The notes: a model not told the origin generated them from the sequence alone. A stretch of 64,000 nt of DNA from Bugula neritina (GCA_964035545.1 OZ037770.1:5156729-5220728), one strand, 5' to 3'; numbered from the stretch's first letter, positions 1-64,000 are shown. Translations and numbers: made by a program.

Positions 1-1265
1 AAACCGTTGACGAAAAAAATTGTTAGCAGTCCTTTTATTGAAATTATACTTTGAGCAATGCACATAGTTTTCTAAAGACATAAATGTGCTCTTGGTGAAA
101 CCCTGTACAGCAAATATTGTATGCTACATCTTTAATGTGGTTGGAATGAAATGAATTTCAACCTTGACAGCCTCAGCAGACCAATTCAAATTTATTTCAT
201 AGACATGGTTTAGATAATTTTATTGAAGCACTGATTACGCTATGTATAATGTAAAATAATGCTGCAGGATTGTGTAATAATCTAGCTGTTTGTTGGATGA
301 CACAGTTTTGATGCCGGGAAATGAGCAGTTATGGGCACACAAATATCTGGGTTTCTATATTACGGCAACATGATATGAAAATGTACAGAGAGATGCATGA
401 CACTGCTATGAAACTAGGTCACATGCTGATAGAAATACACTGAATAAGTTATATTCTATTTATATGTATATACTCTGTATTTAGAGAAATATATTATATT
501 TTGAGTAGGCCTTTTGTTAAAGAAACCCTGGTCTTTCGCAGCCTATTAAATTGCTCAGTCTATATGAATTACACAAAAATACCTAAGCAATGAATGCTAG
601 GTATCTTGTGTTAAAGCAACAGACAGAAAACAAAATTAAAGTTATCAGTGCAATCAAACCCTATTGTAAAATACTATTCAGCTAGAAATTCTTACATAGT
701 GTCAGGCATATAATATTTTCAACTAAGTGATTTGCTTCTAAGGAAAAGGGAGTAACCTAATTTACACCCAGTGTTTTTACGTCTTTGATTTCAATCAGTT
801 AAGTGCTAATATCTCTGTGGAAACTATACTCACTGGGTTATAAAACATATCATTACTTCTCACCAGGGAAGAAAGAGATTGTGTACATTGTCTTGTGAAA
901 AACATATTTTTTCTATTAGCTTATTGTCCCAGCAGTGTGTTAATTTTTATAGACTATATACAGGTATGTATATAGGAATCAATCTCTCTTTACTCTTTTC
1001 TATGTAAAATGCTGCATATAGTTTTGCCTATACCATTCACTGCTATACATACAGTATGTGCCTTATGGGTGTGCATGTTTTATAATTGTGCGTGTGATGT
1101 GCTTGTCTGTTTGTTCTGTGGATTTGTTTGTGTACGTGTGCAGAAATGTGTTTGCATGTTCATGTGTTTGTATTTTTCTTTTTGATTTATATTTTTTTGG
1201 GTGTTTGTTGGCTTATGTGTGTTAGAATGCATATAATATGTCTGTGTGAGTAGATATAGATATTA

Positions 1266-1960
<695 letters not shown>

Positions 1961-3717
1961 GTGTTATTTGCTTTTTTAAGTAGTGTTTAGCAAAACATAA
2001 TTTAATTTGACAGCATGAGCTTGTATCCTTCAATATAATAAATTATCTATTTTTATAGCTTCCAGGTTGAGTTTAGTCAAGCAGTACTGAACCCAGAATA
2101 TTGTATATAACAGGAGGCTTCATTGTTTAATATGTGTTGCAGTCTTACAGCTCAACGTAATTGGGTCATTTAATTTAATTTAGTATTTCTAGTTTTTAGC
2201 TATTTTTCAAAATTTAGCAGCTAATGTATAAGGTTTCTTGCCCAACTAATAGCTCATATTACAATGACAGTGGCTTTAATGCTGGGGAATCCACTACCAG
2301 CCTTTTCTTTATTTATAGCATAATTGGAATCAGCACATACAAATACCACATATTAAAGTAAATTTCAATAAATTTTGAGCAAACTTTAATGATCGGTCAT
2401 AACTTGCTGATGTGTACTAAATGTAGTAAAAAGGACTCAAAAAATATTTATGAACTATAACCCAATAAGACTATACTTTTTATTTAAAACATATGCCTAT
2501 ATATACCTATATACAGAATATATTATAATATACTCATTGAGTCAATTAAAGTAATTTATTATATGACTTTTCATTTTATTTCAGAATTTAATCCGAATGC
2601 GACACTGACATAACTACAAGGAATTCACTCAACACTCGTTCTGTCTCCTAGCTTTGCAACAGAAAGTAAAAACAACCAAAAAGATGTGTACCTGTCAATC
2701 ATCTTCACCATATTTTTCATAGTTACATAATTTTGGTTTACCTGAGCGAGAAAATCATCAGCTACAAAAGGTGGGTGGAGCAACATCTTATTTTCATAAT
2801 GATGCCATAGATCATGTGAACTGTTCAATTGGATACTCATCGACTTATTTATGCTTAATTGCTTTCATTACACAGCTACGTTATTGTGGGGTAAAGTATT
2901 TACTAGAAAACTATACACTCAGCACTTTAGCTGTAGAATAAATTTAGTCAGATAGATGTACAGAATAAAAATAGTAGATTGTACAATTGAAGTAAACCTT
3001 GGATACAAAAGTTATTATTGACTAAGTCACTATTCCTTGTATTATAAAGAAGTATTTCCAGCATGAGTTGCACAGTGAATTAACTAAATTCTATTAACAA
3101 AGCAGTGAATAGAATCATGTTCAAGAATTTGGTGAATTAGTAGATAATAGAACTTCTAAAACTACAGACAAATGAAGCTAATATAACCTTTTAGTGAACA
3201 AAAAGTAACAATTTATATACTCAGTGAATTCAGCTGTGGCATAGAAACCCAATTATTAGGTTAACAATAGTTGGTTCTATAGAATCAGTGTTGATCAGTT
3301 TATGTGATCCTAACCATTATACATAGTGAATGTCAAGCTACACGTGTTTATAATAGAGCCCTGTTTATGATTTACTTCTCTGTCATATCATATTCCATCT
3401 ATACACTCTGTGATCACATATTATAATATGTCTGCAGGTTATCTAATCGTTATCATATAGTTGTTTGTATGTTTGTATAGTTTTGTATATATTTGTATGG
3501 TTGTGCATATAAATGTATAATTGCGCATATTATAAGTACAGTGTACAATTGTGTATATATTGTATAGTTGTGCATAAAAATGTATTATAGCTGTGTATAT
3601 AATACTTGTATAGTGCATAGTGAGTATATACTTGTATAGCAGTTTTACAAATGTCTGTTTCGGTCTGTGTTGATAGTTCTACTCCATAAAGTTGAGACAT
3701 AGTAGTTATTATTGTTT

Positions 3718-4473
3718 CACAGGATAGTTAAGGGCATCCTCACTAAGAATATCATAAATTTCTCTCAAAATGTAGTTCAGGTTCTTGAATAATATTGCTC
3801 TGCGGGTGGCATGCTTGTTGCCTACTTGTAATTGTTTAGCCTAAGATTAAACTACAACCAATGAGCAGCAACCTTCGTTAGGGCTGCGTTATCTATCAAC
3901 ATTCCATTATTGGTGCGACATAAACAAAGTACAAAGCAAGCTATTCATTATAGCCCGCCAGCTAGCTAGCCTGTAATTATTATGTAGGCGCCAATATCTT
4001 CTCATCCCTACGCGCTCAGTGAAGCGTGAAGTGCTGCGCGCTGCTCGTTTCTTATGAGAAAATATGGCATTTTCAGTGTATAAATCACCAATTTATGAGC
4101 AATCTAGCAGAGTTATTGAAAAAAGAAAAAAACTTACACTGGAGAAATATCTCAGGATTCCAGCAGTGCAATTTTTATTCAGATATCATGCTTTGCTGCT
4201 GAGATATTTTACTGGTACTGAAAAGTCAGCTTTTCAGGCAAAATTGGCCAAAATTCGGCAGTTTTTCGTCTATAACTTCGCAAAAAAAATGAAAATTGAA
4301 ATTTCCAAAAAACTTACACTGGAGAAAAAGAAGATCTACAACATAGTTTTTAAATTTTGACTCTAGCACAATTAGGTGAGATTTTATTTTACTGGTACTG
4401 AATTCTTATATGATTACAATGCAAACCTCAGCAAGGCAGTTGCAGCTAAAAGGTTGCCCTTAACTATCCTGTG
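3718..4473 (+). mobile_element. 756-bp non-autonomous DNA transposon, CAC...GTG termini (probable CMC/Chapaev-like), copy 1
   Basis: 19-bp perfect TIR CACAGGATAGTTAAGGGCA / TGCCCTTAACTATCCTGTG; TTT on both flanks (3-bp TSD); an equal-length inverted copy lies at 10454-11209. Confidence 0.85.
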
Positions 4474-6261
4474 TTTGTATGTATTGTAATCATTTAGTAT
4501 AACTTATACATGCATCATTATTTCATGGCATGTAGTTTTAAAGTAATCTATATTGCAGTTTATTAGTTTACATTGACTAGTCAACTTGTTTTACTATATA
4601 TGTGAGTATTTTCAGTTTCACATACATTAACTCATGCGCATACAGTATGCCCTAAAATGTAACATATAAATTCTTAGATTATTACTTCCATTCAGTATGA
4701 CAGCAGATGCATCAGTTAGGCAATTAATGGAGTTATTTCAACATTATTCACTATAATATTATGACATATCATTCACCTGCCGTAGTGGTGATTATCAGTA
4801 CTTGTCACGTTTATAGTTCTGGATAACAATACAAACTTATGTTGCAATGTATATATAATAGCCTTGAGTTTAGTAGAAAATTTATTGAATAATAATTTGT
4901 GTTGAACACAGTTTTTAGTATATGTAGCTGCAGAGAACTACTGTTAGAAAGCAGTTTTTATTTTGTAATAATCTTTCACAAGTAAGTGGTATGATTGTAG
5001 GTTTATGGCAGCATTTGTTAATTACATGTAATTTTCACAGCTGTATGACTTCTAGCTGTTTACTATAGTATGTATTGTAGAAGTTAATTATTTTAATAAA
5101 GGGTCCGTTAGTAATCAAATTGTGAAAATCCAAAAGAATTCTCAGTTCAGCTCTGAGTGTTTAAGTTAATTATAGAGAGCTAGGAGTTCCAATAACCCAA
5201 CTTCTAAATAATGGCTTTATTTTTTTTGAATTTTAGAAAACTTCTAATTAAATTTTTCAGTACTCCTAATGTGTATATGCATCTCACTTTTATAAATTCA
5301 AGTGTAAGTTTATACTTGATGAATACCGTTTGATTACATATTGATGATTATTTTTACTTTACTTATTTACATGGAATTTTCTGTTCAACTCGAAATGCTT
5401 ATGTTACTTGACTAATAATAAATTATCAATTTATAGCCATATTATTCATGTTTTACACGGGCAGTAAAAATAAGTTTTTTCACTAAATATAGCACCTAGC
5501 AAAACATGGCATGTGATAAATTTAAGATATGATAAAATTATGTTGATAAAATAAGTTTTTGGAGCCGTTATTTAACAAAGTCATGTAGCACTAGTGCTAC
5601 TATGGGTCTGAGAGGTAACAATTGTTTTAGATTTTAGAGCAAGATTGGTTTTCTTAAACTAGCTAAATAGCAATAAACATTGCAATTTATTTTTGATCAT
5701 TTAACATTAATTATAGTTTATGCATGATACCCTGATAGTCAAACTAAAAATTTGCAATGCAGCATTTGTAACAGCAAGGCAGAAGATGACAAAATCATAA
5801 AGCTAGGAAACTATGTTTTTAAGTACCTTTGAAGATTTATATCACACTTACTAATTATAATTAAAAATGATTTTAACTGTTTATTCAATAGCTTAGACAG
5901 TAGAAAACAAGCATTAGGCTCCGTAGACCAGGCCAGCTGTCTGAGTAGCAAAAAGAATGACAGCTACCATTTCTAAAAAATAAGACAGAATTAAAAACAG
6001 TTAAACCCGTAGAAAATAACGTAATAACTAAGGCAGCACTTCGGCTCTTAATAGTTTTGACAAACTTGGAATATTATTTTAGATAAATATTGATCTATGA
6101 ATACAATATGAATTATTAATTAAATGCTTTTTCTTTTAATTATTATGTGACACACCTATGCTACCATAACCAGTATAACATTTGTGTATATAACAATAGG
6201 GTGCAGCATACAAAAGAAAACGTTTTAAAACACAAGAAAAAAATACATAATACAAGAAGCT

Positions 6262-7860
6262 TTAAGACTTACACCACCATAGAATGCCAATAACGGTACA
6301 ATAAAAATCTTTTAAGTAAGATGGAGAACCCCTAGTACGTTGGATAAGCCTTAACACTACTGGGAGGCTGTTCGACTTAGTGTGGTCACTGCTACGGGTA
6401 GTGTCTTTAGTATGGGGGTGAGGAACAACTAGTACAGGTGTGCCATTAATAATAAAAGTGAGTGGCAAATACTCGCCTGTGACTTTGTAAAATTATGAAA
6501 CCAGAATATCATTATTTATGCCGAATAGAAATATATTGTTTTATTCTAATTACCCAATTGAAGTTACAGGACCAAATCGAATAATAAAAGTATCAATATA
6601 ACGCAGTGAAAAAAAACTGCTAGTACAGACAACTCCAAATAGTCCGATATAATGATTGTCAAGTTTAATCGTATATTGTTAATCAACAACAGGTGGGTCC
6701 TCAACAGCTCTATCATCTTCAGTATTCATAAGAATTTCCATTTTACTTGGAGTTGCAAATGTGCCAGCCAGCTCCACTGGTGGAGGAGCTGGCCGGGACC
6801 GGTCTGTCGGCTGTTTAACCTCTTGTACTGCATAATGACCTCCAAAGCTTAACTCAACTCAACGCAGGTCATCCCTTCATGTTGAGACAGCACGTGTGTT
6901 CCAAAGGTGGAGGAGCCTGCCCTACTGCGTCAGAGCTTCAGGCAGGCTTTGGTTTGAATCACTACCTGACCCGAGCGCCCCATCTTATATGTGTGATTGG
7001 ACATCACCTCTGTCAAGCAATAAGGCCCCATAAGTTTTGGCTTTAACTTAGCCGCCTGCTCGTGCCGCTGGTTGTGACTGATTATCCAGACCCGATATCT
7101 CACATTGTATGAAGGGGGGCAACGAGAGTTTTCACTCCCCAAATGCCCTTGCTGCTCAAGTAAAATCTCGTGAGCCGTCCTCATGCGCACATTATGAACT
7201 GATCCACATACTCAGAACGCTGCACTCTGGAGAAGGAACGAGGTAGGTCAAGTGGTCGGGTAACCTTATTGTTCTACCGAGCATGAGAAAGTGTGAAGTC
7301 TCAAGTGTACTGTATTGAGGGGTACTGCAGCAGACTCTCATGAATTGCGGAAAGGTCAAGTTCTACTCTTCCTGACTAACACCTAGTAGCAGGCTCCTCA
7401 TAGAGTTGTCTCGCGTATGATTGTTTTGCTCAACCTTATTTAGCCCCCCCTCCGCTTAACCCTGGTTAGTGTTTGTTTGCTCTGGCCAGCCGAAATAACA
7501 CAATACACTATGGCCTAGAACCCTTGCCACTGTAGGGGCTGACGCATCGAGAATAGCCAGAAATGCCTAAAATGGTCACTCAACAACAATAATCAGTTAT
7601 TACTCCTTTGAGACATGGGCATGGGGCCTACCGGATCTTTGGCAACTATCTGCCATGGCCGACAAGCGTAAAGGGGTCGCCTCCTAGTGGCCATGTTTGC
7701 TAGCTTAAGATTGTCGCACATCCGCACTCGGAGTCGGACGTCCCCGGTCATCCCGGGCCAATACCATTAGGTCTGTACGCAGTTGGTTACGGCCCAGCTC
7801 TAGCATGAGCACGATTATGGGTGTCCCAAATCAGCTCCTGGCGCATGCTACCCTCTCAAA
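6262..7860 (-). mobile_element. Degenerate Gypsy/Ty3 integrase and pol C-terminal fragment
   Basis: Minus-strand WYWPGMTGDVR (integrase zinc-binding region, ~7720-7775), KLKPKLMGPY (GPY/F motif, ORF 6930-7190) and the pol-tail-like RTRGSPSYLKDF (6262-6468); many stops and frameshifts. Confidence 0.75.
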
Positions 7861-7920
7861 GCCCTTATGATGTGTAACAATCACTAATTTCATAATCAGC
7901 AGCCTATCACTACTGAACTT

Positions 7921-8261
7921 CACAGGATGGTTATGGGCAACCTTTTAGCTGCAACTACCTCACTGAGGTTTGCATTGTAATCATAAGATATTTTCAGTAC
8001 CAGTGAAATAAAAGCTCACCTAATTGTGCTAGAGTCCAAATTCAAAAACTATGTTGTAGATCTTTTTTTTCCCCAGTGCAACTTTGCTTGAAAAATCAAT
8101 TTTCGTTTTTTTTCCAAAGTTATAGACAAAAAACTGACCATTTTGGCCAATTTTGCCTGAATAGTTGACTTTCAGTTCCAATATAATATATCAGCAGCAA
8201 AACATGATATCTAAATGAAAATTTCACTGTTGGGATCTTGAGATATTTCTCCAGTGCAAAT

Positions 8262-8262
<1 letters not shown>
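7921..8262 (-). mobile_element. Truncated, diverged third copy of the 756-bp CACAG element
   Basis: Starts CACAGGATGGTTATGGGCAACCTTTTAGCTGCAAC, colinear with 10454 onward, and ends in the TA microsatellite. Confidence 0.8.
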
Positions 8263-8620
<358 letters not shown>

Positions 8621-8624
8621 TGCA

Positions 8625-9990
8625 ATTAGCTTAGTTTTCGAAATGTACTTCTACATTATTATAATATAAGCTTAAACACAATGCAGCAACATAATTTTAC
8701 ATTGTCACCCTTGCACATGAGTCGTGGGCTTCATAAACATTTATATGATTAGAGAGCTGTGCTATGTTATATTGCTTTATAAAGAAAATAACACACCATT
8801 GTCAAAGTTTACTTTAAGTATGTTGTTTTCCTCTAACTTAGTATTATATCACATTTTTACTTAAATATATAAATTTATACAAAAAGCAGACAGTTCAAGT
8901 TTTACTTTGAAGCACAACTGCAAACATGTAAAGCATGCTTTACCCGTTCATCTCAGATCTATTTTTTTACATAGAAATGTGCAAGCTATACTTGTTTTCC
9001 AACTTTTGGGTAGTTTGCTCAAAAATGTTAACCTACCAGGCTAAGCTCCAGCTCCAGAGTGTTTTGTGTTGGCTTTCCTTTGGGTATCACTTGTCAGTAG
9101 CTTTAGTACTTGCTAGCAATTGTAGCTTGTCAACATCGAATCATCTTACAAGCTTTGCTAGTTATTGCATTAGCCATGATCATCAACATAATCGGAGGCT
9201 AATAATTGTAACAGTTTATGTAAACTTCTGCTGCTGTATTGTGTTCAAGGTCTATTATGGATAATTATTTGGTTTTAGATGGCTAAACCTACTGCATTCT
9301 ACAATGCTGCTCACATGCTAGCAATTGTATTAAGTGCTTACAATAGCAATTGGGCTGGCTCGGTGCAGTACGTGACTTCTTGAATAATTTTGAACTATTG
9401 GAAGTTTGCCAAGTTATCATATTGCAGCCATCGGAGACAAAGCATTGCAGCTATTTATATTTTATTGACCACTTGGTAGCACACTGGCTCATCAAGTATT
9501 TTATTATAGTTCAACACACTTTAATTTAGGAATTCAGCTTCTTTTTTAGGTTTACTTAACAAACCATGATATAATATATATATTCTTCAATATAAGAAAA
9601 ACACATAATCCTATATAATACAGAATAATCATAATACTATAATATTAGAGGTACCATTACTGCAATTTATTAATTAGATGGTTGTGAAAAAAAGCCATCT
9701 ATCAACCCCCCCCCCTTATTACCTAATCCTTACCTTTACTACACAGACTTGAGAATTTCAGACAAGTTGCATGAATTCCAAATAATTTCAACATGGCATA
9801 AAATATTTTTCAGAAATCTGCAGTATTTAGACTCTAGAGCAATTTAAATAAGTGTAAAAGTGCAAAAGTTATATCAACAATTATGATGAGAAAAGAAAAC
9901 TAGCTAGGCAGCAGGTTGAAATAGAACAGGTTCTTAAAACTTGAAATCATGATTCGACAATTATTTATTTAGGCCAACCAACCTAGGAAT
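8625..9990. mobile_element. Rearranged fragment related to the interior of the 49642-52178 DNA element
   Basis: 9270-9990 is colinear with ~51120-51785 (shared AACTAGCTAGGCAGC...TTTAGGCCAACCAACCTAGGAAT); 8625-8740 matches ~51480-51520 and ~51020-51060 in inverted orientation. Confidence 0.65.
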
Positions 9991-10453
9991 TCAATCTATC
10001 TAGGACGCTCTCTTGGTAAGGAAGTGCCACACTCTGCTGGTGACGGGGCAATAGTGGGTGGGTTGGCTGAGTCTTTTCTTCTATCTGGCTGCCTGGTGCT
10101 CCGGATATCCAATACTGGCAGGCGACCAGGGCCCGAGGCAGAGCCAGTATTGGGGAGTCTTCTTCGTCTCCGCCTGTGAGTGGTCATCATGTAGGATGCT
10201 CTGCTCCTCCCCGGCGGCGAGCTGGAGCTCAACCGGTTTGGGGTCGGGGCCACTAACGCTGGCGAAACACACCTCGGAAGAGGAAGTGGCATCCTGTTGG
10301 CTGCGGGGAGCCGAAACAGGAGCCGGTAGGGGAGGGGAGTCGGATCGACTGACCTCCTGGGTATCCATACGTTCCTCTGATTGAGCTTCTGGTAACGCAA
10401 TTCCCATGACCGATGACAGGGTCTTGAGGATGGAATTCAAATTGACTTTTGAA

Positions 10454-11209
10454 CACAGGATAGTTAAGGGCAACCTTTTAGCTGCAACTGCCTTGCTGAG
10501 GTTTGCATTGTAATCATATAATAATTCAGTACCAGTAAAATAAAATCTTACCTAATTGTGCTAGAGTCAAAATTTAAAAACTATGTTGTAGATCTTCTCT
10601 TTTTCCAGTGTAAGTTTTTTGGAAATTTCAATTTTCATTTTTTTTGCAAAGTTATAGACAAAAAACTGTCCAATTTTGGCCAATTTTGCCTGAAAAGCTG
10701 ACTTTTCAGTACCAGTGAAATATCTCAACAGCAAAACATGATATCTGAATAAAAATTGCACTGCTGGAATCCTGAGATATTTCTCCAGTGTAAGTTTTTT
10801 TCTTTTTCCAATAACTCTTCTAGATTGCCCATAAATTGGTGATTTATACACTGAAAATGCCATATTTTTTCATGGGTAATTAGCAGCGCGCAGCACTTCA
10901 CGCTTCAATGAGCACGTGGAGATGAGAAGATATTGGCGCGTACATGCTAATTACAGGCTTGCTAGCTGGCAGGCTATAATGAATAGCTTGCTTTGTACTT
11001 TGTTTATGTAATACCCATAATGGAATGTTGAGAGATAACACAGCCCTAATGAAGGTTGCTGCTTATTGGTTGTAGTTTGATCTCAGGCTAAGCAATTGCA
11101 AGTAGGCAACCCGCATGCCACCCGCAGAGCAATATTATTCAAGAACCTAAACTACATTTTGAGAAAAAATTATGATATTCTTAGTGAGGATGCCCTTAAC
11201 TATCCTGTG
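10454..11209 (-). mobile_element. 756-bp CACAG element, copy 2, inside the Gypsy integrase
   Basis: Same TIRs and length as 3718-4473, opposite orientation; no TSD. Confidence 0.88.
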
Positions 11210-14200
11210 TGTGGGACGGTCATGCCTGCTAGCTTGGCAGACCTCGCAGTGCCGTATCCGCAATCGTACGTCTTGAGTCATACAAGGCCAGTACCAACGC
11301 AGCTGCAGACACCTGATGACCCGACTGACTCCAGAATGAGGCTGTTTATGGGTGTCTCAAATCAGTTCTCGCCGGAGGGTGCGTGGACAGACGACGCGGT
11401 CCCTCTCCTGCTGACGGTTGTCTGCTGCTAACGTTATCATCAGGAGGCCATCAGGACTGACCTTGAGGGCATCCTAGCGACGACAGAAGAGTTAAAACTC
11501 AACATCTCCCCGCCGCTGCTGTTCCTCGCTAGGTCGTCGGCCTTCCTTCTTGGCACGGAAGATGTCCGCTACCGCGCCGGGTAGCGTCTCCTGGAGTCCG
11601 CACAGCTCCTTGACGTTCTGGTACAGAGTGGGGTTGCCGTGGAGCGCCTGGACGTTGTTTGGGTGGGTTTCGGTCCGAAAATGGCCGTGCTCCCACCAGT
11701 AGACGGTGCCCTCCTCTAACTCTGTTTCTACGTCAAAGCGAGCGGGTCCCCCGTCTCGCATCTCAATGTGCAGGCATTGCTTACAGTCCTCTACCGGCCG
11801 GCGGCTCATGCCGTCGGCGTTCCCATGCTTCCGGCCTGCAAGGTGCTCTATCCGGTAAGAGAACTTGGCAGGAATTTCTAGCCAACGAGCCACCTGGCTC
11901 AAGGGCTCTGCACGTTTACACAACCATATCAGTGATGCATGGTCTGTTCGCAACCGGAACGTTCTCCCATACAGATATGGTCGAAAATGCTTGACTGCCT
12001 TGACTACTGCTAGGAGTTTTTTCCTAGTGATGCAGTAGTTTTTCTCGGTGGCAGCGAGAGTCTTGCTGTAGTAAGCCACGACCACTTCACTTCCACCCTG
12101 GACTTGAGACAGAACAGCTCCCACGCTGTGGTCACTGGCGTCAGTGTCCAGGAGGTCCTCTCCAGCTGAATCAAAGTACGCCAGAAGTGGCACTTCCATT
12201 AGCCGTTGCTTGAGGTGATCGAATGCCTGCTGCTCTTCCTGTGTCCACTGCCACCAGACCCCCTTTGCATCAGCCGATTTAACGGCTGAGCCACCCCTGC
12301 AAAACCAGGTATGTACTGCCGGTGGTACTCTACCAGGCCGAGGAATGCTCGCAGCTCAGGGAGGTCATGGGGAACAGCCCACTCCTTCACAGCCTGTACC
12401 TTCTCCGGGTCGGTAGCGACCCGTCACGGCCAACCACATGGCCCAGGTACGTGACTTTCGGCTGCAGGAGTGCACATTTGGAGGGCTTCAACTTCAGTCC
12501 AGCTGCCCGGAGACAGTCAAAGACCTCTCGCAGACAACTGACATGAGTCGAAAATTCTAGGAAGATGACAATGACGAGAGGAGTGTCTTCCAGTGTAATC
12601 CACTGAGAACCTGCTCCATGAGCCGTTGGAAAGTTGCCAGGGCGGACGTTAGTCCAAATGGCAGTACTTTCCACTTCCAGAGCCCGTCGCGAGTGATGAA
12701 CGCTGCTTTGTCCTGAGCGTCAGGACTGAGCGGCACTTTCCAGTACCTACTAAGCAGATCCAAAGTACTAGAGTACTTGCTACTCGCACCGTGGGCAGGC
12801 TCAATCAGGTCCCGGTCGAGAATATCCTGCACCTGCCGGCTCACCTCCTTCTCTGGGCCTAGACGCCGGGTGGGCTGCCTGATGGGAGTGGTGCCGGCTG
12901 CCAAGGGTATCTCGTGGGAGATAACCTTTGTCAGCCCCATGTCTCCACCGCCACCACTGAAGACATCACTGTACTTTGCGAGTAGTTGAGCCAGTACTTG
13001 GCGTTCAGTACTACTCGTACAGTTGCCACACGCTCCATTGCACAGGTCAGCCATCCGCTCCGGGACTGCTCCTCGGCTGGTGCGAGGAGGGTTTCCCTGA
13101 GAATCGGCCACTGTTGCCAGTGCCGGACCCACATCCGCCTCCGGGATGGAGTGGTACTTCCCCACCAGCGCTCTGGCCAATAATCGGACAGGTTCCGTGA
13201 AGGGGTCGATACACTGCACGAGGAGCTCTTGCGGACAGTCTAGCCGATTCAGTCTGTTTGCTAGTCGGATCGCTCCGTGCGTTCCTTCAACCACCCCCAG
13301 GCAGACGATCCCCTTGCAGTTGACTCTGCAGCGGAGAGTCACCTGTGATCTTCCCGGAGCTGTGCAGTCCCGCACTTCCTGGACTCCGCCCACCAAGAGC
13401 CTGCCAAACTTGTCAACACAGACAAGTTCCTTCCCAGCCATCACCACCACTGACTTCTGGAAATCCATGTGGCACTGGTGTTTCTCCAGAAACGGCATTC
13501 CCAAGGATGGCGTCCTCCTTCAGCTGGCTGACTATGAAGGTCTCGTGAACCGTTTGATCACGGACGCGCCCAGGCAGTGAAATGTTGCCGTAAAAAGGAG
13601 TGCATCATCCGTCCGCCAACGTACCATGCACACCTTCATACGGCTCCAGGCTCGCCCGCTCTCAGGCACCAAGAGTGTCAAAGAGACACCTACTCAACAG
13701 GAAGGTAGTGCACCCAGTATCCAATAGGAATGTGACAGCTCTACCCGAAGTTTTTCTAGGCAGGAAGTAGCTGCTTCCATACGGCTGGGTGTTCCTGGAG
13801 TGGTCAGTCTCTAGGGGAGACACAACTCGGGTTCACACAGCGGGCCTTTTCTAGGTCGTCTTGGAGACGATGGGGGTTTTCTGAGATCGGGAGGGCAGCT
13901 TGGGGTACTCTTACGAGTAAGCTGAGTCCTCTTCCACGACCTCCTCGGGTAACCCCGCGAACCGGTTACGGAGTGACCAGGCTGGAGGATCGGGTAGACC
14001 TTGCGGTCTCCGAGATCTCCGTGGTGCCTGCCACTCAGTATCGGCAGACTCTGGGGAGGTCTCTTCTGTTACCCTCCGAGCCCTATCCCGGATGGGATTA
14101 GCGTGAGGCCCACGGGTGGCAGAAGTTACCATGAGCCTCGGGTGTTTAAAGCCCTCTTGCCTCCAGGGCAGTGCCTTCTCACATGTTCATGCGTTCCGCA

Positions 14201-15059
14201 CCCCCAACAGGTGAGCAAAGAAGGGCGGACAGAGTCAGCCCGCAATCGGGGAACCTGCCTGTCCGCCTGGTTGCGTTGCAACTCCGTCACCGTAGCTTGC
14301 AGGTCTTTCAACATGTTCATCAACATGGTGAGCTGCGTCTGCTCGGGCGACTTAGTTGCTGCTGCCGCCACCTGTGAGGTTGGAGGTGGGGGTGTCTTCC
14401 TCGTCTTTGACTACTTGGTGTGCTGTGTAGCTCGCCCTCCGAGGCTCTTCCACCTGAAAGTAGGCCTTGCCCATCTCCAGTGCTTCTTCTATGCTGCTGA
14501 CCCTGGCGACCAGCCAGTACCGCTGTAGGTCCGGGTAGTTCATGCTCCGGAAGAACGCGTTATAAACGAGGCGCTTCCGGTCGTTGCCAGTGGCGTGACC
14601 AAAAGTAGCCTGAGCCAGGCGCTCTACCTTTTTTGCGTGGTCTTCCAGAGGTGTCCTCCGGTCTCTCCTCATAATTTGTAGGTGGTCTCATGCTTCTTCA
14701 GCTGTCAGGGCGAACCGGGTCCTGAGAGCCCGCATGATGTGGGCTTTATCGGGTCCAAGAGCGAAACTCCGGCCCGGCCTGTCAGACAGGCCCGAAGTTG
14801 GAGGATGCGCACCCGAGCTGACCATTCAGCAATGGTGGCCACATCCTCAAACTCTCGGATGAACTGTTCCACGTTTCCCTCTCCTCCAAAACTCAGGAGC
14901 TGGAGGTGGTACCTGTCACCAGGTGGCGCCTGACCTTGCCCCTGCAATCTCTGGAGGGCTGCGAACAACGCCTCGATAGTGAGGGTTGGTGTCTTCTCTG
15001 CCTCAGGGGCTAGGTCCCCTGGGGCCATCTTGTCCTTCTTGGCAACTAGCTATTCGAAA

Positions 15060-15077
15060 ATCCTACCGCTGCCACCA
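15060..15077 (-). promoter_or_regulatory. Gypsy primer-binding site (tRNA-Leu type) next to the 5' LTR end
   Basis: Minus strand reads ...TCACA T TGGTGGCAGCGGTAGGAT: an LTR-terminal CA followed by a TGG-initiated PBS resembling the tRNA-Leu 3' end complement. Confidence 0.8.
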
Positions 15078-15445
15078 ATGTGATAAAACTGTGGGTTTGA
15101 ATGTAGCTAGTTGCCTTGCATGCTCGTTATGAAGAACAGGTTGAGAAATTGAGTATAAATGACAGTAGCTTTATTGAGAAGAATTATATAGTAGGTATGC
15201 ATCCAGTGAGCCCCAGTAGTAGACTGAACTACACTGGCATTTCGGGAATCCGAAATGCCAAACATCGGCATTTTGGCACTTCGGTACTTTGGCATTTCGG
15301 AAGACCGAAGTGCCAACCTCGGACAACAACAGGAGCACACAAAAGAAAGCAACATTAGTAAAAGAAAAGCAACATTAGTAAAAAAAATAATACATAATTT
15401 CGGAATGCATATTTCAATAAAATTACATTATGCTGAAAGCTTTAA

Positions 15446-16484
15446 CCCTTACGCAATCAATGGACCATATATGTCCCTCAAAGCGACACTATACACAGAT
15501 CAATGGACTATATATGGTCTTTTACGAATATAAACAATAGCGCTTACTTTAAATTTCCAGTTTTCAACCGGACAGCCTAAAAGTTTTTGTAATTGATGTT
15601 GATGGTGCAGCTTAATAATTTTTGGGATATTTATAGCTAATAAATTTGATTAAATGAATAGCTACCAAGACAGCTGTTTGCTTTTCAATTTAATCCCTAA
15701 ATTTCAAAATTATCGGTAAATTTTAACGCTACTTTCAAATGCAAGAAACTGCTGTAAAATTATATAGAGCCAGTTTAGTTTATTCTGATTACATTTAGAA
15801 GAACATCTAAATAAACAGAAATGTTAAAGTCACTATATTTTGAATCATATTACGCGTTAATTTTTATCATTTTGAATTTTCAATTTTAAAATGGCGGCTT
15901 TGAGAGGTCAAATTAAAATGACTGACTTTAGCTAGAATTAAGGTCTCCCGTCACTTTAAGAATCTTTTTATGATAGAAAATACTCTTAAAATTATATTAC
16001 CCAGCTTATTTAAGGCCAAAATCAAGTGTAACTTTTTAATAATGAAATTGAAAGTTATGCAAGATTTATTAGCAATTTTTGCAGTATACTCTAAGCCTAG
16101 GGTCACACTGTGCGTATTTTCGCATGCGAAAATTGAAATCACAAGTAGCAAAGCTGTCCACTGTACGCGTTGAGAAAACATTTGCACTTGTCGCTCAGCA
16201 TTCTCAACGCAAGTGCGAATCGTCTCTGTCGTCGTCACCTAATTGGCTGGTAGTTATTCAGCGAGCCCAATTTCTTTATTTTAATGCTACATTCCAGTAA
16301 AATGCGTTTTATTGAAAGCGAGTGCGATTTGAAAATGAAAGCTTTATTTATCGCGCATCACTGACGCTACAGTGGACATCTTTGCTACTTGTGATTTCAA
16401 TTTTCGCATGCGAAAATACGCACCATGTGGCCCTTGGCTAACGAAGCATAAAATTACGTAACTTCAAAGTTGATCGCTAAAGGG
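15446..16484. mobile_element. Non-autonomous piggyBac-like element
   Basis: TTAA|CCCTTACGCAATCAA ... TTGATCGCTAAAGGG|TCAA: imperfect 15-bp TIR with CCC/GGG ends and a TTAA-type TSD. Confidence 0.6.
16095..16438. mobile_element. PIF/Harbinger-type MITE nested in the piggyBac-like element
   Basis: ~60-bp TIRs (GCCTAGGGTCACACTGTGCGTATTTTCGCATGCGAAAATTGAAATCACAAGTAGCAAAG and near reverse complement); TAA on both flanks. Confidence 0.7.
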
Positions 16485-16639
16485 TCAACAGTTATTACCG
16501 TACTTAGGCATTAACAAGCTAGCTTACTTACCTATAATTACAGCATTAAAAACGATACGCAACAGTATTTATAATACTGATGCACGCAGTTATTTCAGGA
16601 CAATAGAGGATGAGAATCCATTACACATATCATTGTCAT

Positions 16640-17570
16640 TGCAACTGAACACATTCTTGTACTGACGGGTTATTGAGCAACTACCAGACGCTCCCTGTTG
16701 CTCTCACAGCCATCACAGGTCTTCCCGTACAAGCTTACCAGGTGCCCAGAGACCGGCTTCCTGCTGTTTGTAGTGAGTACTTCATAGGCTTCCTCCCCTG
16801 ACTTCATGGTCAGCCCTACATCTTCCTCCTGCATGGAGAAGACTATCTCCACTAACGAACTAGCCAACAACTCTACATGCTCCCTGAAAGCGTTAACACG
16901 CTGTACCAGGAACTCACCATGCTTGTCCAATCGATCCAGACTGTTTGCAAGCCCAACACCTTCAAGTGCTTTTTCAGCTGCTCCCAAGTCAGAAACTTTT
17001 TTACAGTTTACACTGCGTGCGATCTGTAGCCTAGAAATGCCCAGGCTCGCCACAGTGTCACACCACATGCTCTTCTTCTACCAAAGGCCTGCCAAACTTC
17101 TAATTTTTAACACAAGCAAGCTTGCGCCCAGCCAACATTACCGCAGACTTGTTAAAGTCGATGTGGTACTTGTATCTTTTTAAGAATGGCACCCCACATC
17201 AGCTCACATATGCCATAGAATGGAATATACGGTCTGTCTGCCAATGTATTGTGCTTCTCTTCATATGGTTCCAGGTTGGCCCATCTCATGCACTTGGCTT
17301 GTCAAAGAGACATCTACTCGCCCAACCCACATCAAGAGAATCTATAAAGAGACTACTGTTTCAAGTTTACACAACACCTTCACTTGATCAACAGCAGGCC
17401 GGAGCTGCCACTACCACAATCGTCGCCAAACTAACTGTCACCCAGAACGTTAGGGCACCTCTCTGCCTTATTCTGCCACCTCTAATAATGCACAAGGAAG
17501 ATACAAAGCCTGATCCGCCGAATCCGATGACTGGAACAGCCGGCTGGGAACTACCAACGTTTGTCACCCC
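16640..17570 (-). mobile_element. Older degenerate Gypsy fragment (protease-to-RT linker), related to the 10-15 kb element
   Basis: Minus-strand GVPFLKRYKYHIDFNKSAVMLAGRKLACV..KFGRPLV aligns by eye to GMPFLEKHQCHMDFQKSVVVMAGKELVCVDKFGRLLV (ORF 12557-13504). Confidence 0.7.
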
Positions 17571-20500
17571 GGATTATATATATCTCTATGTTATTGTTAC
17601 TCATGTGTTTTATTTAGCACTGCCTAACTAATCATAATGTACTGTTCTGATTACTTTCATATTTTTTTCTCTTCTTTCTGTTTTATCTTGTAAGACGCTT
17701 TTTTTTGTGGGAAATCGAATTGTTTTCATTTTAATGAAAGAGGAGATGCTTTTCGAAGGGGGGAGAATGTAATGGATACTAATTAGTTTCCTCACTTGTT
17801 TTTAAAGTTCTAGTATGTATTTCCGTCATTATTATAATTGACTTGGCTCAACATTTAGAATGCTTTAAAATGTTGTAATTATAGCTAAGCTCTTGGCATA
17901 TCATTCTAATTCCTAAAGTATTCTAGTTATAGCTAAGCTATTAACGTAGTGAATAGCATAACGATTTGAGAATTGCTCTTCCTATTTTTGTTTCTTCGTA
18001 GTATAGGTACTTTATGTGAGCTGATTTTTGGCTAAAGTTGGGCGGTTAAAGAGGTCAGGAAGCACAATTTGATCACTTGTTTGAATTTCGGGCAATCTCG
18101 GCACCGGAACTCCGACATCCGTTCGAACTTCGGCTGACAATCCGACCATCTTTCGAAAATTGATTTTTGCTAGTATATAATAGAACAAGCACACTGTGTT
18201 ATCCAGTCTAATACCAAAGCTTGCCCAAGACGCATCCAAGGGAACAATAAATAGACTAATATTTCAAGTTAACACAACACTTTTATTTGATCAACAGTAA
18301 TAGGCTACGCAGATTGCTACATCTATTTCATAAACCACCCAAAATTACTACAATACTAATAGTAATATACAAATAAAATAAGACTCTGAATATCAGTATC
18401 AATGTGAATATGATTGTTTATGATATTGTGGTGTAATATTTGTGTTAGTATGTATTGTAGTAATATTTATTGATAGTGATAATAATTATTATTAACGATT
18501 ACTGTGCTAATTCTTAGTTTTATTGTTTTTAATTATTAAGCTTAATGACTATGCTGCTTATTATATTTTATCTACACAAATGCAGTACCCGCGGCAACAT
18601 CCATAGGCAATTTTATTTAATCGTTATGGTTAGATTATACCATGATATTTTAAATTAATTTGATATCATTTTGGCAATAACCAAATTCGTAAACAAGGCC
18701 ACATGTTGATAGTGTAATTGTCGATTGTTTCTTAAACTTTCAACTGGTTCTTCTTACAGTGTTTCTTCAACGTTTTTACTCTAATATATGTCAGAAAGTT
18801 TGCCATTTGTATCTGCATGTAAAATTGCATAGCTTTTAACATAATTTAAATGGTTTTATAATCTGTTAGTGCATTAGTGAGCTCTTGTACTTGGTTTTCA
18901 CAGATTGTGTTATTTTATACACACTCTAAAATGAATCGGATTGTATTGCGGTCATTAAATAAATCAAACTGTTTAAGTATAATTATACAGCTATAGAAGT
19001 TTCATCACTGCTTCTTAGGTTGGTTTCAGTTATTATACTTTGTTAGAGTTTGTTGTGTAGCATTCCTAGTTGGTTCAAGTTATGTTTAGGTATTTTATTA
19101 TAGCTACTTTGCCTGTCTCAATACGTTATAGTATGTTATTGTTTAACATCTATTTGTTTAGGAAGGGTAGTATTTGAAGAAATCTGTGTGAAAAAGCAAA
19201 CTAAATTATCTCAAGGTGTGTTCTCAGCGTCATGAGTGTTTTGTATGTTTGCTGAAGTTAAGTTTTGAGGCTATTGTTATAGTCGGAGTTTAAGTTGTTT
19301 TCATGTAAAGGTTTTCATTACTTTTCTATTTGTAATATTTCTATATAATTTATTTTAGTGATCTCCTAATCTTTAGTATAAGTTGATTTAATGAATACCA
19401 TACATTAGTATTTCCAGTTCATCTGCATTGAGATGCACAGCTTCTTTAGGATTTTCTGTTTCAAACATATAATTTATTGCACAGCCAACAAAATAGTTTT
19501 ATATTACTGAGAATGGTGGATACATTTTTTGCAATAGGAAATATGTAAAATATGTGTTTAACAAACCACCTAATCAAAGTGTATGTGTCGACCCAATAAG
19601 ATATTTGATTTATGGATGTTGTAATTGCATAATCCAAATAATAGGTGAGCTATTGGTCAGCTATATGACTATGGCTCTACATGGTCTAGGGGTTAGAGCT
19701 TAGAGGGTTTGCCTAGTTAGCAGAAAGTGATGGGCTCCCCCCCCCCCCCCCTGGACAAAAGCCATTGGTGATGTTAGGAAGGTTTCATCCTACTTAAATG
19801 ATTCTTTTTATTTTGTCAAGATATATATAGTAATATACAAATATAACTGTTGCATTTACTGCTAAACATGAAATAAGCTACCAAGCTAGCTATATGCTTT
19901 AACTTATTACTAATTTAGCTACAGTTTATTTTATTCGGAATAACAATAAAATGCACAAATGCATTTCATGGTATATCACATACTGCTATATTACAACTCT
20001 TTCTTATTATATTTTGTCTATCTTTTACCTTCAAGTTTAAGGTTTGTGCAAGATGGCTTCTTATAGAAGCATTGTTACTGTAGGTGGCTTGCTGGTGGCT
20101 TTTTTGCTTTCTGTTATGTGCTAAATATTAATACATATATTACACTAAAATCTATAAATATTGTTTAAGTGGAATGACATCGTTAAGAAAAAAATTCAGT
20201 CATAATTGCTCCTGTGCCCCATCTGAATAATCCCTTAGCCATATTTAACAAAAACCCTTTCATCAAGGTTTTCTCATATGGATGGTGACTATATACCCTT
20301 GTGTGAGCTTTTTTTATATGACTATGACTCTGCTATAGTCATATAGTAATATGCTATATTACTTGGCTCACACATTACTTGTTTCACTGCTTTTGTGTTA
20401 ATGTTTTGCTTCTTTCAGAGGTAATCCTGTTATTGTTTTAGATGACTGTATGTGTTTGGATGTGAAATAAGATGTCAAATCTGCTGGTTCAGCCTCCAAC

Positions 20501-21848
20501 TGGTGGATCTCTGGGTACGTGTATTTAAACTATTTAGTCAACTTCTGACTTGGCTGATTGTCACTGTGAATATAGTAAGCACCAATATTCTACCTTACAC
20601 TAATATTCTACCTTACACTAATAGTCTACCTTACACTGGTTCAGGTGACTAGAAAACACAGGTATTCCGGTAGTTGTGTAGGTATCTTTACCTCACTGTC
20701 TCACTGTCCTCACTCTAAACCCTCTTCTAGTAATCGCCTCTTTTTAGCATTATATATGTATATTGAAAGTAGAAATAGTAAAACTATAGCCAAGTCTCTT
20801 ATCAGTCATACAAATTAGGAGATAATACCAAGTGTCACTGTGTATGTAACCTATTTTATTAAATGATGCAATTAGGTATAGCAGTGCATAGGTATGCTGA
20901 AAAGTATCATCTTTCATCATCAGTATGAGTGAATATCTCAAATTCCACGCTATTGGTTCTCTACAATTGTTCTTCTACAACAGAGTTTCTATAAATAGCT
21001 AATCCATGCTTGGTCTCATTACACACAAGTTGCTATGCTAGCTTGACTAAACAGAAATCACTACTTATATATTATGAAACAATTAAGAGTGTAGCTATAA
21101 GTTGTATGTTTTATTGAGTTTAAATAAATACAAAACACACATTTTGAAAAAGGTGAACATAAGCTACTAGGCCACATATTTCAATAACACTGCATCTAGT
21201 AGAGGTCTGTAACCTTATAGAGTTATTCATGGGATTTCAACTAATTTCACTAATTTCCTACATCTCTTCAGAAAACATGGCTCTGTGTTTATAATCATGT
21301 GACAATATTAGGTTCATTTATAAGAGTCTGTATTGCTGGGCGCTGGTTATTTGATATAGCTGTGACTGGAGGTGTAGAGCACTGTGTAATACCTCTCAGA
21401 TTCATATTGCGCTGTTGTATTATTATAACTATTTAGTTTGTGTGTATTACTACTACTATTGAATGTTGGTACAATGTTGCATTTATCTAACATTGCGTAA
21501 ACTGCTATATGTGGTGGGAACATTCCAAGATGTCCTTGGAGATCAGTGCTTCTTTAACATGACTTCTCATACTCCACAAACTGTGTCAAGTCAAATAAAA
21601 ATCTATCACCATCTGCTTGAGTCACATCTTATTAACTTTAAAGTGTTTGAAGGAAAGGAATATGAGCGATGATTATATATTTATATAAAATAAGATTTAT
21701 AAGTATTTCAAAACCCATGAATCAGATTTGTTGACCTGATACTTTTTTCAACCTTTTTTGAGAAAATTTATGTACTTCAACAGTACTGAAAATATGCAGG
21801 TAACCATATTTTCCTACTTTATATAATATTATATTATATGTTTCAGAT

Positions 21849-21922
21849 AGAGCTGCTACACGTTAGCGGATACTTATTACCAAGAAAGACAATCTACCAT
21901 TTTGTAACCATGGCAACTGGTG
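21849..21922 (+). other. Possible first coding exon (MATG...) of an unidentified host gene
   Basis: TTTCAG acceptor, ACCATGG Kozak context at 21910 and GTGAGT donor at 21923; no downstream exons identified. Confidence 0.3.
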
Positions 21923-24036
21923 GTGAGTGAATTTAACAATATGCAGTTAAAGTTATGCCAACACCAAATAATATATATCTATAGATATATTTTCTTATCA
22001 CTACGTCTTATAGTGGTGTTTTATGTTACCAATTATCGTAGGACTTTGAAAATAGTACAATATTGGATAAAATTATGCAAGCAGTTGGGGTAAAGTTGTC
22101 TTATCTCAACACACTAAACACTGAACTATAAACTATATACATAAAGTGATTATTTAGAAAGAATGTAAAGCTATCCAATAAAATATATGTTAGTTATGGT
22201 TATGATTAAGGAAATCCATCATATAATTATTATATTCAATCAGTAGATGACAGGTGTCAGAGTATAGACATCACATGCTAGCACTGTGTAATAACCAGTA
22301 TATCTATTATCCTATACCACTATAAAAGTCGTAGAGAACTTCGGGTCAATCAGTGGTAATGGGATTTGTATTACATTATATAGATTTCGTCAACGATCCT
22401 AGCCTAATGAGGCGCAATTGAAATAAGTAATTGATTGGCTGGAGGTACAACCAGTTCAACTTCATTGGTTAGGCAACGATCGTAACAACTAAAACAAGTG
22501 GTGGATACAGTTAGGGTTGACATTAAAACACGGCAATTTCTAGCAGTAATTTGCATTCTAAATCAATTTTTTCATGCAAAAGGTTTTAGAAGCTAAGAGT
22601 TATGAGAAAGAATAATATAATGTAATAATTTTGATTGAAAAGTTTTAACAAATGCAGGTCTGAATTTTTATTTAAATCCGCTCCTTTTAGACTTTGTTCT
22701 GAACAAAGGATATTAAATACTGTAGCTATTAGATAAGAATTTAGTCTTGTAAGTATTTTGAAAGCATAATTGTCTTCTCACTCAATTTCAGCTCATATTA
22801 TAAATTTATCAATCTTCATTATAAAGACATAATTGTCTTCTCATTAAATAATAGTCTATTACAACTTTATTGCTACCATAATATAATATCATTTTGTAAA
22901 ATGTTTTTATTTTCATAGCATTTTTTGCTTAGTATTATAAAATTTTATGCTGCATTGTATATAGCCTACGTATGCATATAATGAGCTGCATGTAGTAGAC
23001 GAAAAGAAATATCGCAATTATATAAAAGATGTAGAAATTATTTGTAGAATATAAACAAATGCAAAATAATTTAACAAACATATAACTTTACGAACCTCAG
23101 CATTTAAATTTAGTTTGCGGCAAGAATAATTTTTTGCTTGTAAAAAATTAAGTAAAAGATACCAACAATTTTGTTTCTTGTTTTTAATGTTATATTTGTT
23201 AACATTGTAGATGTGCCTGTATTACACTATATTGAGTTCTGATTATTTTGGTTTAACATTGTAAATAACATATTGTGCAGTATATACAAAATGAGCACAT
23301 ATATAAAACATATACTCATAGTGAAAGTATAAGTTCTAATTTTTTTTGCAAATTCATGCATATACTATTTGAAATATATGCATACAACTTGGTGTTTCTG
23401 ATTTGTACATGAACAATTTTATTGCTAAATGCTAAGTAATTATTTAAATTTTTCTACAACAAATTCGTCGACATGTTTTATATACCATCTTTTAGCAAAC
23501 ACTTGCAACACTCCTATGCAATTACATATAACTGTAGCTATAGTAAGCTGTTCATAAAATAGCAACTATTATGAGTGCTGCATTTTTACACACACACTCA
23601 CACACGCACACACACATGAAGAAAAGCAAGCATATAGTTTACTGTCATGAGTTACTTGCAAAAATAAGTTGAAATATATGTTGAAGACTTCATACATTAA
23701 TACAAATGGTATACTCTCAGACAGAGGAGCGACATAGTGCACATGCTCTTAGGAGTTGCATTATCACCTTCTTTCTTGGTGTCATCAAAAATATGGCATT
23801 GAAAGAAGACAATCACTGCTTTGTGGTTTACATATTTGTATTCCTTTTAAAACGTAGTTAAAAAATATATATACATATTTTCTAACTTGAAAAAATGCTC
23901 TATGTAGCTGCTTATATTTTAAAAGAAATTTTAGGTAGCAAAAGTAAGGAATTTTTGACATATTTACTGCAGGGGTGTGATAAACAAATGGACATAACAT
24001 GCTTGTTTTAAAGCTAAAATATGATGTAACAGAATT

Positions 24037-24232
<196 letters not shown>

Positions 24233-24464
24233 TATATACATAATGAATGTCATTTCACTATATAACAAGAAGAAATAGGCTGCTATTTTTACACTTCTGT
24301 GCAGTAATTTAAAAGCTTTGATAGCTTAACCTTCTTCATCTGGATAACAAATTTTAGCGTGGGGTGTGGGTTAATAAAAATGTAATCACAAGAACATGTA
24401 CATAACTTAATTTCTCCATTATTGCACCAACTATCAATATTTACTTAATAACTAAACCCTATAT

Positions 24465-24960
24465 TTAGCCCAGTGTTCAGTATCTAACTAATATGTATGT
24501 ACTATATACACTGTCCACCTGTTGAGTGTTATTTAAAAAGTGAAAGAAATTCTACAACTATAGTCATATTTGACCCATCACTATTATTACACATATCAAT
24601 GTGTAAAATTAGTAAAAATAATTTAGTGGAAGTATTTGACAAGAATGCAAGATTGCAAAAAATTTAGCCCACTCCGAGGATTGAACCCCTACCCAATGGG
24701 TGCAAAGGAGACGCTGTTTACCACGAAGCCAATGCATCATCTTAGGACGAGTGCCAATACATAAGGGATTATACTATAATGATATAAACAACAGCTAGAA
24801 AAATGAGTGGGTTATATTCCATCAGGGTGTTCACTAGCAGTGGATTGCCATCTTGTTTTAAAATTGGCCTATGACTCTGTTGCTACTTGCAAAGGTATCT
24901 TGATTAAATAAACCAACGGTTAAAAATAAACTGTAGTTTGTATATTATTACTAAGGCACA
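24465..24960 (-). repeat. Interspersed repeat carrying a tRNA-derived Pol III A/B-box segment (24667-24737); related copy at ~50390-50800
   Basis: Both copies begin TTTAGCCCAGTGTTCAGTA and carry GGATTGAACC (minus-strand B box GGTTCAATCC) with an upstream A-box-like TGGC..GTGG. Confidence 0.55.
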
Positions 24961-26736
24961 GCCAGCGGTCAGAGCTATGGTATATAAATATACACTGATG
25001 TACTAGGACCTAGGTAATAGATTGACAAGTCAAATTATCTTTTATAGGTAAACACACTTTGGTTTGAGAAAACATGCATGCAGCCTTAATTTTAGGTTTA
25101 CGTCAGCAAATCATGAAAAGATCTAAACTAATATTAGAGGTAAATTTTAAAAATTAAATTAATTTTACTTATTTTTACAATAACAAATTTTTTGGAGAAA
25201 ATAAGTTGCTTCCTTTTTGTTGCAATGATATTCAACTTGCTTGAGCTATGGCCATCAGTGATGAAATTTGAAACCCTGATTGTTTTGAGATAACTTTGTG
25301 ACTTGTTATACATTTTTGCATATCTTTACCAACATATTACTTGATTCATGATAGTTTTCACATTGCAATTTACGGCATCAGTTGAGACTTGCACTCTGAC
25401 AAAATATTAACAAAGCCAAACATATGGCCACACTACAGTGAAAGCTGGTTGGTTATATTAATTGTGGCTGCACTAGTCATGGTCCTAGCAGTTGGCCTAC
25501 CATGGTATTGCCAGGTGCGAGCAAGCTTACAAGCATTTATATAGCTATAGCTAAACTGATAAGCTTACAAAACATGTTGGCTAACATTATGCAGTTCACA
25601 ATAGGCATATGGAAAACAAAGATGGTCAAAGGGTAATGATATTGTGGTTGACATAATATGTTAACTATAAATAGTTCACGAATGCAGTTCCATTAGGCCT
25701 ACTGGATTACCACTTATTTGCACTAACAGAATGTGTTACAAACGGGCCAGCAGGCAACTAAACCGTGTAATGCACAACTTTTGACGTTATGCTATGTCAT
25801 TATGCTCTGAAGTACGTTCTGTCATGGCTGAAAGTCACACTACTCTACACTTGCAGTAGCAATTCGTTTACTACTTCCATCACCAACACTTGCATTTTTA
25901 TAGGGGCCAAATTCCTGTACCAAATGGTGTGCTATTCTTTCAAAACAGAGTACTATAAATATTATTTTGCTCATAGATTTTAGCAGACAAAGAATTTATA
26001 CTAAAGACTACCCTATAGAAATTCTATTTAAGAAAAAACTTCAATCCTAAAATACTACCTATTGACTTATACAGCTGAACAGAAAAAGAAGTAACCGCAG
26101 TTCGAGTATTTAGCATATCTGAGCCACAATTCAAAAATAAATAGAAGCATAGCACATGTGCATAGTTAATATCATATTATAATAGTTCATATAGTTTGTT
26201 TGCCTTTGACAGCATATTGAATATTTCTCTACTTGGCTGTAGGTAAGCCCTGCAGTTTTTGTTTTTATCTTAATTTACAATGAAAGAATAAACTTGAAAA
26301 ATGCAACCAAAAACTTATTATTGAAAAAAGGCTTTTAACTACTCTGCTAACTATGGCTTTTAATTGTCAATAAATGACCCTTTTCATCTAACTATTGCAT
26401 GGTGCTGAGACGACTGATAATTATGTGTAAAAATGTGTGCAGGTGGGATTAATTAGCTGAGAAACTTTATTAACCTAAGCTCTTAAACTACAAGAGCGTT
26501 GATTAGGGGTGCATGGTAAAACGAAAGTTATTTCACTGCTTTTCCTCTATAAAACTGAAGCCTTTCCAAATATATTTTTTATTGCACCAGCTGGTACAAT
26601 CTAAAAATAAAATAAAGCTGAACAATCAAATTAAAAGAATAGGCGTTTTATATCTTAACTTGTTGAAATGGTGCAGTAAAATTTGTTTGTTGCCTTTTAG
26701 GTAAATATTCACCAGGGCTGACATTGACTTCTTTAT

Positions 26737-26890
26737 CACCGCGTTTCCATGACTTCGCATAATGCGAATGAATTCTGTACGGATTATTTGCGGTTTGCAT
26801 TAACTTATAGTTGCGTTTCATCGGATGTAACTGTTCCCATTAGCCGAATGAAAAAATCCATTCGCATAATGCGATAATGGAAACGCAGTG
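26737..26890. mobile_element. Small palindromic MITE (Harbinger-like)
   Basis: TIRs CACCGCGTTTCCAT...TCGCATAATGCGAATG / CATTCGCATAATGCGA..ATGGAAACGCAGTG. Confidence 0.6.
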
Positions 26891-27886
26891 TACTTCGCTT
26901 CTATGACTGAGCATTGTGTGAATTTGTAGTTGCAGTAACTCATCAGTTGTGGTTTCCTTCGTTATGTAATTAGTTCCATGAGGTGATGAGAAATCCATTT
27001 CGGAATGAGAATGATGAATTGCAGTGCATGTAGGCTGCAGCTTCCAATTTTCTTAAATCAACCATTAGGCTATGTGTACAAAAAAAGGCAAAATACTTTG
27101 CTGTGGCCAACAGTCTGAAAAATACCAGCTAGCACTGAATAAAGCACAATAAGTATAGCTTATTTGCAATGCAATGTTGAGTTTTAGAAAGGTCTCAAGT
27201 TAGTGTTATTTCCTCACCACTCATGTGGAAAATTAACCAATACTCCCTATTGCTAAGATTTTGTGCTATGCATCTAATTATTAAGGTGTGAGTTTTTAGA
27301 ACCAATACTAGAATATAACTCCTTGCGATTATGTGGGAGAGAGATGACATATTTGTTGTCAGTCAATATATATTGTAGGCTTGCCTATTACAGAGCTCAA
27401 GCCTAGCTCTTTACAATAAAAAGTACAAAGGTATGAAAGAACAATAGTATGACAACAGAACCATGCGGTATCGTAACAATCAGGATGCAAATCATCTTGA
27501 TTATATAGCTAGATGCTTTTCTTCTCTAACGTAGATGTTCTTGTCAATAGTGAAGCTGCACTTAAACTCAAATGGCCACTTTCTTTTAGACCTGTAAAAG
27601 CAAAATATATTTCAACAGTCAAACTAAATAAGTTGAGGCGATGGTTTCATTGAAGTGACACATAGCAACAGAGTATGCAAAACAGGGGTAGAAAAAGAAA
27701 TAGGGTAAGGCTCCATCAAGAAGACTCCAACAAAATTGAAAATGCTGATATAAAATGTGCATTTGACTGACAATGTCTTTTGGCAATAAATTATGACTGC
27801 AGACAGCCCCTAGTTCTTAGTACCTAGAGGATCAATTAGGTTTCATGGAGATGAGTTGTGCTACATAAGCAATGAGGGTAACTAGT

Positions 27887-28363
27887 CAATATTCTGAATG
27901 CCCATTGCTCCGAAGGTCCATTAGTCCGAAAATTAGTACACACAGGCATCCTCAATGAGAATATCATTAATTTCACTCACAATTCAGTTTAAGTTCTAGC
28001 TATGTTATTGCTCTGTGGGTGGCATGTGTGTTGCCTACTTGCTACATCATCTATCAACATGATTATGCGTACGGTACATTATTAATTACAGGCTTGCGAG
28101 GTGACAGGCTAATGAATAGCTTGGTGTGTACTTTGTTTATGGAGCAGCCATAATGGAATGTTGATACAGCCCTTATTGATCATAGTGTAATCTCAGGCTA
28201 AACAATCACAAATAGGCAAACAGCATGCCACCCACAGATCAATAATATAGCAAGAACTTAAACTGAATTGTGAGTGATATTAATGATATTCTCAGTGAGG
28301 ATGCCTGTGTGTACTAATTTTCGGACTAATGGACCTTCGGAGCAATGGGCCTTCGGAATATTG
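27887..28363. mobile_element. Fold-back composite MITE with ~170-bp inverted arms
   Basis: Outer 54-bp arms (CCATTGCTCCGAAGGTCCATTAGTCCGAAAATTAGTACA) enclose 27941-28309, which has two inverted copies of a sequence like the left end of the 756-bp element (CACAGGCATCCTCA...). Confidence 0.75.
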
Positions 28364-29729
28364 CTTCGTCCCCAGAAATGAAGGGATCTGAGACAGGGCG
28401 GCAGTAAATGCAGTAACTATATTTGTGGGAAAGAGAAGGCTGGAATAATATGGGCACCTATGCAGCAGAGAACAATAAAACAAGAAGGGAATCAGCTACA
28501 TCAGTGTGAAACTCCAGAGAAAGAGAGCAAGACCAAAACATTTAAACATGGGGGTTAAAAATCAAAAGAGATCATAGATTAGTGCAGAACACTGCGACCT
28601 AAAAGAATACAGTGAAGAATAGGAGGATGGCAAAATTAAGTAAAACAATGAGTATGAGAGTGACACCACTTGTGAAGCCGAAGTTCTATTTCTTTTAATT
28701 AATTGGTGAAAAAATATAATAGCAACTTTTATGACAGTCTTGTAGATTGGCTGTGTGATGAGGTGACTTGAATACAGCAGCCATGAGTAAAACCTGGCTG
28801 CAAATTAAAGCAGAAGGTGAACATTTTATGTATAATATAAGAGATATATTCAAAAATTGAAATTACCATAAAAACTGTAGTCCTTGTCTGATAGTCAAAA
28901 TAAATTGGCTGCCATCCATAATTTCATCATTCATAATTTCATCTTGATTACACTGCAAAACAAAATGAAGTATTTTGTTGATCACATGTATGAGTTTGAA
29001 ATGAACTATGGTAACAAATATTAACATAATATTTCCTTGCATTTAGTGCATTTTTTAGTTTGAATACTAGTCTGAATACTTCACATTGCAGTTTAATTTT
29101 CTAAACCAAACATACATTGATGAGCCTGAACTGAACAAGTGTTAGGTCAGCTTGACTAAAATATAACCATAAATACCATCAATATAAATTAGGGGTTTGT
29201 TGATTAAAATATAGTAAAGTAACAGAGTAAAATTAAAACAACCCTGAACAATAGCGTAGTAAAAGTGTACATTCAGGACTCCACACTTAAGGAGTATAGG
29301 AGGATGACAAAAATCAAGTTCAACCATATGAAAAACTAGGAAACATACTGACATCATGTCCAAATATTCTTCCAACTGTCAAACATTTTAAACACTTAAG
29401 AAGAAAAATACCTCAAAATTGTGTGCATTATTTTTAGGTCTTCAAAGTTAATGCTTGTTCATGAAGATAAAGAAAAAAAACTGAGAAACTGATTATTCAT
29501 GTAAAAGTAAATGTAATAATTTGACTATGTTCTGTAGTAAAAAAATTATGATGACTTCTTTTTCTAATATGTGTAAAGAGATAATATACTAGGTAAGCAA
29601 TGCAGGGCTTTTTAATCTTTTAAATTTGTGCTCAAAGTATATTATATTACCACTAAGCCTTAAGATATGCAATTTATTTTTAGATCATCTGTTATCATAA
29701 TAGACTTTTAATTTTGTACAAATGATTTA

Positions 29730-32680
29730 CCTGGACAAGCAAAACAAAGTCTTTCCATTACATCTTCTATGTCAGCATTTTTCAGCTTCACCACAACAGC
29801 CATCGAGTAGTTCATTTTAAACTAAAAAGAAATAATTAATTTAGGAAATACAATGATTGCCTATGTAAAAAGTGACAATGTATGCACGTATGGCATCTGA
29901 AGCCACATTTAACTAACTATTCAACTTGCTAATATCCTTTTTAAATAAGTTTTTGAAAATGGAATTAAGACAGTTATGAAAAAAAATTGATAACAATAAG
30001 AATATATGTTGAATTAAGTAATCATAGGTAGCAACTATAATAATCATAGTGAAAGAAATAATTTCGAAGGGTGATGAAGTAATTCAACAGAATAAAAACT
30101 ATGATGCGACTTTTAATTGTCACAATAAGAACTTTGGACAAAAAAAAACTTTGCAGGCTTTGAGTTATATATAAATAAAACCCTTTAGAATTTTTTGAAA
30201 AATAGTCTTACGAGACATAATAATACATAGTTAAGTTTTAGATTTTTACAACACACTATGACTCATAATTAGTTAATAAAATATTCTTTTGTAACTGCAT
30301 AGTGCATATAACATCTATTTGAATCAATTTGATGGAGTTTGTGAAATTTCTTGTTTGAAAATTACAAAAACTGGCGGCATGTTCGAGTTGTTGAAAATAG
30401 CAAAAAACAAGTAGTAAACAAAGTTAAATAACATTTGCAAAACCTTATACAATGTGCTGTTAAATGCTTGGACAGATACTATCTTGAATAAGATTAATGC
30501 AAGCTTAAAAAAACTTTAAAGTTGAAAGGCATATATTTTGTTACCATCATAATTCATATGCTGTGTAATCAAGCCACATCTTGAGATATAAATATTTTTC
30601 TGCTCCGTGGTCTCTTCAGTACTTAGACCTATGCCTTGCCACACTCTACCACTGCACTTAGCCTTCAATCATAAATCACGATGACATGCAGTGTAAATGT
30701 TGCAGCTGTGGCCTGGTGAATAAGGATATTTTCCAACCACAATTTTTAACAAAACAAAACAAGTTCTCACCTAAAAAACTAGAAATCAACTATAAAGAAA
30801 AATAATTGATTTTTAGTTTGATTATATGGTTTAAACCTGCATTTGCATAGGGGTAGTTGAAGTCTAAACATTCACCAGATTCGCATACATTATTTTCAAT
30901 ATTTCATGTTACCTAAAACTAAAATATATTCAATACTAAAACATCTATTAAAGTGTAGTAACTGACATGTTCAAATGTGTGCCTTAGCGAACATCACACT
31001 CAAAAAGTAATTGTGAGAGGAAACAAGCTTTGCTTCCATTTTAGAAGTCAAGAGAAGTACCGTCACCTTACATTGGTAGCAACAGATTGTGTACCAAGAA
31101 ATTGTTTCTAAAACTCCACAAAAATATAATTAAAACGTTGAAGATTCTACAGGCAAAAAGTTCTGAATAGATTTTTATAAGCAGAGGACAAATTAAATTT
31201 TGCAAATAATTTCAAGCACAAATAGTCACTAAACAAACTTTATATGCATATAAATAAAAGCCAGCAATACATTAATTAACTTACTTGCATTATATAAGGA
31301 TAAGCACAGATCTCCCTCTCTCCATATCCAATGCCTTACATATAAGTGCCTGAAACCGTCTTTGCAGCTTTCCATTCAATTCCTCCACAGTGGTCACCAA
31401 CTGAAATATTCTGAAAAATTAAATAATAATTTAACGTACCCATACAATTCTTACTTGTTTGCTCATATTGAAAACAAAAAAGATGAAAAAATAAAACAAG
31501 ACATGTGACCATCGAACAATAGTTGGTAAATTGTATTGTATTGTAAATCATACGCAATCAAATTGAGAGCCTCAAACAGCCCTCTAAAAAAGTTGGTTAT
31601 GCTCAACCATGCCGCGTATTTTTGATGTCATATGGGAGAACCCCACTTCATATATGTGATTAGTTTAAAGAAGAATTACAAGAAAACAGCATTTGAAAGC
31701 TTTCTTATCAGTTTGCTACTATAACCGCATCGGTTTTAAAGAGTTTTTTGCATTGCCCATTAATGAAATTATAAACGGTAACCGTCACAGATCATATCCA
31801 GAGTTTCTACCATTTGTTTATGCCAGTTCATTCTGATTTTTTGATTGATTTTTATCCTCAATCTTTCATAATTTTTTTTCAACTTGCAAAAGTGGTAAAA
31901 CAATTTATATTATAGGATAAATGGTACTGGTTCAACTTTTTCACAGAGCGATTCAATCTGCCCCCTACAGAGGCACGTTGTAAAAAAAAATTAGTAAAAA
32001 AATGGGCTCTATGTTAGTGAGTAAAATGTTTACACATTTGATTTCAAAGGACAAAGACAGCAACATATGACTGACTTTTATGGTTATGGTCTTTGGATTG
32101 GCAAAATAATTCTCTACAAGTCATGCTAAAAAACACAATTTTTGGTTCAACTATATCCCCACCCTCGCCAATACGATATGAATTTCAATAGCCTTTCTCA
32201 GGGTTACCACTGTAATTCCAGAGAGCTATGCTTAAAAACAGATTTATAGCAATTTTTCACAGAAATTAAAACATGTTGAGAGCATATTTAGCTTTTAATT
32301 GGTGTGTACATTGTCTTATATTACCTCATAAATACTGAGGAAAACATGAATTACCAACAAAACCAAAAATTATCTATGGGTGTCCAAGAAATTTGAGCAT
32401 GACTGCATTTGCAGAAAATTATTATAAAACAAAATTGTTTGAACATGCAACCCACAAACAGATGAGAACTAAGATATTACATATAATTATATATTGTAAT
32501 GCTGTATAAATATAGTGTGTCAGGGAATTTTCAAATAGGTATTATGAATAAATACAAATTGATGTAGAATTTTAATAAATATGTAAGATGCACCTACTTT
32601 TCACGCAGCTTCAATCTTTATTTATTAAGTTTCAACTTTTTGCAGCATCACTTCTGACGTCATCTTCTGCCATACTCCTT
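29730..32680 (-). pseudogene. Degenerate multi-exon KDZ (Kyakuja-Dileera-Zisupton)-type transposase relic; core exon 30545-30770
   Basis: The AG/GT-bounded exon 30545-30770 translates ...ACHRDL*LKAKCSGRVWQGIGLSTEETTEQKNIYISRCGLITQHM, resembling the KDZ motif H..C....SGR..G.GL..GE..EQ.NS..SR....T..M; other short stop-containing exon-like pieces at ~29730-29822, 30836-30912, 31070-31107, 31284-31410 and 32598-32672. Confidence 0.5.
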
Positions 32681-33579
32681 TCAGTCAATGTCTCAAGTTG
32701 TGGCAAGCACAGGGAATAGCTATAGCCTATTCATCATTATCAAGAGTCTATAAAAATCATTCCAAACAGATAACTTTTAAGTTGTAGTCAGCAGCTATGA
32801 ACAGAGTTGTCATTGTGAACATTTCAATAATGAAAAGGATATTTATATTCCCATTGAACTTAAATACCCATATTATAAGTACATCTAATAACGCAGCAAA
32901 CTCCCTTTTAAAATCACATTAATATAGCATCAGCAAAAGAACACTAAATGGCAAAAGCAGTTTGAAAACCAATTTCAGATTGAAAATTTAATTGATCAAA
33001 TATTGCTTTTTTATTTAGATTAAGACTCATTGCGGTAAACAAGCAAGAAAACTTTGTGATATGGATAAGAAAGGTTTTAAAACAAAAGCCATGATTTTCA
33101 AAAAGTCTGCACCACACTTAAAATCAACACCATCCTAGATGCTACACCAGAGCAACGAATAATTAAAACAGTATACCTTGGAGAGTTAATAACTGATATT
33201 GCATGGTTAAAATGAACAAGAAATAAAGAGAAGAAATGAACTGGCAAAAAATGCTTTCCAGGATATTTCTTAAGTATATTGAAATTAGAAAAATCAAAAT
33301 ACAAACACGAGAGAAATTACTATGCAAAAAATTCTTCCCCATATAACAAGCAGATATTATTAGTTATTTATCAGTAACGCATCTACTAGGCATAGACTCA
33401 CAAGGTTTCATAGTTGATTGTAAGAACAATGAGTATTTAACACCATAAAAACCTAAAGCATTGATACTTGTGGTACATCTAGTACTAAACTCTAAAGCAC
33501 TTACAGACTTACAGTGGTAGTCTGTTATCACTAAATCTAATGATTTTCACAGTTCTCAATCAAGGTATTAGACACCATA

Positions 33580-35100
33580 ACTACTAGTGGGCCTACTACT
33601 ACTACTAGTAGTAGTACTAGTAACTAGAGTACTACTACTACTAGTACTACTACTGTACTAGTAGTAATAATAATTTATATCAAAAATGAGCACATTGTTT
33701 TACTAATAATATTCTCAACCTAATAGTAATAGCAATAGTACCAACCTGATCCGTAATGGGTTTTCCTGAAGAATGGAACTAGATTGTAATTACCGACATG
33801 TGTATACATACTAAATTAGTCTCTAATAATATATTATTATGAAATTTATGATTATCGCCCCATTTGCGGAGTAGTCAGGCCGAGTTTATTATGAACACAA
33901 GAGTCGAGTAAATTTGCGCAGATAAATTACTGGCCACCATGATAGACCAGACCTGTTTTGACCGAATATCGGTTCTACTTGAACACTAGAATCGCCCCCA
34001 AGGTCCAATGCCTAATTGAGTCCGCGGCTCCTTTGGTCAAATGACCCAAAGATTCAATTTCAATTTTGAATACCATAGGCGTGCTCAAACTTATAGTTAT
34101 AGGCTAGGGCATATGCATGGTTATTATTGGAAAATAGATTAATAATTAGTAATACTAATACTAATAGTAATACGAATGCACTAATGGTAATAGTTATAAT
34201 GTCACGATTAGACTTTACATTTGCTCTTACTCTTAGTCTTAGTTATAATCATATTTATAAACATGAATATCGCTCTCACTCTGACTCACACTCTGACTCT
34301 AACTCTAAGTCTAAGTCTATCAGCATCACCATCAGTATCACTACCAATATGAATATAGCTATAACTATAAGTATTACTCAATCAGTTTCACTATGACTAT
34401 GATAAAATCATAAAATGATAAATAATCCACTAATACTTAGTGATAACAGTTACTGATTAGAGTGATCTTAAATTAGTAATCAGTATAGCTGTGAGTATAA
34501 CTCACTGTAGTACTCTTAATCATAATCATAATGGTAGTGGTATGAGTATCACTATCAGTATGGGATCAACTAATACTAATAGTAATACTGTAAAGTGTAA
34601 TACTAATACTAATACAGTATTACTAATAGTAATAGTATCAAATCGAAATTAATCAATAGTAAATATAGTTATACTTAAATTTAAAGACTTATACTTATAG
34701 TAGTAATAGTTATACTTATAGTATTAGAACCTTATACTATGTCTATAGTCTATGACGGCATGACATACCCATAAATGGTGATGTCTAAGTCCTACTTCAA
34801 AGTAGCAGTTAAACTTAAAGTTTGATATTCTACTCTGTATAACCGAGACTGACTATCATACACCTTACATGTCATGCTGAGTATCATTATGATTATCACT
34901 TGAGGTTTATGAGTATCACTTTCAGTAAGATAATCATACTATGACTATGAGTTATACTTATAGTCACACCCCGATACCCATACTTCTACTTCTAGTGATC
35001 TACTCTTACTCCTAGTTCTACGGGCAAGGCTACTCACTCATACTCATAATCATAGTAACTGATAGTGGTGTAACCTAAACTAATACTATAACCAATGCCA
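33580..35100. repeat. Low-complexity degenerate (TAC/TAG/AGTAAT)-type simple-repeat region
   Basis: Direct; periodic tri- and hexanucleotide remnants. Confidence 0.7.
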
Positions 35101-36689
35101 AAAGACAAGGTAAAGCTAAAATTAAAAATAGAAACCAAAGGGTCATAAATCATATGTGTAATGGTGTTTTAGTTTATGATTGTTTATGTTCATTATATGT
35201 TTATTCTACCAAGTACCAACTCATCAGTCACTTAGTTTTATAGTGATAATTATACTTACACTTATAGCCTACACCCTATAGCTTATTTAATTTTGACTCT
35301 ACCTTGCCCTTTGGCAGTGATTTAGTTTTAATTAAATTGTTATATTTAATGTTTTTCATGAACTTTATGAAATTTTATTGATAAGATATCATATAGTAAT
35401 AGTGATAATTGTATCATAATGATGATATTGATATATAAAACATTATGACCATCAATGTATCACTGTGAATGTAATAATTTTTATATAAGTAAATTAATTT
35501 ACTATTAAATAAAAGTTGTGCAAGTTTATAGTTGGCATCCCTGTGAGAAACCCCTGATGGGAAAGGTTTTTTGTTAAATGGGGCTAAGCAATTATTTGGT
35601 TGGAGCATAGGAGTAATTATGACTGGATGCTTTTCCTAACAAATGACAGTAATGAAAAATTGAATATGATTGTTATCTAATCATTATGTAAGGTTAACCT
35701 TTATGTTAGGAATCTCAATAGCACGAGCATACAATTCAATCATCGCCATGTTGGCTGTGATTTTCTTAATCATACTTATTAAGCTTGCAGTTTTTGATAT
35801 TTGATAGATATAGTATTCATAATAATAGTCACTTAAATTTGATGGTAATATTGATCAATAAATTTTAAGTACACTGACTAAATCTAATGATTAGTGGTAA
35901 TGAAACTAACGACACTCAAACTGATTTGCCTCAAGACTGAATTATGTTTTCTAAGTGATGACAGACTAAGATTAAGTTTAATAATAGGGCAGTAGTACAT
36001 GTAACTAAAAGTATAAGCTAAAGTATACAACCATAAGTGAGTAACCATGATGTTATCTCGACCAACGCAATCTCAATACTAATACCTGATTTATTGAAAA
36101 TGTTACTATATATTTGAGTATGAGTATGTAACTGTATTAATATGATAAAACTTATACAGTTATGCACATAGTGCTAGTGAAAGTATCTCAAACCGTTGCA
36201 AAATCCAACTTTATTCAAAACTTTGCTACAAATACTTGAGTTTTTATTTTAAGGTTGATCATAAAAAGTTAAAATTATTGTGAATAAATTAATTTTAACT
36301 GTTCATTTTACTTCAACATTATCTTTTAATTTAATAAAGTTTTAATGAATATTAATTTATTTATTTTTCAACAAGTCACTGTTTTAATTAATATAGGTAT
36401 AAGTTTAGGTATCTAATAACTTTAACCATCATTATATTCATCATTTTTAATTTGTATGCCAATTGCTAAATTATAATACCTATACTGATATCACCACTGT
36501 TGAATTATTTTTCTTATTCACCTATGTTTGTAATACGGTTATTGCTTGTTAGTTAGTAGCATATATAACAACTATAGTAATAGCTATAACTACAAGCATA
36601 TTTAATATGCTAAGGTATATTGAGAGATTGTCATAAATATCTCAGTGATCATATACATGACACCCTTAGCATTCATGTCTTGAACATCT

Positions 36690-37250
36690 AGCCATAGCTC
36701 CCTTTATATTGTTTCCAGTGTTGAATGCCCATCCTGCAAGAATGCTTTGCCTCCATTTGAGAGGTGGTAAATTGATTGGATTTTATGTAAAATTTCTTAA
36801 GCTCTTGTTTCAGGACATCCTCAAACCTTAGATATAAGTTCTTCTAGCTGGATGAGTTCCTTTTGATATTAATGCATGCAATCGAGTGCGGCCGGCGGAT
36901 GAGATACTTTGGCATGTTGACCAGCTCAGTGAAGACAGAAGAAATTCAGTTTTGAAGAAAGAGAATCCGGGTCTGTGATTTCAAATACATCTTCATTTAT
37001 CATTTTATCTTCCCAGATTTTACTCAACATGTATCTTAAACTCCAGGTAAGAAAAGTGCTGAGCTTTGATTCTTGCAGTCCACATGTTGCCCATTTTTTT
37101 GATCCACAAGGAAGAATGCTGAGAACACAAACTTCGTAGACTTTTCTTTTGGCGTGAATATTAGGGTGGTTGTTTGTCCATATTTGCTACTTCACAAAGT
37201 GGAATTATTTTGGTATTTGTCATATCCTGCAGAGCCCATTTAAATGTTTG
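36690..37250 (-). mobile_element. RTE-clade LINE, 3' fragment of the RT ORF
   Basis: Minus-strand KRKVYEVCVLSILPCGSKKW...WEDKMINEDV...LRFEDVLKQELK resembles the RTE C-terminal pattern K..VY...VL..LLYG.E.W / W.D...N..V / RWKD.LK.DLK. Confidence 0.7.
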
Positions 37251-39019
37251 AGCAGAAAAAGTAAAAATAAATATTTAGCAGTGTGTTTACTGTTTTGATG
37301 ATGGTTTTAGGGAAACATGTAGATTTACCATTCATGTACTTGTGACAGGCCTGTGTTTCAGCGATTAGGAGAGTAGAATTTTTCTTTAATAGAAATTGAG
37401 TCATGCAAGGGAAGCTGGTTTCCTTACTTTATTAAGCAAAATTTGCTATCACAACAACAGAAGTGTTGCTAGCCTTGATTTGGAAACATTTTATATTTAT
37501 AACTCTGATACTTATTTTGAGACATTTGGCTGCATGTTGGATAGATTGCATAGCATCTTTACTTGCGCTAATACTTAGAAGCATTTACTTGGTTTTCCTA
37601 TAGTTTTATTTTGAATGTTTTTATGACATATTGCAGAACTGTGGGTTCATTCTACTTGTAAGTATATTCCATAGGTCTAACTCAAACCCTGTGAATTTTC
37701 AAGTTACTATGGCAAGCTATGATGAAAGAAATGCTAAACTGGACAGGTAATAGAAAAGAAAGTCCGATAATTTTTTTAATTGTAATTTAAATTACTTAGC
37801 TTGCATTACTCAGCAGTATGGTAGCAGTGGTAGAACCAGCAGCAGTAGCAGCAGGAGTAGATCATAGTATAGTAGTATTGATAAAATGATTGATAGATTA
37901 GAACTGTAATTTTGAATATTAAAAATATGACAATGCCACTGTGCGCCATAAATTTCTTGATGGCCATTAAAATCAGCCATTAAATCAGTTTTCTTTTGGC
38001 TAGAACAAGCACTGCTGCCTGGACATAGTAATATATTATATGTATGAACTGTATGTTAATTATATGTAGAGGAATTATTTTTGCTAGCTTTAATAAAAAA
38101 CCCTGCTCGTTTCTCATATTATTGTATTGTCAGTTTCAGCAATTTCAGGCCAGATACATTTAAATTATACCTTGCAAATTTTAGGCCTGTTCCAGTCTAC
38201 CTGTCAACACATTTGTTTGATCTGATCTAATTATGATGGCCTTCCAAGCAATGTAGTTAGCAAAAGTGAGAGAACTAATATTGCTTTTTCAGCCTATATT
38301 ATGTTTGAAACCAGTAAAATAATAGAAATCATGAAACTAGTAATAGGCAATCCTATAATGCTGTTTAATAAACTTATTTGCGCTGTTACTTTAGTGATTT
38401 CGACGCTGTTTTATAAATTATTAGCAATCTTTCAAAGATGAATAAATATACATTTTCTTTTAGTATGTCACCAATTGGAATATTTGGACCTGTATACCTA
38501 TCTAGTGGAGGTGTTAATTTGTAAGCATATTGGTTTTACCAAGATTATTGATTAAAGCAGTTGCTGAAAGCCAAAATAAAATGCTAACCAAAGTTCATAT
38601 CTAGTGGGCTACAATTTGCCAACTTCTATAAAGCATATAATAGCTAGTAATTGTTTCTATGCTGTACCACTTGACGGTCTGTTCTCTTTTACCTTACTCT
38701 ATATTATGCTGTATAAATTCTAGCACACCTATCTGGTTTTTAATCATTTCTTGCACCATATGCCAATAATTTTTACGTAGATGCATACAATCGGACAGCT
38801 GGATGGCCTGGCCATTGTGGAGAAGCATCATAACCACCTGCTTGGTGTTGGAGCCGAGTGCATATCAAGGTGGGTAGCACAACTTCTCAGTTCATAAGTA
38901 GCAGCCTAGTTTTTTAAAAGGTTTGACTATATTAAAATATAAACATTTTGTTATTGCACTAATACAATGATAAAATGAGCAAACAGTTTCCAATATAACT
39001 TGCTGCTGGTGAGATTTAG

Positions 39020-39605
39020 AGTACTTGTAGTAGAAACAATATTAGTAGTGGTGGTGGTGGTGGCGGCAGTGGCAGCGGCGGTAGTGGTAAAAGTAATAGT
39101 AGCAGCAGTAGTAGCAGCAGTAGTAGTAGTAGAAGTAGAAGTAGTAGCAGCAGTAGTAGAAGTAGTAGCAGCAGCAGTAGCAGCAGCAGTAGTAGTAGCA
39201 GTAGCAGTAGTAGAAGTAGTAGCAGCAGCAGTAGCAGCAGTAGTAGTAGTAGTAGAAGTAGTAGCAGCAGCAGCAGTAGTAGTAGCAGTAGTAGAAGTAG
39301 AAGTAGTAGCAGCAGTAGTAGTAGTAGCAGTAGCAGTAGTAGAAGTAGTAGCAGCAGCAGTAGCAGCAGCAGCAGTAGTAGTAGCAGTAGTAGAAGTAGT
39401 AGCAGCAGCAGTAGCAGTAGTAGTAGCAGTAGTAGAAGTAGTAGCAGCAGCAGTAGTAGCAGTAGTAGTAGTAGTAGCAGCAGTAGTAGTAGTAGTAGTA
39501 GTAGTAGCAGTAGTAGTAGTAGCAGTAGTAGTAGTAGCAGTAGCAGTAGCAGTAGTAGTAGTAGAAGTAATAATAATAAAATAATAACATTATTAGTAGT
39601 AGTGG
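39020..39605. repeat. (GTA/GCA)n trinucleotide microsatellite
   Basis: Direct; the poly-V/A, poly-L and poly-Y/C ORFs are artefacts. Confidence 0.97.
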
Positions 39606-40670
39606 TGAAGTTGCTTTTGGTTCTGACGTTAGTACTGTTAGTGGTAGAGATGGTGTTGGTAGAAATAGGATTAGTGGTTGTGCACTCATAGTTGAAGGCA
39701 TAAAGCATAAACCAGAATTGAATACATATATAACATAGATATGATATGACTTCTTATTTATATTGATTTACTATCTTGCATGAACATGGCATTTTCGCTA
39801 TCAACATTAGTGTTTGTATTATATACTTTCACTAAACAAGCTTGTTAAATTTATAAAAAATTATGTAGGTGATGACTTTTGCATATCTGTGTTTAATTTT
39901 AAAAATATCATGTTGCATAATTATTTTTTAGGTGTCTGGTGAGCGGACGACTTCATTTTCGGCTGCTTCATGGCACCTTTATTTTCGGAAAAGATGTAAC
40001 CACTTGTAAAATCAGTTTTTTTATGGTGAACTAAACAATATAATGTTTAACAAAATTCTTTTTTGGTTAAAAATAAAGGTATACTGTCTTTGGCTTTCTG
40101 TTATTTCTATATTGTGTTCTTCTGTTGCTATGTGTAATTGATGAGATGACTCCAAACTCTTGCACATCCGCCACAATAAAGTTGATAATTTTGCTATGTG
40201 CATCAAGATTTTGTTATAAGTAGATATAGTTTTGCAATGATAGTGTTGATGCTGCAGCAGGTAACATTCTAATAGGATAAACCAAACAGAATTTAAGCTA
40301 AAACATTCTAAAAAAAATACAGCATTGCTTGAGCCACCTTGCCTTCTCTTTTTTCTAGACAAAAGTTGTTAGCTAAATAAGGAAAAGACAAATTAATGAT
40401 TTCTGTGAGAGTTGTCTACTACAAAAATTACGTAGCAGATCATCATTAGTAACCATAACAACACGTACATGTTTACAGCACTCATGTGCTCTCTTTGTTC
40501 TGATTCGTCAACAGTCGCGCCCTAGACAGTCGATGCTATCTTACGAAAATATATTGTTTATTGCGGCTAATATCGCGAAATGGCAAAATGAGGATCGACC
40601 CTGACAGTCGTAAAAGCCATGCGATGCACTGGTAATAACCATTTTATCACTGTATGATGTTTCAGAGAAT

Positions 40671-40897
40671 ATGGGAATCTGGTTCAGACATTCTGGACAG
40701 CCTTCTGTAAGCTGGTCAGATGTACAGTCTGCTAATACCAAGTCATATACTACTGCTGAGGTGAAGCGTGAAGTTGGGAGTTATGATATCACAGATCTCA
40801 AACTGGAGAGAACAATTCCAAGTAACATTGGAGAGATTGCTGGTAAAGCCCTGTGTCTATGTGTTTCTAACCTGACTGACAGAGCAAGTCTAGACAA
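40671..40897 (+). CDS. N-terminal coding exon of the LRR-array gene (MGIWFRHSGQP...RASLD)
   Basis: TTTCAG acceptor just upstream of the ATG; 227 nt open frame ending at a phase-2 donor AA|GTGAGT, frame-compatible with the LRR exons; IPSNIGEI resembles an LRR cap. Confidence 0.7.
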
Positions 40898-41496
40898 GTG
40901 AGTGTCTATTAAATAGTAGTGTAAATGTTAAATGAGTTCAGTTGTGTCATTTATTAAATAATAATTGATAATATAATATGCTGAAGCTAAAGCATCTTTT
41001 TGCTCATAATATATTCATACAATATAATATACATCAACATAGTAATATGTGCAACATTGTATGTAATCCAAATGAGCTTATAGTTGTATAGAAACTAGGA
41101 AGTGTACAACTGCCTCTACTCGATATCATTGACTAAAGAACGTTTTATGTATATATAGCTAAAGACTGGAGTAATATACAGTTTATAATATATTATACAA
41201 AAAACTATGTTATGTCATCAACTGCAAATATACAATATTAAACATTAGTTAAGATATAAACTTACATAGCAATTTAGAGTGAGGCCTCATGTACTATAAA
41301 CTAACAGCTAACTTTGCAAAATGAAGCTTCCTCTCCTCATCTACAACATAATATAACTGAAACTCTTTGCTGTTTTTTGCAACAATATATCTGTTTCCTG
41401 CATGTTTTTTCTGTTAAATACACAATTAGCATGATATAATAGTATATATTATTTTGATATGGTAAACATAAATATATGACACACTTTATATTGCAG

Positions 41497-41634
41497 TCTA
41501 TGTCAGCTGACTCAGTTAGAAGAACTAGGCATAGTATCCAATCATCTCCACACAGTACCAGAAGTTGTGTCATCACTCACATCACTTAAAGAGTTGGATA
41601 TGAGCAATTGTGAATTATCTACTCTACCTGAGAG
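41497..41634 (+). CDS. LRR exon 1: LCQLTQLEELGIVSNHLHTVPEVVSSLTSLKELDMSNCELSTLPE
   Basis: 138 bp, CAG acceptor, GTTTGT donor, phase 2-2, two LxxLxLxxN/CxL repeats. Confidence 0.9.
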
Positions 41635-42372
41635 GTTTGTTTTTCACAATATTTCTTCTGTTTTAAACATTCAATATTTGACATCCTTTATACTTCTCAA
41701 ATAGTGTTATGCTATGTTATATATTGGCAGCAAATGTTAAACTCTTGAATATGCATTTTTTGAACTTATCTAATAGCTTGTCGTAACATGAAAATAATAC
41801 AGTTTTATGGTATGCCATTAGTAGTACAGAGTGGTTGATCCTGGGACACTTTTTTCTGGGCCACCCCTATTTTGGTGCACGAAACAACTTTTAATAGAAA
41901 GGCGTGAGACTTGGAACATAAAATTTTTTTTATATTCTTAGCATATAAAAATTTATTATGGTATATAAAACTTGTTTAGCCCGTGCCTATACCTTCGAGG
42001 AAGAAAGATCTAAAGTAATAAATCCTTGAGGTTATAACAAAAGTGTTTAAACGTTATAACTCGAAAATACGGGTTGAGATTCGGTAGATTCTATTATTAT
42101 ATCACCATCCCTCGTTGATATCACTAATTTATTACCAACCGCTCCTTGTAACTTAGGAATAGCGTAACCCGATAAATTATTTATCGTAATAATATCGGTA
42201 ATATTTATACCCGTTTCTACGATATTACCATCGTTCAAAAGCACTAGTAATTTACCTCCGTAGTACAGAGTGGATGATTCTGAGCTACTTTTTCTGGAAC
42301 TCTCCTTATTTTGGTGCACGCCTTGTCTTAAGGAGGGAGTAAAGTTGTTATATGCTGAGAATATAAAATTTA

Positions 42373-43124
42373 CTATAGTATATAAAACTCATCTAGCCCG
42401 TGCTTATACCTTCCATTATTTTTTGAGGAAGAAAGATCTAAAGTAATAAATCGGTGAGGTTTTTGCCAACCTTTATAACAAAAGTCTTTAAATCCGTGTA
42501 AAGGCATATCTCCGCTCATGTGATCTCGATTTAAATTGCTCAGATTTTTACCGTTTTGAGGAAATAAGCAAAAAAAAATTGCGTTTTCTCGAATAGACTG
42601 TCTAGGTAGCTTAAAATAATTTTGCGACAAATAGAAGCAATCGACGTTACTGTGTCGTCCTCTTACATAATATTTTTCACACGCGTTTTGTTTTTCAAGC
42701 ATTAAATCGTCAAACACTATTAGATTAGCGTCTAAATCGCTAGGGTCATAAACTTTATCACTCGATTCAACGAATTCAGCGGTTATATTACCATTACCTG
42801 TAGCGTAATTTTTTAAAATGCGATTTACGTTTATACCTGAATTTATTATCGCGTCGCTATTTTTAAATAATTCTAAAAATTTTTCTTTAGATAGTCCGCG
42901 CTCGAAAGCTTTTTGCATATTGTTATATACGGGTTGATCGAGACTTTTACCATAAACCATAAGTTTATTGTAATCTAGCCAATTAGGTCGTAACAATAAA
43001 TTACAGAGTAAAGTAGTTTTACCGCACCCGACTTTCCAACAATAACACCCTTTATACTTTTAGGGAGTAACGGATTATTATTACGATTAATTTCGTTTTT
43101 CCACGAAGGATTTTGTATTTCCAT
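42373..43124 (-). pseudogene. Polinton DNA-packaging ATPase (A32/FtsK-like), frameshifted in Walker A
   Basis: ATG at 43124; IVGKSG/CGKT split by a 1-nt frameshift at ~43025; Walker B NLIVFDD; RGRH motif; YLSQ. Confidence 0.9.
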
Positions 43125-43136
43125 TTACTATAATAA

Positions 43137-43613
43137 ATGTATTGTTGTAAGTGTCAAACTAAAACTAAAACTCTTAATTACGGAGAGAGAGTAAGTAAAA
43201 ATAACAGACTAATGGGTTACGGTAATTGCGGTCAATGCGGATGTAAAAAGACTACACTTGTTGGGTCGGGTTTAACGAATAATTTAATAAATAATTTATC
43301 CGTTGAATTGCATTACCCCGGCCATAATTTTTTAGGCCCCGGTACTAAATTAAATAAGCGTCTTAATGACGATATGACTCCTAAAGAATGGAGTAAACCA
43401 ATAGATCGAGACGACGCGATAGCTATGAAACACGACATATGTTACGCGCTTAATAAAGATACTAAGACTAGAGACGAAATATGTGATAAAAATATGCTAG
43501 ACGAACTAAAAGCTATACCTAATCTTACGCCCGCTGAACAACGGCATAGCCGTATTGCCTCAGCAATAATAGGAACGAAAAAGCGTTTAGGTTCGGGAAT
43601 TAAAAAAAAATAG
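43137..43613 (+). CDS. PLA2X: parvovirus-VP1-like phospholipase A2 domain protein with N-terminal CxxC...CxxC
   Basis: PGHNFLGPGT calcium-loop motif and DxxAxxHDxxY catalytic motif (DAIAMKHDICY); intact ORF. Confidence 0.88.
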   Translation: MYCCKCQTKTKTLNYGERVSKNNRLMGYGNCGQCGCKKTTLVGSGLTNNLINNLSVELHYPGHNFLGPGTKLNKRLNDDMTPKEWSKPIDRDDAIAMKHDICYALNKDTKTRDEICDKNMLDELKAIPNLTPAEQRHSRIASAIIGTKKRLGSGIKKK

Positions 43614-44521
43614 TTCGTTGGACGGATGAGTTAGCCGAAGAATTGCATAAACCCGTACAAAAAAAGTTTTGTAAAGGACGAGTTTGGGTATCGGGTATTG
43701 ATGACACTTGGGCGGCCGACTTGGTTGACATGACCGAATTCGCTAAATTTAACGACGGTTATAAATATTTACTAACGGTAATAGACGTGTTTTCTAAATA
43801 CGGTTGGATAATACCTTTAAAAAATAAGACCGGTAAAGCGACGGCTTCAGCTTTAAAAACAATTTTAAGCAGCCGTAAGCCACAACATTTATGGGTTGAT
43901 AAGGGAAAGGAATTTTATAACAAAAACGTAAAGTCCTTAATAGACTTATATTCTACGGAAAATGAAGAAAAGTTTAGCGTAGTAGAAAGGTGGAATAGAA
44001 CTATGAAAGAGCGAATGTTTAAATGTTTTTCGGCGAATAATACCTACAGATATATAGACGTATTAAAAGATTTAGTAAAACGGTATAACGAGACTAAACA
44101 TTTGTCTATCGGAATGACACCGATTGAAGCTAGTGACTCCTCTACCGAAAATAAAGTACGTATAAAATTTCATTCTAATTTACTGGCGCCTTCTAAACCT
44201 AAACTCGCTATAGGCAATAGAGTGCGTATACCGCGTAAGAAACGAACGTTTGAAAAAGGTTATACCGTTAGATGGACGGAGGAAACGTTTACGATAAGTA
44301 ACATATTATAAACGAATCCAACGACTTATAAATTAACTGATTCAGGAAGAGAAAAAATTCAAGGATCTTTTTAGGAACAAGAATTACAAAAGACGAGTCA
44401 AGAAATTTATAGAATAGAGCGTGTGATTAAAAAGAAAGGTAAAAAGGCTTTAGTAAAATGGTTGGGTTATCCCGAGTCGCAAAACTCGTGGGTAGATTTA
44501 AACGCTTTAGAACGTTTATAA
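43610..44521 (+). pseudogene. Retroviral-like (rve) integrase with C-terminal chromodomain
   Basis: ELHKP; WAADLVD (D), WVDKGKEF (D), VVERWNRT (E); KGYTVRWTEE; chromodomain YRIERVIKKKGKKALVKWLGYPESQNSW; two premature stops (44309 and ~44372); no in-frame ATG at the start. Confidence 0.92.
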
Positions 44522-44525
44522 ACAT

Positions 44526-44617
44526 GAGTATGGACACAAAAGTGGACACTAGACACGAGTATGGACACAAAAGTGGACACTAGACACAAATATGGACACA
44601 AAAGTGGACACTAGACA
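44526..44617. repeat. Three tandem 31-bp repeats (GAGTATGGACACAAAAGTGGACACTAGACAC)
   Basis: Direct; intergenic, just after the integrase stop. Confidence 0.9.
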
Positions 44618-44641
44618 AGAAACAAATTATATATATAATAA

Positions 44642-45450
44642 ATGAGTTATTTAAAGAGTAATGACCCAGTAAAAAGAGATAAGATCGTACAAGATTTTAT
44701 ATCTCGAAAGAATAGAATAAAAGAAGATTTTGAACGAGAGCGCGCAAGAATTGAACGTCGCAACGGCTCAAGAAAAATATTTTCAACCCGTAACGACTTC
44801 GCAAGCTCAAACGACTGAAGCATTAAAACAATTGCTCGCGTTACCCAATTATAACGTTCAACCAGCTATAACTGATGGAGTTATAAATTTAGACGAATTT
44901 ACTTGAGACGCTTTAGCCGGCTTAGAACCCGGCGCATATAACGTAAAGTGGGACGGTAATAGACAGGTTATTGGTACTAAACCTATAAGTTTTAACGACG
45001 GTAAAATAATTTTCGACGGCGAAGAATATTAAGCGACTAAAAGACTTTTTAAGTATTTTAACGCGTAAAACCCCGATAGGTTATAGCGAAAATGATTTAG
45101 CGAATTACGCTAATATACTCAATAACGGCGGCGCTATATATCAAAGTAAACACGGTCCCGCGGATAAGAATAGTGATAAGTGGAAACAAATGGTTAGACC
45201 TATTTGGGAACAATTATATCCTCAAAGAGCGAAGCGTGCCGATAATAAAAAAGCTAAACGTGGTGACGGAGTAGTTTATTTATCTCAAGACCCCAACGCT
45301 TTAGTAGAATGACTTCAACTGTTATTTTCTAGCGTTCAAGCCGGACATACGAGAGTACAAAACGAAATTGTAGCTATATTAGACGAATTACTTAGAATGA
45401 AAGAAATTACTCGTAACGAGTACAAAAACATTCTTTTATACTTATAATAA
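44642..45450 (+). pseudogene. Conserved Polinton hypothetical protein, disrupted
   Basis: TAAATG start; C-terminal DPNALVE*LQLLFSSVQAGH...NEIVAILDEL matches a motif recurrent in animal Polintons; several stops and frameshifts. Confidence 0.7.
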
Positions 45451-45768
45451 ATGTATGTTTACGATAAAAGACAACGATTGCAAAAACACTACGCCGGTGG
45501 TGGAATATTCAATTCTATTAGGAACGTAGTAAGTAAAAAAGCTGGAAATGCCAGTGTAAGAAAAGCGGCTACGGAAATTGGGAAAAAGGTTATAGCTAAA
45601 GCCAGTAACGCGGCCGGTGAAAAAATTGCTAACGCGATAAGAAATCATGCTACAAGTCGAAAGAAAAAATTAAACGCTAAAAATCGAGCCGTATTAAAAA
45701 TTCTTAGTCAACCGCAAAATAATATTAGTAATATTTTAGAAGGTTCCGGTCAAGCTAAAGATTACTAA
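45451..45768 (+). CDS. Small basic putative virion core protein
   Basis: K/R/A-rich 105 aa with a YAGGGIF glycine motif resembling an adenain cleavage site; lies directly upstream of the capsid gene. Confidence 0.55.
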   Translation: MYVYDKRQRLQKHYAGGGIFNSIRNVVSKKAGNASVRKAATEIGKKVIAKASNAAGEKIANAIRNHATSRKKKLNAKNRAVLKILSQPQNNISNILEGSGQAKDY

Positions 45769-45785
45769 CTTTTTTATTATAATAA

Positions 45786-46215
45786 ATGGACTCTTTGAAC
45801 ATTACACAAAAAATTGTATCCGATACGAGTGTAGAGCGTGATCAGGTAGACGAATACGAACCCGTAACGGGAACAAATTTAAATAATCCCGGTGAAATTA
45901 GAATAGTTATTAATCAGCAAGATTTGTACGTTCAACCGAGTAAAAGTTATTTGATTATCGAAGGTCGTTTAACTAAAGCCGACGGAACCGCTTACGCTGA
46001 CGCCGATCTAGTAACGCTAACGAATAATGGTATGGCTTATTTGTTTAAAAGTATTAAGTATTAACTCGATGGACAAGACTTGGAATATATAAACAATCCG
46101 GGGCACGCTTGACCGTAATGGGTTTGCTAACTTATCCCGACGACTACGGTAAGTCGAGAGGTCTTAATCAACTGTGGTCAAAAGACACTAGTAACGAAGC
46201 CGCAGCCACTAATTT
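45786..46215 (+). pseudogene. Major capsid protein (double jelly-roll/hexon-like), N-terminal ~140 codons only
   Basis: YEPVTGTNLNNPGEIRIVINQQDLYVQPSKSYLIIEGRL..LTNNGMAYLF..NPG..TVMGLLTYPDDY is a typical Polinton MCP N-terminus; contains a stop and a frameshift, then switches abruptly to an unrelated ORF. Confidence 0.8.
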
Positions 46216-46765
46216 AGAAAAAGGTAATGATAAGCTAGCCGTTACAAAAACGTTAAACGATAATATCGTAAAAGCTATAAACGCTAATAAAAAGAATATA
46301 TTACTCAAAATGTCTCCAAAGCTAGTAAAAACTAACGTGAAAATAGAAGGCAGATTTTTAGGTCCGCTAATAGGTATAGCTACGAGAGTATTGCCTACGT
46401 TATTAAAAACTATTATACCCGGTGTGGCAATAGGAGCCCTTTCGGGAGCCGCTAGCGCCGGCGTTGAAAAAGTTATTAAAGGTAAAGGAATTGCTTACAC
46501 CGCTGCAAGAAGTATTATTAGAGGTAAAGGTTTATATTTAGCGAGTGGTAAAGGTTTATATCGATATAAAAACGGTTGTTTTTGTTCGGTCTCTATCTCT
46601 CCCGATGGGGGAAAAATTACGTTAACGAAAGTTGAAAAACCTAAATCTATAACCGGTGATGGTTTATATTTAAAACAGGGTTCTAATTATATAAACGGTA
46701 AAGGTTTACTTTTTGGGCCGAATAGTCCTTTTAAAAATGTTCCCATATTAAATTTTTTTTCATAG
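46216..46765 (+). pseudogene. 5'-truncated Gly-rich core/membrane-active virion protein fused to the capsid stub
   Basis: EGRFLGPLIG amphipathic segment, repeated GKGLYL/GDGLYL motifs, C-terminal GLLFGPNSPFKNVPIL. Confidence 0.6.
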
Positions 46766-46788
46766 TTGAAGAAAAATTTATATTATAA

Positions 46789-47187
46789 ATGACTGATATA
46801 ATGAAAATTATTTATCAAAGCCTCGACGGCACCCAAATTACGGAAACTATTTTTAAAAATGGTAATACCGAAAAACGAATATACGAAGGCGGTGATATGA
46901 AAGAAAAAATGATTTATAAAAAATTTGATATATTAGATGAATTAGAAAACGCGTCTAACGAATGCAGAATGTTTGAAGAAAACATTTACGCTAACAAAAA
47001 AGAAATTATTTACAAAGACAATAATAAAAAATTGAGAATGAAAGTCATTTATAAAACTAAAGAAATAGATCAAGAAATTAATATCGGTTTGTTGAAATAT
47101 GCGCTAGCTAGAATACCCTTATGCGAAGTTAAATTACGATACGCGGAAAATGAATTAGAAAAAAGGAGAAATGACGCTTTAGTTTAA
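46789..47187 (+). CDS. Polinton hypothetical protein (132 aa)
   Basis: Intact ORF with TAAATG start; no recognisable motif. Confidence 0.6.
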   Translation: MTDIMKIIYQSLDGTQITETIFKNGNTEKRIYEGGDMKEKMIYKKFDILDELENASNECRMFEENIYANKKEIIYKDNNKKLRMKVIYKTKEIDQEINIGLLKYALARIPLCEVKLRYAENELEKRRNDALV

Positions 47188-47325
47188 AGAAAATTATTAT
47201 AATAAATGAGAATGGTTACGGCAAACGCGATTCGCTCTCATGACCGATTATTTCGCGCGCTAGTTTAGCAGCCCGCATAGCATTCTTGTTATACTCCATT
47301 TTAATTAATAATTTAGCGTAATTAA

Positions 47326-47800
47326 TTAGCATTGAGCGTCAATTGTTTCAGACTTTTTGTTCACTATTACGACGTTAATGTCCTTATATTTTTCGGCTAT
47401 AGAATTATATTCTTCGTCATCAATATAATCATCGTTTAAAAACTTTGATAACATAGCGTTAATTTCTAATTTAGATTTTTTTATAAACGCGTGCGTGTCT
47501 AAATATAATTGCATTTTTTAATTACTTTAGCATCTTGGAACGTAATGCCCTTTGTTATTACTCCGGCTATTCCGCTTATTATACTAATAGGAATTGCGCT
47601 TATCGCGCCTACACCCATTCCTAATAACGCTACATATAACTGTAGTTATACCGCTTACGCTTATGCAAACTCTTAAAGCCGTCGACAAAGCGCTATATTT
47701 TTTTAATTTCCTATGATAATGACTTTCCATGTTTTGCATTTCATGGCTTAACGCTTGAATTTCATTACGTCTAAATTCGTTAGCTATCAATTCTTATATA
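47326..47800 (-). pseudogene. Frameshifted putative membrane protein of Polintons
   Basis: Two adjacent ORF pieces: a helical segment plus hydrophobic stretch, then SKFLNDDYIDDEEY, like the SKAL.D..I...EF motif of animal Polinton membrane ORFs. Confidence 0.5.
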
Positions 47801-48332
47801 TAAAAAATTGATTTTTATAACGCGATATTTTATATTATGGAGTGGATTGATGAATCAATAGCTCGAGCCGAGCGAAAATAATACGTTAAACTTCCAGAGC
47901 ATAAATTTATGCAATTAATAGATAATTCAAACCTCGTAGGACCTAATTTTTGTGAAAGTAAAAATTGTATTGAATTACCTAAACATTTTAATAAAAAATT
48001 AAATTCTAAGTTTCACAGTCAATGCGTAAAAAATAAAATAGAGCAAGAAGATTTTACCATTTAAAGTTTTTCTTAATAAATGAATGACTTATCAAGAAAA
48101 AATTATTTTAAAATACCGATAGTAAGAGCTTGGTATAAATTTGAACAGGAGCGCGCTATTAAAAAAATAGAATTAAAGTGTTTAAAAAAAAACGAAGAAG
48201 AATTAAATTTACAAAAGGAGCGCGCTATTAAAAAAATAAAATTAAGTTGGTTAAATGATCAAAAAGCTCTTGGAAAAATTAAAACTTCGAGGTATAAAAA
48301 TTGACTTTACCATTTAAAGTTTTTCTTAGTAA

Positions 48333-51300
48333 ATGGAGCCTAACAAAAATGCTATAACGGTCAAAAACCTAAGGGTTTTGGCTAAACAAAGAGGATTAAA
48401 ACGATATTCTCGATTAAAAAAAGCTGAACTTATACGACTATTAACGCCTGTAAATATTATGGACGAACCCATTCCGAATATAGGACAACCACTCTCAAAA
48501 CCCCAACCATTTAAACATATAATAACTAAAATACGCGACTTTGGAAAATGGATTAAACACGAAATAGAAGATAAGGTTACACCACCTTTAAAAATTGCAA
48601 ATGCGTTTATAGAAAAAATTAAAGCGTTATACGATCGACCAAAGCCCGTATTAAAAAATCAAGCGACTAAAAGCTGTTTTCAAACTTATGAAATTAAAGG
48701 TTTACCTAAGTACGATGTAGACTCATTTAGTAAACTAGTAAAATCGGAGATATTAAAATTATTAAAACCCTTTACAAAAGTTAAAATATTATTAGAGTGT
48801 GAAATGGAAAAAATTGATATAAATACCGGTGAAACTACGTCAATAATTACACCATTTTCATCCCGTAATGAAATTATATTAGAGTCTACAAATGTTGATG
48901 AATTATACGATGAAATGATTGAGCGTATAAAAGAAAATTTCGCTTCGTTTAACGCGAAAGGAAGTAATTGGATATTTAAATCTATTACAAAAATGGAAGT
49001 TATTATTAATAAATAAAAACCTTTTAATGGGTCATCATGGATTGATCTTCCGGAAAAAATAAAAAAAGCCGTAATAAACCCTAAAAATAAAGATAATGAG
49101 TGCTTCAAGTGGGCTGTTTTAGCGTCACTCTTTCCGGCTAAAAATAAAGCCGAAAGAATATTCAACTATAAAGTATCGTGAGAAGGTGTTGAGTTTCCGG
49201 CTAATAAAAAATCTATCGAAGCTTTTGAAAAAGCTAATCCTAATATCAGCGTTAACGTATTAACGTGGAATGGTTCAACAATAAATTTGTGGAGACAATC
49301 CGAAGAACGAGAAAAAGTTGTAAATTTACTTCTTATAACTGATGAAGAAAAGAGTCATTATGCGTGTATTAAAAATATTGGCAAACTACTCGGCTCGCAA
49401 ATAAATAAGCGCGCTAATGCGAAGCATTTATTTTTTTTAATTGTATGAATGCGTTTCGATATAAAAAATCTTTAAACAAGCATCCAAAATGGTGTGCCTC
49501 AAATAATAGCGTAACTACAATCTTTCCTAAACTCGAGGATAAAATAAAATTTAAATTTAAACATTATTGTTATAAAATGAGAGTACCGTTTGTAATATAC
49601 GCAGACTTTGAATGTTTTACTAAGCTTATACAAAGCTGTGCCACAGTTAGTTTAAGGTCATTACTTTCCACATTCAGGCACTGCTTTATGTTATATATAA
49701 ACGGTTTCCAGGGGATAGCTCGAACAGTTTTTGTCTCACATTAACAAATTTGAAAAGATAGCTCTTGCATTCCTCTTTCATATACTTTTTTAATTTTTCA
49801 ATAAAAAAATTTCTGAGAAAGTTGTTGCATAATAAGTAAAATTTTACACCCTCCATGTTCCACTGCTGTAGCACAGGGGATTCATTTTATAAAGTCTAAA
49901 AGTTAAACTTGACATTCCTTGATATGTTTTCTCTAATATACTTTCTTTGTTTTTTGAAATTCTGTTTATGCTCTTCACAATTTAGTAAAAACATACACCA
50001 TTTTGCAAGTTTCACTGCAATTATCTAAATTCTTCATATGGTGGTTCTAGCTACGCTCCTGTGACTAATTATAACATTCCTAGTACGTTTGCTGCTCTGC
50101 GCTATCACAATAACGCACAAATTGGCAATCTATTGGATTTCTGCCAATATAATGTTCCCTGTTTTACATTAGCACTTAGCTGAATCATCTCACTATGTTA
50201 CAATCTATTGACAATGCCTCAGCACAACATAATTGTTTGTTTGGCAGAGTTAATTTTAGCTAAATCACTTCACTTTGCAGTCTTGTCAGTAAAGGTCTGT
50301 CTATAGCGCAGCAGGTGTATACTTCCAGTTTCTCTAATTCACATATGATTATTTTAAGTACATTGTATTCTATAAGATCAATTTAATGTTTAGCCCAGTG
50401 TTCAGTAGCTAAGTATTATGCATGTATGTTGTCTTACTGTTGAACAAAAGTTAAAAAAAAACTTTACAATTATAGCCATATTTATTATACATGCGTAGGA
50501 TTTGCATAAATTGACAAAAAAAATGCAGCATACTAGGATTGAACCATGACCAACCAGCTTCTCGCCGACGCCTTTAACCTCTGGACCACGCAGTCATCGT
50601 TAATTAATTGCCAACTATATGAGTAACTATGAGTACATAAATATTTCGCTCGCAAATGGGTTATAATTATTAGGCTGTCAATTCATGTTGATAGCAGTCA
50701 ACTGTTGCAATAGTCTCGGGTTACTAGCAAAGCTAATGGTTTTAAACAAATACCCAAAAGTTTAAAAATAAGTAGCTTGCGTATTACTAGCTACAAAAAC
50801 AGGTCTGAAATAGACTGGTAAAGCAAGCTCTTATTGTAGAGTTTGCAGATGTGCTCTAAAATAAAACTTAAACTGTATGCTATTACATAAGTATTTGTAT
50901 GCGAGAGATATAAATGGACATTACTGAGTTTCTGGAAAACAACATACTTGAAGTTAACTTTGACAATGGTGTTTTCTTTTCATCATAGCTAGCCTATAGC
51001 ATAAATCTCTAATCATATGAATCTTTATGAAGCCCACAGCTCATGTAAGGGTGGCAATGTAATTTGAAACGAACAATTATGTTGCTGCATTGTGTCTAAG
51101 GTATATTAGAGAGCAGAATTTGGTTTTACTAGCCTACCCCAACGGCATTCTACAATGCAGCTTATATGCTGGCAGTTGTAATAAGTACAGCCGATAGCAA
51201 GGTTACTATCACTGCTAGCTCTGTGCAGTATGTAACCTCTTGAATAATTGTGCCAATTTTAAACTCTTGGAAGTTGGCCAAGTTATCATATCGCAGCCAG

Positions 51301-54300
51301 CCACCGGAGACAAAGCATCAGAGCTATTCATATAATATTATACTGATGCACTTGGTAGCAGAGTGGCTAATCTAATATAGTTCATAGTTCAACACCCTTT
51401 ACTTTGGGAATACAGCCTCTTTTTTTAGGTTTACCTTACAAAGCATGAAAATATCTAAACTGATATTCTGATAATTTAGAGGTACATTTTGAAAACTAGG
51501 TTAATTGCACTTGTTTGCACAACAACAATAATAAAATAGATATTATGCAGTATAATAAAAACACACATAATACTATATAATATATTATAATGATAATAAT
51601 ATAATATTATAAGTACCATTACTGCATTTTATAAATCACATGGTTGCCAAAAAATGTATCACAAATTTTGTAATTATACATCAAAAATAGAACTAGCTAG
51701 GCAGCGGGTTAGAAAAGAGTAAATTTTTAAAACATGAAATCATGATTTGACTATTGTTTTATTTAGGCCAACCAACCTAGGAATACAAGATTGGGTTTTA
51801 GCTGACAGTTTATAACATTTAGCTTTTGAGCCAGCAGCACTGGCACTTGTGAAGTATAGGCAAAGTTAGTGAAGCGAGACTAACGAGCACTCAAATACAA
51901 GGCATATTGAGACGCAATAACAAGTCAGGAGCGTATAAATTAAAAAGAATGTGGAAGGGGGACTATGTTTTTCAACAAGCTATAACTTAAACATGAATTG
52001 GCTTTTGAAAAAAATAAAAAAGTATATTGGAGAACATAAGTTTCTTTATCTTTTCATATTTTTTTTGTTCCTGTGACATTCAACCTGTTCGAGCTATCAG
52101 TGGAACATTGTTCATATAGAACATAAAGCACCTGGCAAAGAGCCAGAAAATGAAAAGTATGACCTTAAACTAACTGTGTGAGCCTAATTCTAAAAAAAGT
52201 TATACTAATCAATCTCAACAACACGAACCGTCCGGTTTCAGATATTATATCGTAACCGTTACCGGTGACTGCGAATACGTAAGTTATTCTAAACGAGACG
52301 AAAATGAAGATATTGGTGAAATATTTATGAGAAGTTTAGAAGAAACGATTACAAAAATCTATAATAAACACAAGTTCGCTAAACCTATGAAGCCAATAAA
52401 AGATTCAATTTTTCAATTAGAAAAAAATTGTCACATATGTGAAAAAGAATTGGGTGACAATAAAGTACGAGATCATTGTCATTTAACTGGAGACTATCGA
52501 GGAGCGGCTCATTGTAATTGCAATTTAAATTACAAAATACTGAAATTTTTCCCGGTGTTTATTCATAACTTGTCCGGTTACGACGCTCACTTGTTTATTA
52601 AAAATTTAAGCGGTGAAATTCCGTGTATACCCAATACCGAAGAAGAATATATATCTTTTAGTAAAAAACTATTAGTAAACGCATTTACTAATAAAAAAGG
52701 TGAAAATGTAAAAGTTACGCATGAAATTCGATTTTTAGACTCGTATAAATTTATGAGTTCTAGTTTAGCAAGTTTGGTAGCGAATTTAAAACGTGACAAC
52801 GTTAAAAGCTTGAAAAAACATTACTCAGAAAAACAAATAGATTTATTGTTGAGAAAAGGAGTATTTCCGTACGATTATTTTAACGACTTATCGGTATTAG
52901 ACGAAACGTCTCTACCGCCTAAAGAAAAGTTTTATTTGAGTTTAACCGAGCCAGGTATATCAGACGAAGACTAGGCTTACGCTCAAAATGTTTGGCAGGA
53001 GTTTAATATAAAAACGTTTAGAGACTATCACGACTTGTATATGAAAGTCGATGTATTACAGTTGGCTAACGTATTTGAAAACTTTGGAGACGTATGCCTC
53101 GAGCACTATCAATTATACCCCGCTTAGTATTATACGGCCCCCGGTTTATCGTGGGATGCTATGTTTAAAACTACTAAATTAGAGTTGGATCCTATTACCG
53201 ACGTTGACCAATTACATTTCTTTGAAAGAGCTATTAGAGGCGGTGTAAGCATGATTAACCACAGATACGCTAAAGCTAATAATAAATATATGGAAAATTA
53301 TAATGCTGATGAGCCCAGTAGTTATATTACGTACTTGGACGCTAACAATTTATACGGATGGGCAATGTCACAAAAATTACCAACGAGTGATTTTAAGTGG
53401 TTAAGCGAAAAACGGTGTCGAAACTTGGAAAAAAGTAAAAACTTTCCGCCTAGCTTTTTAGAAGTAGATTTAGAATATCCTAAAGAGTTACACGACTTAC
53501 ATAAAGATTATCCATTTTGTCCGGAAAGATTAACAATTAATAAAGTAGAAAAATTAGTTCCAAACTTAAATAATAAGAAAAATTACGTTATACACTACAA
53601 GGCGCTAAAGCAATGTCTTAAATACGGTTTAAAGCTTACAAAAATTCATAGAGGTATAACCTTTAACGAATCCAATAAGCTTAAAAATTATATAGACATA
53701 AATACTAAGCTAAGAACTTTAGCTACGAACGATTTTGAAAAAACTTTTTTAAACTTTTGAATAACTCAGTGTTTGGCAAAACGATGGAAAATAATCGTAA
53801 TAGAGTTGACATTAAATTAATTACTAGCGAAAGTGAAGCTAAAAAATTAACGAATCAACCTAATTTCAAAAGTTTTACTATATTTTCTGAAAATTTTGTA
53901 GCCGTTCATATGAACGTAACGCAAACATTATTCAATAAACCCGTATATTTAGGAGCGGCAATTTTGGATATTAGTAAAACGAAAATGTATGACTTTCATT
54001 ACGGTTATATTAAACCAAAATATGGTAATAAAGCTCAGCTATCAATGACTGATACCGACAGTCTAATGTATTATATTCAAACGGAAAATATATATAAAGA
54101 TAAAGCTCCGGACGTTGCTAGCACGTTTGACACGAGTAATTATCTTAAAAATCACGAGTCGGGTATACCAACTGGTGTGAATAAAAAGGTAATAGGCATG
54201 TTTAAGGAAGAAGCCGGTGGTAAACAAATTACCGAGTTTGTTGGTTTAACACTTAGATCATACGCGATTAAAACGGATAACTCAGCGGAAGAGAAAAAAT

Positions 54301-54534
54301 TTAAAGGAATTAATACATCTACGCGCGATAAACGTATAACGTTTGAGGATTATAAAGAGTATTTATTAACGTGGCGAGATCAACATAGAACGATGAACGT
54401 GCTGAAAAGTCATAAGCATACGGTGTACGCCGAAACGATAAACAAAGTACCTAGCTTTGTCAGCCGAAGATGATAAGAGAATTATACTCGAAGACGGTAT
54501 AACGACGGTTCATTATAGATATATAAATGAATAA
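48333..54534 (+). pseudogene. Protein-primed family B DNA polymerase (pPolB), disrupted by stops, frameshifts and a 2.5-kb insertion
   Basis: N-terminal Rho-N-like LRVLAKQRGLKRYSRLKKAELI; ExoI PFVIYADFE; EndoVII-like CHIC..RDHCH..YRGAAH..CNL; ExoII HNLSGYDAH; polymerase motifs YLDANNLYGWAM, NNSVFGK, TDTDS; C-terminal LSAEDDKR. Confidence 0.95.
49642..52178. mobile_element. 2537-bp non-autonomous CAC...GTG DNA transposon (CMC-like) inserted in pPolB
   Basis: Perfect 20-bp TIR CACAGTTAGTTTAAGGTCAT; flanks TGC/TGA (imperfect 3-bp TSD); removing it restores pPolB ...IQSCEPNSKKSYT...QHEPSGF; host-like CpG-poor composition. Confidence 0.9.
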
Positions 54535-54907
54535 AGCGCTTACGAACATTGATATCGATAGTGATTAAAAAATTAAGAATTCCTAATTTTAGAGGAGTAT
54601 TTTTGAGAGATGAATTGCCCGATAAGCCACGACAAAAAGAATGTGGTGTATTAAATTTAGATAATTTAATGGGAGGCGGTACTCATTGGGTTGCTTGGTA
54701 CAAAAATAAAAAAAAAAATATTATATTATTTGTTTTGGACTTCAGCCTCCTCTAGAAATAATGAACTATTTAAAGGCGCCCGTGTTCTATTATACGGAAC
54801 GAGTGCAAGAATTCGGTGCGGTTATATGCGAACACTTGTGTTTATATTGGCTCAAAGAAATGTCTAAAATAGAGTCGCCTCAATTAATTATAAGTAATTT
54901 ACTATAA
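54527..54907 (+). pseudogene. Adenain-like cysteine protease, frameshifted
   Basis: FRGVFLRDELP, NLD...GTHWVAW (catalytic His), FGLQPP, VQ....ICEHLCLYWL (Gln and Cys). Confidence 0.88.
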
Positions 54908-54910
54908 TAA

Positions 54911-55430
54911 ATGAGTCCCGTATACATATTTGGCGGTTCCGCGGAACCCACTATTATTACGATTAACCCGTATTTTACGAATACTATAAAACAAACAGAT
55001 TTCGAATATAGAAATAATAATTTTATAGCTCATATGGTTTTAAATTATATAACCAATAAACGTATTAAATTAACTTACGCGTTAATAGATTTTCATAATG
55101 AATACATATATAGTAATAGAGAAATATATTGGACTGATAAACAACTTAGATTATTAGTTTGGGATAATACAAAACCACCTACATACGATAATGTAAAGTT
55201 ACTGATTACGATATTAGTGGTAATATACATAACATTCCTTACATTAAAATTCCAATTAATAAAACTATTGAGGCTAATAAAAACTTTCAAATAATGTTAA
55301 TATGTAATAAAAATTTTCCTACTCATAAACCGGATGACGTAATTCTTACGGATGTTGTACATCCTAATCAAACGCCTCAAGAAAGTTTTTTACCTTTCCA
55401 TAACGCTTCAATGAAATTATATTATAACTA
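54911..55430 (+). pseudogene. Polinton accessory paralog A (MSPVYIFGGS...), frameshifted
   Basis: Shares KRIxLTYxLIxFH, YWxDKxL, HKPDDV and PFH...KLYY with the neighbouring gene and with 63140-64000. Confidence 0.65.
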
Positions 55431-55437
55431 TATATAG

Positions 55438-55925
55438 ATGAGTCCGGTATATTTATTTGGTGGTTCTTCCGAAAATATAAAAGAAGAAAACTATATCGAA
55501 AGAAATATAAATCAAAATCAAAATAATTTTATACAAACTTTTAGTAATGAGATTAGCACGGCGTTATCGTTGGGTTTTATAGTAGATAAACGAATAGAAT
55601 TAACTTACGGGCTAATACAATTTCACGAGCGTCCTAGTAATATTCCTTTATATTGGAAAGATAAAAAATTAACGCTAATAATTGGAGATACGACAACACC
55701 TCTCGAGCACGTTATTAAGGAATATTTTATTCGAGGTGACGAGCATAATGTTTCGTATATTAAAATTCCTATATTAGAAATTATTAACGAGGGTAAAAAT
55801 ATCGGGTTAATATTAGAGTGTTCAAATAATTTTACGAGTCGTAAACCCGATGATGGAACGGTTGATAATGACGCGCCTATATATCTATACCATTCGAGTT
55901 AGTGTCATTAAAATTATATTATAAA
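55438..55925 (+). CDS. Polinton accessory paralog B (MSPVYLFGGS...)
   Basis: ORF 55438-55902, with a probable late frameshift before the KLYYK end; same family as paralog A. Confidence 0.65.
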
Positions 55926-56821
55926 TGAGTCTTGTGTATATATTTGGAGGAACGTCAAACGACGTAATTAATAAAATAAATGACGATTTCGTTTTATGAG
56001 ACGGTAGTAATACGCTTACGGGTACTTTGGATATGGGCGTTAATAAAATATCTAGAGTCGTTGATCCCGTTGACGATCAAGACGCGGCTACAAAAAAATA
56101 CGTTGATGACGCGAGTATACCAAAAATACGAAACCCTAATTAAAAATTAGTCGTATCAAATGAAGAAGGTAATGTTGTAAATAGCAGCTTAAGCGTTAAC
56201 GATGTCGTTAAGAAATCGTCTAGTTACGCTATGCCTATTATACGAAACCCTATTAACCAATTAACCATATCAACTGACGCCGGTTACGTTATAGATAGCT
56301 ATTTAAAAGTTGACGATGTTATTACGAAAACTAATGTATCTAATCACGCTATGCCTCTTATACAAAATCTAACAAATAAATTAACCGCGTCGACAGATAT
56401 CGGTATCGTTGTTGACAGTAAGTATTAGTAAGTATAAGTATTAGCGAATATAGATAAACACGCTATTATACCCCTTATAAATAATCCTAATAATAAATTA
56501 ACCGTATCGACTAATACTGGTAGCGTTGAAGATAGTAATTTAAGCGTTAGCGACGTTATTATGACTAGTAATATAAATAATTTCGCTATGCCTAAAATAC
56601 AACCGTCAATCGGAGGTAAATTACTAATGCTTTCGAACGATGGTAATATCGTAGAAACGGGTATAAATATTACCAATATTATTACGATAAATAATATATC
56701 GGGTTACGCTATTTCTAAATTACAAGGAGCGGTTGGTAATAAATTAGTAATATTAACGAGCGATGGTGATATAATAGAATCTACCGAATCTCAACCCGTA
56801 TTTTTGAGTTATAACGTTTAA
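55925..56821 (+). pseudogene. Fibre/spike-like protein with about six ~40-aa repeats, disrupted
   Basis: MSLVYIFGG start; LDMGVNKISRVVDPVDDQDAATKKYVD stalk motif typical of viral fibres; ~120-bp repeat units (YAMPxIxN..NxLT.ST..G.V.DS). Confidence 0.7.
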
Positions 56822-57310
56822 ACACTTTTGTAATAACCTGACGGATTTATTACTTTAGATCTTTCTTCCTCGAAGGTAAAGGCACGGGCTAAACGAGTTT
56901 TATATACCATAATAAATTTTTATATGCTAAGAATATAAGAAAAATTTTATGTCCCAAGTCTCATGCCTTTCTATTAAAAGTTGTTTCGTGCACCAAAATA
57001 GGGGTGGCCCAGAAAAAAGTGTCCCAGGATCAACCACTCTGTACTACTGCCATTGTATATCCTTATATCACAATTTTTTTTACAATTATAATAATAAAAT
57101 AGCCATCTGTAGTTTACTTGCAATCATGGAAATGACTGAATGCTTTTTAGCTTTTTGTCTTATTGACTTTGACTATCCATTACCACAATGAAAATGTATT
57201 TTGCATGGTTTACCTGGTTGAGTGCATCAAATCAATATAATCTATACGGTATATATCATTATGACACATTAGACTACATGCAACTCTATTTTTTTATGAT
57301 TATTATGCAG

Positions 57311-57448
57311 TCTGTGTCAGCTGACTCAGTTAGAGAAACTAAACATAGGATCGAATCCTCTCTACACAGTATCAGAAGTTGTGTCATCACTCACCGCACT
57401 TAAAGAGTTGAATATGGACAGATGTAACTTATCTACTCTACCTGAAAA
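57311..57448 (+). CDS. LRR exon 2: LCQLTQLEKLNIGSNPLYTVSEVVSSLTALKELNMDRCNLSTLPE
   Basis: 138 bp, AG/GT, phase 2-2. Confidence 0.9.
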
Positions 57449-57904
57449 GTTTGTGTGCCACAACAAATTTTATATATCATTTTCAACGTTCCATAATTGT
57501 TACTTTAAAGCAGAATTTCAACACAGTAAATACTACATTAAGATGTTTATACCTTTTCTCTGCAAAACTACATATGAATCTCATCGTTTCTGGGGATATT
57601 GTCAATTAGCACACTGTCTATATAAAAATTTCCTCTGCTTCACAAGTTCTTTCATTGTATTTCTTTAGCTTTTTGAATATTTCCCATGATAGGTTGATTG
57701 GGCTGCTTTTCAGAAATCGTTTTAATAACTATTTTTAATATATTATAACTATAGCTACTTCTGTACACATAATTGGTATATATTATATTATTATAGTAAC
57801 ACAGTTTTTATATTACTGTCTAATTGAATGCACAAGTGCTATATACAGTACATAATATTATCCTGATACAGTGGATTAGATATATTATGCCGTTTATATT
57901 GCAG

Positions 57905-58042
57905 TCTATGTCAGCTGACTCAGCTAGAGAAACTAGACATAAGAGGAAATCCTCTCAGCACATTACCAGAAGTTGTGTCATCACTCTCATCACTTAAGGA
58001 GTTGAATATGGAAAACTGTAAATTATCTAATCTACCTGAGAG
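57905..58042 (+). CDS. LRR exon 3: LCQLTQLEKLDIRGNPLSTLPEVVSSLSSLKELNMENCKLSNLPE
   Basis: 138 bp, AG/GT, phase 2-2. Confidence 0.9.
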
Positions 58043-58470
58043 GTTTGTGGAACACAGTCTTTCTTGTTTCAAACACTCAATAATTCACATGTTGATATAA
58101 TGCTTACCAAGTATGGGGAATTAGTATGTCACTATGTATTGCTGGAAAGCATAAAGCAATAAATTACATATTTCTTGAGACTATATGATATTAGAGCTTC
58201 TCAAAACTTGAAAATAGATATGTTTCAGTTATATGGCATTACATTTCCTATTGCTATAAAACCTTCTTCCACAAATACTATATAGCACCCACTTGTACTT
58301 CACTAGAATCTATTTCACATTAAATGTCTTTTACTTTGAATATGCCTTGGGGCAAGAAATTTGTTTTTTTTTGCATGTTATACCTGATTGAATACACAAG
58401 TATAGTAGACAGAGTACGTACTATTATCCTGGTACAGTGGATTACATAAGTTATGCACTTTATATTACAG

Positions 58471-58608
58471 TCTATGTCAGCTGAATCAGTTAGAGAAACT
58501 AAACATGAGAAGAAATCCTCTCTACACAGTACCAGAAGTTGTGTCATCACTCACATCCCTTAAGGAGTTGAATATGTGGAGCTGTAAATTATCTACTCTA
58601 TCTGAGAG
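58471..58608 (+). CDS. LRR exon 4: LCQLNQLEKLNMRRNPLYTVPEVVSSLTSLKELNMWSCKLSTLSE
   Basis: 138 bp, AG/GT, phase 2-2. Confidence 0.9.
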
Positions 58609-59055
58609 GTTTGTGGAACACAGTCTTTCTGGTTTCAAACACTCAATGATTCACATGTTGATATAATGCTTACCAAGTATTGCTAATTAGTATGTCACTA
58701 TGTATTGTTGAAAAGCATAACGCCACAAATTACATAGTTCTTGACGCTATATGATATTAGAGTTTTTGAAAATTTGAAAATAAATGTGTTTCAGTAATGT
58801 GGTATTACATTTCCTATTGCTATAAAACCTTCTTCAACAAACACTATATATAAGCATCTGATTGCAGTTTACTAGAATCTATTTTACATTAAATGCTTAT
58901 TAGCTTTCGGAACTTTACTTTGAATTTGCTTTGCATGTTGCAGTAAATTTGTTTCTTGAATATTTTACCTGATTGAATACACAAGTATAGTATACACAAT
59001 ATATAATAATATCCTGATACAGTGGATTCCATATATTATGCATTTTATATTACAG

Positions 59056-59193
59056 TCTATGCCAGCTGACTCAGTTAGAGAAACTACACATGGGATGGAA
59101 TCCTCTCAAAACAGTACCAGAAGTTGTGTCATCACTTACATCACTTAAGGAGTTGATTATGGAAATCTGTAACTTATCTACTCTACCTGAAAG
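59056..59193 (+). CDS. LRR exon 5: LCQLTQLEKLHMGWNPLKTVPEVVSSLTSLKELIMEICNLSTLPE
   Basis: 138 bp, AG/GT, phase 2-2. Confidence 0.9.
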
Positions 59194-59631
59194 GTTTGTG
59201 AAACACAGCCTTTCTTGTTTCAAACACCTCATAAGTGACATATTGATATAATGCTTACCAAGTATGGGGAATTAGTATGTCACTATGTATTGCTGGAAAG
59301 GATAAAGCTATAAATTACATATTTCTTGAGCCTATATGATATTAGAGCTTCTCAAAACTTGAAAATAGATATGTTTCAGTTATATGGCATTACATTTCCT
59401 ATTGCTATATAAACTTCTTTAACAAATACTATAACACCCACTTGTGATTTACTAGAATCTATTTTACATGAAATCCTCATTAGTTTTTGATATTTTGCTT
59501 TGAATTTGTTTTGTTGCAATAAATTTGTTTCTTGGATATTTTACCTGATTGAATACACAAGTATAGTATACACAGTATATAATAATATCCTGGTGCAGTG
59601 GATTACATTTATTATGCACTTTATACTACAG

Positions 59632-59769
59632 TCTATGTCAGCTGACTCAGTTAAAAAAGCTAAGCATAGGATTTAATCCTCTCGACACTGTACCAGAAGT
59701 TGTGTCATCACTCACATCACTTAAAGAGTTGGATATGGGGAGCTGTAGATTATCTAATCTACCTGCGAG
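59632..59769 (+). CDS. LRR exon 6: LCQLTQLKKLSIGFNPLDTVPEVVSSLTSLKELDMGSCRLSNLPA
   Basis: 138 bp, AG/GT, phase 2-2. Confidence 0.9.
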
Positions 59770-60318
59770 GTTTGTGGAACACAGTCTTTCTTGTTTCAAA
59801 CACTCAATAATTCACATGTTGATATAATGCTTACCAAGTATTGCTAATTAGTATGTCACTATGTATTGTTGAAAAGCATAAAGCTATAAATTACAATTTT
59901 CTCAAGACTATATTGTATTAGAGTTTCTCATTACTTGAAAATAAATATGTTTCAGTTATCTGGCATTACATTTCCTATTGCTATAAAACCTTCTTCAACA
60001 AATACTATAGCACCCATTTGTGGTTTAATAGAATCCATTCACATTAAATATATGTAATTCACTGTACCAGGATAATAGTACATATTACGTTTACTATACT
60101 TGTGTACTCAATTAGGTATAACATGCAAAAAAACAAATTTCTTGCACCAAGGCATATTCAAACTGAAAGACATGTCTTTTACTTTGAATATGCCTTGGCG
60201 CAAGAACTTACTTTTTTTTTGCATGTTATACCTGCTTGCTTACACAAGTATAGTAAACAGGGTACGTACTATTATCCTGATACAGTGGATTACATATAGT
60301 ATGCACTTTATATTACAG

Positions 60319-60456
60319 TCTATGTCAGCTAACTCAATTAGAGAAACTGGACATAAGATTTAATCTTCTCAACACAGTACCAGAAGTTGTGTCATCACTC
60401 ACATCCCTTAAAGAGTTGCATATGTGGAGATGTATATTATCTACTCTACCAGTGAG
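60319..60456 (+). CDS. LRR exon 7: LCQLTQLEKLDIRFNLLNTVPEVVSSLTSLKELHMWRCILSTLPV
   Basis: 138 bp, AG/GT, phase 2-2. Confidence 0.9.
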
Positions 60457-60867
60457 GTTTGTGAAACACAGTCTTTCTTGTTTTAAACACTTAATAATTC
60501 ACATATTGATACAATGTATTGCTAATTAGTATGTCACTATGCATTGTTGAAAAGCGTAACGCTATAAATTACATATTTCTTGAGCCTATATGATATTCGA
60601 GTTTTTGAAAACTTGAAAATAAATATGTTTCAGTTATCTGGCATTACATTTCCTATCGCTATAAAACCTTTTTAACAAATATTATAGCACCTACTTGTGG
60701 TTTACTATAGTGTGTATTTCTCATTAAATGGTTATTAGAGCCTTCTGTACTTTACTTTGAATATGTCTTAGCGTAATAAATTTGCTACTTGGATATTTTA
60801 CTTGATTGAATATACGGTACATGTTATGATACAGTAGACTAAATATATCACATACTTTATATTACAG

Positions 60868-61005
60868 CCTGTGTCAGCTAACTCAATTAGAGAAACTGGA
60901 CATAAGATTTAATCTTCTCAACACAGTACCAGAAGTTGTGTCATCACTCACATCACTTGAAGAGTTGAATATGTCGGAATGTAAATTATCTATTCTACCT
61001 GAGAG
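60868..61005 (+). CDS. LRR exon 8: LCQLTQLEKLDIRFNLLNTVPEVVSSLTSLEELNMSECKLSILPE
   Basis: 138 bp, AG/GT, phase 2-2. Confidence 0.9.
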
Positions 61006-61463
61006 GTTTGTGTGCCACAACAATTTTTTTATATCACATTTAACATTCAATAATTGTTATTTTAAAGCAGAATTTCAACACAATAAATACGTACTGCATT
61101 AAGATGTTTATACTTTTTCTCTGCAAAACTACATATGAATCTCACCGTTTCTGGGGATATTGTCAATTAGCACATTATCTATAAAAATTATTTCTACTTC
61201 ACAAATTATTGTATAGTATTTCTATATCTCCTTGAATATTTCCCATGATAGGTTGACTGGGCTGTTTTTCAGAAATCGTTCTAATAACTCTTTTCATTAT
61301 ATTATAATGATAGCTACTTCTGCACACATAATTGGTATATATTATATTATTATAGTAAACACAGTTTCTTATTACTGTCTAATTGAATGCACAAGTGCTA
61401 TATGCAGTACATAATATTATCCTGATACAGTGGATTACATATATTATGCACTTTATATTACAG

Positions 61464-61601
61464 TCTGTGTCAGCTGACTCAGTTAAAGAAACTAGACATA
61501 AAAGGAAATCCTCTCAACACATTACCAGAAGTTGTGTCATCACTCTCATCACTTAAGGAGTTGAATATGGAAAACTGTAAATTATCTACTCTACCTGAGA
61601 G
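61464..61601 (+). CDS. LRR exon 9: LCQLTQLKKLDIKGNPLNTLPEVVSSLSSLKELNMENCKLSTLPE
   Basis: 138 bp, AG/GT, phase 2-2. Confidence 0.9.
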
Positions 61602-62041
61602 GTTTGTGAAACACAGTCTTTCTTGTTTCAAACACTCAATAATTCACATGTTAATATAATGCTTACCATGTAAAGGGAATTAATATGTCACTATGTATTG
61701 ATAAAAAGCATAAAGCTATAAATTACATATTTCTTGAGCCTATATAATATATTGGAGTTTCTCAAAACTTGAAAATAACTATGTTTCAGTTATCTGGTAT
61801 TACATTTCCTATTGCTATAACACCTTCTTTAACAAATACTATAACACCCACTTGTAGTTTACTAGAATCGATTTCACAAGAAATGCTTCTTAGCTTTCGA
61901 CATTTTACTTTGAATTTGCTTTGTTGCAATAACTTTGTTTCTTGGATATTTTACCTGATTGAATACACAAGTATAGTATAAAGAGTACATACTATTATCC
62001 TGGTACAGTGCATTACATATATTATGCACTTTGTATTACAG

Positions 62042-62179
62042 TCTATGTCAGCTGACTCAGTTAGATAAACTAGACATACGATTTAATCCTCTCAACACAG
62101 TACCAGAAGTTGTGTCATCACTCACATCACTTAAAGAGTTGAATATGTGGAGCTGTAAAATATCTACTCTACCTGCGAG
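62042..62179 (+). CDS. LRR exon 10: LCQLTQLDKLDIRFNPLNTVPEVVSSLTSLKELNMWSCKISTLPA
   Basis: 138 bp, AG/GT, phase 2-2; matches ORF track 62031-62237. Confidence 0.9.
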
Positions 62180-62599
62180 GTTTGTGGAACACAGTCTTTC
62201 TTGTTTCAAACACTCAATAATTCACATGTTGATATAATGCTTACCAAGTATTGCTAATTAGTATGTCACTATGTATTGATGAAAAGCATAAAGCAATAAA
62301 TTACATATTTCTTGAGGCTACATGGTATTAGAGTTTTTGAGAACTTGAAAATGAATATGTTTCAGTTATCTGGCATTACATTTCCTATTGCTATAAATCT
62401 TTTTCAACAAATATTATAGCACCCAATTGTACTTTACTATAGTGCGTATTTCTCATCAAATGGTTATTAGAGCCTTCTGTATTTTACTTTGAATATGTCT
62501 TAGCGTAATAAATTTGCTATTTGGATATTTTATTTGATTGAGTATGCAGTGCATGTTATGATACAGTAGACTAGATATATCACATACTTTATATTACAG

Positions 62600-62737
62600 T
62601 CTGTGTCAGCTGACTCAGTTAGAGAAACTAAACATAGGATCGAATCCTCTCTACACAGTATCAGAAGTTGTGTCATCACTCACCGCACTTAAAGAGTTGA
62701 ATATGGACAGATGTAACTTATCTACTCTACCTGAGAG
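62600..62737 (+). CDS. LRR exon 11, near-identical to exon 2: LCQLTQLEKLNIGSNPLYTVSEVVSSLTALKELNMDRCNLSTLPE
   Basis: 138 bp, AG/GT, phase 2-2. Confidence 0.9.
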
Positions 62738-63139
62738 GTTTGTGTGCCACAACATATTTTATAACTAGTAGAGATCGACCGGTCCTGGACCACTTTTACC
62801 CCCAGTGGCTCCCCACAACTAAGTTGTGGGTCTCCACTGGGGATAAAAGTAATCCAGGACCGGTCGATCTCTACTACTTATATATATACTTTTCCTTTCA
62901 TTAACTTTTTTTTAAAAAAAGAGTGTTAAAAAACGACTTTTTTTAAATTTTTTTTAATGGTTTTTTTCAAACACTTTCCTTCTCTTTAACTTTTTTTAAA
63001 AAATAAGAGCGTATAAAAAAAAGTCGTTTTTTCAACCCTTACTTCCTCACTATTTTTTTAAATAATATTATATTTTACTATTGGTAAAAATAATAAATTA
63101 TTATACGCTAAGAATATAATAATTTAATACTAATAGTGT

Positions 63140-63661
63140 TTAATTAATACTATTATAGTAAAGTTTAAAATATACGTAATGAAAAGGTATCATGACAATA
63201 AGGGATATATTATTAGGAATATTAGTTAAAATTACGTTATCGGGTTTATGACTTTGATAATTGCTTGAAAGAGCTATTGTAAATGAAAAATTATTATTTG
63301 CATTAATAATTTTATTAATATTTATTTTACTATGCGGAACATTATGTTCGGCACCGCTAATAGTATAAAATAAATTTTCTTTAGATTCATCAAACGGATT
63401 TACGCTATTACGAATATGCAAACCTAATTTTTTATCGGTCCAATATAATATTTTATTTTTTTGGTTTGACATTTGTTCACCATAAAATTGTATTAATGCA
63501 TGCGTTATTTTTATAGGTTTATCTATTAAATAATCGTTAATTAAATCTACTGTAAAACTATTAATATTTTCGTAATAATAAAATTCATTAAAGTTTATAA
63601 AACCTGAAATAAACGCTTTATTAGTCGTTATATCGACTTTAATAAATTTATAGATATTCAT
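63140..63661 (-). CDS. Polinton accessory paralog C (173 aa)
   Basis: Intact ORF, TAAATG start; DKPIKITHALIQF, LYWTDKKL, GAEHNV, HKPDNVILT, PFHYVYFKLYY. Confidence 0.75.
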   Translation of the reverse strand: MNIYKFIKVDITTNKAFISGFINFNEFYYYENINSFTVDLINDYLIDKPIKITHALIQFYGEQMSNQKNKILYWTDKKLGLHIRNSVNPFDESKENLFYTISGAEHNVPHSKININKIINANNNFSFTIALSSNYQSHKPDNVILTNIPNNISLIVMIPFHYVYFKLYYNSIN

Positions 63662-64000
63662 TTATAATTATAATAAAGTTTTACTAATACGTAATGAAAA
63701 GGTAACGCTGCAGTGGTTATTTCGCTAGTCGGAGTGTCGGTTAAAATTACGTTACTCGGTTTATGACTAGGATAAGTTTTTGATAACGTTATTGATAGTG
63801 AAAAGTTTTTATTAGCTTCAATAATTTTATTAGCGTTTATTTCACTAAATGGAATATTGTGTTTGTTACCGCTTATATCATAAGAAGTAAGTTCACTAGC
63901 TCTACTAGGCATTTCACCACTATTTCGAACGGTTAAGCTTATTCTTTTATCAGTCCAATAAAGTTCTTTAGTACTGTGAGCTTGTTCACCGTAAAATTGT
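63658..64000 (-). CDS. Polinton accessory paralog D (5' end beyond the window)
   Basis: Open to the window edge: QFYGEQ..LYWTDKRI...HKPSNVILTD...PFHYVLVKLYY. Confidence 0.75.
   Translation of the reverse strand, partial: QFYGEQAHSTKELYWTDKRISLTVRNSGEMPSRASELTSYDISGNKHNIPFSEINANKIIEANKNFSLSITLSKTYPSHKPSNVILTDTPTSEITTAALPFHYVLVKLYYNYK

Follow-up and report, generated by a model that had tools for sequence, protein, structure and literature searches.

The 64-kb stretch of Bugula neritina DNA analyzed here (the window) probably carries the 5' part of a gene for a bryozoan cytosolic LRR-ROCO-caspase receptor that belongs to a large, recently expanded family, with the 3' end of the gene deduced from its relatives. 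The array of LRR exons in the window, the selection acting on its variable codons and the gene structure of related loci make this gene a candidate intracellular immune receptor.

An array of 138-bp LRR exons

Downstream of a leader exon, the window contains 11 LRR exons, all of exactly 138 bp and phase 2-2, with intact AG/GT splice sites and no stop codons. The mapped features are as follows (positions counted from the first letter of the window):

40671..40897, + strand: leader coding exon, from the Met to a phase-2 GTGAGT donor, 76 codons
41497..41634, + strand: two-LRR exon 1, 138 bp, phase 2-2
41820..57048, no strand assigned: decayed Maverick/Polinton with terminal inverted repeats (TIRs) and target duplication, inside the intron that separates LRR exons 1 and 2
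57311..57448, + strand: two-LRR exon 2, differing from exon 11 by 2 nt
57905..58042, + strand: two-LRR exon 3, differing from exon 9 by 6 nt
58471..58608, + strand: two-LRR exon 4, 138 bp
59056..59193, + strand: two-LRR exon 5, 138 bp
59632..59769, + strand: two-LRR exon 6, 138 bp
60047..60298, + strand: intronic foldback in which 126 nt of the pre-acceptor region recur in inverted orientation
60319..60456, + strand: two-LRR exon 7, with a 5' tract common to exon 8
60868..61005, + strand: two-LRR exon 8, mosaic
61464..61601, + strand: two-LRR exon 9, 138 bp
62042..62179, + strand: two-LRR exon 10, 138 bp
62600..62737, + strand: two-LRR exon 11, with an intact donor
62760..64000, - strand: second Maverick-like element (terminal palindrome and ORF), extending past the window end

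Each 138-bp unit encodes two LRRs (Pfam), alternating between an Asn-type and a Cys-type. Exons 2-11 have a start-to-start spacing of 549-687 bp, in agreement with a preliminary description of this DNA, which counted 11 intact symmetric exons mostly about 550-690 bp apart; its lists of residues at the variable positions of LRR1 and LRR2 also match throughout. Exons 1 and 2 are separated by 15.8 kb because a Maverick has inserted between them, and once this element is subtracted the intron measures ~447 bp. Since exons 2 and 11 differ by only 2 nt, the 11 exons encode 10 distinct peptides. Homology searches used individual exons, exons given by reference or an exon alignment; the modeled structure is that of a natural Watersipora relative.

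The leader exon encodes an N-terminal cap and a degenerate first LRR, and the array follows directly after this exon and its conserved Met, with no N-terminal STAND NTPase. The leader has 25 paralogs with 73-87% amino acid identity, most of them called as the same 76-codon ORF, and matches the first exon of the Watersipora ROCO gene XP_067936779 weakly (pairwise E = 0.009, probability 4.6%). A hydrophobic signal peptide, already reported as missing from the window, was found neither in its leader exon nor in the 25 paralogs, which supports a cytosolic product. The suggestion that the Met-Gly start hints at membrane tethering did not survive comparison: all 24 paralogs that show residue 2 have K, R, I or E there, and 0 of 24 have Gly. 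We accordingly rejected a myristoylation signal; on these alignments the Met-Gly start is peculiar to the window copy.

Maverick elements within and after the array

The insert between exons 1 and 2 has AGTAGT termini, TIRs of ~440 bp (95% identical) and a 6-bp target duplication, GCCATT. It carries an A32-like ATPase (Pox_A32, E = 1.3e-3), a PLA2-like ORF, an rve integrase (E = 1.8e-9) and a family-B polymerase broken into several ORFs (DNA polymerase PHROG, E = 6e-5), and its ORFs lie mostly on the sense strand. By its AGT-starting TIRs, 6-bp duplication, integrase, ATPase and polymerase, this insert classifies as a Maverick/Polinton. An unrelated insert is found inside it at ~49644-52179. 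The second Maverick-like element begins ~25 nt after exon 11 and carries at its terminus a 123-bp palindrome whose ends are Maverick-like; its ORF shares 39% identity with one located at an end of the first element.

These insertions bring up the alternative that the window copy is a recently inactivated pseudogene in a birth-and-death family, silenced by the two Mavericks. The 15-kb element between exons 1 and 2, whose ORFs are mostly on the sense strand, and the one after exon 11 would fit this, as would the loss of upstream sequence similarity: that between window and paralogs ends 45 nt upstream of the ATG, whereas the paralogs share 75-126 nt among themselves. Among the Ectocarpus ROCO genes, 20 of 37 were first predicted to be pseudogenes, and ten in the refined genome (PMC11378527). 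However, all 12 exons are open with intact splice sites, and the first Maverick shows decay, with TIRs diverged by 5% and broken ORFs, in contrast to its flanking exons. We regard inactivation as unlikely.

Selection on the variable codons

In the two LxxLxLxxNxL motifs, the 12 x codons chosen a priori take 69% of the non-synonymous differences, compared with 27% expected (permutation p = 1.5×10−5). The proposal that changes cluster at the x positions of LxxLxLxxN/CxL thus holds overall, but not for the two leading x positions in each motif (codons 8, 9, 31 and 32), which are conserved; the variable patch consists of codons 11, 13, 14, 18 and 34, 36, 37, 39. The dN/dS check that the preliminary description had called for gave the signal that it anticipated, with omega of ~7 under M2a at face and loop codons both in 10 window exons (M1a vs M2a, 2ΔlnL = 36.2) and in 20 exons including paralogs (2ΔlnL = 87.5). 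Codons 11, 13, 14, 18, 36 and 37 were identified as positively selected, with 34 and 39 added in the 20-exon set, and omega reached 3.7-6.3 at the a-priori x sites versus ~0.5 in the backbone. Neutral simulations with free recombination gave a maximum 2ΔlnL of 30.4 in 46 runs. Register on the AlphaFold model of the Watersipora relative places the beta-strand at codons 9-11 of the unit; the variable residues thus map to the end of each predicted strand and the adjacent loop, and the codon comparisons demonstrate strong positive selection there.

A tree-free check gave the same picture, with codon positions 1 and 2 differing by 0.41 on the face and 0.052 in the backbone, compared with 0.136 in introns; the face codons diverge three times faster than introns. 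At the synonymous sites of the backbone, pS is 0.134, and third positions differ by 0.136, the same as the intron distance. The backbone, previously described as nearly invariant even at synonymous sites, is therefore conserved as protein only, and we rejected synonymous-site invariance, which would have suggested strong homogenization. The LRR exons contain no stops where ~5 are expected under neutrality (5% of ~106 substitutions), and no indels, as against ~6 gaps per intron pair; the LRR scaffold is evidently under purifying selection. A targeted mutator of the DGR or AID type was also rejected: face codons change among all bases, often at several adjacent positions, with no single-base bias. 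These comparisons support diversifying selection on the presumed binding face; positive selection alone does not prove immunity.

Duplication, gene conversion and possible exon skipping

Several units of the array are close copies of one another. Exons 2/11 and 3/9 differ by 2 and 6 nt, introns 2/8 and 7/10 are 91% and 92% identical, and flanking sequences place 7 units in a window-specific clade. Exons 7 and 8 have a common tract (p = 0.0002, uncorrected), with exon 8 being a mosaic whose 5' half resembles exon 7 and whose flanks are those of exons 2 and 11. A global PHI-like recombination test was not significant (p = 0.18), and only pairs 7/8 and 2/11 stand out. As read from these copies, tandem duplication, unequal crossing-over and gene conversion enlarge and alter the array, with the frame kept.

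A programmed, VLR-like somatic rearrangement that assembles or edits the array in single cells or zooids appears very improbable. Its appeal lies in the modular, hypervariable units with clear traces of conversion between exons, and in a host that forms clonal colonies, where somatic variants could be passed on. However, the units are ordinary spliced exons in a complete-looking gene rather than an intronless cassette pool, and the face-codon changes show no single-mutator bias. No heptamer-nonamer (RSS-like) pairs were found, only a heptamer-like word in the intron sequence shared after 6 exons. Paralogous loci in two assemblies, which may both derive from the same DNA, agree in exon number and order, and germline processes account for everything seen. 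The best reading of the array is germline diversification by exon duplication, gene conversion and selection.

Since every LRR exon keeps the frame, exon skipping is possible, and a less likely alternative is that combinatorial skipping, perhaps steered by RNA pairing, multiplies the repertoire of the same family within each colony. The exons are all symmetric and of one phase, and LRR exons of Ectocarpus ROCO genes are reported to be alternatively spliced (PMC11378527). The intron-6 foldback forms a predicted hairpin (-145 kcal/mol, z = -21.7) that covers the region before exon 7, ending ~20 nt short of its acceptor, and its inverted arm is predicted to pair also upstream of exons 4, 5, 6 and 10. 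On the other hand, splice sites look uniformly canonical, and the foldback is absent from the paralogous arrays L015 and L002, and is therefore not a conserved Dscam-like docking system.

Relatives and the 3' end of the gene

At least 25 close paralogs are present in a JGI metagenome, which is probably Bugula neritina; the 19 exon and 25 leader clusters of paralogs are all from JGI, and two loci (L002 and L004) contain the same exon array. The window family seems to be unannotated, since the best 150 matches in a 50%-identity protein library included no multi-exon protein of the window subfamily; repeat masking is a possible reason.

The same class of gene, with its 3' end, is seen in related loci. 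In Watersipora, XP_067936779 has a leader and then two-LRR exons of 141 bp (phase 2-2) that keep the register of the window exons; its single ROC-COR exon precedes a caspase model. RefSeq XP_067949509 joins LRR, Roc, COR and caspase in one model. In the JGI sample, L016 has a two-LRR exon, a ROC-COR exon, a linker and caspase exons, its LRR exon belonging to another subfamily (~41% identity to the window exons); L017 and L018 have ROC-COR followed by caspase, with no LRR exon in the 3 kb upstream. The same phase-1 donor closes all four bryozoan ROC exons, and in-frame linker acceptors are present in L016-L018; at L012 a scripted scan found none, and NCBI splits the locus into two models. ROC domains of relatives with this exon class have G1, G3 and G4 motifs, COR-A matches in the Watersipora relatives fall below the Pfam gathering score, and the caspase exons retain His and Cys. 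In a tree with long branches and without vertebrate MFHAS1, ROC-COR of the bryozoan type is a separate clade (SH-aLRT 100) that excludes a Dreissena "MFHAS1 homolog"; six further JGI ROC matches, of unchecked source, fall in the same clade. The expectation that a ROC-COR effector lies downstream is thus borne out by relatives that share exon class and register with the window array; the C-terminal caspase had not been foreseen.

The window itself contains no ROC and ends inside the inserted element, and no contig joining a window-subfamily exon to a ROC exon was found in L002, L004, L015, L017 or L018. Conceivably, members of the subfamily are LRR-only proteins that act as decoys, adaptors or SHOC2-like scaffolds, or they carry another effector. 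The solved structures closest to the array are SHOC2 and Leptospira LRR proteins; two RefSeq models of the wider family are LRR-only (XP_067930875 and Watersipora XP_067932916, the latter with 138-bp and ~160-bp phase-2 exons); and in amphioxus and Lingula, relatives carry GT4, OTU, Death or CARD-type domains at their ends instead. However, exon 11 has no C-terminal cap and an intact donor, and the gene therefore continues 3' of it; several paralogous ROC exons (3 checked) occur in the JGI sample, and caspase exons follow 4/4 bryozoan-clade ROC exons that have downstream DNA. We consider these other endings quite improbable.

A possible mode of action

For the LRR-ROCO-caspase reading, the family plan would be leader - (two-LRR exon)n - LRR-ROC-COR exon - acidic linker - caspase, and we infer the same 3' end for the window gene beyond the second Maverick. 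Dimerization of ROCO proteins depends on the nucleotide (PMC6337361). A foreign or non-self ligand may bind the variable LRR face and shift the ROC-COR monomer-dimer equilibrium, which would bring the fused caspases together and lead to cell death or inflammatory proteolysis; such a protein would work as a one-piece NLR-plus-caspase. Receptor diversity would be mainly germline, the product of many paralogs, different arrays and alleles.

Bugula carries a bryostatin-producing symbiont. A bolder reading, which we hold to be speculative and on balance doubtful, is that bryozoan colonies deploy dozens of directly acting LRR-ROCO-caspase death receptors against pathogens, symbionts or neighboring colonies, with exon skipping or somatic rearrangement multiplying the specificities. 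If true, this would be an anticipatory intracellular repertoire in a lophotrochozoan, with many specificities per gene in one colony.

Comparison with known systems

In the literature searched we found no description of a bryozoan LRR-ROCO-caspase family or of such a design in animals, nor any work on intracellular immune receptors or allorecognition genes of bryozoans. Among the closest known genes are the Watersipora subatra models XP_067936779 ("MFHAS1 homolog"), XP_067949509 ("uncharacterized") and P0289 ("caspase-3-like"), which share exon class, phase, register and the ROC-COR clade of the JGI-sample ROC exons, with the caspase fused or adjacent; they differ in having 141-bp or 138/160-bp exons and ~40-45% repeat identity, and their annotation is automatic only. 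Amphioxus MFHAS1-like LRR-ROC-COR expansions (XP_066297267, XP_035697784, XP_078697542), the top whole-protein matches, have the same 46-aa Asn/Cys two-LRR period, ROC-COR, many repeats and variable x positions, but encode LRRs and ROC-COR in one long exon (aa 1-1439), carry GT4-like, OTU or Death effectors, and place their ROC-COR in a separate clade.

Lamprey and hagfish VLRs also vary on the LRR concave face, whereas the bryozoan units are spliced exons inside one gene, with no intronless cassette pool and no signal peptide. Dscam has repeated exon cassettes as well; the bryozoan foldback, unlike a docking system, is single (intron 6) and not conserved. NLRs share the variable concave face and, with the apoptosome, the sensor-switch-death logic, but the bryozoan LRRs are N-terminal and the presumed switch is a GTPase instead of NACHT/NB-ARC.

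Brown algal ROCO genes (Ectocarpus, Saccharina; PMC3341825, PMC11378527) resemble the bryozoan family in tandem identical-length phase-2 LRR exons, concave-side positive selection, family expansion, LRR-ROC-COR order and a proposed immune role. In the algae each 72-bp exon holds a single LRR and no effector is fused, while the bryozoan, an animal, has two alternating LRRs per 138-bp exon and a C-terminal caspase in relatives; the likeness is probably convergent. Bacterial LRR-AP-GTPase(ROC)-COR-effector counter-invader systems (PMC8195603) have fast-evolving N-terminal LRRs, ROC-COR, a variable C-terminal effector that includes caspase, and several paralogs per genome, but they are prokaryotic and intronless, and the bryozoan ROC-COR falls outside the bacterial ones sampled.

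The comparison leaves a concrete, expanded and positively selected candidate family, whose genes automatic annotation misses or splits, and makes testable the activation of caspases by ROCO dimerization, the skipping or rearrangement of LRR exons, and bryozoan non-self recognition. Among animals, the family would parallel the exon-shuffled ROCO receptors of brown algae and would be a counterpart of the LRR-ROC-COR-caspase design reported for bacterial defence, with sensor, switch and executioner in one chain.

Structure of the gene in the window

The gene opens with a leader coding exon and continues with eleven exons of 138 bp, each encoding two LRRs (Asn-type first, Cys-type second). The phase 2-2 boundaries, intact AG/GT sites and zero stops reported for these exons in the preliminary description were all verified, and its residue lists match the exons exactly. 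Exons 2-11 are spaced by 549-687 bp; the 15.7-kb gap 3' of exon 1 is a decayed Maverick/Polinton, without which the intron would measure ~447 bp, resembling the other introns.

Features of the window
40671-40897: leader coding exon, 227 bp, phase-2 GTGAGT donor
41820-57048: decayed Maverick/Polinton between LRR exons 1 and 2, with TIRs, target duplication and coding genes
60047-60298: intron 6 foldback, in which 126 nt of pre-acceptor sequence recur in inverted orientation
62760-64000: second Maverick-like element, beginning ~25 nt past exon 11 and leaving the window
3718-4475 / 10452-11209; 27887-28363; 49644-52179: MITE-like dispersed repeats with inverted ends
1231-1922, 8263-8600, 24040-24229, 39081-39569: long simple-sequence arrays (TG-rich octamer, TA, AT, GTA/GCA)

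The element at 41820-57048 has terminal inverted repeats of ~440 bp (95%, starting AGTAGT), is flanked by a 6-bp target duplication, and codes for an integrase, an A32-like ATPase and a DNA polymerase, the last of them broken; at 42260-42492 it also has a second TIR-like copy, which is older (70%). The element at 62760-64000 opens with a near-perfect palindrome of 123 bp. Both are of the Maverick/Polinton type and entered introns of one gene independently, and since the second runs past the window edge the 3' end of the gene is not visible. Positions 10000-17100 hold degraded Gypsy-type LTR retrotransposon sequence (GC 41-57%), ~70% similar to an element inserted 3' of the array in JGI contig L002.

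An acceptor-like AG 5 nt upstream of the ATG (40660-40670) is kept in paralogues, so that an upstream untranslated exon is possible; paralogue similarity of the window copy ends 45 nt before the ATG.

An expanded family

Searches run exon by exon retrieved 19 clusters of LRR-exon paralogues (58-86% aa) and 25 of leader paralogues (73-87% aa), all from JGI; every paralogue contig fetched belongs to JGI samples 3300002729 and 3300003318. The names of these contigs include AY690838, under which the Bugula neritina mitogenome is deposited (PMC2678162), and the MITE-like window repeats are common to these contigs (up to 85-94% in the best-matching stretches), consistent with their coming from the same or a close species. 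Arrays like that of the window occur in contigs L004 and L002. The window leader is 88-89% identical to these paralogues, which are 86-89% identical among themselves and thus no closer to one another. Together with the grouping of ROC exons given below, this makes Bugula or a near bryozoan relative the most likely source. A meaning previously attached to the Met-Gly start has to be dropped, residue 2 being K, R, I or E in 24 of the 24 paralogues that show it.

Similar two-LRR phase-2 exons of 141-144 bp, varying at equivalent positions, are present in three ENA loci (L006-L008; ERZ1740062, ERZ1740068). Three ENA LRR-ROC-COR proteins (P0051, P0017, P0071) contain many near-identical two-LRR units that differ at the same x positions as the window exons.

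Selection on the LRR exons

Of the non-synonymous differences, 69% lie at the 12 x codons that the two LxxLxLxxNxL motifs contain (27% expected, p = 1.5e-5), in keeping with the proposed variation on concave-face x positions; the first x positions (8, 9, 31, 32), however, are conserved. In codon models of 10 window exons M2a was favored over M1a (2dlnL = 36.2; omega 6.8 on 13% of sites), with codons 11, 13, 14, 18, 36 and 37 positively selected. Adding 10 paralogous exons raised 2dlnL to 87.5 and added codons 34 and 39; omega was 3.7-6.3 at a-priori x sites versus ~0.5 on the backbone. Because recombination inflates tests of this type, neutral data were simulated with the tree redrawn at random after each codon or each block of 5 codons; the highest of 46 statistics was 30.4, and the tail was heavy, so that the nominal p-value of the M2a test overstates the case. 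Tree-free distances agree with these results: positions 1+2 of face codons differ by 0.41, as compared to 0.136 in introns. Backbone differences are 0.052 at positions 1+2 and 0.136 at third positions, equal to introns; the supposed synonymous invariance of the backbone was therefore mistaken, and the scaffold is conserved at the protein level only. The data show a modular LRR array under positive selection, in an expanded family.

The exons contain no stops (~5 expected neutrally) and no indels, versus ~6 gaps per intron pair; that the window copy is a recent pseudogene seems unlikely.

The register was read off a Watersipora relative as modeled by AlphaFold (pLDDT 89), a SHOC2- and LIC11098-like solenoid with its strand at unit codons 9-11. 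On the concave face, this places the variable patch at the strand ends and following loop, predicted to make up the distal half of this face. Contigs L004 and L015 both assemble the same paralogous array, and their sole exonic difference (L004 3144) is His/Asn at codon 18, a positively selected site, reflecting either an allele or a misassembly.

Evolution of the array

Exons 2 and 11 are 2 nt apart, exons 3 and 9 are 6 nt apart, and intron pairs 2/8 and 7/10 are 91-92% identical. Exons 7 and 8 have a 5' tract in common, yet differ in the group to which their flanks belong (uncorrected p = 0.0002 in a run test, ~0.01 after 55 pairs). In flanks and backbone, seven of the window's units group as a clade specific to this gene (100/99). 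The array changes by germline tandem duplication and conversion, which the symmetric exon phase allows, and its sequence requires no somatic mechanism. Somatic rearrangement is very improbable: neither recombination-signal pairs in the window array nor mutator bias in base changes at face codons were found, and exon number and order are identical in two assemblies of paralogous loci (possibly the same DNA).

In Watersipora XP_067932916, 138-bp and ~160-bp phase-2 exons are irregularly ordered, as expected from exon shuffling. A frameshifted additional LRR exon remnant, missing from the RefSeq model, lies inside the array of Watersipora XP_067936779 (locus L012, ~27450-27570).

The intron 6 foldback (-145 kcal/mol) ends ~20 nt upstream of exon 7; its inverted arm pairs better upstream of exon 4 than upstream of neighboring exon 7, and it is absent from the paralogous arrays compared. 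It could bias exon skipping, possibly as a chance-born splicing regulator; skipping as a further layer of diversity is conceivable, if doubtful.

ROC-COR and caspase exons in relatives

Watersipora XP_067936779 has a leader exon, then 141-bp phase 2-2 two-LRR exons with the same repeat start and end positions as the window, then a single ~2 kb exon encoding the last LRRs, ROC and COR, with a caspase model directly downstream. JGI contig L016 carries a two-LRR exon, a ROC-COR exon, an acidic linker and caspase exons in this order; L017 and L018 run from ROC-COR through linker to caspase, and all three come from the same sample as the close paralogues. ROC exons of this sample and of Watersipora subatra fall into one group (SH-aLRT 100). 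Identical phase-1 donors end 4/4 ROC exons; in-frame linker acceptors are present in L016-L018, and our script found none in L012. The caspase exons keep the catalytic His and Cys (S/THG and x-ACSG/ACAG), and RefSeq XP_067949509 spans LRR-Roc-COR-caspase in one model.

The active-site pentapeptide of the caspase has His or Glu at its first position, where Gln is usual (HACSG, EACSG; L016 5528-5776, L017 6456-6824, L018 7485-7721), a difference that may alter substrate specificity or activity. In the NCBI annotation, ROCO-caspase genes of Watersipora (L012 37887-42992; models P0289 and P0336) are split or mislabeled, appearing as 'MFHAS1 homolog' beside a separate caspase model, 'caspase-3-like' or 'uncharacterized'; P0336 begins with apparent retrotransposon sequence.

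ROC-COR and caspase are seen in relatives only. The L016 LRR exon belongs to a sister subfamily (~41%), and none of the contigs examined combines a ROC exon with sequence of the subfamily to which the window gene belongs. An LRR-only product or a different effector is rather improbable. We consider the gene to encode, probably, a ligand-switched LRR-ROCO-caspase receptor with a positively selected modular array; this reading, exon skipping, somatic rearrangement, a pseudogene and an LRR-only product or other effector are not mutually exclusive.

Initiator caspases are switched on by induced proximity. ROCO proteins alternate between monomeric and dimeric forms depending on their nucleotide state (PMC6337361). 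Judging from these two lines of biochemistry, ligand at the variable LRR face would activate the fused caspase, and the protein would be a single-chain counterpart of the NLR-caspase platform.

Comparison with known systems

By the features compared, the gene falls outside the VLR, NLR and Dscam classes. As to ROCO membership, the window itself contains no ROC, its sequence ending within the second Maverick-like element. Searches of the open-access literature turned up no account of ROCO genes in bryozoans, and none, for animals, of ROCOs whose LRRs are exon-modular or of fusions between ROCO and caspase. Amphioxus MFHAS1-like proteins have the same 46-aa period, but their repeats are encoded by a single exon and their effectors are different. 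The family would work like the exon-shuffled ROCOs of brown algae, with their 72-bp one-LRR phase-2 exons, concave-side selection and alternative splicing (PMC3341825, PMC11378527), and like bacterial LRR-AP-GTPase-COR-effector systems, which count caspase among their effectors (PMC8195603).
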